A DNA stretch of 45,532 nucleotides, from assembly GCA_015066215.1 (NCBI GenBank), contig SVOU01000001.1, positions 1 to 45,532 of the forward strand. The letters run 5' to 3'. Origin of the DNA: Oscillospiraceae bacterium (GTDB lineage: Bacteria > Bacillota > Clostridia > Oscillospirales > Acutalibacteraceae). Positions 1 to 45,532 of the stretch are shown piece by piece; position 1 is the first letter of the stretch; the number at the start of each line of letters is the position of its first letter. The notes under the pieces were generated by a model. It saw nothing but the letters and a program-made list of their open reading frames with translations. It had not been told where the DNA came from and did not search any database. The translations under genes were made by a program, and so were the position numbers.

Positions 1-250
1 TGGCACCGCCCACGCGGCGAGCCTTGACTTCCAGCAGAGGCATGATGTTCTCCATGGACTGCTCGAAGACTTCCAGGGGATCTTTTTCCGTTTTGTCACG
101 GATGATGTCGAAGGCACCGTAGACGATCTTTTGAGCAACGCCTCGTTTGCCGTCGAGCATAATGTTGTTGATGAGTCTGGTCACCAACTTGGAATTGTAA
201 AGCGGATCGGGCAAAACATCGCGCTTTGCGATAGAACCTCTTCTCGGCAC
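1..250 (-). CDS. rpsG: 30S ribosomal protein S7, 5' part only (gene runs off the window start)
   Basis: Absent from the ORF track because it is truncated. The reverse complement from GTG (250-248) reads [83 protein letters not shown], a canonical S7 N-terminus. GGAGGG lies 7 nt upstream. It follows rpsL as in the str operon. Confidence 0.9.
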
Positions 251-392
251 TTTACTTCCCTCCTTCATAGATATGATATCATAGGTACTCGAAAGTGACA
301 TACTCCCGTTGGCCAGATCAGAGTGCCCGATGATGCGGCGGTTTTACGCCGCGTATATCAAAGGGCCGCTGAGCAGCCGCTGATGAAATGTC

Positions 393-821
393 TTACTTTT
401 TGGCAGCTCCTGCCTTGGGACGTTTCGCGCCATACTTGGAACGGGCTTGCATTCTCTTGGCAACACCCTGCGTATCCAAAGTACCGCGGATGATGTGGTA
501 ACGCACACCGGGAAGGTCCTTAACACGGCCGCCACGGATCAGCACCACGCTGTGCTCCTGCAGGTTGTGACCTTCGCCGGGGATATAGGACGTAACCTCG
601 ATCCCGTTGGACAGACGGACACGCGCAACCTTACGCAAAGCAGAGTTCGGCTTTTTCGGGGTGGACGTTTTGACCGCGGTGCAAACACCACGCTTTTGGG
701 GAGAGCTCTGATCGGTGGCGGTCATCTTTTTGGAGTTCCAGCCTTTGAGCAGAGCAGGAGCCTTCGCCTTTTTGGTCAGCTCCTCGCGGCCCTTGCGCAC
801 CAATTGGTTAAAAGTCGGCAT
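393..821 (-). CDS. rpsL: 30S ribosomal protein S12
   Basis: 142-aa [15 protein letters not shown]...[20 protein letters not shown]...[10 protein letters not shown] is textbook S12. A GGAGGTG Shine-Dalgarno lies just upstream of the ATG. Confidence 0.98.
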
Positions 822-850
822 TTTTTCACCTCCAGCAAAAAATTATGTCA

Positions 851-875
851 CCGCAGGGGCTTTTCGCCCCTGCGG
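851..875 (-). other. Perfect hairpin in the predicted rpsL 5' leader
   Basis: 10-bp stem CCGCAGGGGC / GCCCCTGCGG with a 5-nt loop. It lies between the predicted str promoter (892-921) and the rpsL SD. No U-tract follows directly. Confidence 0.5.
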
Positions 876-891
876 AACACTCCAATTTAGG

Positions 892-921
892 ATTGTACCA
901 CGAAAACTCACCGTTTGTCAA
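892..921 (-). promoter_or_regulatory. Sigma-A type promoter for rpsL-rpsG
   Basis: The minus strand reads TTGACA (921-916), an 18-nt spacer, then TACAAT (897-892). It sits in the rpoC-rpsL intergenic gap. Confidence 0.6.
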
Positions 922-939
922 GGGAGTTTTTTCAGAAAA

Positions 940-4584
<3,645 letters not shown>

Positions 4585-4601
4585 AATTTACGCCTCCCTT
4601 A

Positions 4602-7600
4602 TTATTCGTCGTCCGCGTCCGCGGAATCGTCATAGTCGTCCAAATAGCTGTCGTTGAACTCGCTCTCGTCGACCTCTTCAACGCCGTAGCCTTCCAGCTC
4701 GTTCTCGTTGGTGACGGTGGTGAACACTTCGTCGTCAACGGGGTTCAAGGTATCGTTTTCGAAGGTCTGTTTGAGGTCGATCTCTTCCTTGTCGGCGTTG
4801 AGCACCTTGATGTCCAAGCCGAGGGACTGCAGCTCCTTGACCAGCACCTTGAAGGACTCGGGCACGCCTGCGGGCGGCACGTTTTGTCCCTTGATGATGG
4901 CTTCGTAGGTCTTGACACGACCGACCACGTCGTCGGACTTGACGGTCAGGATCTCCTGCAGGGTGTAGGCGGCGCCATAGGCTTCCAGCGCCCACACTTC
5001 CATCTCACCGAAACGCTGACCGCCGAACTGCGCCTTACCGCCCAGAGGTTGCTGGGTGACGAGGGAGTACGGACCGGTGGAGCGGGCGTGGATCTTATCG
5101 TCGACCAGATGGTGGAGCTTGAGATAGTACATAATACCGACGGTGACGGGGTTATCAAACGGCTCGCCGGTGCGGCCGTCGTACAACAGCGTTTTACCGT
5201 TGGGGTTCTTACCCGCCTGTGCGAGCAGCTCCTGAATATCGCTCTCGTGAGCGCCGTCAAAGACGGGGGTCATAATGTTGATGCCCAGCGCACGGCAAGC
5301 GTAGCCCAGATGCACCTCGAGCACCTGACCGATGTTCATACGGGAAGGCACGCCCAAGGGGTTGAGCACGATATCCAGCGGGGTACCGTCGGGCAGGAAG
5401 GGCATATCCTCGCTCGGCAGGATGCGGGAGACGACGCCCTTGTTACCGTGGCGACCTGCCATCTTATCGCCGACGCTGATCTTGCGCTTCTGGGCGATAT
5501 AGACGCGGACGACCATATTGACGCCGGGACCGAGCTCGTCGCAGTTTTCACGGGTGAACACTTTGACGTCGACGACGATGCCGTATTCGCCGTGAGGCAC
5601 TTTCAGAGAGGTGTCGCGCACCTCGCGCGCTTTTTCGCCGAAGATGGCGCGCAGCAGGCGCTCCTCGGCGGTCAGCTCGGTCTCGCCCTTGGGAGTGACC
5701 TTACCGACCAGATAGTCCATCGCGCGCACTTCGGCACCGATGCGGATGATGCCGCGCTCGTCGAGGTCTTTGAGCACGTCCTCACCCACGTTGGGAATAT
5801 CGCGGGTGATCTCCTCCGGCCCGAGCTTGGTGTCGCGGGACTCGATTTCATATTCTTCGATGTGCACAGAGGTGAAGATATCCTCGCGCACCACTTTTTC
5901 GTTGATGAGAACGGCGTCCTCATAGTTATAACCTTCCCAGGTCATAAAGCCGACGAGGGCGTTCTTACCGAGCGCGATCTCACCGTTGCAGGTGGCGGGA
6001 CCGTCGGCGATGACCTGACCCGCGGTGACCGCTTCGCCGCAATCCACCACGGGACGCTGGTTGACGCAGGTGCCCTGGTTGGAGCGGGAGAATTTCACGA
6101 TATCATAGGTATCGGTGGTGCCGTCCTCGCAACGCACGACCACGTGGTCAGCATCCACCTTTTCCACCACGCCGTCGCGTTTGGCAAGCACGCAAACGCC
6201 CGAGTCGACGCCGGCTTTATATTCCATACCGGTACCGACGATGGGAGATTCGGTTTTGAGCAGCGGCACGGCCTGCTTCTGCATGTTGGAGCCCATCAAT
6301 GCGCGGTTGGCGTCGTCGTTCTCCAGGAAGGGAATCATCGCGGTGGCGACGGAGACCAGCATCTTGGGCGACACGTCCATATAGTCGATGCGCTCGGGAT
6401 CGGTCTCGAGGAACTCGCTGCGGAAGCGGGCGTTGACGCGGTTGCGGGCAAAGCGATGCTGCTCGTCGAGCGGCTCGTTGGCCTGTGCGACCACGAAATC
6501 GTCTTCCATATCGGCGGACATATACACCACTTCGTCGGTGACGACGCCGGTGGCCTTGTCGACCTTGCGGAAGGGAGCTTCGATAAAGCCGTACTGGTTG
6601 ATACGGGCATAGGTGGCGAGATAGGAGATCAAGCCGATGTTGGGACCTTCAGGGGTCTCGATGGGGCACATACGACCGTAGTGGCTGTAGTGCACGTCAC
6701 GCACTTCGAAGCCTGCACGGTCACGGGACAGACCGCCGGGACCCAGCGCAGACAGACGGCGCTTGTGGGTCAGCTCACCCAGGGGGTTGTTCTGATCCAT
6801 AAACTGGGACAAGGGCGAGGAGCCAAAGAACTCCTTGATCGCCGCCACCACGGGGCGGATGTTGATGAGCGCCTGCGGAGTGATGACGTCCATATCCTGC
6901 GCCTGCAGGGTCATACGCTCGCGGATGACGCGCTCCATACGGGAGAAGCCGATGCGGAACTGGTTCTGCAACAGCTCACCCACCGAGCGGATACGGCGGT
7001 TGCCCAAGTGGTCGATGTCATCGGTGTTGCCGATGTCATAATCGAGGGTGAACACGTAGTTGATGGACGCGAAAATGTCCTTTTTGGTGATGTGGTTGGG
7101 GATGAGGTCGTGTACGTGGGCGCGGATAGCGTCTTTGAGCGCTTCCTCGTCCTCGTTTTCCGCGAGCAGCTGCTGCAGCACTTCGAAATCGACGCGCTCG
7201 TTGATGCCCAGCTCCTTCACGTCGAAGGACACGTACTTGGTCATATCGACCATGCCGTTGGTGATGATCTTGACCTCGCGGGTCTCGCCGTGCTCTTCCA
7301 CCAGCGCATAGGCGACGGTGATACCGGCGTCGTCGATCTCGAGGGCTTTGGCGCGGTCGATATATTCACCCGCCTCCGCCAGCACTTCGCCGGTGGTGGG
7401 GTTGATGACATCCTGCGCCAGACGGCAGCCCGCCAGACGGTTGACCATGCTCAGTTTTTTGTTGTACTTATAACGACCGACGCGAGACAGATCATAGCGG
7501 CGGGGATCAAAGAACAGGTTGTTGAGGTGCTCCTGCGAGTTTTCGATGGTCAACGGCTCGCCCGGGCGCAGCTTGTGATAAACCTCCAAAAGTGCCTCTT

Positions 7601-8291
7601 CGGTGTTTTTGGTGGTGTCCTTTTCGATGGTCGCCAAGAGCTTCGGGGTCTCGCCAAAGAATTCCACCAACTGTGCATCGGTGCCCAGACCCAAAGCGCG
7701 GGCAAACACCGTCACGGGCAGCTTGCGGTTTTTGTCGATACGCACCGAGAACACGTCCGCAGAATCGGTCTCGTATTCGAGCCACGCACCGCGGTTGGGG
7801 ATAACGGTGGAGTTGAAAAGCTTTTTACCGGTGGTGTCATAGTTCATACCGTAATAGACACCGGGGGAACGCACCAGCTGGGAAACGATGACGCGTTCTG
7901 CACCGTTGATAACGAAGGTGCCGCTTTCGGTCATAATGGGGAAATCACCCATAAAGACCTCGGACTCCTTGATCTCACCGGTTTCTTTGTCAAGCAGACG
8001 GGCGCGCACACGCATGGGGGCGGCGTAGGTCACGCTGCGCTCCTTGCACTGCTCCACCGTATACTTGGGCTGCTCGTCCAGACGGTAGCCGACGAAATCC
8101 AGCACCAGATTGCCGGAATAGTCGGTGATGGCGGCCATGTCGTCAAAGACTTCTTTGAGACCTTCCTCCAAGAACCATTGGTATGAATTTTTTTGCACCT
8201 CGATGAGGTTCGGCATATCCAGAACCTCTTGGATCTTGGCAAAACTCATACGCGTGGTCTTACCCAACTGGACCGGTTTGATGTTCACCAT
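4602..8291 (-). CDS. rpoB: DNA-directed RNA polymerase subunit beta
   Basis: 1229-aa [44 protein letters not shown]..., with conserved [19 protein letters not shown]. It has an acidic C-terminal tail. Confidence 0.99.
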
Positions 8292-8436
8292 ACACGAGTC
8301 ACTCCTATCTGAAATCTTTCTTTATTACCCAAAAAGAACAGAGAAATTTGCGGGGGTTTTCGGCACGATTTTTATACAATTTTGCAACGGTCGATCGCCC
8401 TTGGGGGCATTTGCACCCATTATGATACATTTTATC

Positions 8437-8465
8437 ATAATAGCACCCCCCTGTCCACTTGTCAA
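8437..8465 (-). promoter_or_regulatory. Candidate sigma-A promoter for rpoBC
   Basis: The minus strand reads TTGACA (8465-8460), a 17-nt spacer, then TATTAT (8442-8437). This would give a leader of about 140 nt before the rpoB ATG at 8291. Confidence 0.5.
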
Positions 8466-8632
8466 CCGTGAATTTTGAAAAATTTTACTTTTTTTGAAAA
8501 ACCCTTGATTTTCGGGGGATTTTTCCCCAAAAATCGGTGGAAAACGCCGTTTTTGAAACACACGGCGGCGTTGTTTCAAATTTTCCAGTAAACACAAGGC
8601 TTTGCGGGCTATTTTTTGCCGCAAACAACAGG

Positions 8633-8671
8633 GAAACGCCCCCGCCGCTTTTTAGGCGGCAGGGGCGTTTC
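8633..8671. other. Long GC-rich hairpin (16-bp stem, one mismatch)
   Basis: GAAACGCCCCCGCCGC, loop TTTTTA, then GGCGGCAGGGGCGTTTC. No clean U-tract on either strand, so it is not called a terminator. Confidence 0.5.
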
Positions 8672-8751
8672 TATGGGAAGTTTCAGATGTTGTTTTTATA
8701 CATTCGGTTGTATATTTTTGCAAGAGCGCAAGGTCTCGCCGCGGGGGTTAC

Positions 8752-8940
8752 GGCGCGTCGGGACGTCGCGCCCTACAAACGCCATTTCAACCTATCATCC
8801 GGGATTTGTAGGGGCGGGCATTGCCCGCCCGCGGACGACCGATGGTCGCCCCTACAGTCACGATTTTCTGGTTGTGCGGATTTGCCCCTCATCCGTCACG
8901 CTGCGCGTGCCACCTTCCCCCTCGGGGGAAGGCAAGGGGG
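8752..8940 (+). repeat. Intergenic repeat block R1: TGTAGGG/CCCTACA units plus one double-hairpin module
   Basis: CCCTACA unit at 8752-8778, TGTAGGGGCGGGCATTGCCCGCCCG at about 8807-8831, and a double-hairpin module at 8885-8936 (CACGC/GCGTG and CCTTCCCC/GGGGAAGG stems, ending GGCAAG). The same modules recur at five other intergenic sites in this window. Confidence 0.85.
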
Positions 8941-8987
8941 GCGCCGTTTGCCGCGGAGGCAAGGGATGACAACAACCGTATATGCGA

Positions 8988-10643
8988 TCATTTGCCGCCG
9001 CTTTCGAAATTGTAACGGTCGGCTTCTTTTTTGAAGGCGTTATAATCCGCCGCTTTATCGGGGTAATATTTGGCGTGAAGCTCAGCGAGTGCCACCAATC
9101 TTCTGCCTTTGAACACCTCATAGCTCCACAGGTCTTCCCACGTCTTGTCGAGGAACCAGCCGAAGTTATAGACATATTCACCGATGACGTAGGTACAGGG
9201 GTGGGCATATTTCATATTGAACTCCTCAAGGGACAGGGCGTAGATATCGTCGATCTCGGCGGTGGTGAACACGTTGTCCCAGCATTCAAAGGAATCTTTG
9301 CCGTAGGTCGTGGCGTAGTGGAGATACAGTTGCTCATTAAGTTGCTCGAAAGTGGCGCGGGTGATGCCGAAATGCGCGAGCCAACGGTTGATGGCGTCGC
9401 CGCGTGAGGCATAAAACTTGCCGTTTTTCTCGGCGTCAAGCTGCGCTTTGAAGGCGTCGACCGCCTCTTGTCCGTAGGTGTCGACCATATAGTCCATCAG
9501 GATATCGTCAATGCGATTCCAGCGGGCGTGAGAGATATAGGTGTTGTAGCCGTCGCCATAGACGGTGCGGTCCATTTCGGCGGCAGTGAAGCGGATGAGC
9601 TTTTCTTTAACGGCGGTGGTGCCTCTGCCAAAACTCTCTGCGCTGTCATACGCCGCTTTCACCTGCTCCACAGTAAAACCTTTTTCCACCCATTTTTCCA
9701 CGGGGTTATCGACGAGCCAATCATAGCGGTAGATATGGCCTTCTTCGGTCACGATGGCATGCTCGGCGGCATATTTGCGGGCAAATTCCGGCCAGGTGAG
9801 GTTGTAGATGTCGTCGATCTCCTCGTCGGTGAAGGTGTTGTTTTCCAGTTCCCATTCATAGTCCAATTTTTTATAGCTCTCTTTTGCTTGCCTATTGAGT
9901 TCCTCAAACACGTCGCGCGGCATATTAAAGCGACGGACGTATTCGTGTGTACTCAAACTCCACTCATACTTGACACTCTTTTCGCCTTTGTTTTTGTTTT
10001 CTTCATACACGTCGAACGCGTTTTTTCCGTAATTGTCGCAAACCCATTCCATAAATTCATTGAAAATCCCACTGAATTTACTCGATCTGAAATAATCGTA
10101 GGGCGAGTCGCCGCCTTGCGGTTCGCCACTGCTGCCGTACGGTCTGCCGCTTGCGTTAGGGCTGACAAAGCCGGGGGCGGTGGGTGCTTGGGATTCGGAA
10201 TAGTATATGGTCGGATTCGTGGTCGCAACGGTGCTGCTTGGGGTGCCGCCGTTGGCGTTGCCGTTTTCACCGTTGCCATCGTTTTTGTCGCTGCCGTGTT
10301 CGCCGCCGTAGTTAATATCTTCGCCGCGGCTGGGGGCGGTGGTGCTCGCATCAAAGACGCCGTCCATATTTTCATAGTACCCGTCGTCGGGCGACATCGG
10401 GGCATCGCCGCTGCTGTTTTTGTCAGCCGTCACGTCACGCCACGCGTTGAGAATGGGCAGACACACCAGCATAATGGCGGCGGCCGCGGCGACGAGGGAG
10501 GTGGCAAATATCCATCGGCGCGCAGTCTTTTGGGGGGCGGGGGCGGCTATACGCGCGGCAAGCGCCGCCCAATCGTCTTTGGCGTTTTGGTCGCAAAACT
10601 GTGTCCAGTCGGCTTTTAACGCCGCTATATCACGCTCGTTCAT
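8988..10643 (-). CDS. Single-pass membrane protein with tandemly duplicated unknown C-terminal domain (anti-sigma candidate by position only)
   Basis: I start it at ATG 10643 (MNERDIAALKADW...), which has an AAGGAG SD and lies 17 nt after the sigma gene stop. One TM segment (RRWIFATSLVAAAAAIMLVCLPILNAW). A G/N/S/P-rich linker is followed by two repeats of about 125 aa. No HxxxCxxC zinc anti-sigma motif was seen. Confidence 0.75.
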   Translation of the reverse strand: MNERDIAALKADWTQFCDQNAKDDWAALAARIAAPAPQKTARRWIFATSLVAAAAAIMLVCLPILNAWRDVTADKNSSGDAPMSPDDGYYENMDGVFDASTTAPSRGEDINYGGEHGSDKNDGNGENGNANGGTPSSTVATTNPTIYYSESQAPTAPGFVSPNASGRPYGSSGEPQGGDSPYDYFRSSKFSGIFNEFMEWVCDNYGKNAFDVYEENKNKGEKSVKYEWSLSTHEYVRRFNMPRDVFEELNRQAKESYKKLDYEWELENNTFTDEEIDDIYNLTWPEFARKYAAEHAIVTEEGHIYRYDWLVDNPVEKWVEKGFTVEQVKAAYDSAESFGRGTTAVKEKLIRFTAAEMDRTVYGDGYNTYISHARWNRIDDILMDYMVDTYGQEAVDAFKAQLDAEKNGKFYASRGDAINRWLAHFGITRATFEQLNEQLYLHYATTYGKDSFECWDNVFTTAEIDDIYALSLEEFNMKYAHPCTYVIGEYVYNFGWFLDKTWEDLWSYEVFKGRRLVALAELHAKYYPDKAADYNAFKKEADRYNFESGGK

Positions 10644-10660
10644 AGGCGTTCTCCTTTCTC

Positions 10661-11170
10661 TCAATGTACGGCTGTCACGCGGCATTTTTCGAGCGCCTTC
10701 GTGTGCCGCCATTTGACCGTGCCCTCGGGGGTATCGGTAACACGGGCGATCTCTTTGAAGGTCATATCGTGGAAATAGTGCAGTACGATCACCTGCCGCT
10801 CCTCGATGTCCAGCCTTTTGAGCAGTGCCTGCACGTCAAGGCGGCTGTCAAAATCGGGGGACGCGGGGGTTTCGGGCAGGGCTTCGGTCGGCTGTTGCCG
10901 CTGTTTTTCGCGGCACATTTCCAGAGATACCCGTCGGCAGATGCCGTAAAGATAGGCACGGCCTTGCCCTTTGGGGCGATAGCGGGAAACGGCGTGATAC
11001 AGCCGCAAAAACGTTTCGGACACGGCGTCGTTGGCGGCGTCCGTATCTTGCAGGATACTGTAAGCATAGGAAAACAGCTCGCGTCGCAGGCGGTGATAGA
11101 TATGTTCGAGCGCGTCGGTGTTTTCTTTCAGGCTGAGCAGTAATTGGTCTATGGTGCGTTCATCCGTCAC
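10661..11170 (-). CDS. Sigma-70 family (ECF-like) RNA polymerase sigma factor
   Basis: 169 aa from GTG 11170, with an AAGGAGGG SD 5 nt upstream. Region 2-like DAANDAVSETFLRLYHAVSRYRP and region 4 HTH LHYFHDMTFKEIARVTDTPEGTVKWRHTKAL. The longer track ORF (to 11782) only reads through repeats. Confidence 0.85.
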   Translation of the reverse strand: MTDERTIDQLLLSLKENTDALEHIYHRLRRELFSYAYSILQDTDAANDAVSETFLRLYHAVSRYRPKGQGRAYLYGICRRVSLEMCREKQRQQPTEALPETPASPDFDSRLDVQALLKRLDIEERQVIVLHYFHDMTFKEIARVTDTPEGTVKWRHTKALEKCRVTAVH

Positions 11171-11305
11171 GGGTATCCCTCCTTTCGAAATCGCGGTTTG
11201 GGGAAGCTTCCGTCTATATATGCGTGGGGGTTGGTAAAAAGTTGGTGATTTTGGAAAATATTTTTGCAGTAACGGCAGGAGAGAACCATTTATAGGTATC
11301 GTTAT

Positions 11306-11887
11306 CTCTCCCTCACCCACCTGCGGTGGGAGCTCCCTCGTCAGAGGGAGCCAAGAAAACGCCGCGTAATTGCCGCCTATCGTCTTTGAATGTAGGGCGC
11401 GACGTCCTCGCTGCGCCGTTTTTCCGCGGGGGAAGGCAAGAAAGCGTAGCCGCAAGGTGCGTGCAAAATCCAAGGCGCGCTTGCGGACCGTCGGGGACGC
11501 ACCGTTTGCATTTCCCCTCATCCACCGCCGTTCGGCGGTCCCCCTTCCCCCGAGGGGGAAGGCAAGAATGCACGGATTTTTGGCTGTGCTTTTTTGCGGC
11601 GCGTCGAGGACGCCCGAAGGAAGTGCCCTTGGGGTGCGTCGCGCCCTACAATGTTGGTTTTTAGGTGAAATCGGGATTTGTAGGGGCGAACTGTGTTCGC
11701 CCGTAACGCCCCTCTCACCCGCTACCGCGGGAGCTCTCCCAAAGGGAGAGCCTGCGGACCGTCGGGGATACCCCAAGGGCACTTCCGATGGGCGCGCCGG
11801 TCCCTACAATGTTGATTTTCAGGTTGTGCGGGATTTCCCCTCATCCGTCACGCTTCGCGTGCCACCTTCCTCTTGGAGGGAGGCAAG
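11306..11887 (+). repeat. Intergenic repeat cluster R2: four double-hairpin modules plus several TGTAGGG/CCCTACA units
   Basis: Double-hairpin modules at 11306-11355, 11514-11566, 11709-11755 and 11837-11887, plus a partial one at 11424-11440. TGTAGGG units at 11391-11418 and about 11679-11703. CCCTACAA at 11644-11651 and 11802-11809. 17-bp inverted repeat 11619-11635 / 11770-11786. 16-nt direct repeat TGCGGACCGTCGGGGA at 11482-11497 and 11753-11768. Confidence 0.85.
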
Positions 11888-11906
11888 AATGCGCGGCTTT
11901 GGGGTG

Positions 11907-11948
11907 CAAAAAAAGACAAAACAAGCCTGCACGGGTTGCGCAGGCTTG
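11907..11948 (-). terminator. Intrinsic terminator after the DHHW gene
   Basis: Minus strand: stem CAAGCCTGC / GCAGGCTTG (11922-11948) followed by TTTTGTCTTTTTTT. Confidence 0.7.
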
Positions 11949-11963
11949 CTTTTGGGCGGGGGA

Positions 11964-13406
11964 TTATTTTCCGACAAATTTTTCCAGATAGCCCACCAAG
12001 GTGGAGCTGCGGGTGGCGGAAATGTTGTTCACAAAGATGATATCCTGCACCGCGTAATTTTTCATAAATTCATCGAGCTTTGGTTTGTAGTAGCGATAGT
12101 CCACCACGTAGACGTGTTCGTATTCGTCCACGAGGAAGGGCACGAAAGCGTTGCCGTAGGACTCTTTGATCACGACACAGGCAGAGCCGTCGTTTTTGGT
12201 CGGGTTTTTGATCTCGGTAAAGGGATAGTCACCGCCGATGAAGCAGGAGTATTTTCTACTCGCTGAGCGGTTGGACACGTCATAGACCACGTTCCACTTG
12301 AACTTCTTGCCGTCATAGCCCGTGATGGTCAGGTCGTTGGTGCTGCGCGGCAACCACGCCTCAACGCAGTCGGGGTTATTGCCCAGCGCGGGACTTTGTT
12401 TGGTGGCGGAATAGAAGGTGCCGAGGAAGTTGTCAAACTTCTTCTGCGGATAATCGTCCAGCGAGGCGGGCATTTTGCCCTTGACCTGCATCAGCGTGGC
12501 ATAGGCATAGTAAGCACTGCGCTGTGTCCAGTGGTGGTCGGTGCGGAAATAGAGATATTCGTCGCGGTGTGCCATCAGCGTATCGTAGATCGGCACGTCG
12601 AACACGCTCTCGTCCGTTTTGCTGAAAATATAGCGCATCGCTTTGCCCTGGTCGGAGGAGTTGACCTTGCCGCGCAGGTCGTCGGGCAACATAACGCCCA
12701 TACTGTTGGGCACTACGATGGTGTAGACGTTGGCTTTGCCTTGCAGCTTTTTGGCGGTATGGTTGAGCATCGCCGCATAGCGGTCGGCGACCGCTTGCTT
12801 GAAGTTATAATACTCAAACGCCGCGTCACCCACCTGCAACACCGCGTCGAAGGATTGCGAGATCACGTTTTCACCGCCGATCTGCGCGGTGGGCGGCGTG
12901 GTGGGACGGGTGGTGGTCGTAGTGCTTTGGGTGGTATCGGTTTGGGTCGTCTCGGTGGCGGTAGAGCCCGTGGTTGTCGTAGTGGTCTGTGTGGTGGTCT
13001 GGGTGGGCAAGGGCGGCAACGTCGGCGCGTCGGGCACGTCGGGGATCTCGTCGCCCTGCTGCACGTCGCCGTGGATATTCATATCCTCGTCCTGCGGCAG
13101 TCCATAGGCGTCCTCCCAGCGACCGTTGGCTTCCACCCACATATCGCGCAGGGGGAAGGTGTCGGCGTACCATTTGCTGATGCCGTCGAAATAGTCACCG
13201 CTTACGAGCGCTTCCCACGAAAAATCGGGAAATTCCGCCAGCTTGCGCTTTTCGCTTTCCGATTCGGTCGGACGCAACGGTAACAAAAGACCCAGCACGG
13301 TCATACCTGTGAGGGCGAGCGCAAATACGGCGATCTGCACCTTTTCCCACGGGCGGGGGTCACGGTCTTTGCGGCGGCTGTGCCGCGGTTCTTTGTTTTG
13401 GTTCAT
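11964..13406 (-). CDS. DHHW family protein (AlgX/AlgJ-like SGNH partner of MBOAT acyltransferases)
   Basis: 480 aa with an N-terminal TM anchor and the literal DHHW motif (YFRTDHHWTQRSAYYAY). A Thr-rich linker (TQTTTQTTTTTTGSTATETTQTDTTQSTTTTTRPTTPP) is present. The start lies 18 nt after the MBOAT stop, with an AAAGGGGG SD. Confidence 0.85.
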   Translation of the reverse strand: MNQNKEPRHSRRKDRDPRPWEKVQIAVFALALTGMTVLGLLLPLRPTESESEKRKLAEFPDFSWEALVSGDYFDGISKWYADTFPLRDMWVEANGRWEDAYGLPQDEDMNIHGDVQQGDEIPDVPDAPTLPPLPTQTTTQTTTTTTGSTATETTQTDTTQSTTTTTRPTTPPTAQIGGENVISQSFDAVLQVGDAAFEYYNFKQAVADRYAAMLNHTAKKLQGKANVYTIVVPNSMGVMLPDDLRGKVNSSDQGKAMRYIFSKTDESVFDVPIYDTLMAHRDEYLYFRTDHHWTQRSAYYAYATLMQVKGKMPASLDDYPQKKFDNFLGTFYSATKQSPALGNNPDCVEAWLPRSTNDLTITGYDGKKFKWNVVYDVSNRSASRKYSCFIGGDYPFTEIKNPTKNDGSACVVIKESYGNAFVPFLVDEYEHVYVVDYRYYKPKLDEFMKNYAVQDIIFVNNISATRSSTLVGYLEKFVGK

Positions 13407-13424
13407 CAGACAATGCCCCCTTTC

Positions 13425-14939
13425 TTAAAATTGGAAGTAGAGGAACGGGTTGTAGCTGTCGCCCACCAGCGTCATGGTGGAGAGAAGCAGCAGCATCGGC
13501 GGGAATACCACCTGTGCGGTGGACAGCGCGGACATCGCGAGTCCCGACGACAGGCAGCGTTTTTCCAGCCACGCGCGGGTCTTGGTGACCAGCGGGGTGA
13601 CCGCCAAGATCGCCAGCGGCAAAAACAGGGCGTATTGCGCCCACATCTGCGCGGCTTCAAAGCCGCCCCATGCGTTGCCGTTGAGCCCAAACAGACCGCC
13701 CGCCACCGTCAGGCAGACGGACATATCCTTGAAGCGGAACAAGATCCAGCCGAACAGCACGATGATGAGGGTGTAGATACGGCCGATGAAGGCGGGGATC
13801 TTCGCAAGCAATTTGCCGAGGAACAGGCGTTCCACCGCCAAGAATACGAAGTAGTACAGTCCCCACAGCACGAAGTTCCAGCTCGCGCCGTGCCACAGAC
13901 CTGTCAGTCCCCACACGACCAGCATATTGAGCAGGGTGCGCCCGAGCCCTTTGCGGTTGCCGCCCAGCGGAATATACACGTAGTCGCGGAAGAAGGTGGA
14001 CAGCGACATATGCCACCGCCGCCAGAAATCCTGCACCGAGCGGGCGGTGTAGGGATAGTTGAAGTTTTCTTTGTAGTGGAAGCCGACCATCTTGCCCATA
14101 CCGATCGCCATATCGGAATAGGCGGAGAAGTCGAGATAGATCTGCAACATATAGGCGATGACGCCCAGCCACAGCATCGCGGCGGGTTGGGCGGCGAGCT
14201 TGGCTTGGTTTTCGGCGAGCAAGTCGGGGTTTGCGAGGGTGGCGTCGCTCAACAGCGCGGCGTCGGCGATCTTGCCGCAGACGTTGGCGAGCATCGCTTT
14301 TTTCGCCAAGCCCGTGGCAAAGCGGGTGATGCCGCTGCCGATATCCGAGCGGTTGACTTTGCGCATCACGATCTCGTTGGCGACGTCCTGATAGCGCACG
14401 ATGGGGCCCGCCACGCACTGGTGGAACAGGCTCACGTAAAGCAGCACGTAGAAAAAGTTGCGCTGGGGTGCGACTTCGCCGCGATAGACGTCGATGACGT
14501 AGGTGAGTGCCTGGAAGGTGTAAAACGAGATGCCGATGGGCAGCGCGATTTTGGGAATGATCTCGGGGATACCGAACAGCGACTGCAACGTGGTGGCGAC
14601 AAAGCCCGTGTATTTGAACACCGCCAGAGCGCCGAGCGTGGACACACAGGCGAGCAGCATAAACAGCCGCTTGCCGCCCTTGGTGCGGCTTTTTTCCACG
14701 GCGAGGGCGCACAGATAGTCCACCAGCGCGACGCCTATGAGCAGGAAAAGATATTTCGGTTCACCCCACGCATAAAACAGCAGGGAAAACAGGAGCAGTA
14801 CGGTGTTTTGCGCACGAATACCGCGAAACAGCAGACAAAACAGCAAACAGCCCGTGAAAAACATGTACAGGAACAGCAATTCCGAAAAAACCACGCGTTT
14901 TAGCCCCCTCAAATTCGACACTTTTCGATACAGAACCAT
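13425..14939 (-). CDS. MBOAT family O-acyltransferase (AlgI/DltB-like)
   Basis: Polytopic membrane ORF with FYAWGEPKY, FYTFQALTYVIDVYRG, the RFATGLAKK region and FWRRWHMSLSTFFRDYVYIPLGGNR (conserved His). The start is uncertain: ATG 14939 is chosen, but GTG 14894 (VVFSELLFLY, GAGGGGG SD) is an alternative. Confidence 0.88.
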   Translation of the reverse strand: MVLYRKVSNLRGLKRVVFSELLFLYMFFTGCLLFCLLFRGIRAQNTVLLLFSLLFYAWGEPKYLFLLIGVALVDYLCALAVEKSRTKGGKRLFMLLACVSTLGALAVFKYTGFVATTLQSLFGIPEIIPKIALPIGISFYTFQALTYVIDVYRGEVAPQRNFFYVLLYVSLFHQCVAGPIVRYQDVANEIVMRKVNRSDIGSGITRFATGLAKKAMLANVCGKIADAALLSDATLANPDLLAENQAKLAAQPAAMLWLGVIAYMLQIYLDFSAYSDMAIGMGKMVGFHYKENFNYPYTARSVQDFWRRWHMSLSTFFRDYVYIPLGGNRKGLGRTLLNMLVVWGLTGLWHGASWNFVLWGLYYFVFLAVERLFLGKLLAKIPAFIGRIYTLIIVLFGWILFRFKDMSVCLTVAGGLFGLNGNAWGGFEAAQMWAQYALFLPLAILAVTPLVTKTRAWLEKRCLSSGLAMSALSTAQVVFPPMLLLLSTMTLVGDSYNPFLYFQF

Positions 14940-15008
14940 TATAACACTCCCTGTCCCGCTATGCAATAGCAAAAAATGCTGTTTGCGCGGGGACTGTCGC
15001 ACGGGCTG

Positions 15009-15038
15009 TTGACTTTTTGGCAGTTTTCGGTATATAAT
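15009..15038 (+). promoter_or_regulatory. Candidate sigma-A promoter of the LysR gene
   Basis: TTGACT (15009-15014), an 18-nt spacer, then TATAAT (15033-15038). A second TGTATAAT lies at about 15045-15052. Confidence 0.5.
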
Positions 15039-15074
15039 AGGTTTTGTATAATTTCAAGAAAGGGGGGACTCCTT

Positions 15075-15992
15075 TTGAACATCACCCATTTGCGGTATGC
15101 CGCAGAGGTGGGGCGCACGGGCTCTATCTCGCAGGCGGCAGAAAATTTGGGGGTGGGACAGCCCAATTTGAGCAAGGCGCTTAAAGAGCTGGAAGCCAAA
15201 TTGGGGGTGGCGTTATTCACCCGTACCTCGCGCGGCGCGGTGCCGACCCCACAGGGGCAAGCGTTGTTGCAACAGGCAAACGCGCTGCTCTCACAACTGG
15301 ACGAATTGGAGTCCCTGTTTGCGTCACCGCAGGAGCATCCCACCCTGACGGTTGCGGCAACGCCTTCCCCGCTGCTTGCGCCCGCTCTCGCCGAAACGGC
15401 GGTGCGGCTGGGCATTGAGGCGGGTATCGCGATGACGGCGGCGGACAAGGACGAGGTGCTGCGCGCAGTAGCCGAGGGCGCCGACGGCGGTCTTGTGCGC
15501 TGTACGGTACAGGAAGCGGCGGCGTTGACCGCCCGCGCGCAAGGGTTGGGGCTGACCGTGCAAATATGGCGGCAAGCCGCTCCCGTGGTCATTTTCTCCC
15601 GCTCACACCCGCTGGCACAAAGTCACCCGCTGGTATATCCCGAGTTGACGGTATATCCGCGGCTTTCGGACGGCGACCGCTTGCCGACACTGCCTGACGG
15701 CAAGTTAAAGCACGCGTCCGCCGCGCCCGACCGCCTGCCCGTTTGTCAGATCGACGACGCGGCGGTACGTCTTATGATGCTCGGACGGCGCACGCAGACC
15801 TATTGCTTTGACGAGCCGCTGCCGCCGCTCTTGCTCTCGCCTCACGATCTGTGTGCGCGAAAAGCGGTCGGTATTGTGGGCGATCGCGTCACCTTGTGGG
15901 TGGCGCGTGAGGCGCAAACGGCCTTGGCGGATGCTTTGCACGCGGTTTTGGACGATCTGTGGCGGCAAGCTGATGCCGCCGTTACCTCTTGA
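15075..15992 (+). CDS. LysR family transcriptional regulator
   Basis: From TTG 15075 (AAAGGGGGG SD 7 nt upstream): MNITHLRYAAEVGRTGSISQAAENLGVGQPNLSKALKELEAKLGVALFTRTSRG is the LysR winged-HTH signature. It is divergent from the MBOAT-DHHW operon. Confidence 0.85.
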   Translation: MNITHLRYAAEVGRTGSISQAAENLGVGQPNLSKALKELEAKLGVALFTRTSRGAVPTPQGQALLQQANALLSQLDELESLFASPQEHPTLTVAATPSPLLAPALAETAVRLGIEAGIAMTAADKDEVLRAVAEGADGGLVRCTVQEAAALTARAQGLGLTVQIWRQAAPVVIFSRSHPLAQSHPLVYPELTVYPRLSDGDRLPTLPDGKLKHASAAPDRLPVCQIDDAAVRLMMLGRRTQTYCFDEPLPPLLLSPHDLCARKAVGIVGDRVTLWVAREAQTALADALHAVLDDLWRQADAAVTS

Positions 15993-16012
15993 TGATGAAA
16001 AGGAGTGTTGTT

Positions 16013-18985
16013 ATGAAAGCACTTAACTCCGAGCGCGTGATGCGCGGTGTGTTTTGGACGGTGCTGATCCTGGCACTGGTGGTGCTGTTTGCTATGGTGC
16101 TCGTCGCGGGCGACGACAGCCAAGAGATCTCGCTGCAAAGTATTCTGTTCCCCGTGGAGATCGGTATTTTGCTGGGCGGGTTGGGCTTTTTCGTGTATCA
16201 CCAATTCACCGCCACCGAAAAGCGCGAGCGTCCCGTATGGTTTTTCCCGCTGATGGCGGGGCTGTTGGGGCTTTTGTGTATGGTGACCGCCTATACCCAG
16301 CTCGGTATGTGGCCGGCGGGCACCCGCACGGGTATGATCGTGGATATGCACCACCAATACGCCCCTCTGCTGGCGCAGTTGCGGGACGAGCTGTTGGATT
16401 TTGACCTCGCTTTTTATGATTTTGAGGTGGGTCTGGGCACGAGCTTTTTGCCGCTTTTTGGCTATTATCTCGCCAGCCCCTTTAATCTTTTGCTGCTCCT
16501 CTTCCCCGAGCATCTGCTGTGCGAGGGCATTTTGACCGTCACCCTCATCAAAAACGCGCTGGCGGCGGCGTTTATGGCGGCGTTGTTGCAATATCTGTTC
16601 CGCCGTCGTGATTTCACGGTGCTTATCGGCGGTGTGATGTATTCGCTGTCAATGTATTTCCTCGCCTATTCGTGGAACATTATGTGGCTTGACTGCCTGA
16701 TGATGTTGCCGCTGGTGATCATCGGCTTTGAGCGGCTGGTCAAGCAAGGGCGCTACGGTATGTACGTGCTGACGCTCGCCTACACGCTTTACGCCAACTA
16801 CTATATCGGCTTTATGGTGTGCATCTTCTTGGTGCTTTACTATTTCTTCTATCTTGGGCGGCAACGGCACGCCGCGGGGGCTGTGGGCAACAGTATGGTG
16901 CGGTTTGGTATCGGCTCGTTGCTCGCGGGCGGTTTGGCGGCGTTTTTGATCGTGCCCGTGTATCTGTCCCTGTCTGCTACTTCGGCGGCGGGCGGCACGA
17001 TGCCCGATCAGCTGTCGGCGACCTTCCCCACCCTCGGTATGTTTGAGCAGTTGCTGTTCGGCACCGTTCCCACCATCCGCTCGGGCAATCTGCCCAACGT
17101 CTATTGCGGTATTCTGGCGGTGGTGCTGGTGCCCGTCTATCTGACCACCGCGGCCATTCCGCTGCGGCGGCGCGTGGCGATGGGTTGCCTGCTCACAGCG
17201 GTCACCCTTTCTGCCCCGCTCAATATCCCCGACCTTATCTGGCACGGTCTGCACGCGCCCAACGATCTGCCTTACCGTTTCTCCTTCCTCATCTCCTTCG
17301 TGCTGATTCTGATGGCGTATGAAACGGTCACCCACCTGTCCGCGGTCAAGCCGCGTCAACTGCTGTTCTCGGCGACGGGCGTAGGCTTGCTGATTTTGGT
17401 GCTGGAACGCCTCAATGCCGTGGAAGCGATGACCGACGCCAAAAAAGCGGGCGATCTGCCTTTTGTGTCGGTGTACGTGAGTTTGATCTTGGTGGCGGTC
17501 TACGCCGCGGTGCTGATGGCGATCCGCCGCAAGAAAATGGTGCTGCGCGGCGGCGTGGCGCTCTTGCTGCTCATCGTCACCACCGAACTGACCCTCAATG
17601 CGGGGCTGACCTTTGAAACGCTCAACAAAAACGAATATTTCACCGCGCACAACAGCTACGTGGACAACGTGGAGACCGACGCCTACAAAATGGCGGTGGA
17701 GCGCGCCAAGGAGATCGGCGAAAAGGACTATCCCGACGATTTCTACCGCTTGGAGTTCTTGCCGCGCCGCACCTGTGTGGACACTGCGCTGTATCACTAC
17801 AAGGGTATCACCACCTTTGCGTCGAGCAACGCCTATGAGCCGACCCGCCTGATGGGGGCGATGGGCTATGCGATCAACGGCGTCAACAGCTATCTCTACC
17901 GCGATTTCGCGCCCGCGACCGACGCGCTGTTGGGTATTCGCTACGTGATACTTGACCACCAGCCTGACGACAAACCGCAGCTTATCTACAAAGATACCGT
18001 CACCGCCGAGCGTGTGACGGACGACGGTTACACCGCCACCAAGACGCTGTATATCTATGAAAATACGGCGGCGTTGCCCGTGGCTTTTGCCACCGACGCG
18101 GCGGTGCGCGATTTCTATTACAGCTATTACGATCCGTTTGGCACCATCAACGATCTGTACCGTGCCTTTAACGGCAACAACAGCAGTTCGTCGCTCTTTG
18201 ACTGCGCACAGATCTTTGCTGACGGTGATGGCTACGTCAACGGCACCTACGGCTTCCAGATCAACGGCGGCGGCAGCTGCACCTTCACGGCGGATATTGA
18301 GCGTGCGGGACAATATTTCCTCTATGCCGATTGCCGCGCCGCCTCGTCGATCGACGTGTCCAGCAGCACGAACAGCTGGTCCGTGACCCCGTACGAGCCC
18401 TATATCATCAACGCGGGCGAGCTTGTTGAGGGCGACACCATCTCTTTCACCGTCAACTGTGACGGCACCGCCACCGGCAACCTCTACGTGGCGCGCTTGG
18501 ACGAGGAGCTGTTCCTCGCCACCAACGCATCCTTGCAACAGAGCGGGTTACAGATCACCGATTGGTCGGATACCCGCATTGAGGGTACGCTCACCGCGCA
18601 AGAAAACGGCAGCGTGATGACCTCCATCGTCTATGACGAAAACTGGATGGTGCTGGTTGACGGACAGCGTGTGGAGACCTTTGCGGTCGGCAACGGCTTC
18701 GTCGGCTTTGACGTCACGGCGGGCAAACACGAGATCACCCTGATGTTCGTTCCCACCCCCTTCTTTATCGGTTTGCTCATCAGCGGCGTGTGTCTGATCA
18801 TCCTCCTGCTGCTTATGTGGCTGCGCCGCCGTATGGATAAGGCGGCAAAGGCGGCTCCCGTGCCGCTGGCGGTTTTGGCAGAAAACGCCGCGCCCGTGGA
18901 AGCGGTTGAGCCTGCGGAAGCGGCAGAGCCTGCGGAAGCAGTTGAGCCTGCACCGTCTGCGGATGCGCCGCAAGCGGAAGAATAA
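16013..18985 (+). CDS. YfhO family membrane protein (lipid-linked glycosyltransferase-like)
   Basis: 990 aa from ATG 16013 (AAAGGAG SD 7 nt upstream). Family-typical HHQYAPLLAQLRDEL...GLGTSFLPLFGYYLASPFNLLLLLFP...LIKNALAAAF, many TM helices, and a large C-terminal ectodomain plus a final TM. Confidence 0.85.
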   Translation: MKALNSERVMRGVFWTVLILALVVLFAMVLVAGDDSQEISLQSILFPVEIGILLGGLGFFVYHQFTATEKRERPVWFFPLMAGLLGLLCMVTAYTQLGMWPAGTRTGMIVDMHHQYAPLLAQLRDELLDFDLAFYDFEVGLGTSFLPLFGYYLASPFNLLLLLFPEHLLCEGILTVTLIKNALAAAFMAALLQYLFRRRDFTVLIGGVMYSLSMYFLAYSWNIMWLDCLMMLPLVIIGFERLVKQGRYGMYVLTLAYTLYANYYIGFMVCIFLVLYYFFYLGRQRHAAGAVGNSMVRFGIGSLLAGGLAAFLIVPVYLSLSATSAAGGTMPDQLSATFPTLGMFEQLLFGTVPTIRSGNLPNVYCGILAVVLVPVYLTTAAIPLRRRVAMGCLLTAVTLSAPLNIPDLIWHGLHAPNDLPYRFSFLISFVLILMAYETVTHLSAVKPRQLLFSATGVGLLILVLERLNAVEAMTDAKKAGDLPFVSVYVSLILVAVYAAVLMAIRRKKMVLRGGVALLLLIVTTELTLNAGLTFETLNKNEYFTAHNSYVDNVETDAYKMAVERAKEIGEKDYPDDFYRLEFLPRRTCVDTALYHYKGITTFASSNAYEPTRLMGAMGYAINGVNSYLYRDFAPATDALLGIRYVILDHQPDDKPQLIYKDTVTAERVTDDGYTATKTLYIYENTAALPVAFATDAAVRDFYYSYYDPFGTINDLYRAFNGNNSSSSLFDCAQIFADGDGYVNGTYGFQINGGGSCTFTADIERAGQYFLYADCRAASSIDVSSSTNSWSVTPYEPYIINAGELVEGDTISFTVNCDGTATGNLYVARLDEELFLATNASLQQSGLQITDWSDTRIEGTLTAQENGSVMTSIVYDENWMVLVDGQRVETFAVGNGFVGFDVTAGKHEITLMFVPTPFFIGLLISGVCLIILLLLMWLRRRMDKAAKAAPVPLAVLAENAAPVEAVEPAEAAEPAEAVEPAPSADAPQAEE
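18896..18949 (+). repeat. 3 x 18-bp tandem repeat inside the YfhO 3' end
   Basis: GTGGAAGCGGTTGAGCCT / GCGGAAGCGGCAGAGCCT / GCGGAAGCAGTTGAGCCT, encoding VEAVEP-AEAAEP-AEAVEP in the cytoplasmic tail. Confidence 0.8.
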
Positions 18986-18998
18986 GCGATATAAGCAA

Positions 18999-19030
18999 AG
19001 CGTTCCTGTCGGTGACAGGAACGCTTTTTT
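18999..19030 (+). terminator. Intrinsic terminator after the YfhO gene
   Basis: 12-bp stem AGCGTTCCTGTC / GACAGGAACGCT, 3-nt loop, then TTTTTT. Confidence 0.85.
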
Positions 19031-19104
19031 ATGTGAGATGTTCGTGCGTTGCAGAGTGCGACATTTTGCGCCAAATCATTATCGCGCGCCTGCGGGAGGC
19101 GAAA

Positions 19105-19240
19105 CGCCGTCCCCTACAATGTAATTGCGACCTATCGCCCGTGATTTGTAGGGCGCGACGTCCTCGACGCGCCGCATCGCTACCTGACAATCCCTCCGTC
19201 ACGCTGCGCGTGCCACCTCTCCTTGCATACGGGAAACGCC
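19105..19240 (+). repeat. Intergenic repeat block R3
   Basis: CCCCTACAA (19111-19119), TGTAGGGCGCGACGTCCTCGACGCGCCG (19147-19174) and a degenerate double-hairpin module (TCCCTCCGTCACGCTGCGCGTGCCACCTCTCC..., about 19190-19235). It abuts the ABC exporter stop codon. Confidence 0.8.
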
Positions 19241-19241
19241 G

Positions 19242-21194
19242 TTATATATACTGCTCGTCGGTTGCGAAGGCGGCGTGGGAGGGCGGCGGGGGCGGGGGTG
19301 CGTCCTCACCGTGGGGATGCGGACGGTGGCGCGGCTCTTTTTGCTGTTCGAGCGGGCGCAAAAACTGCGTTTCATACAGCTCGCGATAGTGCGGGCTTGC
19401 TTTCAGCAGGTCGGCGTGGGTGCCGCGCGCGACCACTTGGCCTTCGTCCAGCACCAATATCTCATCCGCCGACAACACGGTGGACAGGCGGTGCGCCACC
19501 ACCAGAGCGGTGCGGTTTTCGAGTAAGGGGCGGATCGCTTCCTGAATCTGGCTTTCGGAGATGGAGTCGAGCGACGAGGTCGCTTCGTCCAGCACCAGAA
19601 TGGGCGGGTCTTTGAGTATCACGCGGGCAAGCGACACGCGCTGTTTTTCGCCGCCCGAAAGCTTGAGCCCGCGGTTGCCTACAACGGTGTCATAGCCGTC
19701 GGGCAAACTCATAATGAAATCGTGGATATTCGCTTTGCGGCACGCCTCCATCATCTCTTGCTCGGTGGCGTCCTCTTTGGCATAGAGCAGATTGGCGCGC
19801 ACGGTATCGTTGAACAGATAGGTGTCCTGCGTGACCATACCGACGCTTTGGCGAAGCGCCGCAAGGCGTATATCCCGCAGGTCGGTGCCGTCCACCGTCA
19901 CGCGACCGCCCGTGACGTCATAAAGGCGCGGAATGAGGCTGATAAGGGTACTTTTGCCCGCACCCGACGCGCCGACGATGGCGAGCGTTTTGCCCGATTC
20001 CACCGTGAAGCTGACCTCATTGAGGGTGGTCTTGTCCTCGTTATAGGCGAAGGTGACGCGTTCAAACGCCAAGTCTCCCTTGATATGATCGGGGGTGACG
20101 GCGTCGGGGCGGTCGACGATCTCGGGTTCCATATCGAGATACGAGAATATACGCGCGAACAGCGCGAGCGAGCGAGTGACGTCGACGCTGATGTTGAGCA
20201 GCTGGTCAACGGGGCGGAACATACGGTTTAAAAGCGCCACCATCGTGGTGATGCCGCCCACCGTCATCGCGGGGCCGATATCCCAGCGGAGCATCAACAC
20301 GCCGCCCACCAGATACATAAGCAGCGGACCGATGCCGATAAAGGTGCTGATCGCCATGTGGAACCAGCCGTGGGCGATGGTTTCTTTGATGCTCAAATTG
20401 CGGGTTTCGCCGTTGACGGTGTGATAGCGTTCATATTCGCTGTCCTCTTTGCAAAAGAGTTTGACGAGCAGTTGCCCGCTCACGCTCATCGTTTCGTTGA
20501 GGATCTGGCTGGTTTCGTCCCATTTTTCCTGCGTGCGCGAGGCAATCTTCCAGCGATAACGCCCCACGATGCGGGCGGGCAGCACGAAAAACGGCAGAAG
20601 CAGTACGCCGACGGTCGCCAGCACCCAGTGGATGCGATACATCGCGACCAGCGAGGTGACCAGCACCGCGATATTGGCAAGCAGTCCCGTCATCGTGCTG
20701 CTGATGACCGATTGCACGCCGCCGATGTCGCTCGTCATACGGGTGATGAGCTCGCCCTGCGGCTGGTTGGTGTAAAACCGATGGGACATTTGCGACAGGT
20801 GACGGTACATCTCGTTTTTCATATCGTAGGAGATATTTTGTGCGATGTAGGCGTTAAGATAGCTTTGGAATATGCTGATGAGGTTGGACGCGAGCACCAC
20901 GCAAAGCGAGATAATCACCAGTTGCACCAGCATCGCATAGTTGCCCGCGACAAGACCGTCGTCAATCATTTTGCCCGTCAGCATCGACGGCAAAAGTCCC
21001 AGTCCAGCGGAGATGAGGATGATCACCATCACCAGCAAGACGCGTTTCCAATAGGGCTTGAGATAGGACAAAATGCGGCGCACCAGCGGTCCCGTCAGTT
21101 TGGGGCGTTGGGCTTTTTCTTCGTCGGTCAGCGGGCGGCGTCTGCCAGGCCCGCCGCCACCCCGAAATGCCGGGGGCGGTCCCATTCCGTTCAT
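19242..21194 (-). CDS. ABC transporter ATP-binding/permease fusion (MsbA/exporter type)
   Basis: 650 aa with an N-terminal 6-TM domain, Walker A GASGAGKST, signature LSGGEKQR and Walker B ILVLDEATS. It ends in a Pro/His-rich C-terminal tail. AAGGAGG SD 7 nt upstream. Confidence 0.92.
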   Translation of the reverse strand: MNGMGPPPAFRGGGGPGRRRPLTDEEKAQRPKLTGPLVRRILSYLKPYWKRVLLVMVIILISAGLGLLPSMLTGKMIDDGLVAGNYAMLVQLVIISLCVVLASNLISIFQSYLNAYIAQNISYDMKNEMYRHLSQMSHRFYTNQPQGELITRMTSDIGGVQSVISSTMTGLLANIAVLVTSLVAMYRIHWVLATVGVLLLPFFVLPARIVGRYRWKIASRTQEKWDETSQILNETMSVSGQLLVKLFCKEDSEYERYHTVNGETRNLSIKETIAHGWFHMAISTFIGIGPLLMYLVGGVLMLRWDIGPAMTVGGITTMVALLNRMFRPVDQLLNISVDVTRSLALFARIFSYLDMEPEIVDRPDAVTPDHIKGDLAFERVTFAYNEDKTTLNEVSFTVESGKTLAIVGASGAGKSTLISLIPRLYDVTGGRVTVDGTDLRDIRLAALRQSVGMVTQDTYLFNDTVRANLLYAKEDATEQEMMEACRKANIHDFIMSLPDGYDTVVGNRGLKLSGGEKQRVSLARVILKDPPILVLDEATSSLDSISESQIQEAIRPLLENRTALVVAHRLSTVLSADEILVLDEGQVVARGTHADLLKASPHYRELYETQFLRPLEQQKEPRHRPHPHGEDAPPPPPPSHAAFATDEQYI

Positions 21195-21230
21195 ATTTTT
21201 GCCTCCTTTGCGAGGGTGTGTCTGCGTTTT

Positions 21231-21273
21231 TAGTTAACGCGTTAACTATATCACGCCTGTGCGGCTGTGTCAA
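21231..21273 (-). promoter_or_regulatory. Promoter of the ABC exporter with an overlapping 18-bp perfect palindrome (operator candidate)
   Basis: The minus strand reads TTGACA (21273-21268), a 17-nt spacer, then TATAGT (21250-21245). The palindrome TAGTTAACGCGTTAACTA (21231-21248) overlaps the -10 and the start-site region. Confidence 0.65.
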
Positions 21274-21356
21274 CCGTTTGCCGAAAGTTTGCCAAAGGGG
21301 TTGCGAGCGGGGACGGGGCATCCCACAAACGTTGACTGTTAGGTGGAAATTGTGAT

Positions 21357-21445
21357 TGTAGGGCGCAACATCCTTGACGCGCCGTTTTTTGTCCCCTCAT
21401 CCGCCTCGTTGCACTCGGCACCTTCCCCACCAGGGGGAAGGCAAG
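21357..21445 (+). repeat. Intergenic repeat block R4
   Basis: TGTAGGGCGCAACATCCTTGACGCGCCG followed by a double-hairpin module at 21393-21445 (CCTTCCCC/GGGGAAGG stem, GGCAAG end). Confidence 0.8.
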
Positions 21446-21493
21446 AAGGTGGGAGTGGAGATGTGAGAAAATGCCGCTTTGTGTCCCTTTACG

Positions 21494-21519
21494 CAAAAAG
21501 CCTCCCTATTGGGAGACTT
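21494..21519 (-). terminator. Intrinsic terminator after the GNAT gene
   Basis: The minus strand reads AGTCTCCC-AATA-GGGAGGCT followed by TTTTT (one G-U pair in the stem). Confidence 0.6.
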
Positions 21520-21527
21520 TTCATATT

Positions 21528-22250
21528 TCACACCCGTTCACCGCAAAAAAGGGTGTCGGTTTCCACCGCACCCCAACGGCGATAGAGCGCGTCGGCGGCG
21601 GGGGTTTTCGGGATGATGAGGGCTTGTTTGCCCGCGCGTTGCAGGTCACCTGCGAGCGCTGACACCAGCGCGCGGGCATAGCCCTTGCCGCGACTTTGCG
21701 GCAAGGTGGCCACGCCGCCGACGATACCGACCTTGTCGGTGGTCAGGGTGACGAGTGCGGCGCTCACAAGGGTGTCGCCTTCGTAAATCCCCGCCGCTTT
21801 GCCGCAACCGTGGCGCAGACGGTGGGACATATCCGTATACCACTCCGCAAAAGGGGGCATCGCCGCGCCGAACACCGCTTGCTCGACGGCATAGACCTCC
21901 GAAAGCGGTGGGGTGACGGCGTCGCCCGCACTTTTTGGCAGTTGCAAAACGGGGCGCGGCGTGAACGCATAGTTTTCGCCCAGCGCGGCGGCAAGGGCGG
22001 CGTCGGTTTCCACCTGTGCCGCTTGGGGGAGCATTTGGATAAAGCACGCCCACTCGTCGGCGGCGGTGGCGGACACGTCCGCCATCACGCAACCCGACAG
22101 GCACGCCGCAAATCCGCCGTTATCGTCCGTCCAAAAGGGCAAAAAGTCATAGTCCGCACCGTAGGCCAAAAACAGCCCGTGGATCTTGTGTCCCGCCGTC
22201 GAGCGCGGACACAGCGCGGTCATATCCGCGGCGGTGGCTTTTCTGATCAT
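21528..22250 (-). CDS. GNAT family N-acetyltransferase
   Basis: 240 aa. The C-terminal half has the acetyl-CoA motif VATLPQSRGKGYARALVSAL. The start overlaps the upstream stop in an ATGA arrangement (22247-22250). Confidence 0.7.
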   Translation of the reverse strand: MIRKATAADMTALCPRSTAGHKIHGLFLAYGADYDFLPFWTDDNGGFAACLSGCVMADVSATAADEWACFIQMLPQAAQVETDAALAAALGENYAFTPRPVLQLPKSAGDAVTPPLSEVYAVEQAVFGAAMPPFAEWYTDMSHRLRHGCGKAAGIYEGDTLVSAALVTLTTDKVGIVGGVATLPQSRGKGYARALVSALAGDLQRAGKQALIIPKTPAADALYRRWGAVETDTLFCGERV

Positions 22251-23275
22251 TGGGGCAGTTCCTCGGCGAGCGCTTTGAGCAGGGCGGCGGTGTTATCGAT
22301 ATCCGCGCGGTGCAAGACGCTTATCGGCGCGTGGATATAGCGACAAGGCAGCGATACGGCGGTCACGTTGACGCCGCCTGCGGCGGTCTGGAACGCGCCC
22401 GCGTCGTTGCCGCCCGCGACCTGCGTTTTGGTCTGCGACGGGATATTCCGCGCGGCGGCGATGCCACGCACCCGCTCATAGAGCGCTTTGGGGTACAGCG
22501 TGCGGCGATCCATAAAGGACACCACGGGGCCTTGCGTCTGGCGGCAGACCGTTTTGACGCCGTCCACACCCGCCACGTCGGCGGCGGTGGTGGCGTCGAT
22601 GATCACGGCATAGTCGGGTTGCAGGGTGAACGCCGCCGCGGCCGCGCCGCGCAAACCGACTTCCTCCTGCGTGGTGAAGGCGAGGGTGATATCAAAGGGC
22701 GGCACTTCGCGTGCCAGCTCCAAAAGCAAGGCGCAACCGACGCGGTCGTCGAGCGCTTTGCCCCACACGCGGTCGGCGGTCATATCGTCATAGTTGGTGT
22801 TGAAGGTGACCATATCGCCCGCGGCGACCAATTTTTCCGCTTCTTCTTTGCTTGTCACACCGAGATCGATGCGCAAGGTGTCCGCCTTGGGGGCTTTTTT
22901 CTCTTCGTCGCCCTTGCACTGATGCACCGCTTTGCCCGCGATGACGCCGATATGCCCGTTGACGCGCACCTGGCGTCCAAACAGCACCGCGTCCTGAATA
23001 CCGCCGACGGTGGTAAAATGCAGCGTGCCGTCTGCGGCGATACCCGTGACGATCAAGCCGACCTCGTCCGTGTGGGCGGCAAAGGTGACGGTTTTGGCGG
23101 CGCGCGCTTTGCCCTTGACCGTGACGAGCAGGTTGCCCAGCGCGTCGGTTTTGTGGGTGATCTCGGCGGGCGAGGTTTTGAGTTGGTCGATGATATAGGC
23201 GCGCACGGCGTCTTCCTGACCGCTGATGCCGTCAAGATTGGAAAGGTCTTTGAGTAAAGTGTAAAACTCCTTCAT
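22247..23275 (-). CDS. M42 family metallopeptidase (aminopeptidase/FrvX-like)
   Basis: 342 aa with DGISGQEDAVRAYI, AHTDEVGLIVTGI and FTTQEEVGLRGA motifs. Confidence 0.85.
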   Translation of the reverse strand: MKEFYTLLKDLSNLDGISGQEDAVRAYIIDQLKTSPAEITHKTDALGNLLVTVKGKARAAKTVTFAAHTDEVGLIVTGIAADGTLHFTTVGGIQDAVLFGRQVRVNGHIGVIAGKAVHQCKGDEEKKAPKADTLRIDLGVTSKEEAEKLVAAGDMVTFNTNYDDMTADRVWGKALDDRVGCALLLELAREVPPFDITLAFTTQEEVGLRGAAAAAFTLQPDYAVIIDATTAADVAGVDGVKTVCRQTQGPVVSFMDRRTLYPKALYERVRGIAAARNIPSQTKTQVAGGNDAGAFQTAAGGVNVTAVSLPCRYIHAPISVLHRADIDNTAALLKALAEELPQ

Positions 23276-24294
23276 CAGCCGACAACTCCTTTCTCGGCGG
23301 CCGCCGCCATCAGGCGCGCAACCGCTTCCACGTCCGCCGTTGCCAACAGTTCGGCAGGGGTGTGCATATACCGCAACGGGATGGACAAAAGCGTGGTGCG
23401 TATACCGCCGTGGGCGGTGGTCATACCGTCGGCGTCGGTGCCCGTTCTGCCGCCCAGCACTTCCGTTTGCACGGGGATGTCGCCGTCAGCGGCGAGTGCT
23501 TTGAGACGCAGGGTGAACGCACGGTCAAGGACGGGACCGATGCCGAGCATCGCGCCTTTGCCAAGCTCGCCGCACTCCTGTGCGGGTGCGTCGTGGGTCA
23601 GACCAAAGCTCACGTCGGTGCAGATCGCATAGTCGGGAGCGGTTTCAAAGGCGGCGGCTTTGGCGCCGTAGCCGCCCAGCTCTTCCTGCACGGCAAGGCA
23701 GGCGATCAGATTGACCGCAAGCGGCTTGTCCTTCAATAGGTCGAGCGCCAACAGCACCGCCGCACAGCCTGCGCGGTCGTCGAGCGATTTGCCGCTCACG
23801 CGGTCGTTTTGCAACACCGCGAAGTTGGGCGCAAAGCCGATGCGGTCGCCCGCGGCGATCAGTTTTTCGGCTTCTTCTTTGCTCATACCCACGTCCACTG
23901 CCGTATCCGACAGGTCGGGCAGGTCTTTATCCTCGCCCGCGAGGTGAGGCGGGGTGGTGCAGATCATGCCGCGCACGGGCTGTTTGCCGAACACGACGAC
24001 GGGCTGGGCTTGCAACGAGCGGGGGTCGACACCGCCGCATTTTGCCACCTGCAAAAAGCCTTTGTCGTCGATGCCCGTGACGATAAGCCCGATCTCATCG
24101 AGATGCGCTTCGAGCATCAGCGTGGGGGCGTCGGGGGTGGCGGCACGGCGAAAACCGCAGACGCTTCCCATAGTATCCACCTTCACTTCGTCGACCAGCG
24201 GACGCATCAGATCGACGACCGCTTGCGTCACCCCCGTTTCGCCGCCGACACCGGCGGCGTCGCTGAGGATTTTGAGCCATTCGGTTGTTTTCAT
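23275..24294 (-). CDS. M42 family metallopeptidase, second paralogue
   Basis: 339 aa from ATG 24294 (GGAGGA SD 7 nt upstream; the track start at 24309 lies inside that SD). Motifs AHLDEIGLIVTGI and AVQEELGGYGA. Its stop overlaps the next gene's ATG by 1 nt. Confidence 0.85.
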   Translation of the reverse strand: MKTTEWLKILSDAAGVGGETGVTQAVVDLMRPLVDEVKVDTMGSVCGFRRAATPDAPTLMLEAHLDEIGLIVTGIDDKGFLQVAKCGGVDPRSLQAQPVVVFGKQPVRGMICTTPPHLAGEDKDLPDLSDTAVDVGMSKEEAEKLIAAGDRIGFAPNFAVLQNDRVSGKSLDDRAGCAAVLLALDLLKDKPLAVNLIACLAVQEELGGYGAKAAAFETAPDYAICTDVSFGLTHDAPAQECGELGKGAMLGIGPVLDRAFTLRLKALAADGDIPVQTEVLGGRTGTDADGMTTAHGGIRTTLLSIPLRYMHTPAELLATADVEAVARLMAAAAEKGVVG

Positions 24295-24309
24295 TGTGGG
24301 TTCCTCCAT

Positions 24310-25680
24310 TCACAGACCGTTGACGAGCGCGCAAAAATGCTTTCCGCGTTCTTCAAAGTTCTTGTACATATCAAAACTGGCGGATGCGGGTGAGAAAAAG
24401 ACGATGTCGCCGTCTTTGGCAATATCCCGTGCCGCTTTGACGGCGGCGGGCAGGTCATTCACGCGCAACAGCGGGAATGCGGGGTCGATATTTTGTATCG
24501 CTTCCTGTATTTTGGGGGCGGTGGCACCGAGCAGGATTGCATATTTGACCGTGTCGGGCACCACTTCGCCCAGCGGCGCGTAGGGGATGTGTTTATCGTA
24601 GCCGCCCGCGATCAAGATGACCTTGCGGTCGAAGGCGCGCAAGCCCGCGATGGTGCGGCTGGGGCTCGAGCCGATGGAATCGTTATAATACGCCACGCCG
24701 TCGAGCGTACGCACCCATTCGCAACGGTGCGCCACGCCGCCGAAGGTGCGGGCATAGTCCGCCATCACGGCGGGCGGCACGGTGCCCCACACGGCGGCAA
24801 AGGCGGCGAGATAGTTTTCAATATTATGCACGCCGAGAATGCGGATATCCTTGGCGGGAAGAATGGGGGTGACGGTGCCGCCGTCACTCACGCACAGGGT
24901 GCCGTTGTCGTCGAGAAACGCGCCTGTTTGCGGCTGTGTGCGGCGAGAAAATTGCCACACGGCGGCTTTTGCCGTTTCGGCAAAGGCGGCGGTGTAGGCG
25001 TTGTCGGCGTTGAGCACCACGCGGTCAGCCGCCGTCTGATAGGCGAGCAGATTGCGCTTGGCTTCGACGTATTCGTCCATATCGGTGTGCCAGTCGAGGT
25101 GGTTGGGGGCGATGTTGGTGACCACCGCCACCGCGGGGCGTTTTTGCATCTGGGTGAGCTGGAAGCTCGAAAGCTCCACCACCGCCACGTCGTCGGCGGT
25201 GATCTCCTCCACCAAGGGAAGCAGGGGGCGGCCGATATTGCCGCCGAGAAACACCTTTTTGCCCGCTTTTTCGAGCAGGCCTGCGATCACCGTGGTGGTG
25301 GTCGTTTTGCCATCCGAGCCTGTGACGGCGTAGATGGGCGCGGGGCAAAGGTCAAAAAACAGTTCCATTTCCGAAGTGACGGGAATCCCCTTTTCGCGCG
25401 CGGCGACCAGTTCGGGCAGATAGGGCTTCATCCCCGGCGTGCGTAGGATCAGGTCGCCGTCAAGGCTTGAAAGATACCCTTCGCCCAGACGCATCGTGAC
25501 GCCCAGTTCGTCCAAAACGGCGGCGGTATCGCCCAAAGCGTCCCGCTCACGGCGGTCACAGGCGGTCACCTTGGCGCCAAAGCCGACCAGCTGGCGAATG
25601 ACGGGCAGATTATTGTTGCCGATGCCGCAAACGGTCACGCGTTTGCCTTTCAAGGCGGTCAAAAAGGAAGTTGCTGTCAT
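24310..25680 (-). CDS. murD: UDP-N-acetylmuramoyl-L-alanine--D-glutamate ligase
   Basis: 456 aa from ATG 25680 (AGAGGG SD 7 nt upstream). N-terminal Rossmann VCGIGNNNLP, P-loop VTGSDGKTTTTTVIAGLL, and C-terminal FSPASASFDMYKNFEERGKHF typical of MurD. Confidence 0.88.
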   Translation of the reverse strand: MTATSFLTALKGKRVTVCGIGNNNLPVIRQLVGFGAKVTACDRRERDALGDTAAVLDELGVTMRLGEGYLSSLDGDLILRTPGMKPYLPELVAAREKGIPVTSEMELFFDLCPAPIYAVTGSDGKTTTTTVIAGLLEKAGKKVFLGGNIGRPLLPLVEEITADDVAVVELSSFQLTQMQKRPAVAVVTNIAPNHLDWHTDMDEYVEAKRNLLAYQTAADRVVLNADNAYTAAFAETAKAAVWQFSRRTQPQTGAFLDDNGTLCVSDGGTVTPILPAKDIRILGVHNIENYLAAFAAVWGTVPPAVMADYARTFGGVAHRCEWVRTLDGVAYYNDSIGSSPSRTIAGLRAFDRKVILIAGGYDKHIPYAPLGEVVPDTVKYAILLGATAPKIQEAIQNIDPAFPLLRVNDLPAAVKAARDIAKDGDIVFFSPASASFDMYKNFEERGKHFCALVNGL

Positions 25681-25723
25681 ATTCATACCCTCTTTATCGT
25701 GCGTAGACTGCATATATACTCTT

Positions 25724-25752
25724 ATTATACGGTTTTCGAAATGGGATATCAA
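25724..25752 (-). promoter_or_regulatory. Sigma-A promoter of the murD operon
   Basis: The minus strand reads TTGATA (25752-25747), a 17-nt spacer, then TATAAT (25729-25724). Confidence 0.65.
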
Positions 25753-25835
25753 CCCATTTTGCATAATTTTCGTGCATTTGGCAGGAAGGTGTGGTATACT
25801 GTGGGTGGAGAAATGCTTTTATGGGAGACTGCATT

Positions 25836-26201
25836 ATGGATCGCAAGCACAACCCACAACTTACGGCAACGGCGCGTGCGCTACGCAAAAATATGACCAA
25901 AGAGGAACGCCGTCTTTGGTTTGCGTTTTTACACACCTATCCTGTGCGTTTTTTACGTCAAAAGGTTATCGACGGATATGTGGTCGATTTTTATTGTCAC
26001 CAAGCACGCCTTGTGCTTGAACTTGACGGCTCACAACATTTTTCGGAAGAGGGCTTGCTGAAAGACCGCGTGCGCACGGAAAAGATAGAAGATCGCAATC
26101 TGACTGTTGTGCGCATAGCCAATAGCGATGTTCATCAGCATTTCGACGAGGTCTGTGCCTATATAGACCGTTTGGTAAAAGAATCACTCGCAGAAAAATA
26201 A
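25836..26201 (+). CDS. DUF559 (Vsr-like endonuclease fold) domain protein
   Basis: 121 aa from ATG 25836: ARALRKNMTKEERRLWFAFLHTYPVRFLRQKVIDGYVVDFYCHQARLVLELDGSQH...NLTVVRIANSDV matches the DUF559 pattern. G+C is visibly lower than in the neighbours. Confidence 0.75.
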   Translation: MDRKHNPQLTATARALRKNMTKEERRLWFAFLHTYPVRFLRQKVIDGYVVDFYCHQARLVLELDGSQHFSEEGLLKDRVRTEKIEDRNLTVVRIANSDVHQHFDEVCAYIDRLVKESLAEK

Positions 26202-26210
26202 GCCTTTTGG

Positions 26211-26354
26211 CCCCCTTGCCTAAAGGGGGCGGGCAGCCGCAAGGCTGACTGGGGGATATGGTTTCTATATACCACCGACACCAAACCGTCTGCGTGATTT
26301 TGGAATCCCTCCACCAACCTAACGGTTGGTCCCCCTCCCTTTAGGCAAGGGAGG
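26211..26354 (+). repeat. Intergenic repeat block R5
   Basis: Inverted partial hairpin-2 copy CCCCCTTGCCTAAAGGGGG (26211-26229) plus a full double-hairpin module at 26307-26354 (ACCAACC/GGTTGGT and CCTCCCTT/AAGGGAGG). Confidence 0.75.
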
Positions 26355-26406
26355 TAAAGGGTGCGTCATTTTTGCTTATCAATATTTTTCAAAGGAGGTG
26401 GTTGCG

Positions 26407-28245
26407 ATGCAGGATAATCCGAAGCTCAAAGAACTGCGGCAACAGGCGATGCGGTTGCCGCTGACGCCCGGGGTATATATTATGAAAAACGCCCACGGGG
26501 ATATTATCTATATCGGCAAGGCAAAGGCGCTTAAAAACCGCGTGAGCCAATATTTCGGCGCCGACACCAACCACTCCGAAAAGGTGCGGCAGATGGTGCG
26601 GCACGTTGACCGCTTTGAATATATTCTGGTGGACAGCGAATTTGAGGCGCTGGTGCTGGAATGTTCGCTCATCAAGCAACACCAACCGAAATACAACATC
26701 TTACTTAAAGATGACAAGGGCTATTGTTACGTGCGCATCTCTCCCCCGCCTTATTCGCGTATTCACGAGTGCAAAAAGCAGGAAAAGGACGGCGCGAAAT
26801 ATCTCGGTCCGTATTTGAGCGCGTTTGTGGTCAAGCAATCGGTGGACGAGGCGTGCAAGGCGTTTGCGCTGGCGACCTGCGGGCGCAGCTTCGCCTATGG
26901 CAAGCCGAATGGGCGTCCGTGTCTTAACCACTATATCGGTCAATGCTGTGCGCCTTGCACGGGCAAGGTGCGCGAAGCGGACTATGCCGAGCGGGTGGCG
27001 GAGGCGGTGGAGCTATTGACCGCGGGCGCGTCCGAGATGGTCGCGTCACTTACCCGCCGTATGGAAGAGGCGGCGGAAAATCTGGCGTTTGAAAAAGCCG
27101 CCCGCTTGCGCGACCGCATCGCCGCGATACGGCGTATGCAGGCGAGGCAGACGGTGGTACAGTCCCCCATCCCCCATCAGGACGTGGTCGCGCTGGTGCA
27201 AAGCGGCGACAAGGTATGCGCAGAGGTGTTCCGCTTTGTGGGCGGGCAGCTCATTGACCGCGAGGAATTTATCTTTGAGCCTGACGGTGATATGACCGCC
27301 ACGCGCAGTGAGTTTTTGCGCCGCTATTACAGTATGCGTGACGGTGTGCCGCCGCGCGTGACGATTGACGGCACGGTGGAGGATGCGGAAGTATTTGCCG
27401 CGTGGCTGTCCGAAAAAGCGGGACGGCAGGTGAAACTGCACCGCCCGCAACGCGGCGAGCAGGTGCGGCTGTTGGAGTTGTGCCGCCAGAACGCCGCCGA
27501 GCATCTGGCGTCGCGGCTGGGACTTGGCGGGCGTGAAAGTGCTACGCTGGATGAGCTGGGACGCTTGTTGGGGCTGGCGACGCCACCTGCGTATATTGAG
27601 TGCTATGATATTTCCAACCAAAACGGCACCGATACGGTGGCGGGTATGGTGGTGTATGAAAACGGCAAGCCGCAAAAAAGTGCCTATCGGCGGTTTGCTA
27701 TTCAGTCGGTGGTCGGGCAGGACGACTATGCCGCGATGCAAGAGGTGTTGCGGCGGCGGTTTGCGGAATATGCCGTCCACAAGGACGAAAACGAGGGCTT
27801 TGGGCGGTTGCCCGACGTCATTTTCCTCGACGGCGGCGAAGGGCATCTACACGCGGGACAGCAAGTGCTGGATGAGCTGGGCATCACCGTACCGCTGTTT
27901 GGTTTGGTGAAGGATAACCGCCACCGCACGCGGGCAATTACCGCGCATCGCGGCGAGATCGCCATTCAGTCGAAGCGGGCGGTATTTACGCTTTTGTCGG
28001 ATATACAGGAAGAGGTGCACCGCTTTGCGATTGGCTATCACCGTAAAAAGCGGAAAAAGAGCAGTATCCAAACGACGCTGACCGCTATTCCGACGATTGG
28101 GGCGGTGCGCGCGAAGGAGTTGCTCAAACGCTTCGGCTCGCTCAAAGCGATCCGCGAGGCGACTGCACAGGAGCTGCTTACCGTCAAGGGGATGACCCAA
28201 CCCGCGGTGGACAGCCTGCTCGCTTGGTTTGCCGAACATCCGTGA
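26407..28245 (+). CDS. uvrC: Excinuclease ABC subunit C
   Basis: 612 aa from ATG 26407 (AAAGGAGG SD). GIY-YIG domain PGVYIMKNAHGDIIYIGKAKALKNRVSQYF, a UVR-domain stretch (FEKAARLRDRIAAI), and a C-terminal (HhH)2. Confidence 0.95.
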   Translation: MQDNPKLKELRQQAMRLPLTPGVYIMKNAHGDIIYIGKAKALKNRVSQYFGADTNHSEKVRQMVRHVDRFEYILVDSEFEALVLECSLIKQHQPKYNILLKDDKGYCYVRISPPPYSRIHECKKQEKDGAKYLGPYLSAFVVKQSVDEACKAFALATCGRSFAYGKPNGRPCLNHYIGQCCAPCTGKVREADYAERVAEAVELLTAGASEMVASLTRRMEEAAENLAFEKAARLRDRIAAIRRMQARQTVVQSPIPHQDVVALVQSGDKVCAEVFRFVGGQLIDREEFIFEPDGDMTATRSEFLRRYYSMRDGVPPRVTIDGTVEDAEVFAAWLSEKAGRQVKLHRPQRGEQVRLLELCRQNAAEHLASRLGLGGRESATLDELGRLLGLATPPAYIECYDISNQNGTDTVAGMVVYENGKPQKSAYRRFAIQSVVGQDDYAAMQEVLRRRFAEYAVHKDENEGFGRLPDVIFLDGGEGHLHAGQQVLDELGITVPLFGLVKDNRHRTRAITAHRGEIAIQSKRAVFTLLSDIQEEVHRFAIGYHRKKRKKSSIQTTLTAIPTIGAVRAKELLKRFGSLKAIREATAQELLTVKGMTQPAVDSLLAWFAEHP

Positions 28246-28252
28246 CCGTTTT

Positions 28253-28296
28253 CCCTATATAGCCGCTTTTGCGGCTATATAGGGAATTTTTGTTTT
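28253..28296 (+). terminator. Intrinsic terminator after uvrC
   Basis: 14-bp stem CCCTATATAGCCGC / GCGGCTATATAGGG, loop TTTT, then AATTTTTGTTTT. Confidence 0.85.
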
Positions 28297-28301
28297 GGGC
28301 G

Positions 28302-28330
28302 TTGACAATTTGAGAAGAATAGAGTATAAT
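28302..28330 (+). promoter_or_regulatory. Consensus sigma-A promoter of tRNA-Pro
   Basis: TTGACA (28302-28307), a 17-nt spacer, then TATAAT (28325-28330), about 20 nt before the tRNA 5' end. Confidence 0.8.
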
Positions 28331-28349
28331 AAGCAGGCTGTGAACAGTT

Positions 28350-28426
28350 CGGGGTGTAGCTCAGTTTGGTAGAGCGCTTGGTTCGGGACCAAGAGGCCAT
28401 GGGTTCAAGTCCCGTCACTCCGACCA
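28350..28426 (+). tRNA. tRNA-Pro (anticodon CGG), CCA encoded
   Basis: Hand-folded cloverleaf. Acceptor CGGGGTG/CACTCCG, D arm GCTC/GAGC, anticodon arm CTTGG-TTCGGGA-CCAAG (anticodon CGG), T arm ATGGG-TTCAAGT-CCCGT, discriminator A plus CCA. Confidence 0.9.
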
Positions 28427-28427
28427 A

Positions 28428-28463
28428 AACAACCGACCACCATTCGGTGGTCGGTTGTTTTTT
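28428..28463 (+). terminator. Intrinsic terminator directly after tRNA-Pro
   Basis: 14-bp stem AACAACCGACCACC / GGTGGTCGGTTGTT, loop ATTC, then TTTT. Confidence 0.85.
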
Positions 28464-28780
28464 GTTGCAGCGATGGATTTGTGCCGGTTGCTTTGTGTCC
28501 CGAACCAAGGGTGAGGGACCAGGTGACGGAGCCGAGCGCGTCCGGTGGACGGTACAGCGAGGCGGAGGAAGCGCGAAACAAGGAGCATCGACCGCGACTG
28601 CGTGGCGAGGCGACTATGTTTTCGCGCGGTAGCCATGGGTTCAAGGTTTCCTTGAACCCTATGAGGGCGCGGGGCGTGAAGAAAAACAGTCCGGTGGACT
28701 GTTTTTTAGCCGCGCGGTGCGCAGGCGGGAACCGCGCAAACGCGGTCGCCAAGCACGGCTGATTTGCAACGCAAAGCAGC
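28430..28780 (+). mobile_element. 351-bp non-coding insert bounded by a 21-bp duplication of the tRNA-Pro 3' end (integrated-element remnant or small element)
   Basis: Flanked by GTCCCGTCACTCCGACCAAAA at 28409-28429 and 28781-28801. It contains tRNA-Pro fragments (14 nt at 28632-28645 match 28396-28409; 28497-28509 is the reverse complement of 28377-28389), a perfect hairpin at 28637-28659 and two terminators. No convincing ORF. Confidence 0.4.
28685..28707 (+). terminator. Terminator-like hairpin inside the insert
   Basis: AACAGTCC-GGT-GGACTGTT followed by TTTT and preceded by an A-run (potentially bidirectional). Confidence 0.6.
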
Positions 28781-28801
28781 GTCCCGTCACTCCGACCAAA
28801 A
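28781..28801 (+). repeat. Second copy of the tRNA-Pro 3' end (att-like direct repeat)
   Basis: 21/21 identity with 28409-28429 (T-loop end, T stem 3' half, acceptor 3' half, ACCA, AAA). Confidence 0.9.
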
Positions 28802-28867
28802 GAAAAAGACTGCACACTCGGGCAGTCTTTTTGTTATCCTTATTTTTACAGCACCAGAGAGGGGGCG
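28802..28867 (+). repeat. Orphan copy of the ferritin terminator plus ferritin 3' end (duplicate of 30255-30323)
   Basis: 28825-28845 is identical to 30280-30300 and 28846-28867 is identical to 30302-30323, with a single 1-nt indel between them. The preceding terminator hairpin (28803-28832) has the same design as 30257-30287, with a compensatory stem change. Confidence 0.85.
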
Positions 28868-28886
28868 AACACGGTTTTGGGGGCTC

Positions 28887-28914
28887 TTGTTTTTTGCTTT
28901 GTTTCTGTTATAAT
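28887..28914 (+). promoter_or_regulatory. Candidate promoter of the NERD gene (extended -10)
   Basis: TTGTTT (28887-28892), a 16-nt spacer, then TGTTATAAT with TATAAT at 28909-28914. This is only about 13 nt before ATG 28928, so a very short leader or leaderless mRNA is implied. Confidence 0.4.
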
Positions 28915-28927
28915 AACATTGACTACT

Positions 28928-30250
28928 ATGGCAAAAGGGGCGTTTTCTTTGGATGTGAAAAAGGTTTATCAGCAACTAACCGGCGTAGATATTGATCAAC
29001 AATCTCGTCTGTGGGACGAGCGCGGCAAAGGTTATTACGGTGAATACTTGGTTTTTTGTCATCTATATCAGCACATTGCCGGCAACGGAAAAATCCTCAT
29101 GAATCTACAAATCCCTACCGCAAATGGAAAGTCAACAGAAGTCGATTTGGTGTTGATTCATGAAACAGGAATATATGTGTTCGAAATCAAACATTACAAG
29201 GGGACAATCTACGGAAAAGATACCGATTCAGCGTGGACACAATATTTTCGTACCACTCAAAACCATTCTTTCCAAAACCCCTTCATTCAAAACGCTTATC
29301 ACATTGATGCCCTGCGCAAACTCTTTCCACAGTTGCCTATCTATTCCTGCGTTGTTTTTACCAATCCCGAATGTGATATTCGCGTGCTGCACACCAATCC
29401 AAACGTCGACATTTGCGCCCTCCCGTATATGTTGTCGGTACTTTCTAATCGATTTGCGAACGCTTGTCAATGTATTTCCATGGAACAGATCGACGCGGCA
29501 TTTTCTCAGTTGTCCGTCTATTCTCAAATGCAAGCTCCTGTAACTATCAACGCACAAGAAACGAGTTTTTTGGCTTGGATACAACCAACCATCAACAGCC
29601 TGACAGAAAAGCGGCAAGAATTGGAACAAGAACGGCAATCACTACTTTTTCAACGGGAAAAAGCAAAGAAAATAAGGCGCACCAGCGTTTTAGTAAGTGT
29701 GCTTGCTACCATCTGCGCCGTTGCAATGCTGGCATTTGTTGCATTTGGCATCGTCCACAAATATCAACTAGACGCTGATCGCCTTGTACAGGAAAGTGCT
29801 GCCGAACTCAATCAAATGAAAAACAACTTTTTACACATTGATCAGATAGACAACGAATATATCGACACTTTGCATTCCTACGTCGAGGTTTCCAACGAGT
29901 CGATACTGCCCTTAACCGATGACGCCGTTTCTTTTTCTGCACGTGTTGCAATGAAAAATGACACCTATGGTATTGCCTTTACAGAAAAATCAAAATATAT
30001 CGTACATACAACAGCGGGAAAAGTTTATGAATATGATGTTTTCGGGGAACACTTGAAATATAGCCGATTTGCTAATATGATCGGAAAAGGTATTCGAAGC
30101 TATGGTGATTTGAAGGCAGTCCAATTTTATGGTATCTCCGACACAGAAATGGTTTCTTATGTTAAAATCACCGGTGTTGAGTTGTTTTTACTGGACATTC
30201 ACCGAACAATTGTAAAAGATAATTTGGAGATCGAATTGTACGCGCCGTAA
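28928..30250 (+). CDS. NERD (nuclease-related domain) protein with a TM anchor and an unknown C-terminal domain
   Basis: NERD pattern GYYGEYLVFCHL...STEVDLVLIHETGIYVFEIKHYKGTIYG...WTQY...FQNPFIQNAYHIDALRKL, then a coiled-coil-like EKRQELEQERQSLLFQREKAKKIRR. One TM (SVLVSVLATICAVAMLAFVAFGIV) is followed by about 160 aa of unknown function. Start uncertain: ATG 28928 has no SD; TTG 28949 is an alternative. G+C is roughly 35-40% against about 60% or more in the flanks. Confidence 0.8.
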   Translation: MAKGAFSLDVKKVYQQLTGVDIDQQSRLWDERGKGYYGEYLVFCHLYQHIAGNGKILMNLQIPTANGKSTEVDLVLIHETGIYVFEIKHYKGTIYGKDTDSAWTQYFRTTQNHSFQNPFIQNAYHIDALRKLFPQLPIYSCVVFTNPECDIRVLHTNPNVDICALPYMLSVLSNRFANACQCISMEQIDAAFSQLSVYSQMQAPVTINAQETSFLAWIQPTINSLTEKRQELEQERQSLLFQREKAKKIRRTSVLVSVLATICAVAMLAFVAFGIVHKYQLDADRLVQESAAELNQMKNNFLHIDQIDNEYIDTLHSYVEVSNESILPLTDDAVSFSARVAMKNDTYGIAFTEKSKYIVHTTAGKVYEYDVFGEHLKYSRFANMIGKGIRSYGDLKAVQFYGISDTEMVSYVKITGVELFLLDIHRTIVKDNLEIELYAP

Positions 30251-30256
30251 GGGCAT

Positions 30257-30287
30257 AAAAAAAGACCGCCTTGTGGGCGGTCTTTTT
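30257..30287. terminator. Bidirectional terminator between the NERD gene and ferritin
   Basis: AAAAAAA-GACCGCC-TTGTG-GGCGGTC-TTTTT, lying between convergent genes. Confidence 0.85.
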
Positions 30288-30301
30288 GTTATCCTTATTT
30301 C

Positions 30302-30814
30302 TTACAGCACCAGAGAGGGGGCGGAATAGACGCGGGCGGCAAGCTCTTGGTTGAGCATATAGAGGCTCTTGGGGTCGCTGCCGAACAGCTCCATTTTGGT
30401 GATGAGGTCGTTGGCGTTGGTCTCCTCTTCGCCTTGCTCCTTCACGAACCAATCAAGGAACTGCATTGTGCGGAAATCCTTGACTTCATACGCGGCGGCG
30501 TAGATGTCGTTGATGAGCGAGGTGACGTATTCCTCGTGCTCTAAACCTGCTTTGAGGACGTCCATATGGCAGGAAAACTCTTTGTCGGGTTTGGCGATCG
30601 CATCGAGGGTGACCTTTTGGTTTTCGTTTTGCAGATACTGATAAAACAGCATCGCGTGGTCGCGCTCTTCTTGCGCCTGGATCTTATACCAATTGGCGAA
30701 GCCGTCGAGGCCTTTGTCCTCGAAATAGTTGGAGAAATCGAGATAGAGATAGGCGGAATAAAATTCTTTGTTGATCTGCTGATTGAGCAGGTCGCGGACT
30801 TTTTGGTTCATCAT
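30302..30814 (-). CDS. ftnA: Non-haem ferritin
   Basis: 170 aa. INKEFYSAYLYLDFSNYF...WYKIQAQEERDHAMLFYQYL...EHEEYVT gives the ferroxidase-centre residues of bacterial ferritin. Confidence 0.9.
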   Translation of the reverse strand: MMNQKVRDLLNQQINKEFYSAYLYLDFSNYFEDKGLDGFANWYKIQAQEERDHAMLFYQYLQNENQKVTLDAIAKPDKEFSCHMDVLKAGLEHEEYVTSLINDIYAAAYEVKDFRTMQFLDWFVKEQGEEETNANDLITKMELFGSDPKSLYMLNQELAARVYSAPSLVL

Positions 30815-30850
30815 TATGTATGACCTCCTTTTGTGATTTGACAGGGCGAT

Positions 30851-31159
30851 TTAGTTTTCCAGCATAGCCAGAATGTGCTCTTTGGGGCGCGCGCCGACCG
30901 TTTGGTTGGCGATCTTGCCGTCTTTGAGGACGACGAGCATCGGGATGCTCACCACACCGAAGGCTTGCGCCAGCTCGGGTTCTTCATCCACGTTGATCTT
31001 GCCGACGAGATATTGCGGGTTTTCGGCGGCGATCTCATCGACGAGCGGGGACACCATTTGGCACGGACCGCACCAATCGGCATAAAAATCGAGAAGGACG
31101 GGCTTTGTATCGCTTGCGACCTGCTCGAAGTTTTGTTTGTTGACACGAATAACAGCCAT
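30851..31159 (-). CDS. trxA: Thioredoxin
   Basis: WCGPC active site (LLDFYADWCGPCQMVSP). I prefer ATG 31159 (MAVIRV..., 6 nt after GGAAG) over the track start at 31165, which abuts the SD. Confidence 0.92.
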   Translation of the reverse strand: MAVIRVNKQNFEQVASDTKPVLLDFYADWCGPCQMVSPLVDEIAAENPQYLVGKINVDEEPELAQAFGVVSIPMLVVLKDGKIANQTVGARPKEHILAMLEN

Positions 31160-31236
31160 TGTCATCTTCCTTTCTTGGTTGTTATCTTTATTATAACCCG
31201 TCCGTGCGAAATTTTCTATAAGAAAATGTTAATTTT

Positions 31237-31887
31237 TTATTTCAGCTTTTTGAGCTTGGCGGTGTCGGCGATGACGATAAGCTGCATACCGCTTTCCAGC
31301 GGCATCGTGGGATCTATCGTGGTGCTAATCTTATCCGCCTTGCGCAGTGCCACCACATTGATGGCATATTTTTGGCGCAAGCCCAATTCGATCAAGGTTT
31401 TGCCCACCCAATCGGGCTTGACCTGCATATCGACCATCGACACCTCGTCGGACAGTTCGATCATCTCGGAAAAGCCCGCGGACAGCAGATTTCTGGCAAG
31501 GCGAACACCCGATTCTTTTTCAGGGAAGATAACTTTATCGGCACCCACGCGGCTCAATATCTTTTGGTGCATTTCGCTGCCGCATTTGACGATGACCGTT
31601 TCGACCCCCAACTCTTTGCAAAGGGTGACCGCCATCACACAGGCTTCCAGGTGGTTTGCCATAGCGACAACCACCACGTCCATATTGCCGATGCCCAACC
31701 GTTTCATAGTTTCAAGGTCAGTGATATCGGCACATTTGCACACGGGGATGGTTTCGGCGGCGCGGTTGACGTTGCCTTGATCGATATCCACCGCCAACAC
31801 CTCGGCACCGTTGTTGATCAGTTCCTCGGCGACGGCTTGACCGTATCTGCCGAGCCCCAGTACGGCGTACGTTTTATAAATACTCAT
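31237..31887 (-). CDS. ktrA: Trk/Ktr potassium uptake system, NAD-binding peripheral subunit
   Basis: 216 aa with Rossmann YAVLGLGRYGQAVAEEL and RCK_N/RCK_C organisation. It lies 16 nt after the membrane subunit gene, with an AAGGAG SD. Confidence 0.85.
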   Translation of the reverse strand: MSIYKTYAVLGLGRYGQAVAEELINNGAEVLAVDIDQGNVNRAAETIPVCKCADITDLETMKRLGIGNMDVVVVAMANHLEACVMAVTLCKELGVETVIVKCGSEMHQKILSRVGADKVIFPEKESGVRLARNLLSAGFSEMIELSDEVSMVDMQVKPDWVGKTLIELGLRQKYAINVVALRKADKISTTIDPTMPLESGMQLIVIADTAKLKKLK

Positions 31888-31903
31888 AGATACTTCTCCT
31901 TTC

Positions 31904-33256
31904 TTATCCTACGCTGATCTCTTCGGTCGGATCTTTGATGCCGTTGGGATTGCTTCGGTGGCGATTGAACGCAATTGCCAAGGAAATGGGGCCCACACGG
32001 CCCAGATACATCGTCGCAATGATGATATATTTGCCGGCAGTAGACAGCGTGGCAGTCAAATTGCGCGTAAGCCCCACGGTGGCTGTGGCACTGACGGTTT
32101 CATACAGCACGTCCAGTGCAGGCGCGTCGGTGACAGCGGCGAGGGCTACCGTTGATATGAACAGAATGGCAAAGGACGTTCCTGCGACGGCAACGGCTTT
32201 GCCGACCGCTTGCTTTGTCAGCCGTCTGCCAAACAATGCGGTGTCCTCTTGGCCGCGAATCGACGACAACGCTGACGCGATGATCGTCACAAAGGTGACC
32301 GTTTTGATGCCGCCTGCGGTACCGACGGGCGAGCCACCGACAAACATCAGCAGCAGACAGGTCAGCGCGGATGCGTTGGTCAGATGCTCCTGCGGCACGG
32401 TGGCAAAGCCTGCGGTACGGGTGGTCACCGACTGAAAGAGTGCCACCTCTATTTTTTGCGGCAAGGTATAGGCGCCGATGGTTTGCGGATTGTTATATTC
32501 AAACGCCAAGATGAGTGCCGCGCCCACCAAAATGAGAGCGAGGGTGGCGGTGATGGCTATTTTGCTGTGCAGGGTGAGATGGCGAAACCACCACCCTTTT
32601 TTGCGGCGCGCCAATCGGCACGCACGCGGTACGTCCCACCAAACGATATAGCCGATGCCGCCCACGATGATAAGCGCACAGGTGACGGCGTTGACCACAG
32701 GATTTAAGGCGTAGTTGTACAGGCTGTTTTCGGCGATGATATCGATGCCCGCGTTGCAAAAGGCAGAAACGGCGGTGAACACCGACACCCAAACACCTTT
32801 AAGCCCCATTTCGGGGACGAATACCGTCATATACAGAAGTGCGCCGACACCCTCGACAAGCAACGTGCCGAGCACCACTTTTTTTACGAGCCGTACCAAC
32901 CCCGCAAGGGAGTTGAGATTGAAGGCATCCTGCAAAAGCAGGCGGTCACCGATACCCATTTTGCGATGTAAAAGGCTCATCACTGCCGACATAATGGTGA
33001 TGACACCCAGCCCACCGATCTGGATGAGCAACAGGATAACGACGTGACCAAACGTACTCCACGCGGTGACGGTGGGCGTCACCACCAGACCCGTTACGCA
33101 GGTGGAGGTGGTGGCGGTGAAAAGCGCGTCGGTAAAGGAGGTCGATTTGCCGTCAGCCGCGCTGATCGGCAGCATCAGCAACAACGTACCGAGCAGGATG
33201 ACGATCAAAAAGCTGAGCAGAATGATATGGGTGGTCGACAGGCGTTGCGTTTTCAC
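31904..33256 (-). CDS. ktrB: TrkH/KtrB family potassium uptake membrane subunit
   Basis: 450 aa, GTG start with an AAGGAGGGG SD. Polytopic, with repeated selectivity-filter-like segments (TCVTGL, FCNAGID, TRTAGFAT, TVGLT). Confidence 0.85.
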   Translation of the reverse strand: MKTQRLSTTHIILLSFLIVILLGTLLLMLPISAADGKSTSFTDALFTATTSTCVTGLVVTPTVTAWSTFGHVVILLLIQIGGLGVITIMSAVMSLLHRKMGIGDRLLLQDAFNLNSLAGLVRLVKKVVLGTLLVEGVGALLYMTVFVPEMGLKGVWVSVFTAVSAFCNAGIDIIAENSLYNYALNPVVNAVTCALIIVGGIGYIVWWDVPRACRLARRKKGWWFRHLTLHSKIAITATLALILVGAALILAFEYNNPQTIGAYTLPQKIEVALFQSVTTRTAGFATVPQEHLTNASALTCLLLMFVGGSPVGTAGGIKTVTFVTIIASALSSIRGQEDTALFGRRLTKQAVGKAVAVAGTSFAILFISTVALAAVTDAPALDVLYETVSATATVGLTRNLTATLSTAGKYIIIATMYLGRVGPISLAIAFNRHRSNPNGIKDPTEEISVG

Positions 33257-33289
33257 TTTTCTCCCCTCCTTGATCGTATTTACCTTGTT

Positions 33290-33318
33290 ATTATACCATC
33301 GGATTTTCCGTTTTGCAA
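33290..33318 (-). promoter_or_regulatory. Sigma-A promoter of ktrBA
   Basis: The minus strand reads TTGCAA (33318-33313), a 17-nt spacer, then TATAAT (33295-33290). It lies about 34 nt upstream of the GTG start. Confidence 0.65.
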
Positions 33319-33419
33319 CGCCTGTGTATCAAAAGCTTGTCACACGCGATCATTTGGCTGCATATTTTGTCATTGTGGGGAAAATTTCTCCACAAACTTT
33401 GAAAAGGATGAACGCAAGT

Positions 33420-34274
33420 ATGGCTGTATTTTTTAACCAAGCGACCTTGACCTATAACGGTGTCAGCACCAACTCCAACATTGCCGTGGGCGAGATCCTG
33501 GACGCTTTGACGGCGACCAAGACTGCCGTTGAGGGCGTCTACACCGTCGGTGAGCTTATCACCTATGCGGTGGCGCTGCGCAACACCACGGGCGGTGTGC
33601 TGGCAGACTTGACCGTCAGCGACGATCTGGGCGGCTATGCGTTTGGCGGCGGCACGGTGTATCCGCTGACCTATGAGGACGGCTCGGCACTGCTCTTTAT
33701 CGACGGTGCGGTACAGCCCGCTCCCGCTGTGGTGGCAGGACCGCCGGCGGTGTTTACGGGTATCACCATTCCCGCAAACGGCGATGCGGTGCTTGTTTAT
33801 CAGGCGCGCGCCAACGGCTTTGCGCCGCCTGTTGCCGACGGTACGATCGTCAACACGGTGACGGTGACGGGCGACGGTTTGAGCGCGCCTGTGACGGCTA
33901 CCGAAACGGTGACGGCGGATGCGGCGGCGCGGCTGACGATTTCCAAATCTATCACCCCCACCCAAGTGGTGGACAACGATCGTGTCACCTATACCTTTGT
34001 GATCCAGAATTTCGGCAACGAAGCGGTCGTGGCGACGGATGACGCCATTGTCACCGACACCTTTGATCCGATCTTGACCGATCTGGTCGTCACCTTTAAC
34101 GGTGAAGGCTGGGTTGAGGGCGTGCAATACACCTATGACGAAGCGACGGGGCAGTTTGCCAGCGCCGCCGGTCAGATCACGGTGCCTGCCGCCACCTTTA
34201 CGCAGGATCCTGTGACGGGTGCCTACACCACCGTGCCCGGCACGGCGACGCTGGTCGTTGTCGGCACAATCTGA
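33420..34274 (+). CDS. DUF11 (conserved repeat domain, TIGR01451-like) protein, two repeats, no signal peptide
   Basis: From ATG 33420 (MAVFFNQATLTYNG...; ATG 33408 is an alternative). Two repeats fit the pattern T-K-t...G-d-x-i-tY-x-i-x-v-x-N-t-G: LTATKTAVEGVYTVGELITYAVALRNTTGGVLADLTVSDDL and LTISKSITPTQVVDNDRVTYTFVIQNFGNEAVVATDDAIVTDTF. The upstream part of the track ORF overlaps ktrB and is spurious. Confidence 0.7.
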   Translation: MAVFFNQATLTYNGVSTNSNIAVGEILDALTATKTAVEGVYTVGELITYAVALRNTTGGVLADLTVSDDLGGYAFGGGTVYPLTYEDGSALLFIDGAVQPAPAVVAGPPAVFTGITIPANGDAVLVYQARANGFAPPVADGTIVNTVTVTGDGLSAPVTATETVTADAAARLTISKSITPTQVVDNDRVTYTFVIQNFGNEAVVATDDAIVTDTFDPILTDLVVTFNGEGWVEGVQYTYDEATGQFASAAGQITVPAATFTQDPVTGAYTTVPGTATLVVVGTI

Positions 34275-34288
34275 CCCTACGCATAAAC

Positions 34289-34320
34289 AATGCCCCCTCA
34301 ACCGAGGGGGCATTTCTCTT
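34289..34320. terminator. Terminator hairpin between convergent genes
   Basis: 11-bp stem AATGCCCCCTC / GAGGGGGCATT, loop AACC, followed by a T-rich TCTCTT. Confidence 0.7.
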
Positions 34321-34321
34321 G

Positions 34322-35458
34322 TCAAACAGTTTCTTTTTCGCGGGTGACACAGGCGTTATAATACCACAAAAAGCGCAGGGTGTTGGTGTTTTGCGGCAGG
34401 AGCTCGTAATAGACCTTGTCGGCGGTGAACACCAGCGCTTTTTTGCCGTGCATCGCCATTTCGGCGATGCTCGCCTGCGGGAAGGTCTTGTCGCCGCAGC
34501 AAAGTGCGTCGGGCGTGAGGGTGATCTCCCCTTCGGCGGCTTGCGTTTCGATATGGTCCTTTACCTGCGAAAGGATGCCGCGCGCGGCGGTATAGGGCTT
34601 GCCCTCTGCTACGTCGCGGGCGACTTGTTCGCGCTGCCAATCGGCAAGGGCGGCAACGGTATCGACGGGCAGCCCGTGGAGATAGCCGTAGGCGTCGTAA
34701 GTGGCGCGCAGGTCACAGGCGGTGCAGGAGACGGTATCGCCGTCGGTGGTGATGGTGTGATAGGCGCCGCATTGCGGGCAGATAAACAGCAGGTTTTCCA
34801 TACCCTTGGCGCCCGCTTTACTGCGATAGGGCGCGGGGTCTTCCGCTTGGCGGGCATAGGCGTCTTCGCCGATGTCGTGAGTGATGACCGCATAGAGTTC
34901 ATCGACCGTCATCGCGGCGACTTCCTCCGGGGAAAATATCCGCACGGGTGCGCCGTGCAGGCGACCGCGGCGCAAGCCGTCGCCCCATTGGGGGCTGACG
35001 AAATAGCCGCCCGTTAAGCGATAGGTGACGAGGCCACAGTTGGCGGACTGAATGAGTTTGGCGATGGCGGGGGTGATGGGGCTGGGGCGACCGTCCCACG
35101 TGCGCACGCCTTCGGGGAACAGACACACGTTGCGCCCTTTGCGCGCGCGGCGCACCATCTCCATCACCGCTTTGGTGGCGGAAGCGCCTTTGGGGCGCAT
35201 AATGGGGTCGAAGACATAGCGCAACAGCGGATAGAGCCGTTTCCAGCGGGCGATATGTTCACTGCCGAGGAAATACATCTGGCGCCGAAAGCTTGCCGCG
35301 ACCAGCAACATATCGTAGTCGGTGGCGTGGTTGGCGACCACGATGTAGGTTTTGGGCAGATTTTTCGCTTTTTCGTAAGTGTAGCCGAAACGCAGTTTCA
35401 GGAACAAGACCACCAGCGGACGCAGCAGGTGGTAAAAAAAGGTGTGGCGTTTTTTCAT
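34322..35458 (-). CDS. Lysophospholipid (PlsC-like) acyltransferase with a C-terminal zinc-ribbon-containing extension
   Basis: 378 aa from ATG 35458 (GGGGAGGGG SD). HX4D motif VANHATDYD and an FPEGVRT block. The C-terminal ~170 aa contain CPQCG...CTAC (four Cys, ribbon-like). Confidence 0.8.
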   Translation of the reverse strand: MKKRHTFFYHLLRPLVVLFLKLRFGYTYEKAKNLPKTYIVVANHATDYDMLLVAASFRRQMYFLGSEHIARWKRLYPLLRYVFDPIMRPKGASATKAVMEMVRRARKGRNVCLFPEGVRTWDGRPSPITPAIAKLIQSANCGLVTYRLTGGYFVSPQWGDGLRRGRLHGAPVRIFSPEEVAAMTVDELYAVITHDIGEDAYARQAEDPAPYRSKAGAKGMENLLFICPQCGAYHTITTDGDTVSCTACDLRATYDAYGYLHGLPVDTVAALADWQREQVARDVAEGKPYTAARGILSQVKDHIETQAAEGEITLTPDALCCGDKTFPQASIAEMAMHGKKALVFTADKVYYELLPQNTNTLRFLWYYNACVTREKETV

Positions 35459-35564
35459 CGGGTCCCCTCCCCTTTTTTGGCGCGGTGTGCGCGTGCAGAG
35501 TTGTTGTAACTTCAAGAATTATACCACATTTTCGGCGGTGACACAACTGTTTTTTCGGCGGGCG

Positions 35565-35696
35565 TGAGGGGTTGCGCCCTACAACGCTTATGTTTTGGGT
35601 TAGTGCGAAATTGGCGGCGCGTGGGGGACGACACGCCGTTATGCCCCTCATCCACCGCCGTGCGGCGGTCCCCCTTCCCCCGCAGGGGAAGGCAAG
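35565..35696 (+). repeat. Intergenic repeat block R6
   Basis: GCGCCCTACAA (35574-35584) plus a double-hairpin module at 35644-35696 (ACCGCC/GGCGGT and CCTTCCCC/GGGGAAGG, ending GGCAAG). It is nearly identical in design to 11514-11566. Confidence 0.85.
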
Positions 35697-35756
35697 AAAA
35701 TGTGGCCGTCAGGCGGTGCGAACAACAAGGCGCGTTTACGGCTGCTTTGGCAAGGC

Positions 35757-35796
35757 GCAAAAACGCCCGCGCAAGCGGGGCTTGTGCGGGCGTTTG
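35757..35796 (-). terminator. Terminator at the end of the carbohydrate operon
   Basis: 10-bp stem AAACGCCCGC / GCGGGCGTTT with a T-run on the minus strand, 10 nt after the beta-helix gene stop. Confidence 0.65.
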
Positions 35797-35805
35797 GGGT
35801 GTTTA

Positions 35806-37476
35806 TCAGTTCCACTCCGTTTGGATATCGGTGGCGGCGCAAGCTTCGGTGCTAACAAGGGCGTCGACGTCACAGGTGTTGCCCGTGACGGTTAAGTCCG
35901 CCACGCTGCGCGCGAACACGGCGTTGCCGTTGGAGTTGACGAAGCGGTTATCTGCCACGGTGACCTTGCCGTGATAGCAACCTTTGAGTTGCGGCATCGG
36001 GTCGGGGCTGACGCAAACTGCAAAGCCGCCGTCCAGCACGTTGCAACCCATAAAGGTGTTGCCCGTGACGGTCAGGTCGGTCATCGGGCCTGCCTCATAC
36101 CAATACCACGGGTCGCCGCCCGAAAACACGCCGCAACAGCTGTTATAGAAAGTGTTGCCGCGGACGACCGCCTTTTTCGAGGTGTTGATGAGGAAGCCAC
36201 GCGGGCGGTTGTTGCCCGTGCGGTTGCCTTCGAGCAACACTTCGGGGTGGTTGTCGGGGTCTTCGGCGACGCCGCCGACACATTCGGCGGGGATAGACTC
36301 GTTTGTGGTTATACGCAGAGTATAATCATCCGCCAATTCTACCGATCGTATCGTCACGGTGGCATATTCGTTAAGCCCGTCGCGTTCCAAAAGGCGCAGA
36401 CGGTCGCCCACGCGATAAGGGATGACGCCGCGCTGTTGGAAATGTTTGAGGCGCAGGGTGAGGGTGTTGCCCTCGGCGTTTTCGATGACGGTATAGATGC
36501 CGTGGATGTTGGTCGCGTCGTCCATCATACCGTCGAACACGCAGTCGCGCATGGTCAGCGTGCCGTAGCAGTTGACAAAGTGGGTGGCGTCGGCGTTGGT
36601 GGAGATGACGCGGTTGCGGGCGGCGTTGGGCATCACGCGCACGCGGTGGAGCAGAATATCGGCAGAGTTTTGACCGATGACACCCATCGAGCCCATCTGA
36701 TAGATGACGACGTCGCGCAGGGTGACGCCTTGGGAATCTTTGATGAAGCAAAAGCTATTGAGGCGGTTTTCGTGGGTGACGACCAGCCAGTCGCCGACGG
36801 GCAACGTGTAGCCGCCAAAGTCGCCTTTGAGCAAGAGGTTGCCCTCGGGGGTCTGCGAGGCGTCGGCGCGCCATAGGTCGGCGGGCAGATTTTCTACCCG
36901 CGGGTTGCCGTCACCGACCCAGATGAAAGCGGTGGGGCTGCCGGCGATGGGGGCGTGCGTGTCGGCGCCGAACACGTGGATGAGCGACACCTCGTCACGC
37001 AGATCCTGTTTCCAGCAATCGCCGTAAGGGTACCAGTTGGTGCCTTCGACGGTGTAGGGATATTCTGCCGTGTCGATGGCCAGCTCTGCCTCGTTGGGGG
37101 CGGAGCGCACGATCTTGCCCTGCGTATAAAACGGGCGTCGGACGTCCGAAGTGATGCCTTCGACGGTGACGTTTTCGCAGCCGTCGATGACAAAGGGCGA
37201 CAGGCGACCGTGCAACGTCCAGACGGCGCCTTTGCCGTCGACGGTGATATTCTTGCGGTTATGCAACGAGAACAGCACCTGTTTTTCGCCGCCGTCGTTG
37301 TTGCTTTCAAAGCATTCCTCGGTGAAAGCGTCGGCAGCGTAGAAGTGCCACTCCCCCGCTCCCAGCTCGAAGCGCAGATCGTCGCCCGCGTTTTCGCGCA
37401 GAGCGCGCACCACCGCGAGGGTGCGGTTGTCGCCGTCTTCGGGGCGGATATAGTCAAGTATGGATACGGTTTTCAT
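35806..37476 (-). CDS. Right-handed parallel beta-helix repeat protein (putative glycoside hydrolase or polysaccharide lyase), no signal peptide
   Basis: 556 aa with repeated PbH1-like turns (ITVDGKGA, VTVEGITSD, VRGNTFYNS, VTGNTFMGC, VADNRFVNS, VTGNTCD). GGAGGA SD. Specific activity not assignable by eye. Confidence 0.65.
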   Translation of the reverse strand: MKTVSILDYIRPEDGDNRTLAVVRALRENAGDDLRFELGAGEWHFYAADAFTEECFESNNDGGEKQVLFSLHNRKNITVDGKGAVWTLHGRLSPFVIDGCENVTVEGITSDVRRPFYTQGKIVRSAPNEAELAIDTAEYPYTVEGTNWYPYGDCWKQDLRDEVSLIHVFGADTHAPIAGSPTAFIWVGDGNPRVENLPADLWRADASQTPEGNLLLKGDFGGYTLPVGDWLVVTHENRLNSFCFIKDSQGVTLRDVVIYQMGSMGVIGQNSADILLHRVRVMPNAARNRVISTNADATHFVNCYGTLTMRDCVFDGMMDDATNIHGIYTVIENAEGNTLTLRLKHFQQRGVIPYRVGDRLRLLERDGLNEYATVTIRSVELADDYTLRITTNESIPAECVGGVAEDPDNHPEVLLEGNRTGNNRPRGFLINTSKKAVVRGNTFYNSCCGVFSGGDPWYWYEAGPMTDLTVTGNTFMGCNVLDGGFAVCVSPDPMPQLKGCYHGKVTVADNRFVNSNGNAVFARSVADLTVTGNTCDVDALVSTEACAATDIQTEWN

Positions 37477-37499
37477 CGGTCACGTTCCTCCGAATACAA

Positions 37500-38531
37500 T
37501 TACACGATAAGGGTGTTGAGCATCGCGGCGTAGAGATAGTGGCCGTAGCTGGTGGGGTGGTTGACGTCGTTATAGAGCAGGTCGGAGATGGTTTTGCCAT
37601 AGGTCATCTCCTGATCCCACAACGCCTGCACGTCTGCGAGCGGCACGTTTTCCTCTTTCGCGAGCTCACGCATCATCGCCGCATACTCGCGCCACGCTTC
37701 GCCGGTATACTTCCAGCGGGGGTTGGGCGGGCAGGGGGTGACGAAGATGACCTCGGCACCCACGGCACGGCAGGCATCCAGCATCGTGCGCATATTTTCC
37801 TTATACATCGCCGGGGTGACGTCGCTGTTGCTGCACATATCGTTCATACCGTAGGAGATGGTGACGAAGTCGGGGGTCTCCTGCGCGAGCGAATCGTTGA
37901 CGCGGTTGACGCCGTGCTTGGACAGCTCGCCGCCGACGGCACGGTTGATCAGGTTGATATGGCCGCCCGTCACACGCTCCAATTTATCCGCAAAGCGGGC
38001 AAAATAGGTTTCTTCGGGCATTGATGCCTCACAGCCGGTGGAGATGCTGTCGCCATAGACGACGTAGGTGAGCGTTTCGCCGTTTTGCAGGCGGGCGAGC
38101 GTTTTTTGCGGCACGGGGGTGTTGGACATCATGGTAATACGGCGCGCATCGTCCTCCACCAGTTGGTTTTGGGCGGCGTCATAGCAATAGTCGATGACGG
38201 TGATGAAGGGGAAGTTGCCCCAGTCGCCGCCCCAGCCCTCGTGGGTGAACTCCTCGACGCCGTAAAAATGGCTCTCGCGGTAGTCGGGAATGGCGGAGTC
38301 GGGGGTGCGGCGGATCTTGCCGTTTTCGGCATCCAGCTCAAAGTCCTTGCCGAGCTCAAAGGTGGCACTTTGGCGACCGCGGAACATCACCTCTGCAAAG
38401 ACGGGGTTGGTCAGGTCTGCAAAGCCGACGTAGCGCAGGGTGACACTTTGGGGGTCGATCGCCCCGTAGCGCAGAGTGCTCCATTCAGTGCCAGTGAACA
38501 CGATGGATTCTTTTTCTTGCCACTTTTTCAT
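37500..38531 (-). CDS. SGNH/GDSL hydrolase family protein (esterase) with an N-terminal extra domain
   Basis: 343 aa from ATG 38531 (AAAGGAAGGA SD 6 nt upstream). Block I YVVYGDSISTG, block III-like GMNDM, block V NDVNHPTSYGH (DxxH). Confidence 0.8.
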   Translation of the reverse strand: MKKWQEKESIVFTGTEWSTLRYGAIDPQSVTLRYVGFADLTNPVFAEVMFRGRQSATFELGKDFELDAENGKIRRTPDSAIPDYRESHFYGVEEFTHEGWGGDWGNFPFITVIDYCYDAAQNQLVEDDARRITMMSNTPVPQKTLARLQNGETLTYVVYGDSISTGCEASMPEETYFARFADKLERVTGGHINLINRAVGGELSKHGVNRVNDSLAQETPDFVTISYGMNDMCSNSDVTPAMYKENMRTMLDACRAVGAEVIFVTPCPPNPRWKYTGEAWREYAAMMRELAKEENVPLADVQALWDQEMTYGKTISDLLYNDVNHPTSYGHYLYAAMLNTLIV

Positions 38532-38551
38532 TTTGTTTCCTTCCTTTCGGC

Positions 38552-39568
38552 TCAATCAGAGGTCGCCAGCGCGATAAAGCGGCGGTTTTCGCTGCTGACC
38601 GCGCAATAGAAGTGGTAGTTCTTGCCGTTATGGCGGATAAACCACGTTTTGTGGGCGTGTTTATCCTCCCACGGGAACTCGCTTTCCACCAAGGGTTTCC
38701 CCTCCCACAGCGTCCAGTTGACGAGGTCGCGGGAGGCGGCGAAGGTGTTGTAGGCGGGTTTGTTTTGGACATAGTGGAAATAGAGCATCACGTACATGTC
38801 GTCGACACGCAGAATCTGCGGGTCGCCCGTGATGATGCCCGTAGGGTCGTTGGTCATACGGTCGATAATCGCGCGGTCGCCGTAGCGTTCCCAATGCTCG
38901 CCGTCTTGCGACACGGCGAGATAGATGCGCTCGCGGTCGTCCCAATCCTTGGCGTTATAGGCGTTGACATACGGGTAGCCCGTCACGCCGAGGGTGTCGG
39001 CAAACATGCAGCTCTTGTAGAGCGTTTTGGTCTCGCCGAAGCGGCCGTCGGCATCCTCGGGGGCGAGGATGGGGTCGGGCAGGCGGTCAAAGCCGTTGGG
39101 GTCGGTCGGGTCGGTCGAACGCGCCAGCCCCATATACAGCGGGTCGGGCTCATACCCGTCGCTGTTGCCCGCGAGATAGGCGATGTAATAGTTGCCGTTT
39201 ACGGGATAGATCTCGCCCATATTCTCGAAATCGGTTTCGGTAAAGGCGGCATAGCCCGCGACCTGTTTGCTGTCCCAGCGATTAAGGTCGTTGCGGCGGA
39301 AGATGGGGCCGATATAGTCCCAGTTGACGAGATCGGTCGATTTGGCAAGGTGGGTCTCATAGCCCGACACGTTGACGTCTTTGGCAATAGCGACGAAATA
39401 CATATACCACACGCCGTCCTTGCAAAAGACGGAGGGGCTGTCGGTGAAATGTTCGGGCCATTCCATCACGGGGCCCAGTTTGTTCGGTGTTTTCAGACGC
39501 TCGTAAAGCGCCTCCATCTCCACTTGGGAGATGGAGGCGTGCGAGCATCCCTTGTTAAAAGGGATCAT
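38552..39568 (-). CDS. Beta-propeller-fold glycoside-hydrolase-like protein (GH43/GH130/DUF377-like clan, family not resolved)
   Basis: 338 aa, cytoplasmic (no signal peptide). Repeated W-Y-M-Y/F-type blade motifs (DGVWYMYFVA, NGNYYIAYLAG, RIYLAVSQDGEHW, DMYVMLYFHY, GKNYHFYCAV). Assigned by pattern only. Confidence 0.5.
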   Translation of the reverse strand: MIPFNKGCSHASISQVEMEALYERLKTPNKLGPVMEWPEHFTDSPSVFCKDGVWYMYFVAIAKDVNVSGYETHLAKSTDLVNWDYIGPIFRRNDLNRWDSKQVAGYAAFTETDFENMGEIYPVNGNYYIAYLAGNSDGYEPDPLYMGLARSTDPTDPNGFDRLPDPILAPEDADGRFGETKTLYKSCMFADTLGVTGYPYVNAYNAKDWDDRERIYLAVSQDGEHWERYGDRAIIDRMTNDPTGIITGDPQILRVDDMYVMLYFHYVQNKPAYNTFAASRDLVNWTLWEGKPLVESEFPWEDKHAHKTWFIRHNGKNYHFYCAVSSENRRFIALATSD

Positions 39569-39589
39569 ATTCTTGCTCCTTTACTTAAA

Positions 39590-40516
39590 TTAGCCGACCA
39601 CGCCGGAACGCTCGACGCTTTCCACGAAGTAGCGTTGCAGCACCACGAAGAGCAGCACCAGCGGTGCCACGCAAAGCAGGGCGGCGATGGACGTGAAGTT
39701 GCTGGTGATGATCGGGTCATACTGCGAGAAGCCGGCGTATTCCGGATATTGCATAAAATACTGCGCGAAGCTCGCAGAGCCGATGCCGTTGGAGAGGTTC
39801 ATAAACTTGTTGTCGTAGAGTGCGACATAGAACACGTCGTTCCACTGCCACACGAAGCTGAACAGCGTCACGGTGACGATAATGGTCACGGCGCCCGGCA
39901 GCATCACGGACAGGAAGGTGCGAATGTGTCCCGCGCCGTCCACCATCGCCGCCTCTTCCGTTTCTTTGGGCATACCCTTGAAGTACTGGCGGAACAGATA
40001 GATGAACAGACCTGCGCGAATACCCATACCGGTGGCAGACATCAGCATCATAGGCCACTGGGAGCCGACGAGCCCGAGGTTACTCCAATACATATAGGAG
40101 GAGAGCATCGTCAGCTGCGGCGGGATGATGAGGGTCGCCAGCACGAACACGAACAGGATATTGCGACCGGGGAAGTTATAGCGCGCAAACGCATAACCCG
40201 CAGTCAGGCAGGAGAACAGCTGCAACAGCGTCGCCAGCACGGACGTCCACAGGCTGTTGAGGAAGGCGGAGCCGTAGCTCATACCCTTGGCAGCGATCTC
40301 GATATTGATGAGGGTGAAGTTTTTCGGGATCCACAAAACGGAACTGTCATACAGGTCCTTGGGATCCATAAAGGTACGGGCGATCATGGTCAGCAAGGGA
40401 TAGAGAATCACGAAGCTGAAACCCAGAATGAAGATGGTACGAATGATCGACCAGCCCCACTGTTTTGTCTTGCGCTGCGCTGTATACAGCAGACGGCGAC
40501 GTTTGATATCGGTCAT
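39590..40516 (-). CDS. Carbohydrate ABC transporter permease (MalG-like)
   Basis: 308 aa, 6 TM, EAA loop ETEEAAMVDGAGHIRTFLSVMLPG. Confidence 0.88.
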   Translation of the reverse strand: MTDIKRRRLLYTAQRKTKQWGWSIIRTIFILGFSFVILYPLLTMIARTFMDPKDLYDSSVLWIPKNFTLINIEIAAKGMSYGSAFLNSLWTSVLATLLQLFSCLTAGYAFARYNFPGRNILFVFVLATLIIPPQLTMLSSYMYWSNLGLVGSQWPMMLMSATGMGIRAGLFIYLFRQYFKGMPKETEEAAMVDGAGHIRTFLSVMLPGAVTIIVTVTLFSFVWQWNDVFYVALYDNKFMNLSNGIGSASFAQYFMQYPEYAGFSQYDPIITSNFTSIAALLCVAPLVLLFVVLQRYFVESVERSGVVG

Positions 40517-40535
40517 GGCTTTGTGTCCTCCTTTC

Positions 40536-41459
40536 TTATGCTTGATAGACCACGCGTTTGGAGATGAGCCACATACTCAAACCAACCAGCACCGCCAACA
40601 GCACACAATAGATCCACGCCATCGCACTCGACAGACCGAACTGGAAGTTCATACCGAATGCCGTGTCATAGATGTAGTCCATCGTTTCGTTGGTGGACAT
40701 GGTGAAGTTGTCGATGAGGGTGTAGACCACGTTAACGATGATACTCGGTGAGACCATCGGGAAGGTGATCTTCCAGAACGCCACCCAGCCGGATGCGCCT
40801 TCGATGTAGGCGGCTTCATACAAGGACGGGCTGATGCTGTTGAGGCCCGCGAGGAAGATGAAGATCTGCACGCCCGACAGAGAGATCACGTTGTAGATCT
40901 GGTCAACGGGACCGGTGATGTAGCTGGTAACGGTTTCGGGAATGCCGATGTCCTGCAAAATCTTGACGAGGTTCATACTCTGCAAGCCCTGCATAGCGCC
41001 GATACCCTCTTGCATGGCGCCTTCCACCGCCACGTTGGAGGTGTCGGCGGTGGCAGCTTGGGTGGACAGGAACACGCCCGTACCCAAGATGACCGGCAGG
41101 AAGAAGATGGCCTTGGCAACGGCGTTGCCGTGGAACTTCTGGCGCAGCAGCACTGCCACGAAGAAGGAGAACACCATACACACAGGCACGTTGATGAGCA
41201 GGTCGAGCAGCGACTGCGTCACCAGCGGCAGAAACTCTTCGTCGCGTCTGATCGCTTCGACATAGTTGCCGAAGCCAACAGGGTCGCTGATATAGCCGCC
41301 CGCGGGGTTGGGCTGGATGTTATGGAAGCTCATCCAGACCGAGTGGGCGAAGGGATACGCAAAGAACAGCAGGAAACCGACGATCCACGGAATCAAAAAC
41401 ACGAAACCGAAGTAGTCGCGACGCCGCGTCAGGGCGCTTTTTTTCTTAAACATGGCCAT
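40536..41459 (-). CDS. Sugar ABC transporter permease (MalF-like)
   Basis: 307 aa from ATG 41459 (AAAGGAGGG SD 8 nt upstream). EAA loop LYEAAYIEGASGWVAFWKITFPMV. Confidence 0.88.
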   Translation of the reverse strand: MAMFKKKSALTRRRDYFGFVFLIPWIVGFLLFFAYPFAHSVWMSFHNIQPNPAGGYISDPVGFGNYVEAIRRDEEFLPLVTQSLLDLLINVPVCMVFSFFVAVLLRQKFHGNAVAKAIFFLPVILGTGVFLSTQAATADTSNVAVEGAMQEGIGAMQGLQSMNLVKILQDIGIPETVTSYITGPVDQIYNVISLSGVQIFIFLAGLNSISPSLYEAAYIEGASGWVAFWKITFPMVSPSIIVNVVYTLIDNFTMSTNETMDYIYDTAFGMNFQFGLSSAMAWIYCVLLAVLVGLSMWLISKRVVYQA

Positions 41460-41460
41460 A

Positions 41461-43980
41461 TCACACGCCCTCCTTTCGCATCGCACTTGCTGCTTTGATC
41501 ACGGTGCCGTCTTCCAGCGTGAAGTCTGCATCGGAATAGTTGACGAAAATGCTCATACCGTTGTCATAATCGGTGCGGTAGACCTCGGTAGCCAGCGAGG
41601 TGTGGTTGACCATCACCGCGTTTTGCACGGGCTCGAGCAGGTCTTCGAGGAAGGTGTAGCTCTCGGCCGCGCTGTCCAGCCAACGCTCGTAGTAAGCGGC
41701 ATAGTAATCGGCGTCATCGTCGAAGCTCAGGCGGTCATCCTCGCGGAAGATGAACTGGAACTTCGGGCAGCCGCCGTACTCGGCGCATTTGAGCAGCGCG
41801 CGGTTGAAGTCCGCGTCGTAGTTGATGGCGGTGAAGGAATAGTTTGCGTAGCCGTGGTAGACCATCTGATAGAAGGGCACCGAGGCAAACGCCAGACTGA
41901 GGCTGGAGGAGGATTTCGGCACGTCGGTGAACAGTTGGCTGTGGCGTGCCGCCAGCTCGTTGGGAGAGGTCAGCATCACGCCGCCGGTCAGCTGCGACGC
42001 CATATCTTTGATGACGGCTGCCGCTTGCAGGCGGGAGGCTTCACGGGTGACCTCGTTGTCCTCGTTGAAGTCGCTGTAAGCGGTCTTGCCGAGGTCGGTC
42101 ACGTTGAGACCGGTGATGTTCTGTGCTTTGACGTCCACCATCAGGTCGGAAACGACCGATTTCAGATAGGCGGGCGAGAGCAGATAGCGCATACCTTTGC
42201 CGATCGAGGAGCTGGTGACCACGTCATAGCCCGCGACCGAGCTCTTTTTGCTCGCGAGGTTGCGGCTGCTCAGGTTGTTGATGACCGACAGGCTTTCGTC
42301 GGGGGAGAAGGTGTTGAGCTTCACCTGCGGATAGACGCCGACGTTGTTGTCCTTGGCGTAGTTGAGCAGGTTTTGGAAGCCTTCTTTGCCACCGAGCACG
42401 CGGATGAGGTCGATCTCATTCGCCAGCGTCGGGTTTTCGCCGCCGTTCATCCAGCCGGCGAGCGACAGCTCAATGCGGTCGACGCCTTTTTCTTTCAACA
42501 GCTTGATGAGGGAGACGTTATCCTCGTAGGTGGTCATCGGCACGAGGGTCTCGTGCACAAAGCCCAGCGTGGAGATCTCGGTGTCGATGGCACCGATGGT
42601 CTCGAGGAACATCGGCAGCTCGGCTTCGCCGGAGAGCTTCGCGCGCTCGCCGGAGAGGTCGAGATAGTTGCGATAGACACTCGCCATACCGGAATAATCT
42701 GCCTTTTCTTTGGACAGGAAGATATAGCGCATCGCCGCGTCGCCCTCATAGAGGGTTTCGGAGGTGATGTAGAATTTGGAGATGCTGTCGGTGGCCAGAC
42801 CGATGTTTTGGGTGGCGTTGAGCTCAAAGCCGATGGAGACGGTGCCGAAGTTGTCGACGAAGCCGGGTTTGACCACGTCCAGACGGGCAATCGCTTCGCT
42901 GTCTTCGATGACGGTGAGCACGCCACCGTTTTCACGGTGCAGACCAAAGAGCGGCAGCAGGCATTTTTCGCCCAGCGGGCTGTAGCCCGACTGGGGCAGG
43001 GCTTCTTCGCGGCCAAACAACGGCAGAGACACCTGACCGGTGCTACCGCTGCGCACATCCGCGTTGACCAACGCGCCCGAGCCGTCGGGGATCAGGAACC
43101 AGTCGGTCTTGTTGCCCTTTTTCATAGCACCGAAATATTCCAGCACGTCCATCGAGGTGATGAGCGCGTCTTCGGGATAGTCGATCTCGGTACCTGCCAC
43201 GTACACACGCATGGAGTCGCCCTCCAGAACGTAGTGCAGCGGAATGGTGAAGCTGTTGTCGGGCTCTTCTTCCAGCGTCACACCGCTCTCCTCGTTATCC
43301 TGACGGAGTTCTTCTTCGGTGTAGTCGATCGCCGCGAACAGCTCGGCAAGCTCTTTCGCCTGTTTGACGGGCAGGTTGGGCTTGCGGGTGAAGCGGTCGC
43401 CGTTTTGGACGAAGCGGCGTTTGAGCAAGCTATCGTTGGCGCCGACAGCCTTCGCACGCGCGACCAGCTCGTTATAGCGGGTCAGCGTGAAGCCGTAAGG
43501 CACGCTCGACAGGTCGGGACGGGGGGTGCCGAACACATAGGTCACGTGCAGACCGTCCTTCACCTCAAAGGTGACCTGATTCTTTTGGAGAGAGTCGGCA
43601 AAGGAAGTAAACTGACCGATAACACCGGCCGACGAGATGGTGTTTACGGTGATCTGCGATTTGGCAGCCGCCATCTCGCCGTCGGCGGGGTTGGAGTGCC
43701 ACCACTCGCCCGTGCGTTTGTCAAACACCGACACAGCAGCGGTCTCTTCCGCATAATACAGCGCAAGATAGTCGTTTTCCTGTGCCAGCTTTTTGCCTTC
43801 GATATCCGCCGCAGCGGGTGTGAGGGTACCCTTGTCGCCCATCGGCTTGTAATCGATCGGGGCTTTTTTCAGATCGCTCAGATCGGTCGGAGCGCCGGCG
43901 GGCGCGCAGCCCGCGAGCAGGGTGAGCATCAGAAGGACGGCGGCAAGCAATGCGCCGAAACGTTTTTTCGTGTTTGTCAT
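41461..43980 (-). CDS. Large lipoprotein of unknown function (839 aa) in a carbohydrate locus
   Basis: Signal peptide plus lipobox MTNTKKRFGALLAAVLLMLTLLAGC. The central region looks TIM-barrel/GH-like (VDRIELSLAGWMNGGENP...AKDNNVGVYPQV). It may belong to a DUF-type family of lipoproteins next to sugar ABC permeases; this is from memory and unverified. Confidence 0.7.
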   Translation of the reverse strand: MTNTKKRFGALLAAVLLMLTLLAGCAPAGAPTDLSDLKKAPIDYKPMGDKGTLTPAAADIEGKKLAQENDYLALYYAEETAAVSVFDKRTGEWWHSNPADGEMAAAKSQITVNTISSAGVIGQFTSFADSLQKNQVTFEVKDGLHVTYVFGTPRPDLSSVPYGFTLTRYNELVARAKAVGANDSLLKRRFVQNGDRFTRKPNLPVKQAKELAELFAAIDYTEEELRQDNEESGVTLEEEPDNSFTIPLHYVLEGDSMRVYVAGTEIDYPEDALITSMDVLEYFGAMKKGNKTDWFLIPDGSGALVNADVRSGSTGQVSLPLFGREEALPQSGYSPLGEKCLLPLFGLHRENGGVLTVIEDSEAIARLDVVKPGFVDNFGTVSIGFELNATQNIGLATDSISKFYITSETLYEGDAAMRYIFLSKEKADYSGMASVYRNYLDLSGERAKLSGEAELPMFLETIGAIDTEISTLGFVHETLVPMTTYEDNVSLIKLLKEKGVDRIELSLAGWMNGGENPTLANEIDLIRVLGGKEGFQNLLNYAKDNNVGVYPQVKLNTFSPDESLSVINNLSSRNLASKKSSVAGYDVVTSSSIGKGMRYLLSPAYLKSVVSDLMVDVKAQNITGLNVTDLGKTAYSDFNEDNEVTREASRLQAAAVIKDMASQLTGGVMLTSPNELAARHSQLFTDVPKSSSSLSLAFASVPFYQMVYHGYANYSFTAINYDADFNRALLKCAEYGGCPKFQFIFREDDRLSFDDDADYYAAYYERWLDSAAESYTFLEDLLEPVQNAVMVNHTSLATEVYRTDYDNGMSIFVNYSDADFTLEDGTVIKAASAMRKEGV

Positions 43981-43995
43981 TTCTACCGTCCTCCT

Positions 43996-45532
43996 TTATC
44001 GATATTGCAATTCTTGAATCACTGTATACACAAAACCGATAAGCTCGGAGAACAGTGAGAAGAACAGTACGCAGATGAAGCAGATGATGACCATCGCCAC
44101 GGCGGTGATGATCACGGTGCCGACGGTTTTGCCCGCGGTGTATTCGTGGGTGTTCATCAACGCGCAGAACAGGAGCATTGCGACCCACACGATCGCCAGG
44201 GTGTTAAACAGCGTCACGTACATCATCTCGTCCGCGGTCAGCATATTGCTGATGATGGTCACGGGGATCTTGACGAGAATGAGCGGCAACAGGCAATAGC
44301 CGACCGCGTTGTAGGTCTGGATCAGGTTGCCCTTGCCTTCCATCAGGGTGGTGATGGAGAGGTTGCCCACCAGGAACAGCGCCAACGGCACCAGCACGAA
44401 TTTGAGCTCGTGGATGATGTCGAGGTGACGGTCGGGCACGGAAGCGATCGCGAAGCCGCTCAGCGAGCGTTCCATTGCAAACGCCACGATGGTGAGCACC
44501 ACGAACAGGGTCGCCACCCAAGTGCGGCCGCGTTTCTCATATTTGAGATCCCAGAAGCCGTCAAACGGGTGAAGGATGACGTAAAACGCATATTTCAGGC
44601 AGCCCAGCTTGCTGTCGGGCTGAATGGGATGGCGTTTGGTGATCGCCTTGATGACGCGCTTGATGATGACAAGCAGCAGGATCGCGCCGATGGCACCGAG
44701 GACCACCCAGGTGAAGTTCTTATTGAACCACGCGTCGCGCTGACGGCTGAAGGACTTGGTGTAGTTCGCCTGGTCGTTGGACTTGACGAAATACTCACTC
44801 GCGAGGTCATATTCTTCGAGCTGGTAGTACGCCTGACCCATCTTGGAATATGCCAGAACGAAGTGGCGGTTATATTGCAGCACGTTGTTCCAGCACACGA
44901 TGCTCTCTTCATATTTGTCATCGTTGTAAAGCTGGATGCCCAGCGCGATCTGCTCCGCATAGGCGGTACGGCTGAAGATGGTGATGGTGCCGGTGATAGA
45001 GTCGGCGACCACGACCTGACCGTCCAGCAGCGCAATAGCGGAAGCGCGGGGGAAGGTGCCGGTCTGACCGGTGGAGCGACCACCGAACACGAAGAGCATA
45101 TTACCGAACTCGTCATAGGCGAATACGCGACCGTATTCGGCGTCGAGACCGTAATAGATGCCCTCCTCGTCAACGGCGATGTCCACGAAGTCGGATTTGT
45201 TGCTGTTGACAGCGGACCCCGAAGCGAAAGAGCCGTTCACAACGCCGCTCACGGGAATCGAGCCCAGCGAGCCGCGGTTGAGGATATCGCCGCCCGTCGC
45301 GTTGAGGCGGCGGATGGAGTCGACCTCATCGGAAGCGAGGGACACGGTGTAGATAAAGCCGTCGGAGTCGGTGGTGAGGTTGGTGTATTCAACAGGGATA
45401 AACTTTTCCAGTTTTTCACGCTGTTCTTTGGACATCAGGTTTTTCCAGATGAGCGTCCACGGGTCGGCTTTGACGGGGATACTTCCCACGTAGCCGCTGA
45501 ACGTGCCGTCCTCATAGAGCTCCATAATGCCT
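43996..45532 (-). CDS. Beta-propeller(NHL-like)-TPR-Yip1 membrane protein, 5' end outside the window
   Basis: The frame stays open to the window edge. Propeller-like repeats (DGFIYTVS, EGIYYGLDAEYGRVFAYDEFGNMLFVFGG, LLDGQVVVADSITGTITIF), then a TPR-like segment (YNDDKYEESIVCWNNVLQYN...MGQAYYQLEEYDLASEYF). One TM is followed by a C-terminal 5-TM Yip1-like domain (ILHPFDGFWDLKYEKRG...). Confidence 0.7.
   Translation of the reverse strand, partial: GIMELYEDGTFSGYVGSIPVKADPWTLIWKNLMSKEQREKLEKFIPVEYTNLTTDSDGFIYTVSLASDEVDSIRRLNATGGDILNRGSLGSIPVSGVVNGSFASGSAVNSNKSDFVDIAVDEEGIYYGLDAEYGRVFAYDEFGNMLFVFGGRSTGQTGTFPRASAIALLDGQVVVADSITGTITIFSRTAYAEQIALGIQLYNDDKYEESIVCWNNVLQYNRHFVLAYSKMGQAYYQLEEYDLASEYFVKSNDQANYTKSFSRQRDAWFNKNFTWVVLGAIGAILLLVIIKRVIKAITKRHPIQPDSKLGCLKYAFYVILHPFDGFWDLKYEKRGRTWVATLFVVLTIVAFAMERSLSGFAIASVPDRHLDIIHELKFVLVPLALFLVGNLSITTLMEGKGNLIQTYNAVGYCLLPLILVKIPVTIISNMLTADEMMYVTLFNTLAIVWVAMLLFCALMNTHEYTAGKTVGTVIITAVAMVIICFICVLFFSLFSELIGFVYTVIQELQYR

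Follow-up and report, generated by a model that had tools for sequence, protein, structure and literature searches.

A double-hairpin repeat of bacteria and phages, apparently a large and unnamed REP-like palindromic family

The window (the whole analysed stretch of 45,532 nucleotides of DNA from an uncultured Oscillospiraceae member of the Clostridia) carries a double-hairpin (DH) repeat that belongs to a large, apparently unnamed REP-like palindromic family occurring in many bacteria and phages. We hold it moderately probable that these are short interspersed palindromic DNA repeats of the REP/BIME/REPIN/RPE kind, non-autonomous and working through their hairpins. A REP/BIME-like nature had been proposed in the first-pass annotation, and the analysis pointed the same way: the units are extragenic, numerous and structured, have sharp ends, form inverted pairs elsewhere and build mosaics with GTAG-tagged REPs.

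Anatomy and copies of the DH unit in the window

The DH unit is a discrete module of 47–58 nt (about 50 bases) with two hairpins. A C-rich single-stranded head, CCCCTCATCC, forms its 5' part and is followed by hairpin 1, the stem of which varies freely in sequence provided that pairing is kept. A linker of 1–3 nt leads to hairpin 2, where the pyrimidine/purine stem (CCTTCCCCC/GGGGGAAGG or GCTYCCC/GGGRAGC) is conserved and the loop is free. The 3' tail is CAAG; units of a GGCAAG type and of a GCCAAG type occur. The loop of hairpin 1 is mostly a TNC triloop with a C:G closing pair, the complement of which reads as a GNA triloop; a triloop was present in 106 of 168 loops (TNC in 75 of those 106), and C:G closed 140 of the 168. 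Since no flanking position carries more than 0.24 bit, the ends of the unit are sharp. Neither a T-run after the hairpins nor a promoter associated with the units was found.

The following DH sequences were located in the window:

8885–8936, + strand: DH copy 1, GGCAAG type, 69.6 bits
11306–11355, + strand: DH copy 2, GCCAAG subtype, hairpin 2 GCTCCCT/AGGGAGC, 43.5 bits
11424–11440, + strand: DH 3' fragment, the 3' arm of hairpin 2 and tail GGCAAGAA, directly after a GTAG-tagged REP
11514–11566, + strand: DH copy 3, hairpin 1 ACCGCC/GGCGGT, 60.8 bits
11709–11755, + strand: DH copy 4, hairpin 2 GCTCTCCC/GGGAGAGC, without the CAAG tail, 28.3 bits
11837–11887, + strand: DH copy 5, 56.9 bits
19190–19218, + strand: DH 5' fragment, head and hairpin 1
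21393–21445, + strand: DH copy 7, hairpin 1 degenerate, 58.5 bits
26200–26260, - strand: full DH copy overlooked earlier, 15.1 bits, E 0.04, with inverted-repeat pair and fold, hairpin 1 CAGCC/GGCTG, hairpin 2 GCCCCCTT/AAGGGGGC
26307–26354, + strand: DH copy 8, 29.7 bits
35644–35696, + strand: DH copy 9, 58.7 bits

The eight full + strand copies were recovered by the covariance model at the positions first assigned to them, with 28–70 bits and E-values from 5e-5 to 3e-14. All eight had been included in the seed of the model; the independent evidence is therefore the roughly 200 additional matches that it made in other genomes. The adjacent two-hairpin fold was obtained for 8/8 of these copies. 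The "degenerate" copy placed at about 19190–19235 is real at 19190–19218 (100% identical to 8892–8915 across 24 nt) but is a 5' fragment rather than a full copy, hairpin 2 having been lost beside position 19242, where the ABC transporter gene ends. The claim that every full copy has the same orientation did not hold, as the full - strand copy forms a head-to-head inverted pair with copy 8, its right half, in the divergent murligase/uvrC spacer. With this copy and the 3' fragment, both missing from the original list, the window contains eight full copies and two fragments on the + strand and one full copy on the - strand. The units occupy spacers between genes, and the recurring pseudo-peptides of the open reading frame track (e.g., CRARRPRR) were, as supposed, direct translations of the repeats.

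GTAG-tagged REPs and their mosaics with DH units

The second module reported earlier, a TGTAGGG-hairpin occurring on both strands, is real and is a classic GTAG-tagged REP. Its copies and one associated spacer are as follows:

8752–8777, - strand: GTAG-tagged REP, hairpin then CCCTACA on the + strand
8807–8831, + strand: GTAG-tagged REP, TGTAG then GGGCGGGC/GCCCGCCC
8832–8856, - strand: GTAG-tagged REP, back to back with 8807–8831
8857–8884, + strand: conserved spacer GTCACGATTTTCTGGTTGTGCGGATTTG, linking the - strand REP to the DH head
11391–11418, + strand: GTAG-tagged REP
11596–11650, - strand: GTAG-tagged REP, loop containing a 23-nt oriented segment
11679–11703, + strand: GTAG-tagged REP, GGGCGAAC/GTTCGCCC
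11786–11808, - strand: degenerate GTAG-tagged REP upstream of DH copy 5
19093–19118, - strand: GTAG-tagged REP
19147–19174, + strand: GTAG-tagged REP
21357–21384, + strand: GTAG-tagged REP directly upstream of DH copy 7
35560–35583, - strand: GTAG-tagged REP with a weak hairpin, upstream of DH copy 9

The spacer of 8857–8884 recurs at 11809–11836, and a related spacer links a - strand REP to a + strand REP at 11651–11678 and 19119–19146. The order in the window is fixed (REP on the - strand, 28-nt spacer, optional REP on the + strand, DH unit on the + strand) and thus gives BIME-like mosaics all facing one way. The module fits the GTAG-tagged REP super-family (e.g., SMAG of Stenotrophomonas), defined by TGTAG and a 6–8 bp hairpin, and shares with it the two orientations, the tail-to-tail and head-to-head dimers and the conserved spacers (PMC3733652). 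Clostridia and Firmicutes are unmentioned in that survey (Di Nocera et al. 2013, PMC3733652). The DH unit, in contrast, carries neither GTAG nor CGTC, the tags by which the published REP super-families are defined, and this counts against its being a REP-like element; it also lacks the 8–9 bp stems with AT pairs at the start and the CCA tail of the CGTC REPs.

Covariation, distribution and turnover

Structure-preserving covariation of the stems, noticed earlier, was strong in both hairpins. The hairpin 1 variants listed then were correct, i.e., CACGC/GCGTG (8897–8909, 11849–11861), ACCGCC/GGCGGT (11524–11539, 35654–35669), CCCACC/GGTGGG (11316–11330) and ACCAACC/GGTTGGT (26313–26330), as were those of hairpin 2, including the one at 11332–11351 in copy 2. 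Among 107 distinct copies, 93% of cells paired vs 79% in shuffles, pairing dropped to 45–69% when the partners were slid, and two-sided changes were seen at 12/13 stem pairs. The covariation score of 0.337 (vs 0.112) was reached by 0 of 500 shuffles.

When 816 kb belonging to more than 60 genomes were scanned with the covariance model, 213 matches came out, and the carriers comprised many Clostridia, Negativicutes, a Bifidobacterium, alpha-proteobacteria and phages of Clostridia. Searches of Rfam returned no match to the DH unit even at E of 10 or less; together with the literature searches, this agrees with the earlier statement that no named description is known. Outside the window, units are single, tandem or, most often, arranged in head-to-head pairs that can fold as a single long, branched hairpin. 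Roughly every second copy lies near another one (36 head-to-head, 8 tail-to-tail and 12 tandem pairs). Gene calls were overlapped by four chromosomal matches, all at gene ends, and divergent spacers held DH units about half as often as the others (0.15 vs 0.26–0.27).

The set of copies changes between relatives. In L122, a related species, copies 2 and 4 are absent, copy 2 being missing from the orthologous spacer; the ortholog of copy 3 has hairpin 1 ACCAACC/GGTTGGT instead of ACCGCC/GGCGGT, and that of copy 5 keeps hairpin 1 while its hairpin 2 is different yet paired. Related phages carry 0 to 7 copies each. The L140 terminase gene contains an in-frame unit that the 85%-identical L137 gene lacks, and a stop-free reading frame of at least 2474 aa contains three. 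Six metagenome contigs of the same species were 99.8–100% identical to the window, and a clean pair of filled and empty sites was not found at the strain level. No target-site duplication or conserved target motif was detected at DH units.

The shared orientation noted earlier was retained in part: among the 33 neighbourhoods containing two or more unpaired copies, 25 were fully co-oriented (12.2 expected), and the rule is not universal. The units are antisense to genes in the window and two MAGs and sense in another MAG. A strand bias tracking replication was not established, as two proxies for replication direction disagree within the window and replicons differ in how their units point relative to genes, which one simple replication-coupled rule does not predict.

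Known repeat systems and alternative explanations

Like the REP/BIME elements of Enterobacteria and the REPINs of Pseudomonas, DH units are short, GC-rich, extragenic palindromes in high copy number, whose stems still pair while the sequence drifts; they share the frequent inverted pairs folding into one long hairpin, the mosaic clusters with other modules and the preference for 3' and co-directional over divergent spacers. They differ in having two different hairpins and a conserved single-stranded head instead of one hairpin, in lacking the GTAG tag, in the strong local co-orientation of unpaired units, and in their presence in phages and inside phage genes. REP/BIME elements and REPINs have RAYT (TnpA-REP) transposases, whereas no RAYT was linked to the DH unit. 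The Rickettsia palindromic elements also lie both between genes and in frame within them, encoding a short peptide in a tolerant loop, but they are longer (100–150 bp) and restricted to Rickettsia, and all in-frame DH copies observed belonged to phage genes, those in chromosomes being extragenic. The ends of IS200/IS605 and their ORF-less derivatives (PATEs) resemble the DH unit in hairpins beside conserved single-stranded motifs, in the lack of target duplication, in the strand-specific behaviour to be expected and in the GNA triloop of hairpin 1 on one strand, a very stable single-stranded DNA hairpin. However, left-end and right-end hairpins of IS200/IS605 are alike while those of the DH unit differ, IS200/IS605 insert beside a fixed 4–5 nt target, and neither tnpA nor tnpB lies near DH units. 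Correia/NEMIS, BOX, RUP, ERIC and other MITE-like repeats are likewise small, non-autonomous, interspersed, intergenic and sometimes co-transcribed, but those are built either with terminal inverted repeats accompanied by target duplications or as modular structures that are not palindromic, and each is limited to one genus; no sequence similarity of the DH unit to any of these repeats was found.

A strand-specific RNA role, proposed earlier, appears unlikely. A cis-regulatory, 3'-UTR or small RNA, needing the + transcript or its complement and selected for its fold, would agree with the covariation of both stems, the local co-orientation and the sense orientation of 30/31 phage copies within or between co-transcribed genes. 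It would also suit copy 1, which has the stop codon at 8988 on one side and the - strand terminator 8671–8633 on the other, and copy 3, followed by a + strand terminator-like hairpin conserved in L122. Yet G:T and A:C mismatches were equally common in hairpin 2 (23 vs 27), with no link to gene orientation, so the claim is unsupported, and, taken over all genomes, sense and antisense placements of the units are both common. The absent Rfam match and promoter, the many inverted pairs, the in-frame translation of some units in phage genes and the three window copies beyond intrinsic terminators (5 and 9, the latter beyond the - strand terminator 35779–35766, and 7, judged by eye) argue in the same direction. 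It is rather unlikely that the head-to-head pair is the mobile unit, moved by a DDE transposase (of a hypothetical IS family) with the double hairpins as terminal inverted repeats and monomers as decay products. The pairs span 110–180 bp with inverted ends CTTGCC...GGCAAG, unit ends are sharp, and presence differs among related genomes and phages; but the pairs lack flanking target-site duplications, frequently combine one unit of the GGCAAG type with one of the GCCAAG type, and are outnumbered by intact, equally sharp-ended monomers (136 vs 86 copies in inverted pairs), with no transposase near any of about 220 copies.

Somewhat unlikely, too, are immobile host-maintained structural sites, bound for example by a nucleoid protein, gyrase or a replication/repair factor and spread and homogenised by recombination or gene conversion. 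REPs are usually lineage-specific, and the near-identity of head and hairpin 2 across distant phyla (Clostridia, Bifidobacterium, alpha-proteobacteria), counted against a REP-like reading, would be explained by such sites. E. coli BIMEs are bound by gyrase, IHF and Pol I (PMC2817692). The stem of copy 8 at 26313 reappears in the L122 ortholog of copy 3, and such sharing between unlinked copies suggests that conversion may operate. The great variation in number and position between related genomes and phages, the in-frame units in phage genes and the lack of regular spacing or a fixed genomic position speak against these sites. Finally, unrelated GC-rich hairpins or terminators merely resembling a family are extremely improbable: in this GC-rich genome single hairpins abound, and a 10-mer allowing one mismatch is no rarity (6 found vs 2.9 expected), but the 10-nt head has five exact occurrences, each followed by the identical two-hairpin layout, and the hairpins lack the T-run. 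The model matches in the window (E-values to 3e-14) and by the hundreds elsewhere, together with covariation, refute this reading.

As for mobilisation of a REP-like DNA element, tblastn with E. coli RayT revealed no RAYT/IS200-like gene in the 1.06 Mb examined, and the genes between DH copies are housekeeping ones with no mobilising gene among them. In two related phages, DH units flank an HUH Rep gene; five phages of more distant kinship carry that HUH Rep without flanking units. As REP-like repeats, the units would act as DNA, via hairpins extruded from single strands, and not as one defined RNA. They would multiply non-autonomously with a helper enzyme reading the hairpin shape, the conserved stem and the head, the leading candidate being an HUH-type single-strand nuclease/transposase such as RAYT, and strand-specific insertion or local copying might produce the local co-orientation. 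Copies would persist at sites where they do little harm: 3' regions and the DNA past terminators or, for those in phages, intergenic positions and tolerant protein loops that they join in frame.

Double-hairpin units of the window and their stems

A covariance model of the double-hairpin (DH) unit, a repeat of about 50 nt made of a head, hairpin 1, a linker, hairpin 2 and a CAAG tail, was seeded with 34 copies from other genomes and eight window copies and run over the window with the filters off. It gave eight full-length + strand matches of 28–70 bits, as well as - strand echoes of the palindromic hairpin 2. The copies named in the first-pass annotation were present, and on folding every full copy gave two adjacent hairpins.

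DH units and fragments of the window
from 8885, + strand: full unit (copy 1)
from 11306, + strand: full unit (copy 2)
11424–11440, + strand: 3′ fragment
from 11514, + strand: full unit (copy 3)
from 11709, + strand: full unit (copy 4)
from 11837, + strand: full unit (copy 5)
19190–19218, + strand: 5′ fragment
from 21393, + strand: full unit (copy 7)
26200–26260, - strand: full-length match (15.1 bits, E 0.04)
26307–26354, + strand: full unit (copy 8)
from 35644, + strand: full unit (copy 9)

Read on its own strand, the - strand match has the full layout, with head ATCCCCCAG, hairpin 1 CAGCC/GGCTG, hairpin 2 GCCCCCTT/AAGGGGGC and then the tail CAAAAGG. It stands head-to-head with the unit at 26307–26354 and forms with it the only pair of the window, spanning 26200–26364. 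The copies had been described as co-oriented in nine of nine cases; the + strand bias proved real but not absolute, with ten + strand pieces and one - strand copy. Most window copies are unpaired and co-oriented, their density being 10 copies per 45.5 kb. The original observation was largely right.

A pattern scan for head, 26–40 nt and tail returned at least 115 stretches, and the same layout was found in about 95 of the 106 distinct hits among the matches listed. The ends of the unit (head CCCCTCATCC, tail CAAG) are sharp, each flanking position carrying 0.24 bit or less. The stem of hairpin 1 is free (e.g., GTCGGC/GCCGAC, GGCCC/GGGCC, ACCGC/GCGGT, CACGGC/GCCGTG), and its loop is constrained, with a triloop in 106 of 168 cases, 75 of them TNC, and a C:G closing pair in 140 of 168. 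On the complementary strand this loop reads C-GNA-G, known from DNA mini-hairpins of unusual stability. Hairpin 2 has a conserved stem and a free loop and comes in a GGCAAG type and a GCCAAG type.

The proposed covariation of the stems between copies was borne out. In the seed alignment, 90.5% of the cells were paired vs. 81.4% in shuffled alignments, and the covariation score of 0.252 (0.096 when shuffled) was reached by 0 of 500 shuffles. For 107 distinct matches, whose alignment was fitted to the covariance model and so favours structure, 93.0% of the cells were paired vs. 79.3% when shuffled, and the score was 0.337 vs. 0.112, again reached by 0 of 500 shuffles; the slid controls (45–69% paired) and the seed alignment agree with these values. 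Two-sided changes occurred in 12 of 13 pairs of this larger set.

An orthologous spacer is held by L122, a contig of a related species in which the DHHW protein is 70% identical to that of the window and the sigma gene region 96% identical in DNA. The ortholog of copy 3 has the same flanks and the hairpin 1 ACCAACC/GGTTGGT vs. ACCGCC/GGCGGT in the window; in the ortholog of copy 5, hairpin 1 is kept and hairpin 2 is CCTCCCTT/AAGGGAGG vs. CCTTCCTC/GAGGGAGG. In this comparison copies 2 and 4 were absent from L122. Judged from the sequences, the orthologs give the same answer as the alignment covariation, and since the stem variants of L122 also occur at window copy 8, conversion between copies is as likely as point mutation. 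No strain-level insertion polymorphism was found among six contigs of the window's species, which are 99.8–100% identical.

Directly after copy 3 lies a terminator-like hairpin with a T-run (11570–11589, + strand), where no + strand gene was called. A 135-nt stretch at this hairpin is 94% identical in L122, the neighbouring DHHW gene only 78%; the stretch may represent a small transcript or else a tract converted recently.

The GTAG-tagged companion, carriers and inverted pairs

A second module had been reported in both orientations. It was confirmed on both strands of the window as TGTAG followed by a hairpin of 6–8 bp with covarying stems, and it belongs to the GTAG-tagged REP class, a survey of which makes no mention of Firmicutes (PMC3733652). 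Dimers of these GTAG-REPs are back-to-back or GTAG-inward and have a conserved spacer of 28 nt. The window order, with signs denoting the strand, is REP(-), spacer, an optional REP(+) and DH(+); it recurs seven times in one orientation, and in two cases the DH head is exactly at the position expected for the GTAG of REP(+). The link between REP and DH is specific to the window's lineage, and elsewhere DH units are joined to other local modules. An oriented segment of 23–25 nt (CGCCCGAAGGAAGTGCCCTTGGGGT), conserved in L122, was seen in the loop of one GTAG-REP and, inverted, inside the next REP.

Oriented segment in the GTAG-REPs
11611–11635: segment CGCCCGAAGGAAGTGCCCTTGGGGT
11770–11794: segment CGCCCGAAGGAAGTGCCCTTGGGGT, inverted

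Across the ascertained loci (816 kb) the covariance model gave 213 matches (0.26 per kb), and the densities in the window and in these loci would extrapolate to hundreds of units per genome. Among the matches listed, units were found in Oscillospiraceae, Lachnospiraceae, Butyrivibrio (e.g., Butyrivibrio sp. VCD2006), Christensenellaceae, Gemmiger formicilis and Flintibacter faecis; further carriers are Acidaminococcaceae, Bifidobacterium margollesii and a Vampirovibrionia MAG, and the proteobacterial ones are Mesorhizobium (e.g., Mesorhizobium sp. WSM4083), Hyphomicrobiales and other proteobacterial MAGs. BLAST with a Mesorhizobium pair found the monomer on Rhizobium, Shinella, Azospirillum and Sinorhizobium replicons, under no annotated feature, and a Sphingobium plasmid carries one head-to-head pair. 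No name for the family was found in Rfam or in the literature searched; repeats described earlier and only loosely, the rhizobial RIMEs and Brucella Bru-RS1/2, may overlap with its alpha-proteobacterial branch.

Among 222 matches there were 36 head-to-head inverted pairs, mostly with gaps of 2–50 nt, as well as 8 tail-to-tail and 12 tandem pairs. The two hairpin 2 types often meet in one pair as a heterodimer, and the pairs fold into one long branched hairpin. This inverted pairing is the REPIN/BIME pattern. The REP/BIME-like reading of the first-pass annotation is supported and extended.

Denser arrangements were also seen. An intergenic repeat island of about 1.9 kb in MAG C.B3_4 (locus L026, 4800–8000) holds at least eight DH units in both orientations, with several further local repeat modules (50–170 nt) among them. 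In MAG CALVLO, single-spacer arrays (L092, 800–1300; L054, 100–600) comprise four to six different two-hairpin units, head to tail and all sense, each with its own head variant (CCCCTC, ACTCCCAC or ATCCCCCCT).

Position and direction in chromosomes and phages

The window, a region of housekeeping genes, belongs to an uncultured Clostridia species with a G+C content of about 58%. The same genes were found on metagenome contigs only, 99.8–100% identical to the window, and the nearest relative of one window marker protein has 70% identity. About 26 of the 30 window genes lie on the - strand (our gene calls and Pfam hits).

Genes of the window (gene calls and Pfam hits)
940–4584, - strand: rpoC
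4602–8291, - strand: rpoB
on the - strand: gene of 551 aa, function not assigned
10661–11170, - strand: ECF sigma factor
11964–13406, - strand: DHHW/ALGX
on the - strand: MBOAT, ABC exporter, GNAT, two M42 peptidases, Mur ligase and others
+ strand: LysR and NERD gene
16013–18985, + strand: YfhO
26398–28245, + strand: uvrC

Features inside the low-GC stretch 28000–32000
28350–28423: tRNA
28877–30250: NERD-domain gene

Three 18-nt units (GCGGAAGCGGYWGAGCCT) stand in tandem at the 3′ end of YfhO (18878–18949) and would be read as a short repeated peptide. The stretch 28000–32000, with a GC content of 0.48–0.49 vs. about 0.58, may be a small island; its NERD gene is bracketed by a 25-nt repeat (28843, 30299) with bidirectional terminators.

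All window DH copies are extragenic. Four chromosomal matches overlapped a gene call, all at gene ends, and three of these are N-terminal extensions that look like mis-called starts. The units occupy 0.15 of divergent, 0.27 of tandem and 0.26 of convergent spacers. Copies 5 and 9, and by eye also copy 7, are located past the intrinsic terminator that ends the upstream - strand gene, and copy 1 with its REPs is placed between a stop codon (8988) and the terminator (8671–8633). The DH hairpins themselves were rejected as intrinsic terminators, as neither is followed by a T-run on either strand and the real terminators lie elsewhere.

Orientation of unpaired copies scored against the local gene majority
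All unpaired copies: antisense 77, sense 46 (p 0.007)
Window: antisense 7, sense 0
MAG C.B3_4: antisense 21, sense 7
Lachnospiraceae MAG (CAMJAP): antisense 14, sense 2
MAG CALVLO: antisense 2, sense 10
Other genomes: antisense 33, sense 27

Two or more unpaired copies were present in 33 loci, 25 of which were fully co-oriented vs. 12.2 expected, and within-locus pairs shared their direction in 125 cases vs. 17 that differed, a result reached by 0 of 20,000 simulations. On phage contigs 30 of 31 copies were sense, some of them being orthologous and thus not all independent. No single rule covers both the chromosomal and the phage patterns. The replication proxies disagree in the window: gene orientation, that of rpoB and rpoC included, would make the - strand the leading one, whereas the coding-strand GC skew at third positions comes to -0.257 in the genes of the - strand and +0.041 in those of the + strand (uvrC +0.18, LysR +0.23). 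The + strand is therefore G-rich regardless of gene direction and looks like a leading strand despite the mostly - strand genes; as a replication proxy, this skew is striking in the window and inconsistent across the other loci.

The phage contigs carrying DH hold terminase and portal genes, and related phages have 0–7 copies, a range that points to gain and loss. In-frame copies were found on phage contigs only, none in the window. The gene for the terminase large subunit on phage contig L140 contains one unit in frame (7251–7310), which gives the protein the extra peptide DPHQSPAATASPRGSQ at a variable loop; the terminase gene of L137, 85% identical, is without the unit. On L126 an ORF free of stops and at least 2474 aa long contains three units in frame, the other two frames having 51 and 83 stops. 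All three + strand frames of the unit are open, so the recurring "pseudo-peptides" of the first-pass annotation are real parts of some phage proteins. Insertion of this kind, which keeps the reading frame and leaves the gene intact, is known from Rickettsia RPEs. The motif GGACGGGGG(AC) was seen directly before the head and after the tail of phage copies (L128, L127 and L140), the in-frame terminase copy included. Two Oscillospiraceae tailed-phage contigs have, just upstream of the terminase genes, a rolling-circle Rep gene of the G2P/ORF2 type (PF23343; L128, 3223–3879, and L135, 1529–2173), which belongs to a small family with 58 proteins found.

Class membership and possible spread

The DH unit differs from REP/BIME elements in its tag, since it begins with the head and is without the GTAG that the accompanying TGTAGGG module does have; all full copies folded in the stem-loop test, with two stem-loops per unit and one in REP. 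Membership among the CGTC-tagged REPs was rejected, CCGTC preceding hairpin 1 in only some copies and the stem and tail departing from the rules of that class. In contrast to MITEs, the inverted pairs are without a flanking direct repeat and their flanks carry no information; no target-site duplication or target motif was found around units or pairs, and no autonomous IS with DH ends near about 220 copies. IS200/IS605-type elements (PATE) have similar hairpins at both ends and insert 3′ of a fixed tetra- or pentanucleotide, whereas hairpins 1 and 2 of DH differ in sequence and conservation pattern and no conserved flank was found. Elements of the PATE type are oriented by replication direction, with the active strand on the lagging-strand template; the local co-orientation of DH is strong, its direction relative to genes varies between replicons, and for the window the direction of replication is ambiguous. 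The IS5 inverted repeat (GGAAGGTG) and the IS91 target (CAAG) show only short likenesses to DH, with nothing further supporting them.

An RNA reading was weighed against a DNA-level one. An RNA made from one strand would tolerate G:U only; the hairpin 2 mismatches showed no such wobble asymmetry, G:T (23) and A:C (27) being equally common and their ratio independent of the orientation relative to genes. Scanning of the window with Rfam 15 at gathering scores returned one tRNA only, and a scan of 8300–12000 at E of 10 or less gave no relevant match. A hammerhead or other ribozyme might be suspected, as the complement has GGAUGA after the second hairpin (cf. CUGAUGA), and was rejected because the GAAA core is missing and no model matched. 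We favour a DNA-level element over a defined RNA also on account of the inverted pairs, the copies beyond terminators, the one-strand GNA triloop and the lack of an Rfam match.

Searches for a mobilising enzyme were negative: tblastn with E. coli RayT gave nothing below E 0.1 in the 1.06 Mb of DNA searched, and the genes between DH copies are all housekeeping. The phage HUH Rep (PF23343) was rejected as the origin or partner of DH, being flanked by units in two related phages and not in five others. Because no enzyme, target duplication or target motif was found, we infer the mode of spread from the anatomy of the units. It is conceivable, if unlikely, that DH is a pan-bacterial selfish ssDNA element with a putative conserved trans-acting enzyme of its own, inserting into the replication-exposed strand and carried by phages between lineages. 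Such an enzyme would recognise the head together with hairpin 1, by its GNA loop, and the purine/pyrimidine stem-loop of hairpin 2. Insertion into whichever strand replication exposes would explain the one-way unpaired copies of each replicon, the direction being set by the replication mode of a chromosome or a rolling-circle phage. Phages would carry the units between lineages, and the units could settle in frame in essential phage genes.

If DH is as widespread as the scans suggest, it is common, and goes unannotated, in rhizobia and in the Clostridia of gut and rumen. It yields many spurious "hypothetical proteins" (e.g., PLIRP...GTFP.RGKA, CRARRPRR), and a model of it would clean annotation. 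The near-perfect local co-orientation with a replicon-dependent direction bears on the choice of strand by single-strand-dependent elements, and the in-frame terminase copies show that DH inserts are tolerated by essential phage proteins. With this family, the REP/RAYT concept of hairpin DNA as a domesticated or parasitic element would also apply to Firmicutes and to their phages.

Follow-up and report, generated by a model that had tools for sequence, protein, structure and literature searches.

A NERD-domain gene islet in the strain-variable interval between tRNA-Pro and ferritin of an uncultured gut Clostridia bacterium

Genes, repeats and terminators between uvrC and ferritin

The 45.5-kb stretch of DNA analysed here (the window) contains a NERD-domain gene between a tRNA-Pro(CGG) gene and a ferritin gene. 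The features of this interval are as follows.

26407-28245, + strand: uvrC, the conserved left flank of the hotspot (ORF and Pfam architecture; 98.3% nucleotide identity to the NERD-less strain L180 as far as 28429)
28350-28426, + strand: intact tRNA-Pro(CGG) gene (ARAGORN; Rfam RF00005, 67 bits)
28430-28780, no strand: segment X, a GC-rich (0.61) non-coding remnant of 351 bp, missing in L180-L182
28781-28801, + strand: orphan 3' end of tRNA-Pro, an attR-like scar (21/21 with 28409-28429; blastn-short E = 1e-8)
28803-28832, no strand: left bidirectional terminator hairpin, stem GACTGC/GCAGTC (-15.9 kcal/mol on the + strand, -13.3 on the - strand; z -4.7)
28825-28867, no strand: left (orphan) repeat copy, made up of the 3' arm of the terminator, 13 nt of spacer and the stop codon of ferritin with its last 19 coding nucleotides (28846-28867)
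28868-30258, + strand: NERD islet, 1391 bp, GC 0.412, with an extended -10 element, TGTTATAAT, at 28906-28914
28928-30250, + strand: gene for a NERD-domain protein of 440 aa (Pfam PF08378, residues 34-145, E = 2.2e-25)
30259-30287, no strand: right bidirectional terminator hairpin, stem GACCGCC/GGCGGTC (-22.4 kcal/mol; z -5.8)
30280-30323, no strand: right repeat copy, the genuine ferritin 3' end (ORF, repeat search and string comparison)
30302-30814, - strand: ferritin gene, the conserved right flank (Pfam PF00210, E = 7e-38; intact ORF)

The NERD protein belongs to the PF08378 family, scoring 89.7 bits against a cut-off of 22.1. Its AlphaFold model (pLDDT 84) predicts an N-terminal NERD nuclease-like domain, a long helix (residues 214-300) with a hydrophobic stretch in it, and a beta-sandwich at the C terminus, and Foldseek matches the model to Bax1 and ApaG-like folds. 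The protein has 514 homologues and, among the matches listed, most cover at least 98% of the query. The gene differs from its counterpart in strain L188 at 31 nucleotides (7, 3 and 21 at the first, second and third codon positions) and is under purifying selection. No component of a known defence system is matched over its full length in PADLOC or NCBIfam; PglW, MkoA and MAD6 match at the level of the NERD domain only, with 30 to 35 bits versus cut-offs of 460 to 990. In phages and plasmids, too, the family has only domain-level matches. No repeats flank the NERD homologues at two loci elsewhere (L091, L092).

The composition of the gene is foreign to its surroundings: the coding sequence has a GC content of 0.414 and a GC3 of 0.42, compared with means of 0.575 (sd 0.044) and 0.70 (sd 0.096) for the 26 long ORFs of the window. 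An earlier note, made from the sequence alone, had described an AT-rich, one-gene segment with its own promoter-type element, and these values and the extended -10 element, only 13 nt from the ATG, bear it out. The absence of transposase, recombinase and terminal inverted repeats, also claimed there, holds as well. The islet contains no ORF besides the NERD gene, hence no transposase; the repeat search found no terminal inverted repeats and no inverted repeat linking its ends; and neither recombinase nor transposase occurs among the neighbours within ~6 kb (Pfam matches precomputed for the genes called). The stretch 28866-28896 weakly resembles (71%) the post-tRNA terminator at 28434-28464, mainly through a shared T-run.

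The islet is flanked by a direct repeat whose coordinates the earlier note had given correctly to the base. By direct string comparison, 28825-28845 equals 30280-30300 (21/21, GTCTTTTTGTTATCCTTATTT) and 28846-28867 equals 30302-30323 (22/22, TTACAGCACCAGAGAGGGGGCG), the sole break being one additional C at 30301 in the right copy. The right copy consists of the final six codons (APSLVL) and stop of the ferritin ORF together with spacer and terminator arm, which makes it the genuine gene end and the left copy the orphan, as the note had proposed. The 44-nt core as a whole (terminator arm, spacer and ferritin tail) reads TCTTTTTGTTATCCTTATTTCTTACAGCACCAGAGAGGGGGCG. In L188 the left copy retains the C and has two substitutions in its ferritin-derived part; the ancestral identity block was therefore exactly 44/44, and the orphan copy is decaying. 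The spacer, GTTATCCTTATTT(C), is common to both copies and departs from that of L180 at 4 of 14 positions, so over this stretch the copies are each other's closest relatives. In the repeat search the match widens to 28820-28845 / 30275-30300 (25/26), and leftward of the exact block the copies agree in just 19 of 29 aligned columns.

This repeat could be a generic multi-copy terminator, a REP or MITE-like element that came to lie on both sides by chance, since both copies are joined to intrinsic-terminator hairpins of the same design. However, half of it is ferritin coding sequence. Only two copies occur in 45.5 kb: a search with a 43-nt pattern and up to 3 mismatches found no further ungapped copy in the window (0.00 expected by chance). 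The other loci compared lack the non-coding part of the repeat, a second ferritin 3' end comparable to the orphan is absent from the other ferritin loci of the GTDB scan (L011-L090), and neither repeat nor core matches any IMG/VR contig. The generic-element reading, which the earlier note had named as a way for its own account to fail, is effectively refuted and retains only a very slight chance.

The terminators preceding the two copies share an A-tract/hairpin/T-tract design, as the note had it. The stems GACTGC/GCAGTC and GACCGCC/GGCGGTC establish that the claimed difference of a T-A pair on the left and a C-G pair on the right is real. The left-hairpin allele reads AAAAAGACTGCACACTCGGGCAGTCTTTTT, and its A-tract, CAAAAGAAAAAGAC, is identical to that of L180. 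The right terminator is common to the NERD and ferritin genes and is orthologous to the single terminator of L180. Each hairpin has been inherited as an intact self-complementary unit, as expected of two alleles of one terminator. A crossover within the hairpin loop was rejected, as both hairpins are perfectly self-complementary yet mutually different.

The tRNA-Pro side and the comparison of strains

The tRNA-Pro gene is preceded by a perfect TTGACA-17-TATAAT promoter (28302-28330, 12/12 in the promoter scan) and followed by segment X. Two hairpins lie in this segment, a terminator at 28426-28461 and a second, terminator-like one at ~28681-28707. So do two tRNA fragments: an inverted copy of the anticodon arm (28497-28509, 13/13) and a direct copy of the 5' side of the T-arm (28632-28645, 14/14), with blastn-short E values of 6e-4 and 1.6e-4. 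tRNA alone is matched among Rfam families in 27800-31300, and segment X matches none. Beyond it, 28781-28801 aligns at 100% to the tRNA end of L180. Read together with the L180-like A-tract, 28781-28867 is a fossil of the uninterrupted tRNA/terminator/ferritin junction, preserving the ancestral layout that the earlier note had postulated.

Two phage contigs unrelated to the window (L200 and L202) carry exact 45-nt and 26-nt fragments of the tRNA-Pro 3' end adjoining PF00589 integrases, and tRNA-Pro is therefore a real attachment site. No integrase adjoins the tRNA or att site within the window. A 47-aa ORF after the tRNA-Pro of L175 resembled integrase N-termini to us; it was not called as an integrase, having no match in Pfam, NCBIfam, PHROGs, PDB sequences or phage genomes.

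The conspecific strains L180-L183 have the flanks in common with the window (nucleotide identity 98.3% towards uvrC and 96.6-96.7% towards ferritin). The NERD gene is missing from them, and a different AT-rich insert of 1487 bp (38.5% GC) extends from tRNA-Pro to the ferritin terminator. The interval is therefore polymorphic among strains, with alternative cargo, as the earlier note's reading had led one to expect. Homology to the NERD-less strains ends at 28429, the tRNA end, and restarts at 30259, the same point in the terminator A-tract at which the L180 cargo ends; the NERD/right-terminator side thus resembles an ordinary hotspot allele. Segment X and the tRNA 3' copy are likewise missing in the sister strains, so that relative to them the inserted DNA is 28430-30258 (1829 bp) and requires at least two events. 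The insertion of a foreign cassette proposed by the note is supported, every check that it had suggested having turned out in its favour, but its account had overlooked the tRNA-Pro 3' duplication and the 351 bp at 28430-28780. A third strain, L188, also has both the NERD gene and the decaying orphan copy. Three lineages (window, L180 and L175) have three different sequences past the tRNA, and the hotspot is linked no less closely to tRNA-Pro than to ferritin. A candidate fragment of the tRNA, at the far end of the L180 insert, was rejected as not significant, with 593 of 2000 shuffles scoring equally well.

Ferritin is 86-98% identical at the amino acid level across the 80 loci returned by the GTDB genome scan. 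The ferritin-trx-trkA flank is mosaic among three conspecific strains, with identities of 88-100% per 500 nt, lower in the 2 kb nearest the islet and at least 99% beyond, which points to repeated homologous imports. None of the alleles examined is a truly empty site or a NERD-terminator-ferritin donor allele free of the orphan. Among the 80 ferritin loci only L011 shows synteny, on a contig ending 5 nt past the ferritin stop, and a scan of JGI metagenomes with UvrC returned only relatives at most 62% identical, none of them with a tRNA in the 600 nt downstream of uvrC. Exact-protein look-ups with ferritin and UvrC returned only NERD-bearing contigs. The contigs of relatives with 95% and 91% identical UvrC stop in or just past the tRNA, and those with 97-98% identical Trx stop inside ferritin.

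Such breaks, together with the origin of the window in a metagenome-assembled genome, could suggest a chimeric contig or a mis-joined repeat. Against this, more than 16 contigs from several JGI and ENA samples, assembled independently and with different assemblers, show the identical structure, a separately assembled 95%-identical strain has the same layout, as does a SPAdes contig of a diverged strain, and the 44-bp repeat is shorter than the k of 141 indicated by the k141_ contig names. From the recurrence in these contigs, the SPAdes contig included, the structure is not an assembly artefact; we regard that explanation as the least credible of all.

Routes to the ferritin-side repeat

The NERD islet (28868-30258) is a single-gene islet that was acquired horizontally and is kept by selection; the hotspot in which it lies, between tRNA-Pro(CGG) and the ferritin terminator, varies among strains. 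We tentatively favour the view that the ferritin-side repeat arose by homology-anchored insertion with one illegitimate join. The type of recombination is the part that we infer. The incoming DNA would have been another hotspot allele, ordered NERD-terminator-ferritin. Recombination would have been anchored by homology in the highly conserved ferritin end, with the other side closed via one non-homologous join at 28867/28868. A linear fragment could have entered by homology-facilitated illegitimate recombination or, in an equivalent scheme, an illegitimately circularised fragment by RecA-mediated Campbell insertion. The resident ferritin tail, terminator and older tRNA attR scar (28781-28867) would have been displaced upstream as an orphan, and a dedicated recombinase would be unnecessary.

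Several observations fit this proposal. The conservation of ferritin and its mosaic flank provide a homology anchor on one side of the insert, and the left copy is contiguous with a native-looking junction, comprising the 21/21 tRNA 3' end and the A-tract identical to that of L180. The similarity of the copies ends at 28867/28868, where microhomology could be read only against a donor sequence. Homology-facilitated illegitimate recombination occurs rarely where measured (PMC5361080). Also counted against the proposal are the failure to find a donor allele or a truly empty site and the abrupt left end of the 44-nt block, such as an att identity block would give: one indel in 44 columns versus 10 differences in 29 columns (Fisher p = 3e-4). 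Differences between true alleles (L180 and the right copy), however, are equally clustered, with 4 of 14 positions in the spacer.

The same sharp boundary and the exact 44/44 ancestral identity are what recommend site-specific integration, which we consider possible but unlikely, and less probable than homology-anchored insertion. Here an attP carrying the ferritin 3' end and a terminator arm would have integrated so that the 44-bp core was duplicated as attL and attR; the element would later have shed all but NERD, leaving a structure like a cis-mobilisable element (CIME), or a minimal cassette would have been moved in trans by an integrase encoded elsewhere. The core covers a gene 3' end, the usual location for integrative elements. 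PF00589 integrases demonstrably target the neighbouring tRNA-Pro (L200, L202), tRNA att scars lie in the window itself, and tandem accretion of decayed att-flanked elements at the 3' ends of target genes is documented (PMC5704250). However, none of the alleles, and none of the other GTDB ferritin loci, was found to have an integrase at or close to the ferritin end; among the 144 ORFs downstream of ferritin at those other loci, the 25 most frequent Pfam families include no integrase family. The core is absent from the viral contigs of IMG/VR, and other species have no second copy of the ferritin tail. As the islet holds only a promoter, one gene and a shared terminator, a larger element would need to have been deleted almost exactly to both att sites. 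The right-copy hairpin, moreover, is orthologous to the native L180 hairpin, which suits the capture of a host allele better than the evolution of an attP.

A third possibility is that slippage or unequal crossing-over first duplicated the terminator and ferritin tail locally and that NERD was inserted between the copies later. The shared spacer GTTATCCTTATTT(C), in which the copies are each other's closest relatives, agrees with this. Yet two independent events landing at the same few bases would be required, a bare tandem duplication is seen in no strain, and the NERD segment abuts both copies exactly. We consider this order of events improbable. More speculative again is the idea that the 44-bp core is a functional attachment site and that the tRNA-Pro/ferritin interval docks minimal, recombinase-free, promoter-bearing AT-rich cassettes such as NERD, which would be inserted and exchanged there. 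The integrase would act in trans from elsewhere, perhaps from tRNA-Pro-targeting phages in the same community, and the arrangement would resemble an integron without a resident integrase.

Known systems and the meaning of the locus

Homology-anchored insertion, as favoured here, has a parallel in the orphan 3'-end arrays of Rhs, CDI and T6SS effector-immunity loci, for which homology-facilitated illegitimate recombination is the proposed origin (PMC5361080). In both cases a conserved gene body serves as the homology anchor, a new 3' end arrives with cargo and the old 3' end is orphaned downstream. At the present locus, however, the replacement 3' end of ferritin is identical and the host protein is therefore unchanged; the NERD cargo is independent and convergently transcribed rather than a toxin tip with an immunity gene, and there has been one round only.

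CIMEs, and the tandem accretion of decayed ICEs and IMEs at the 3' ends of target genes, are reviewed in PMC5704250. Like a CIME, the islet is short cargo devoid of integration and transfer genes and bounded by direct repeats (43/44 nt, 28825-28867 and 30280-30323) that include the target-gene 3' end; the right copy completes ferritin (APSLVL and stop) and leaves its ORF intact. It also stands in tandem with the decayed remnant X at a neighbouring att site, with strain-variable content. The differences are that no integrase-bearing parent or second site using the core was found, that the islet has a single gene, and that the hairpin adjacent to the repeat resembles the host allele rather than an element arm. 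No integrase-bearing element occupies the same att site among the allele neighbours, the top families of the 144 ORFs or IMG/VR.

The upstream part of the interval resembles tRNA-targeting genomic islands and prophages. The 3' end of tRNA-Pro recurs downstream of the intact gene as an exact 21-nt copy, together with two more tRNA fragments, the content directly past the tRNA differs between the window, L180-type and L175-type strains, and phages carry tRNA-Pro fragments beside integrases (L200, L202). The NERD islet, in contrast, is bounded by ferritin-tail repeats, no integrase is left in the window, and the L180 insert shows no recognisable fragment of the tRNA at its far end. The compact one-gene unit ending in a hairpin-containing repeat, with alternative cargo in other strains, also recalls an integron cassette. 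However, the NERD gene is equipped with a promoter of its own, part of the repeat is host coding sequence instead of an attC site, the unit is single and forms no array, and no tyrosine-recombinase domain occurs among the neighbours within ~6 kb. A transposon or insertion sequence fits no better, there being no transposase, no inverted repeats joining the ends and a duplication of 44 bp.

As other cargo occupies this position in sister strains, the locus is a gene-insertion hotspot of an ordinary and well-documented kind. The NERD islet is a small, clean example of an accessory, possibly defence-related gene entering a core-gene interval in uncultured gut Clostridia. The former junction survives there as a fossil, an alternative allele is present in conspecific strains, and phage attP sites match the neighbouring tRNA. 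Should the repeat prove to work as an att site, it would delimit a mobilisable cassette of very small size; should it be a scar of recombination, it would show that genes as highly conserved as ferritin can anchor cargo exchange by homology. Under either reading, the locus adds detail to known biology rather than opening a new question.

Ferritin-tail repeat and its terminators

The NERD islet, a foreign AT-rich segment (28868-30258) between tRNA-Pro(CGG) and ferritin, is bordered by two copies of the ferritin tail. The features of the locus are as follows.

28350-28426: tRNA-Pro(CGG)
28497-28509: inverted copy of the tRNA-Pro anticodon arm (13/13)
28632-28645: direct copy of the 5' side of the tRNA-Pro T-arm (14/14)
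28803-28832: left bidirectional intrinsic-terminator hairpin (-15.9 kcal/mol; stem GACTGC/GCAGTC)
28906-28914: extended -10 element TGTTATAAT, before the NERD gene
28928-30250: NERD gene, 440 aa, with the NERD domain at residues 34-145 (PF08378, E = 2e-25)
30259-30287: right bidirectional intrinsic-terminator hairpin (-22.4 kcal/mol; stem GACCGCC/GGCGGTC)
30302..30814, minus strand: ferritin ORF (PF00210, E = 7e-38)

String comparison agrees to the base with the two-block repeat described in an earlier note on this DNA: 28825-28845 is identical to 30280-30300 (21/21) and 28846-28867 to 30302-30323 (22/22), with a single additional C at 30301. A repeat search extends the first block four bases leftward with one mismatch (25/26; 28820-28845 and 30275-30300). 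As the note had claimed, the right copy is the genuine ferritin end, comprising the stop codon and final six codons (APSLVL) of the PF00210 ORF, while the left copy is an orphan, an ORF scan having found no ORF of at least 40 aa ending at its stop codon. Each copy starts within its terminator hairpin. The two hairpins, read in the note as terminators of the same design, both fold far better than shuffles, and their stems show that the T-A versus C-G difference noted between them is correct. More than 16 contigs, drawn from different samples, share the layout at 99.95-100% nucleotide identity; it is therefore no assembly artefact.

A generic repeated element was rejected. The search for further copies proposed in the note returned no third ungapped copy in the window (none is expected by chance), no comparable second ferritin tail among the other ferritin loci of the GTDB genome scan, and no occurrence of either repeat half or the left hairpin in IMG/VR; the non-coding part was likewise not found in any other locus compared at that stage. 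The neighbours of ferritin in other species are ordinary genes, most commonly ZIP transporters, and no integrase family is among the 25 most frequent families of the 144 ORFs downstream of it. The ferritin protein is 86-98% identical across 80 GTDB-scan loci without conservation of the surrounding gene order, and the gene (30302-30814) has a GC content of 0.51 against a window mean of 0.57, a combination suggestive of unusually strong constraint or else of frequent horizontal exchange. In relatives, contigs often end within this gene.

The tRNA-Pro side

The tRNA-Pro 3' end, GTCCCGTCACTCCGACCAAAA, is also duplicated: 28409-28429 equals 28781-28801 (21/21). The second copy immediately precedes the left terminator, and the two tRNA scraps listed above lie between it and tRNA-Pro. 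The earlier note overlooked both the duplication and the scraps. The 87 bp of 28781-28867, which lie between a 351-bp segment (28430-28780) on their left and the NERD islet on their right, thus run from the tRNA 3' end through the bidirectional terminator to the ferritin tail. This is the ancestral layout of tRNA, terminator and ferritin, which had been inferred in the note and is preserved here as a fossil.

The 351-bp segment is GC-rich, non-coding and missing from sister strains. It holds three tRNA-Pro scraps, one of them inverted, plus two terminator hairpins. A perfect 9-bp hairpin at 28637-28659 (GGGTTCAAG-gtttc-CTTGAACCC) is built of the T-arm fragment, and the CCGACCA end of the tRNA is repeated in the stem of the post-tRNA hairpin; the segment gives the impression of an att-site graveyard. 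A terminator-like stretch of 33 nt (28682-28714) is a 97% match to positions 5598-5630 of L041, which lie upstream of the ferritin gene of an Oscillospiraceae MAG that is unrelated; the match could be chance or a common terminator module.

Three IMG/VR contigs match the 3' end of tRNA-Pro exactly over 26 nt. The phage contig L200 (IMGVR_UViG_3300024268_002441), from JGI sample 3300024268, which also contains the window species (L192), carries in order a GH25 endolysin, a 45-nt exact match to 28382-28426, a hairpin and a 315-aa tyrosine integrase (PF00589, E = 4e-25). The 45-nt match is no complete tRNA, and the layout is the classical lysis, attP, int arrangement. On a second phage contig, L202, a 364-aa integrase adjoins the exact 26-nt fragment. 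Both integrases are of the tyrosine type (the regions with tRNA fragment and integrase are 2609-3708 in L200 and 4978-6213 in L202), the L200 endolysin is a GH25-dockerin protein, and the two contigs are likely temperate phages of the window species or its relatives. The tRNA-Pro side is a genuine integrase target and, since these phage contigs carry tRNA-Pro fragments beside integrases, the 351-bp segment with its tRNA scraps is probably a scar left by at least one such integration.

Alleles of the hotspot and origin of the repeat

Every contig encoding an identical ferritin or UvrC carries NERD. Scaffolds without it (L180-L183) were reached via thioredoxin homologues, and share the window's gene order (trkH - trkA - trx - ferritin ... 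tRNA-Pro - uvrC). Their nucleotide identity of 98.3% over 26384-28429 and 96.6% over 30259-32000 shows that they are conspecific with the window strain. Homology ends exactly at 28429, the tRNA end, and restarts at the ferritin terminator's A-tract (30259). In place of the window sequence stands a 1487-bp insert of 38.5% GC with a 53-aa ORF, a 218-aa lipoprotein-like ORF, a short ORF and ~480 bp of non-coding sequence; this insert lacks a ferritin-tail repeat, and its far end shows no significant tRNA fragment. The site therefore shows both the presence/absence polymorphism and the alternative cargo that the note had proposed looking for. A relative with 91% UvrC identity (L175) has a third allele: a different hairpin and then an ORF (MASVCPNVKDGKIISYKIKVFLGRDDNGKQIFRCKTW...) follow tRNA-Pro at 2385-2652, where the contig ends, and this ORF has no match in Pfam, NCBIfam, PHROGs, PDB or phage genomes. 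L188 (95.4% nucleotide identity), the third conspecific strain, carries NERD as well as the orphan, inside which its contig begins (TGTTATCCTTATTTCTTACAGCACCAGAGAGTGAGCGG...). The orphan retains the C there, so the ancestral repeat was 44/44; with two substitutions in the part derived from ferritin, it is drifting.

Over ferritin, trx and trkA (30324-32300), the window's identity to L188 and L180 ranges from 88% to 100% per 500 nt, and is at least 99% beyond this stretch in the same three conspecific strains; the flank is a recombination mosaic adjoining the hotspot. The DUF559-uvrC interval is another small variable spot (26000-26400 versus L180 12440-13255): L180 has ~550 extra bases, including a second, 87%-identical copy of 26205-26365, and DUF559 is called at 121 or 126 aa depending on the contig.

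A transposase-type target duplication is ruled out, in agreement with the note, by the 44-bp repeat length and by the lack of a transposase and of terminal inverted repeats. An integron is ruled out by the lack of IntI and by the NERD gene's own promoter. Crossover in the hairpin loop is also ruled out: the hairpins are perfectly self-complementary yet unlike each other, so each was inherited whole.

The note left site-specific and homology-assisted insertion side by side, and both readings stand. We tentatively favour the second, at somewhat under an even chance: the NERD allele may be a chimera of two hotspot alleles formed by homology-anchored uptake. The resident allele would have been tRNA, 351-bp segment, tRNA scar, terminator, ferritin, and the incoming DNA another hotspot allele (... 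NERD - terminator - ferritin ...). Uptake would be anchored via homology within ferritin and the other side sealed by a single illegitimate join at 28867/28868, with no recombinase required. In support of this, the NERD/terminator boundary (30258/30259) is the same point as the L180 cargo/terminator boundary, the hairpin of L180 and the right hairpin are orthologous (2 differences), and the left copy retains the L180-type A-tract and tRNA scar. Further, ferritin is an exceptionally conserved anchor, the flank mosaic (88-100% per 500 nt) has its lower identities in the 2 kb closest to the islet, and no recombinase was found. Orphan 3' ends at Rhs, CDI and T6SS loci have been proposed to arise by such anchored recombination (PMC5361080).

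The less probable reading, and a rather unlikely one, is that an integrase-type event recombined a 44-bp att core and that the element later decayed to a remnant like a cis-mobilizable element (CIME; PMC5704250). The exact block is sharp-edged (1 indel in 44 columns versus 10 differences in 29, p = 3e-4), the repeat is placed over the 3' end of a gene, and there is integrase activity at the neighbouring tRNA-Pro. However, real alleles are equally clustered, L180 and the right copy showing 4/14 differences in the spacer, and neither a parent element nor an integrase nor a second site was found. A simple tree accommodates all three observed hairpin/spacer combinations, so the mosaic is no proof of crossover inside the repeat. 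That the 44-bp core is the att of a recombinase-free cassette dock seems highly improbable.

The NERD gene and its product

NERD is the sole gene between the repeat copies and, as the note had it, has its own promoter element. Its composition is clearly atypical (GC 0.414 and GC3 0.42, versus means of 0.575 ± 0.044 and 0.70 ± 0.096 for the window's 26 long ORFs), bearing out the AT-richness described earlier. The gap between the TATAAT -10 (28909-28914) and the ATG at 28928 is only 13 nt and no Shine-Dalgarno sequence is visible in 28906-28930; the mRNA may be nearly leaderless. The window and L188 genes differ at 31 nt (7/3/21 by codon position) with 10 amino-acid changes, a pattern that points to purifying selection.

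The protein has 514 homologues; the next best is only 59% identical, and those listed, most of which span at least 98% of the query, come from Clostridia and Ruminococcaceae MAGs. The contexts examined are unrelated, one homologue (L091) lying between secG and a radical-SAM gene and others (L092-L094) beside ArdA, a DNA methylase and DUF4314. None of these has flanking repeats, and they are GC-poorer than their surroundings (0.30 vs 0.40, 0.34 vs 0.45). In an AlphaFold model (pLDDT 84), a nuclease-like alpha/beta domain at the N terminus is followed by a very long helix (214-300), part of which is hydrophobic, and by a beta-sandwich at the C terminus; Foldseek matches are to Bax1 endonuclease and ApaG-like sandwiches. 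PADLOC and NCBIfam gave NERD-domain-level matches only, to PglW, MkoA and MAD6.

These results support the acquisition proposed in the earlier note and extend it: a tRNA-linked hotspot holds a horizontally acquired, strain-variable single-gene islet, next to which the tail of the neighbouring gene persists as a displaced orphan copy. This is a known kind of system, not a new one, and its cargo may plausibly act in defence or in the sensing of nucleic acids.
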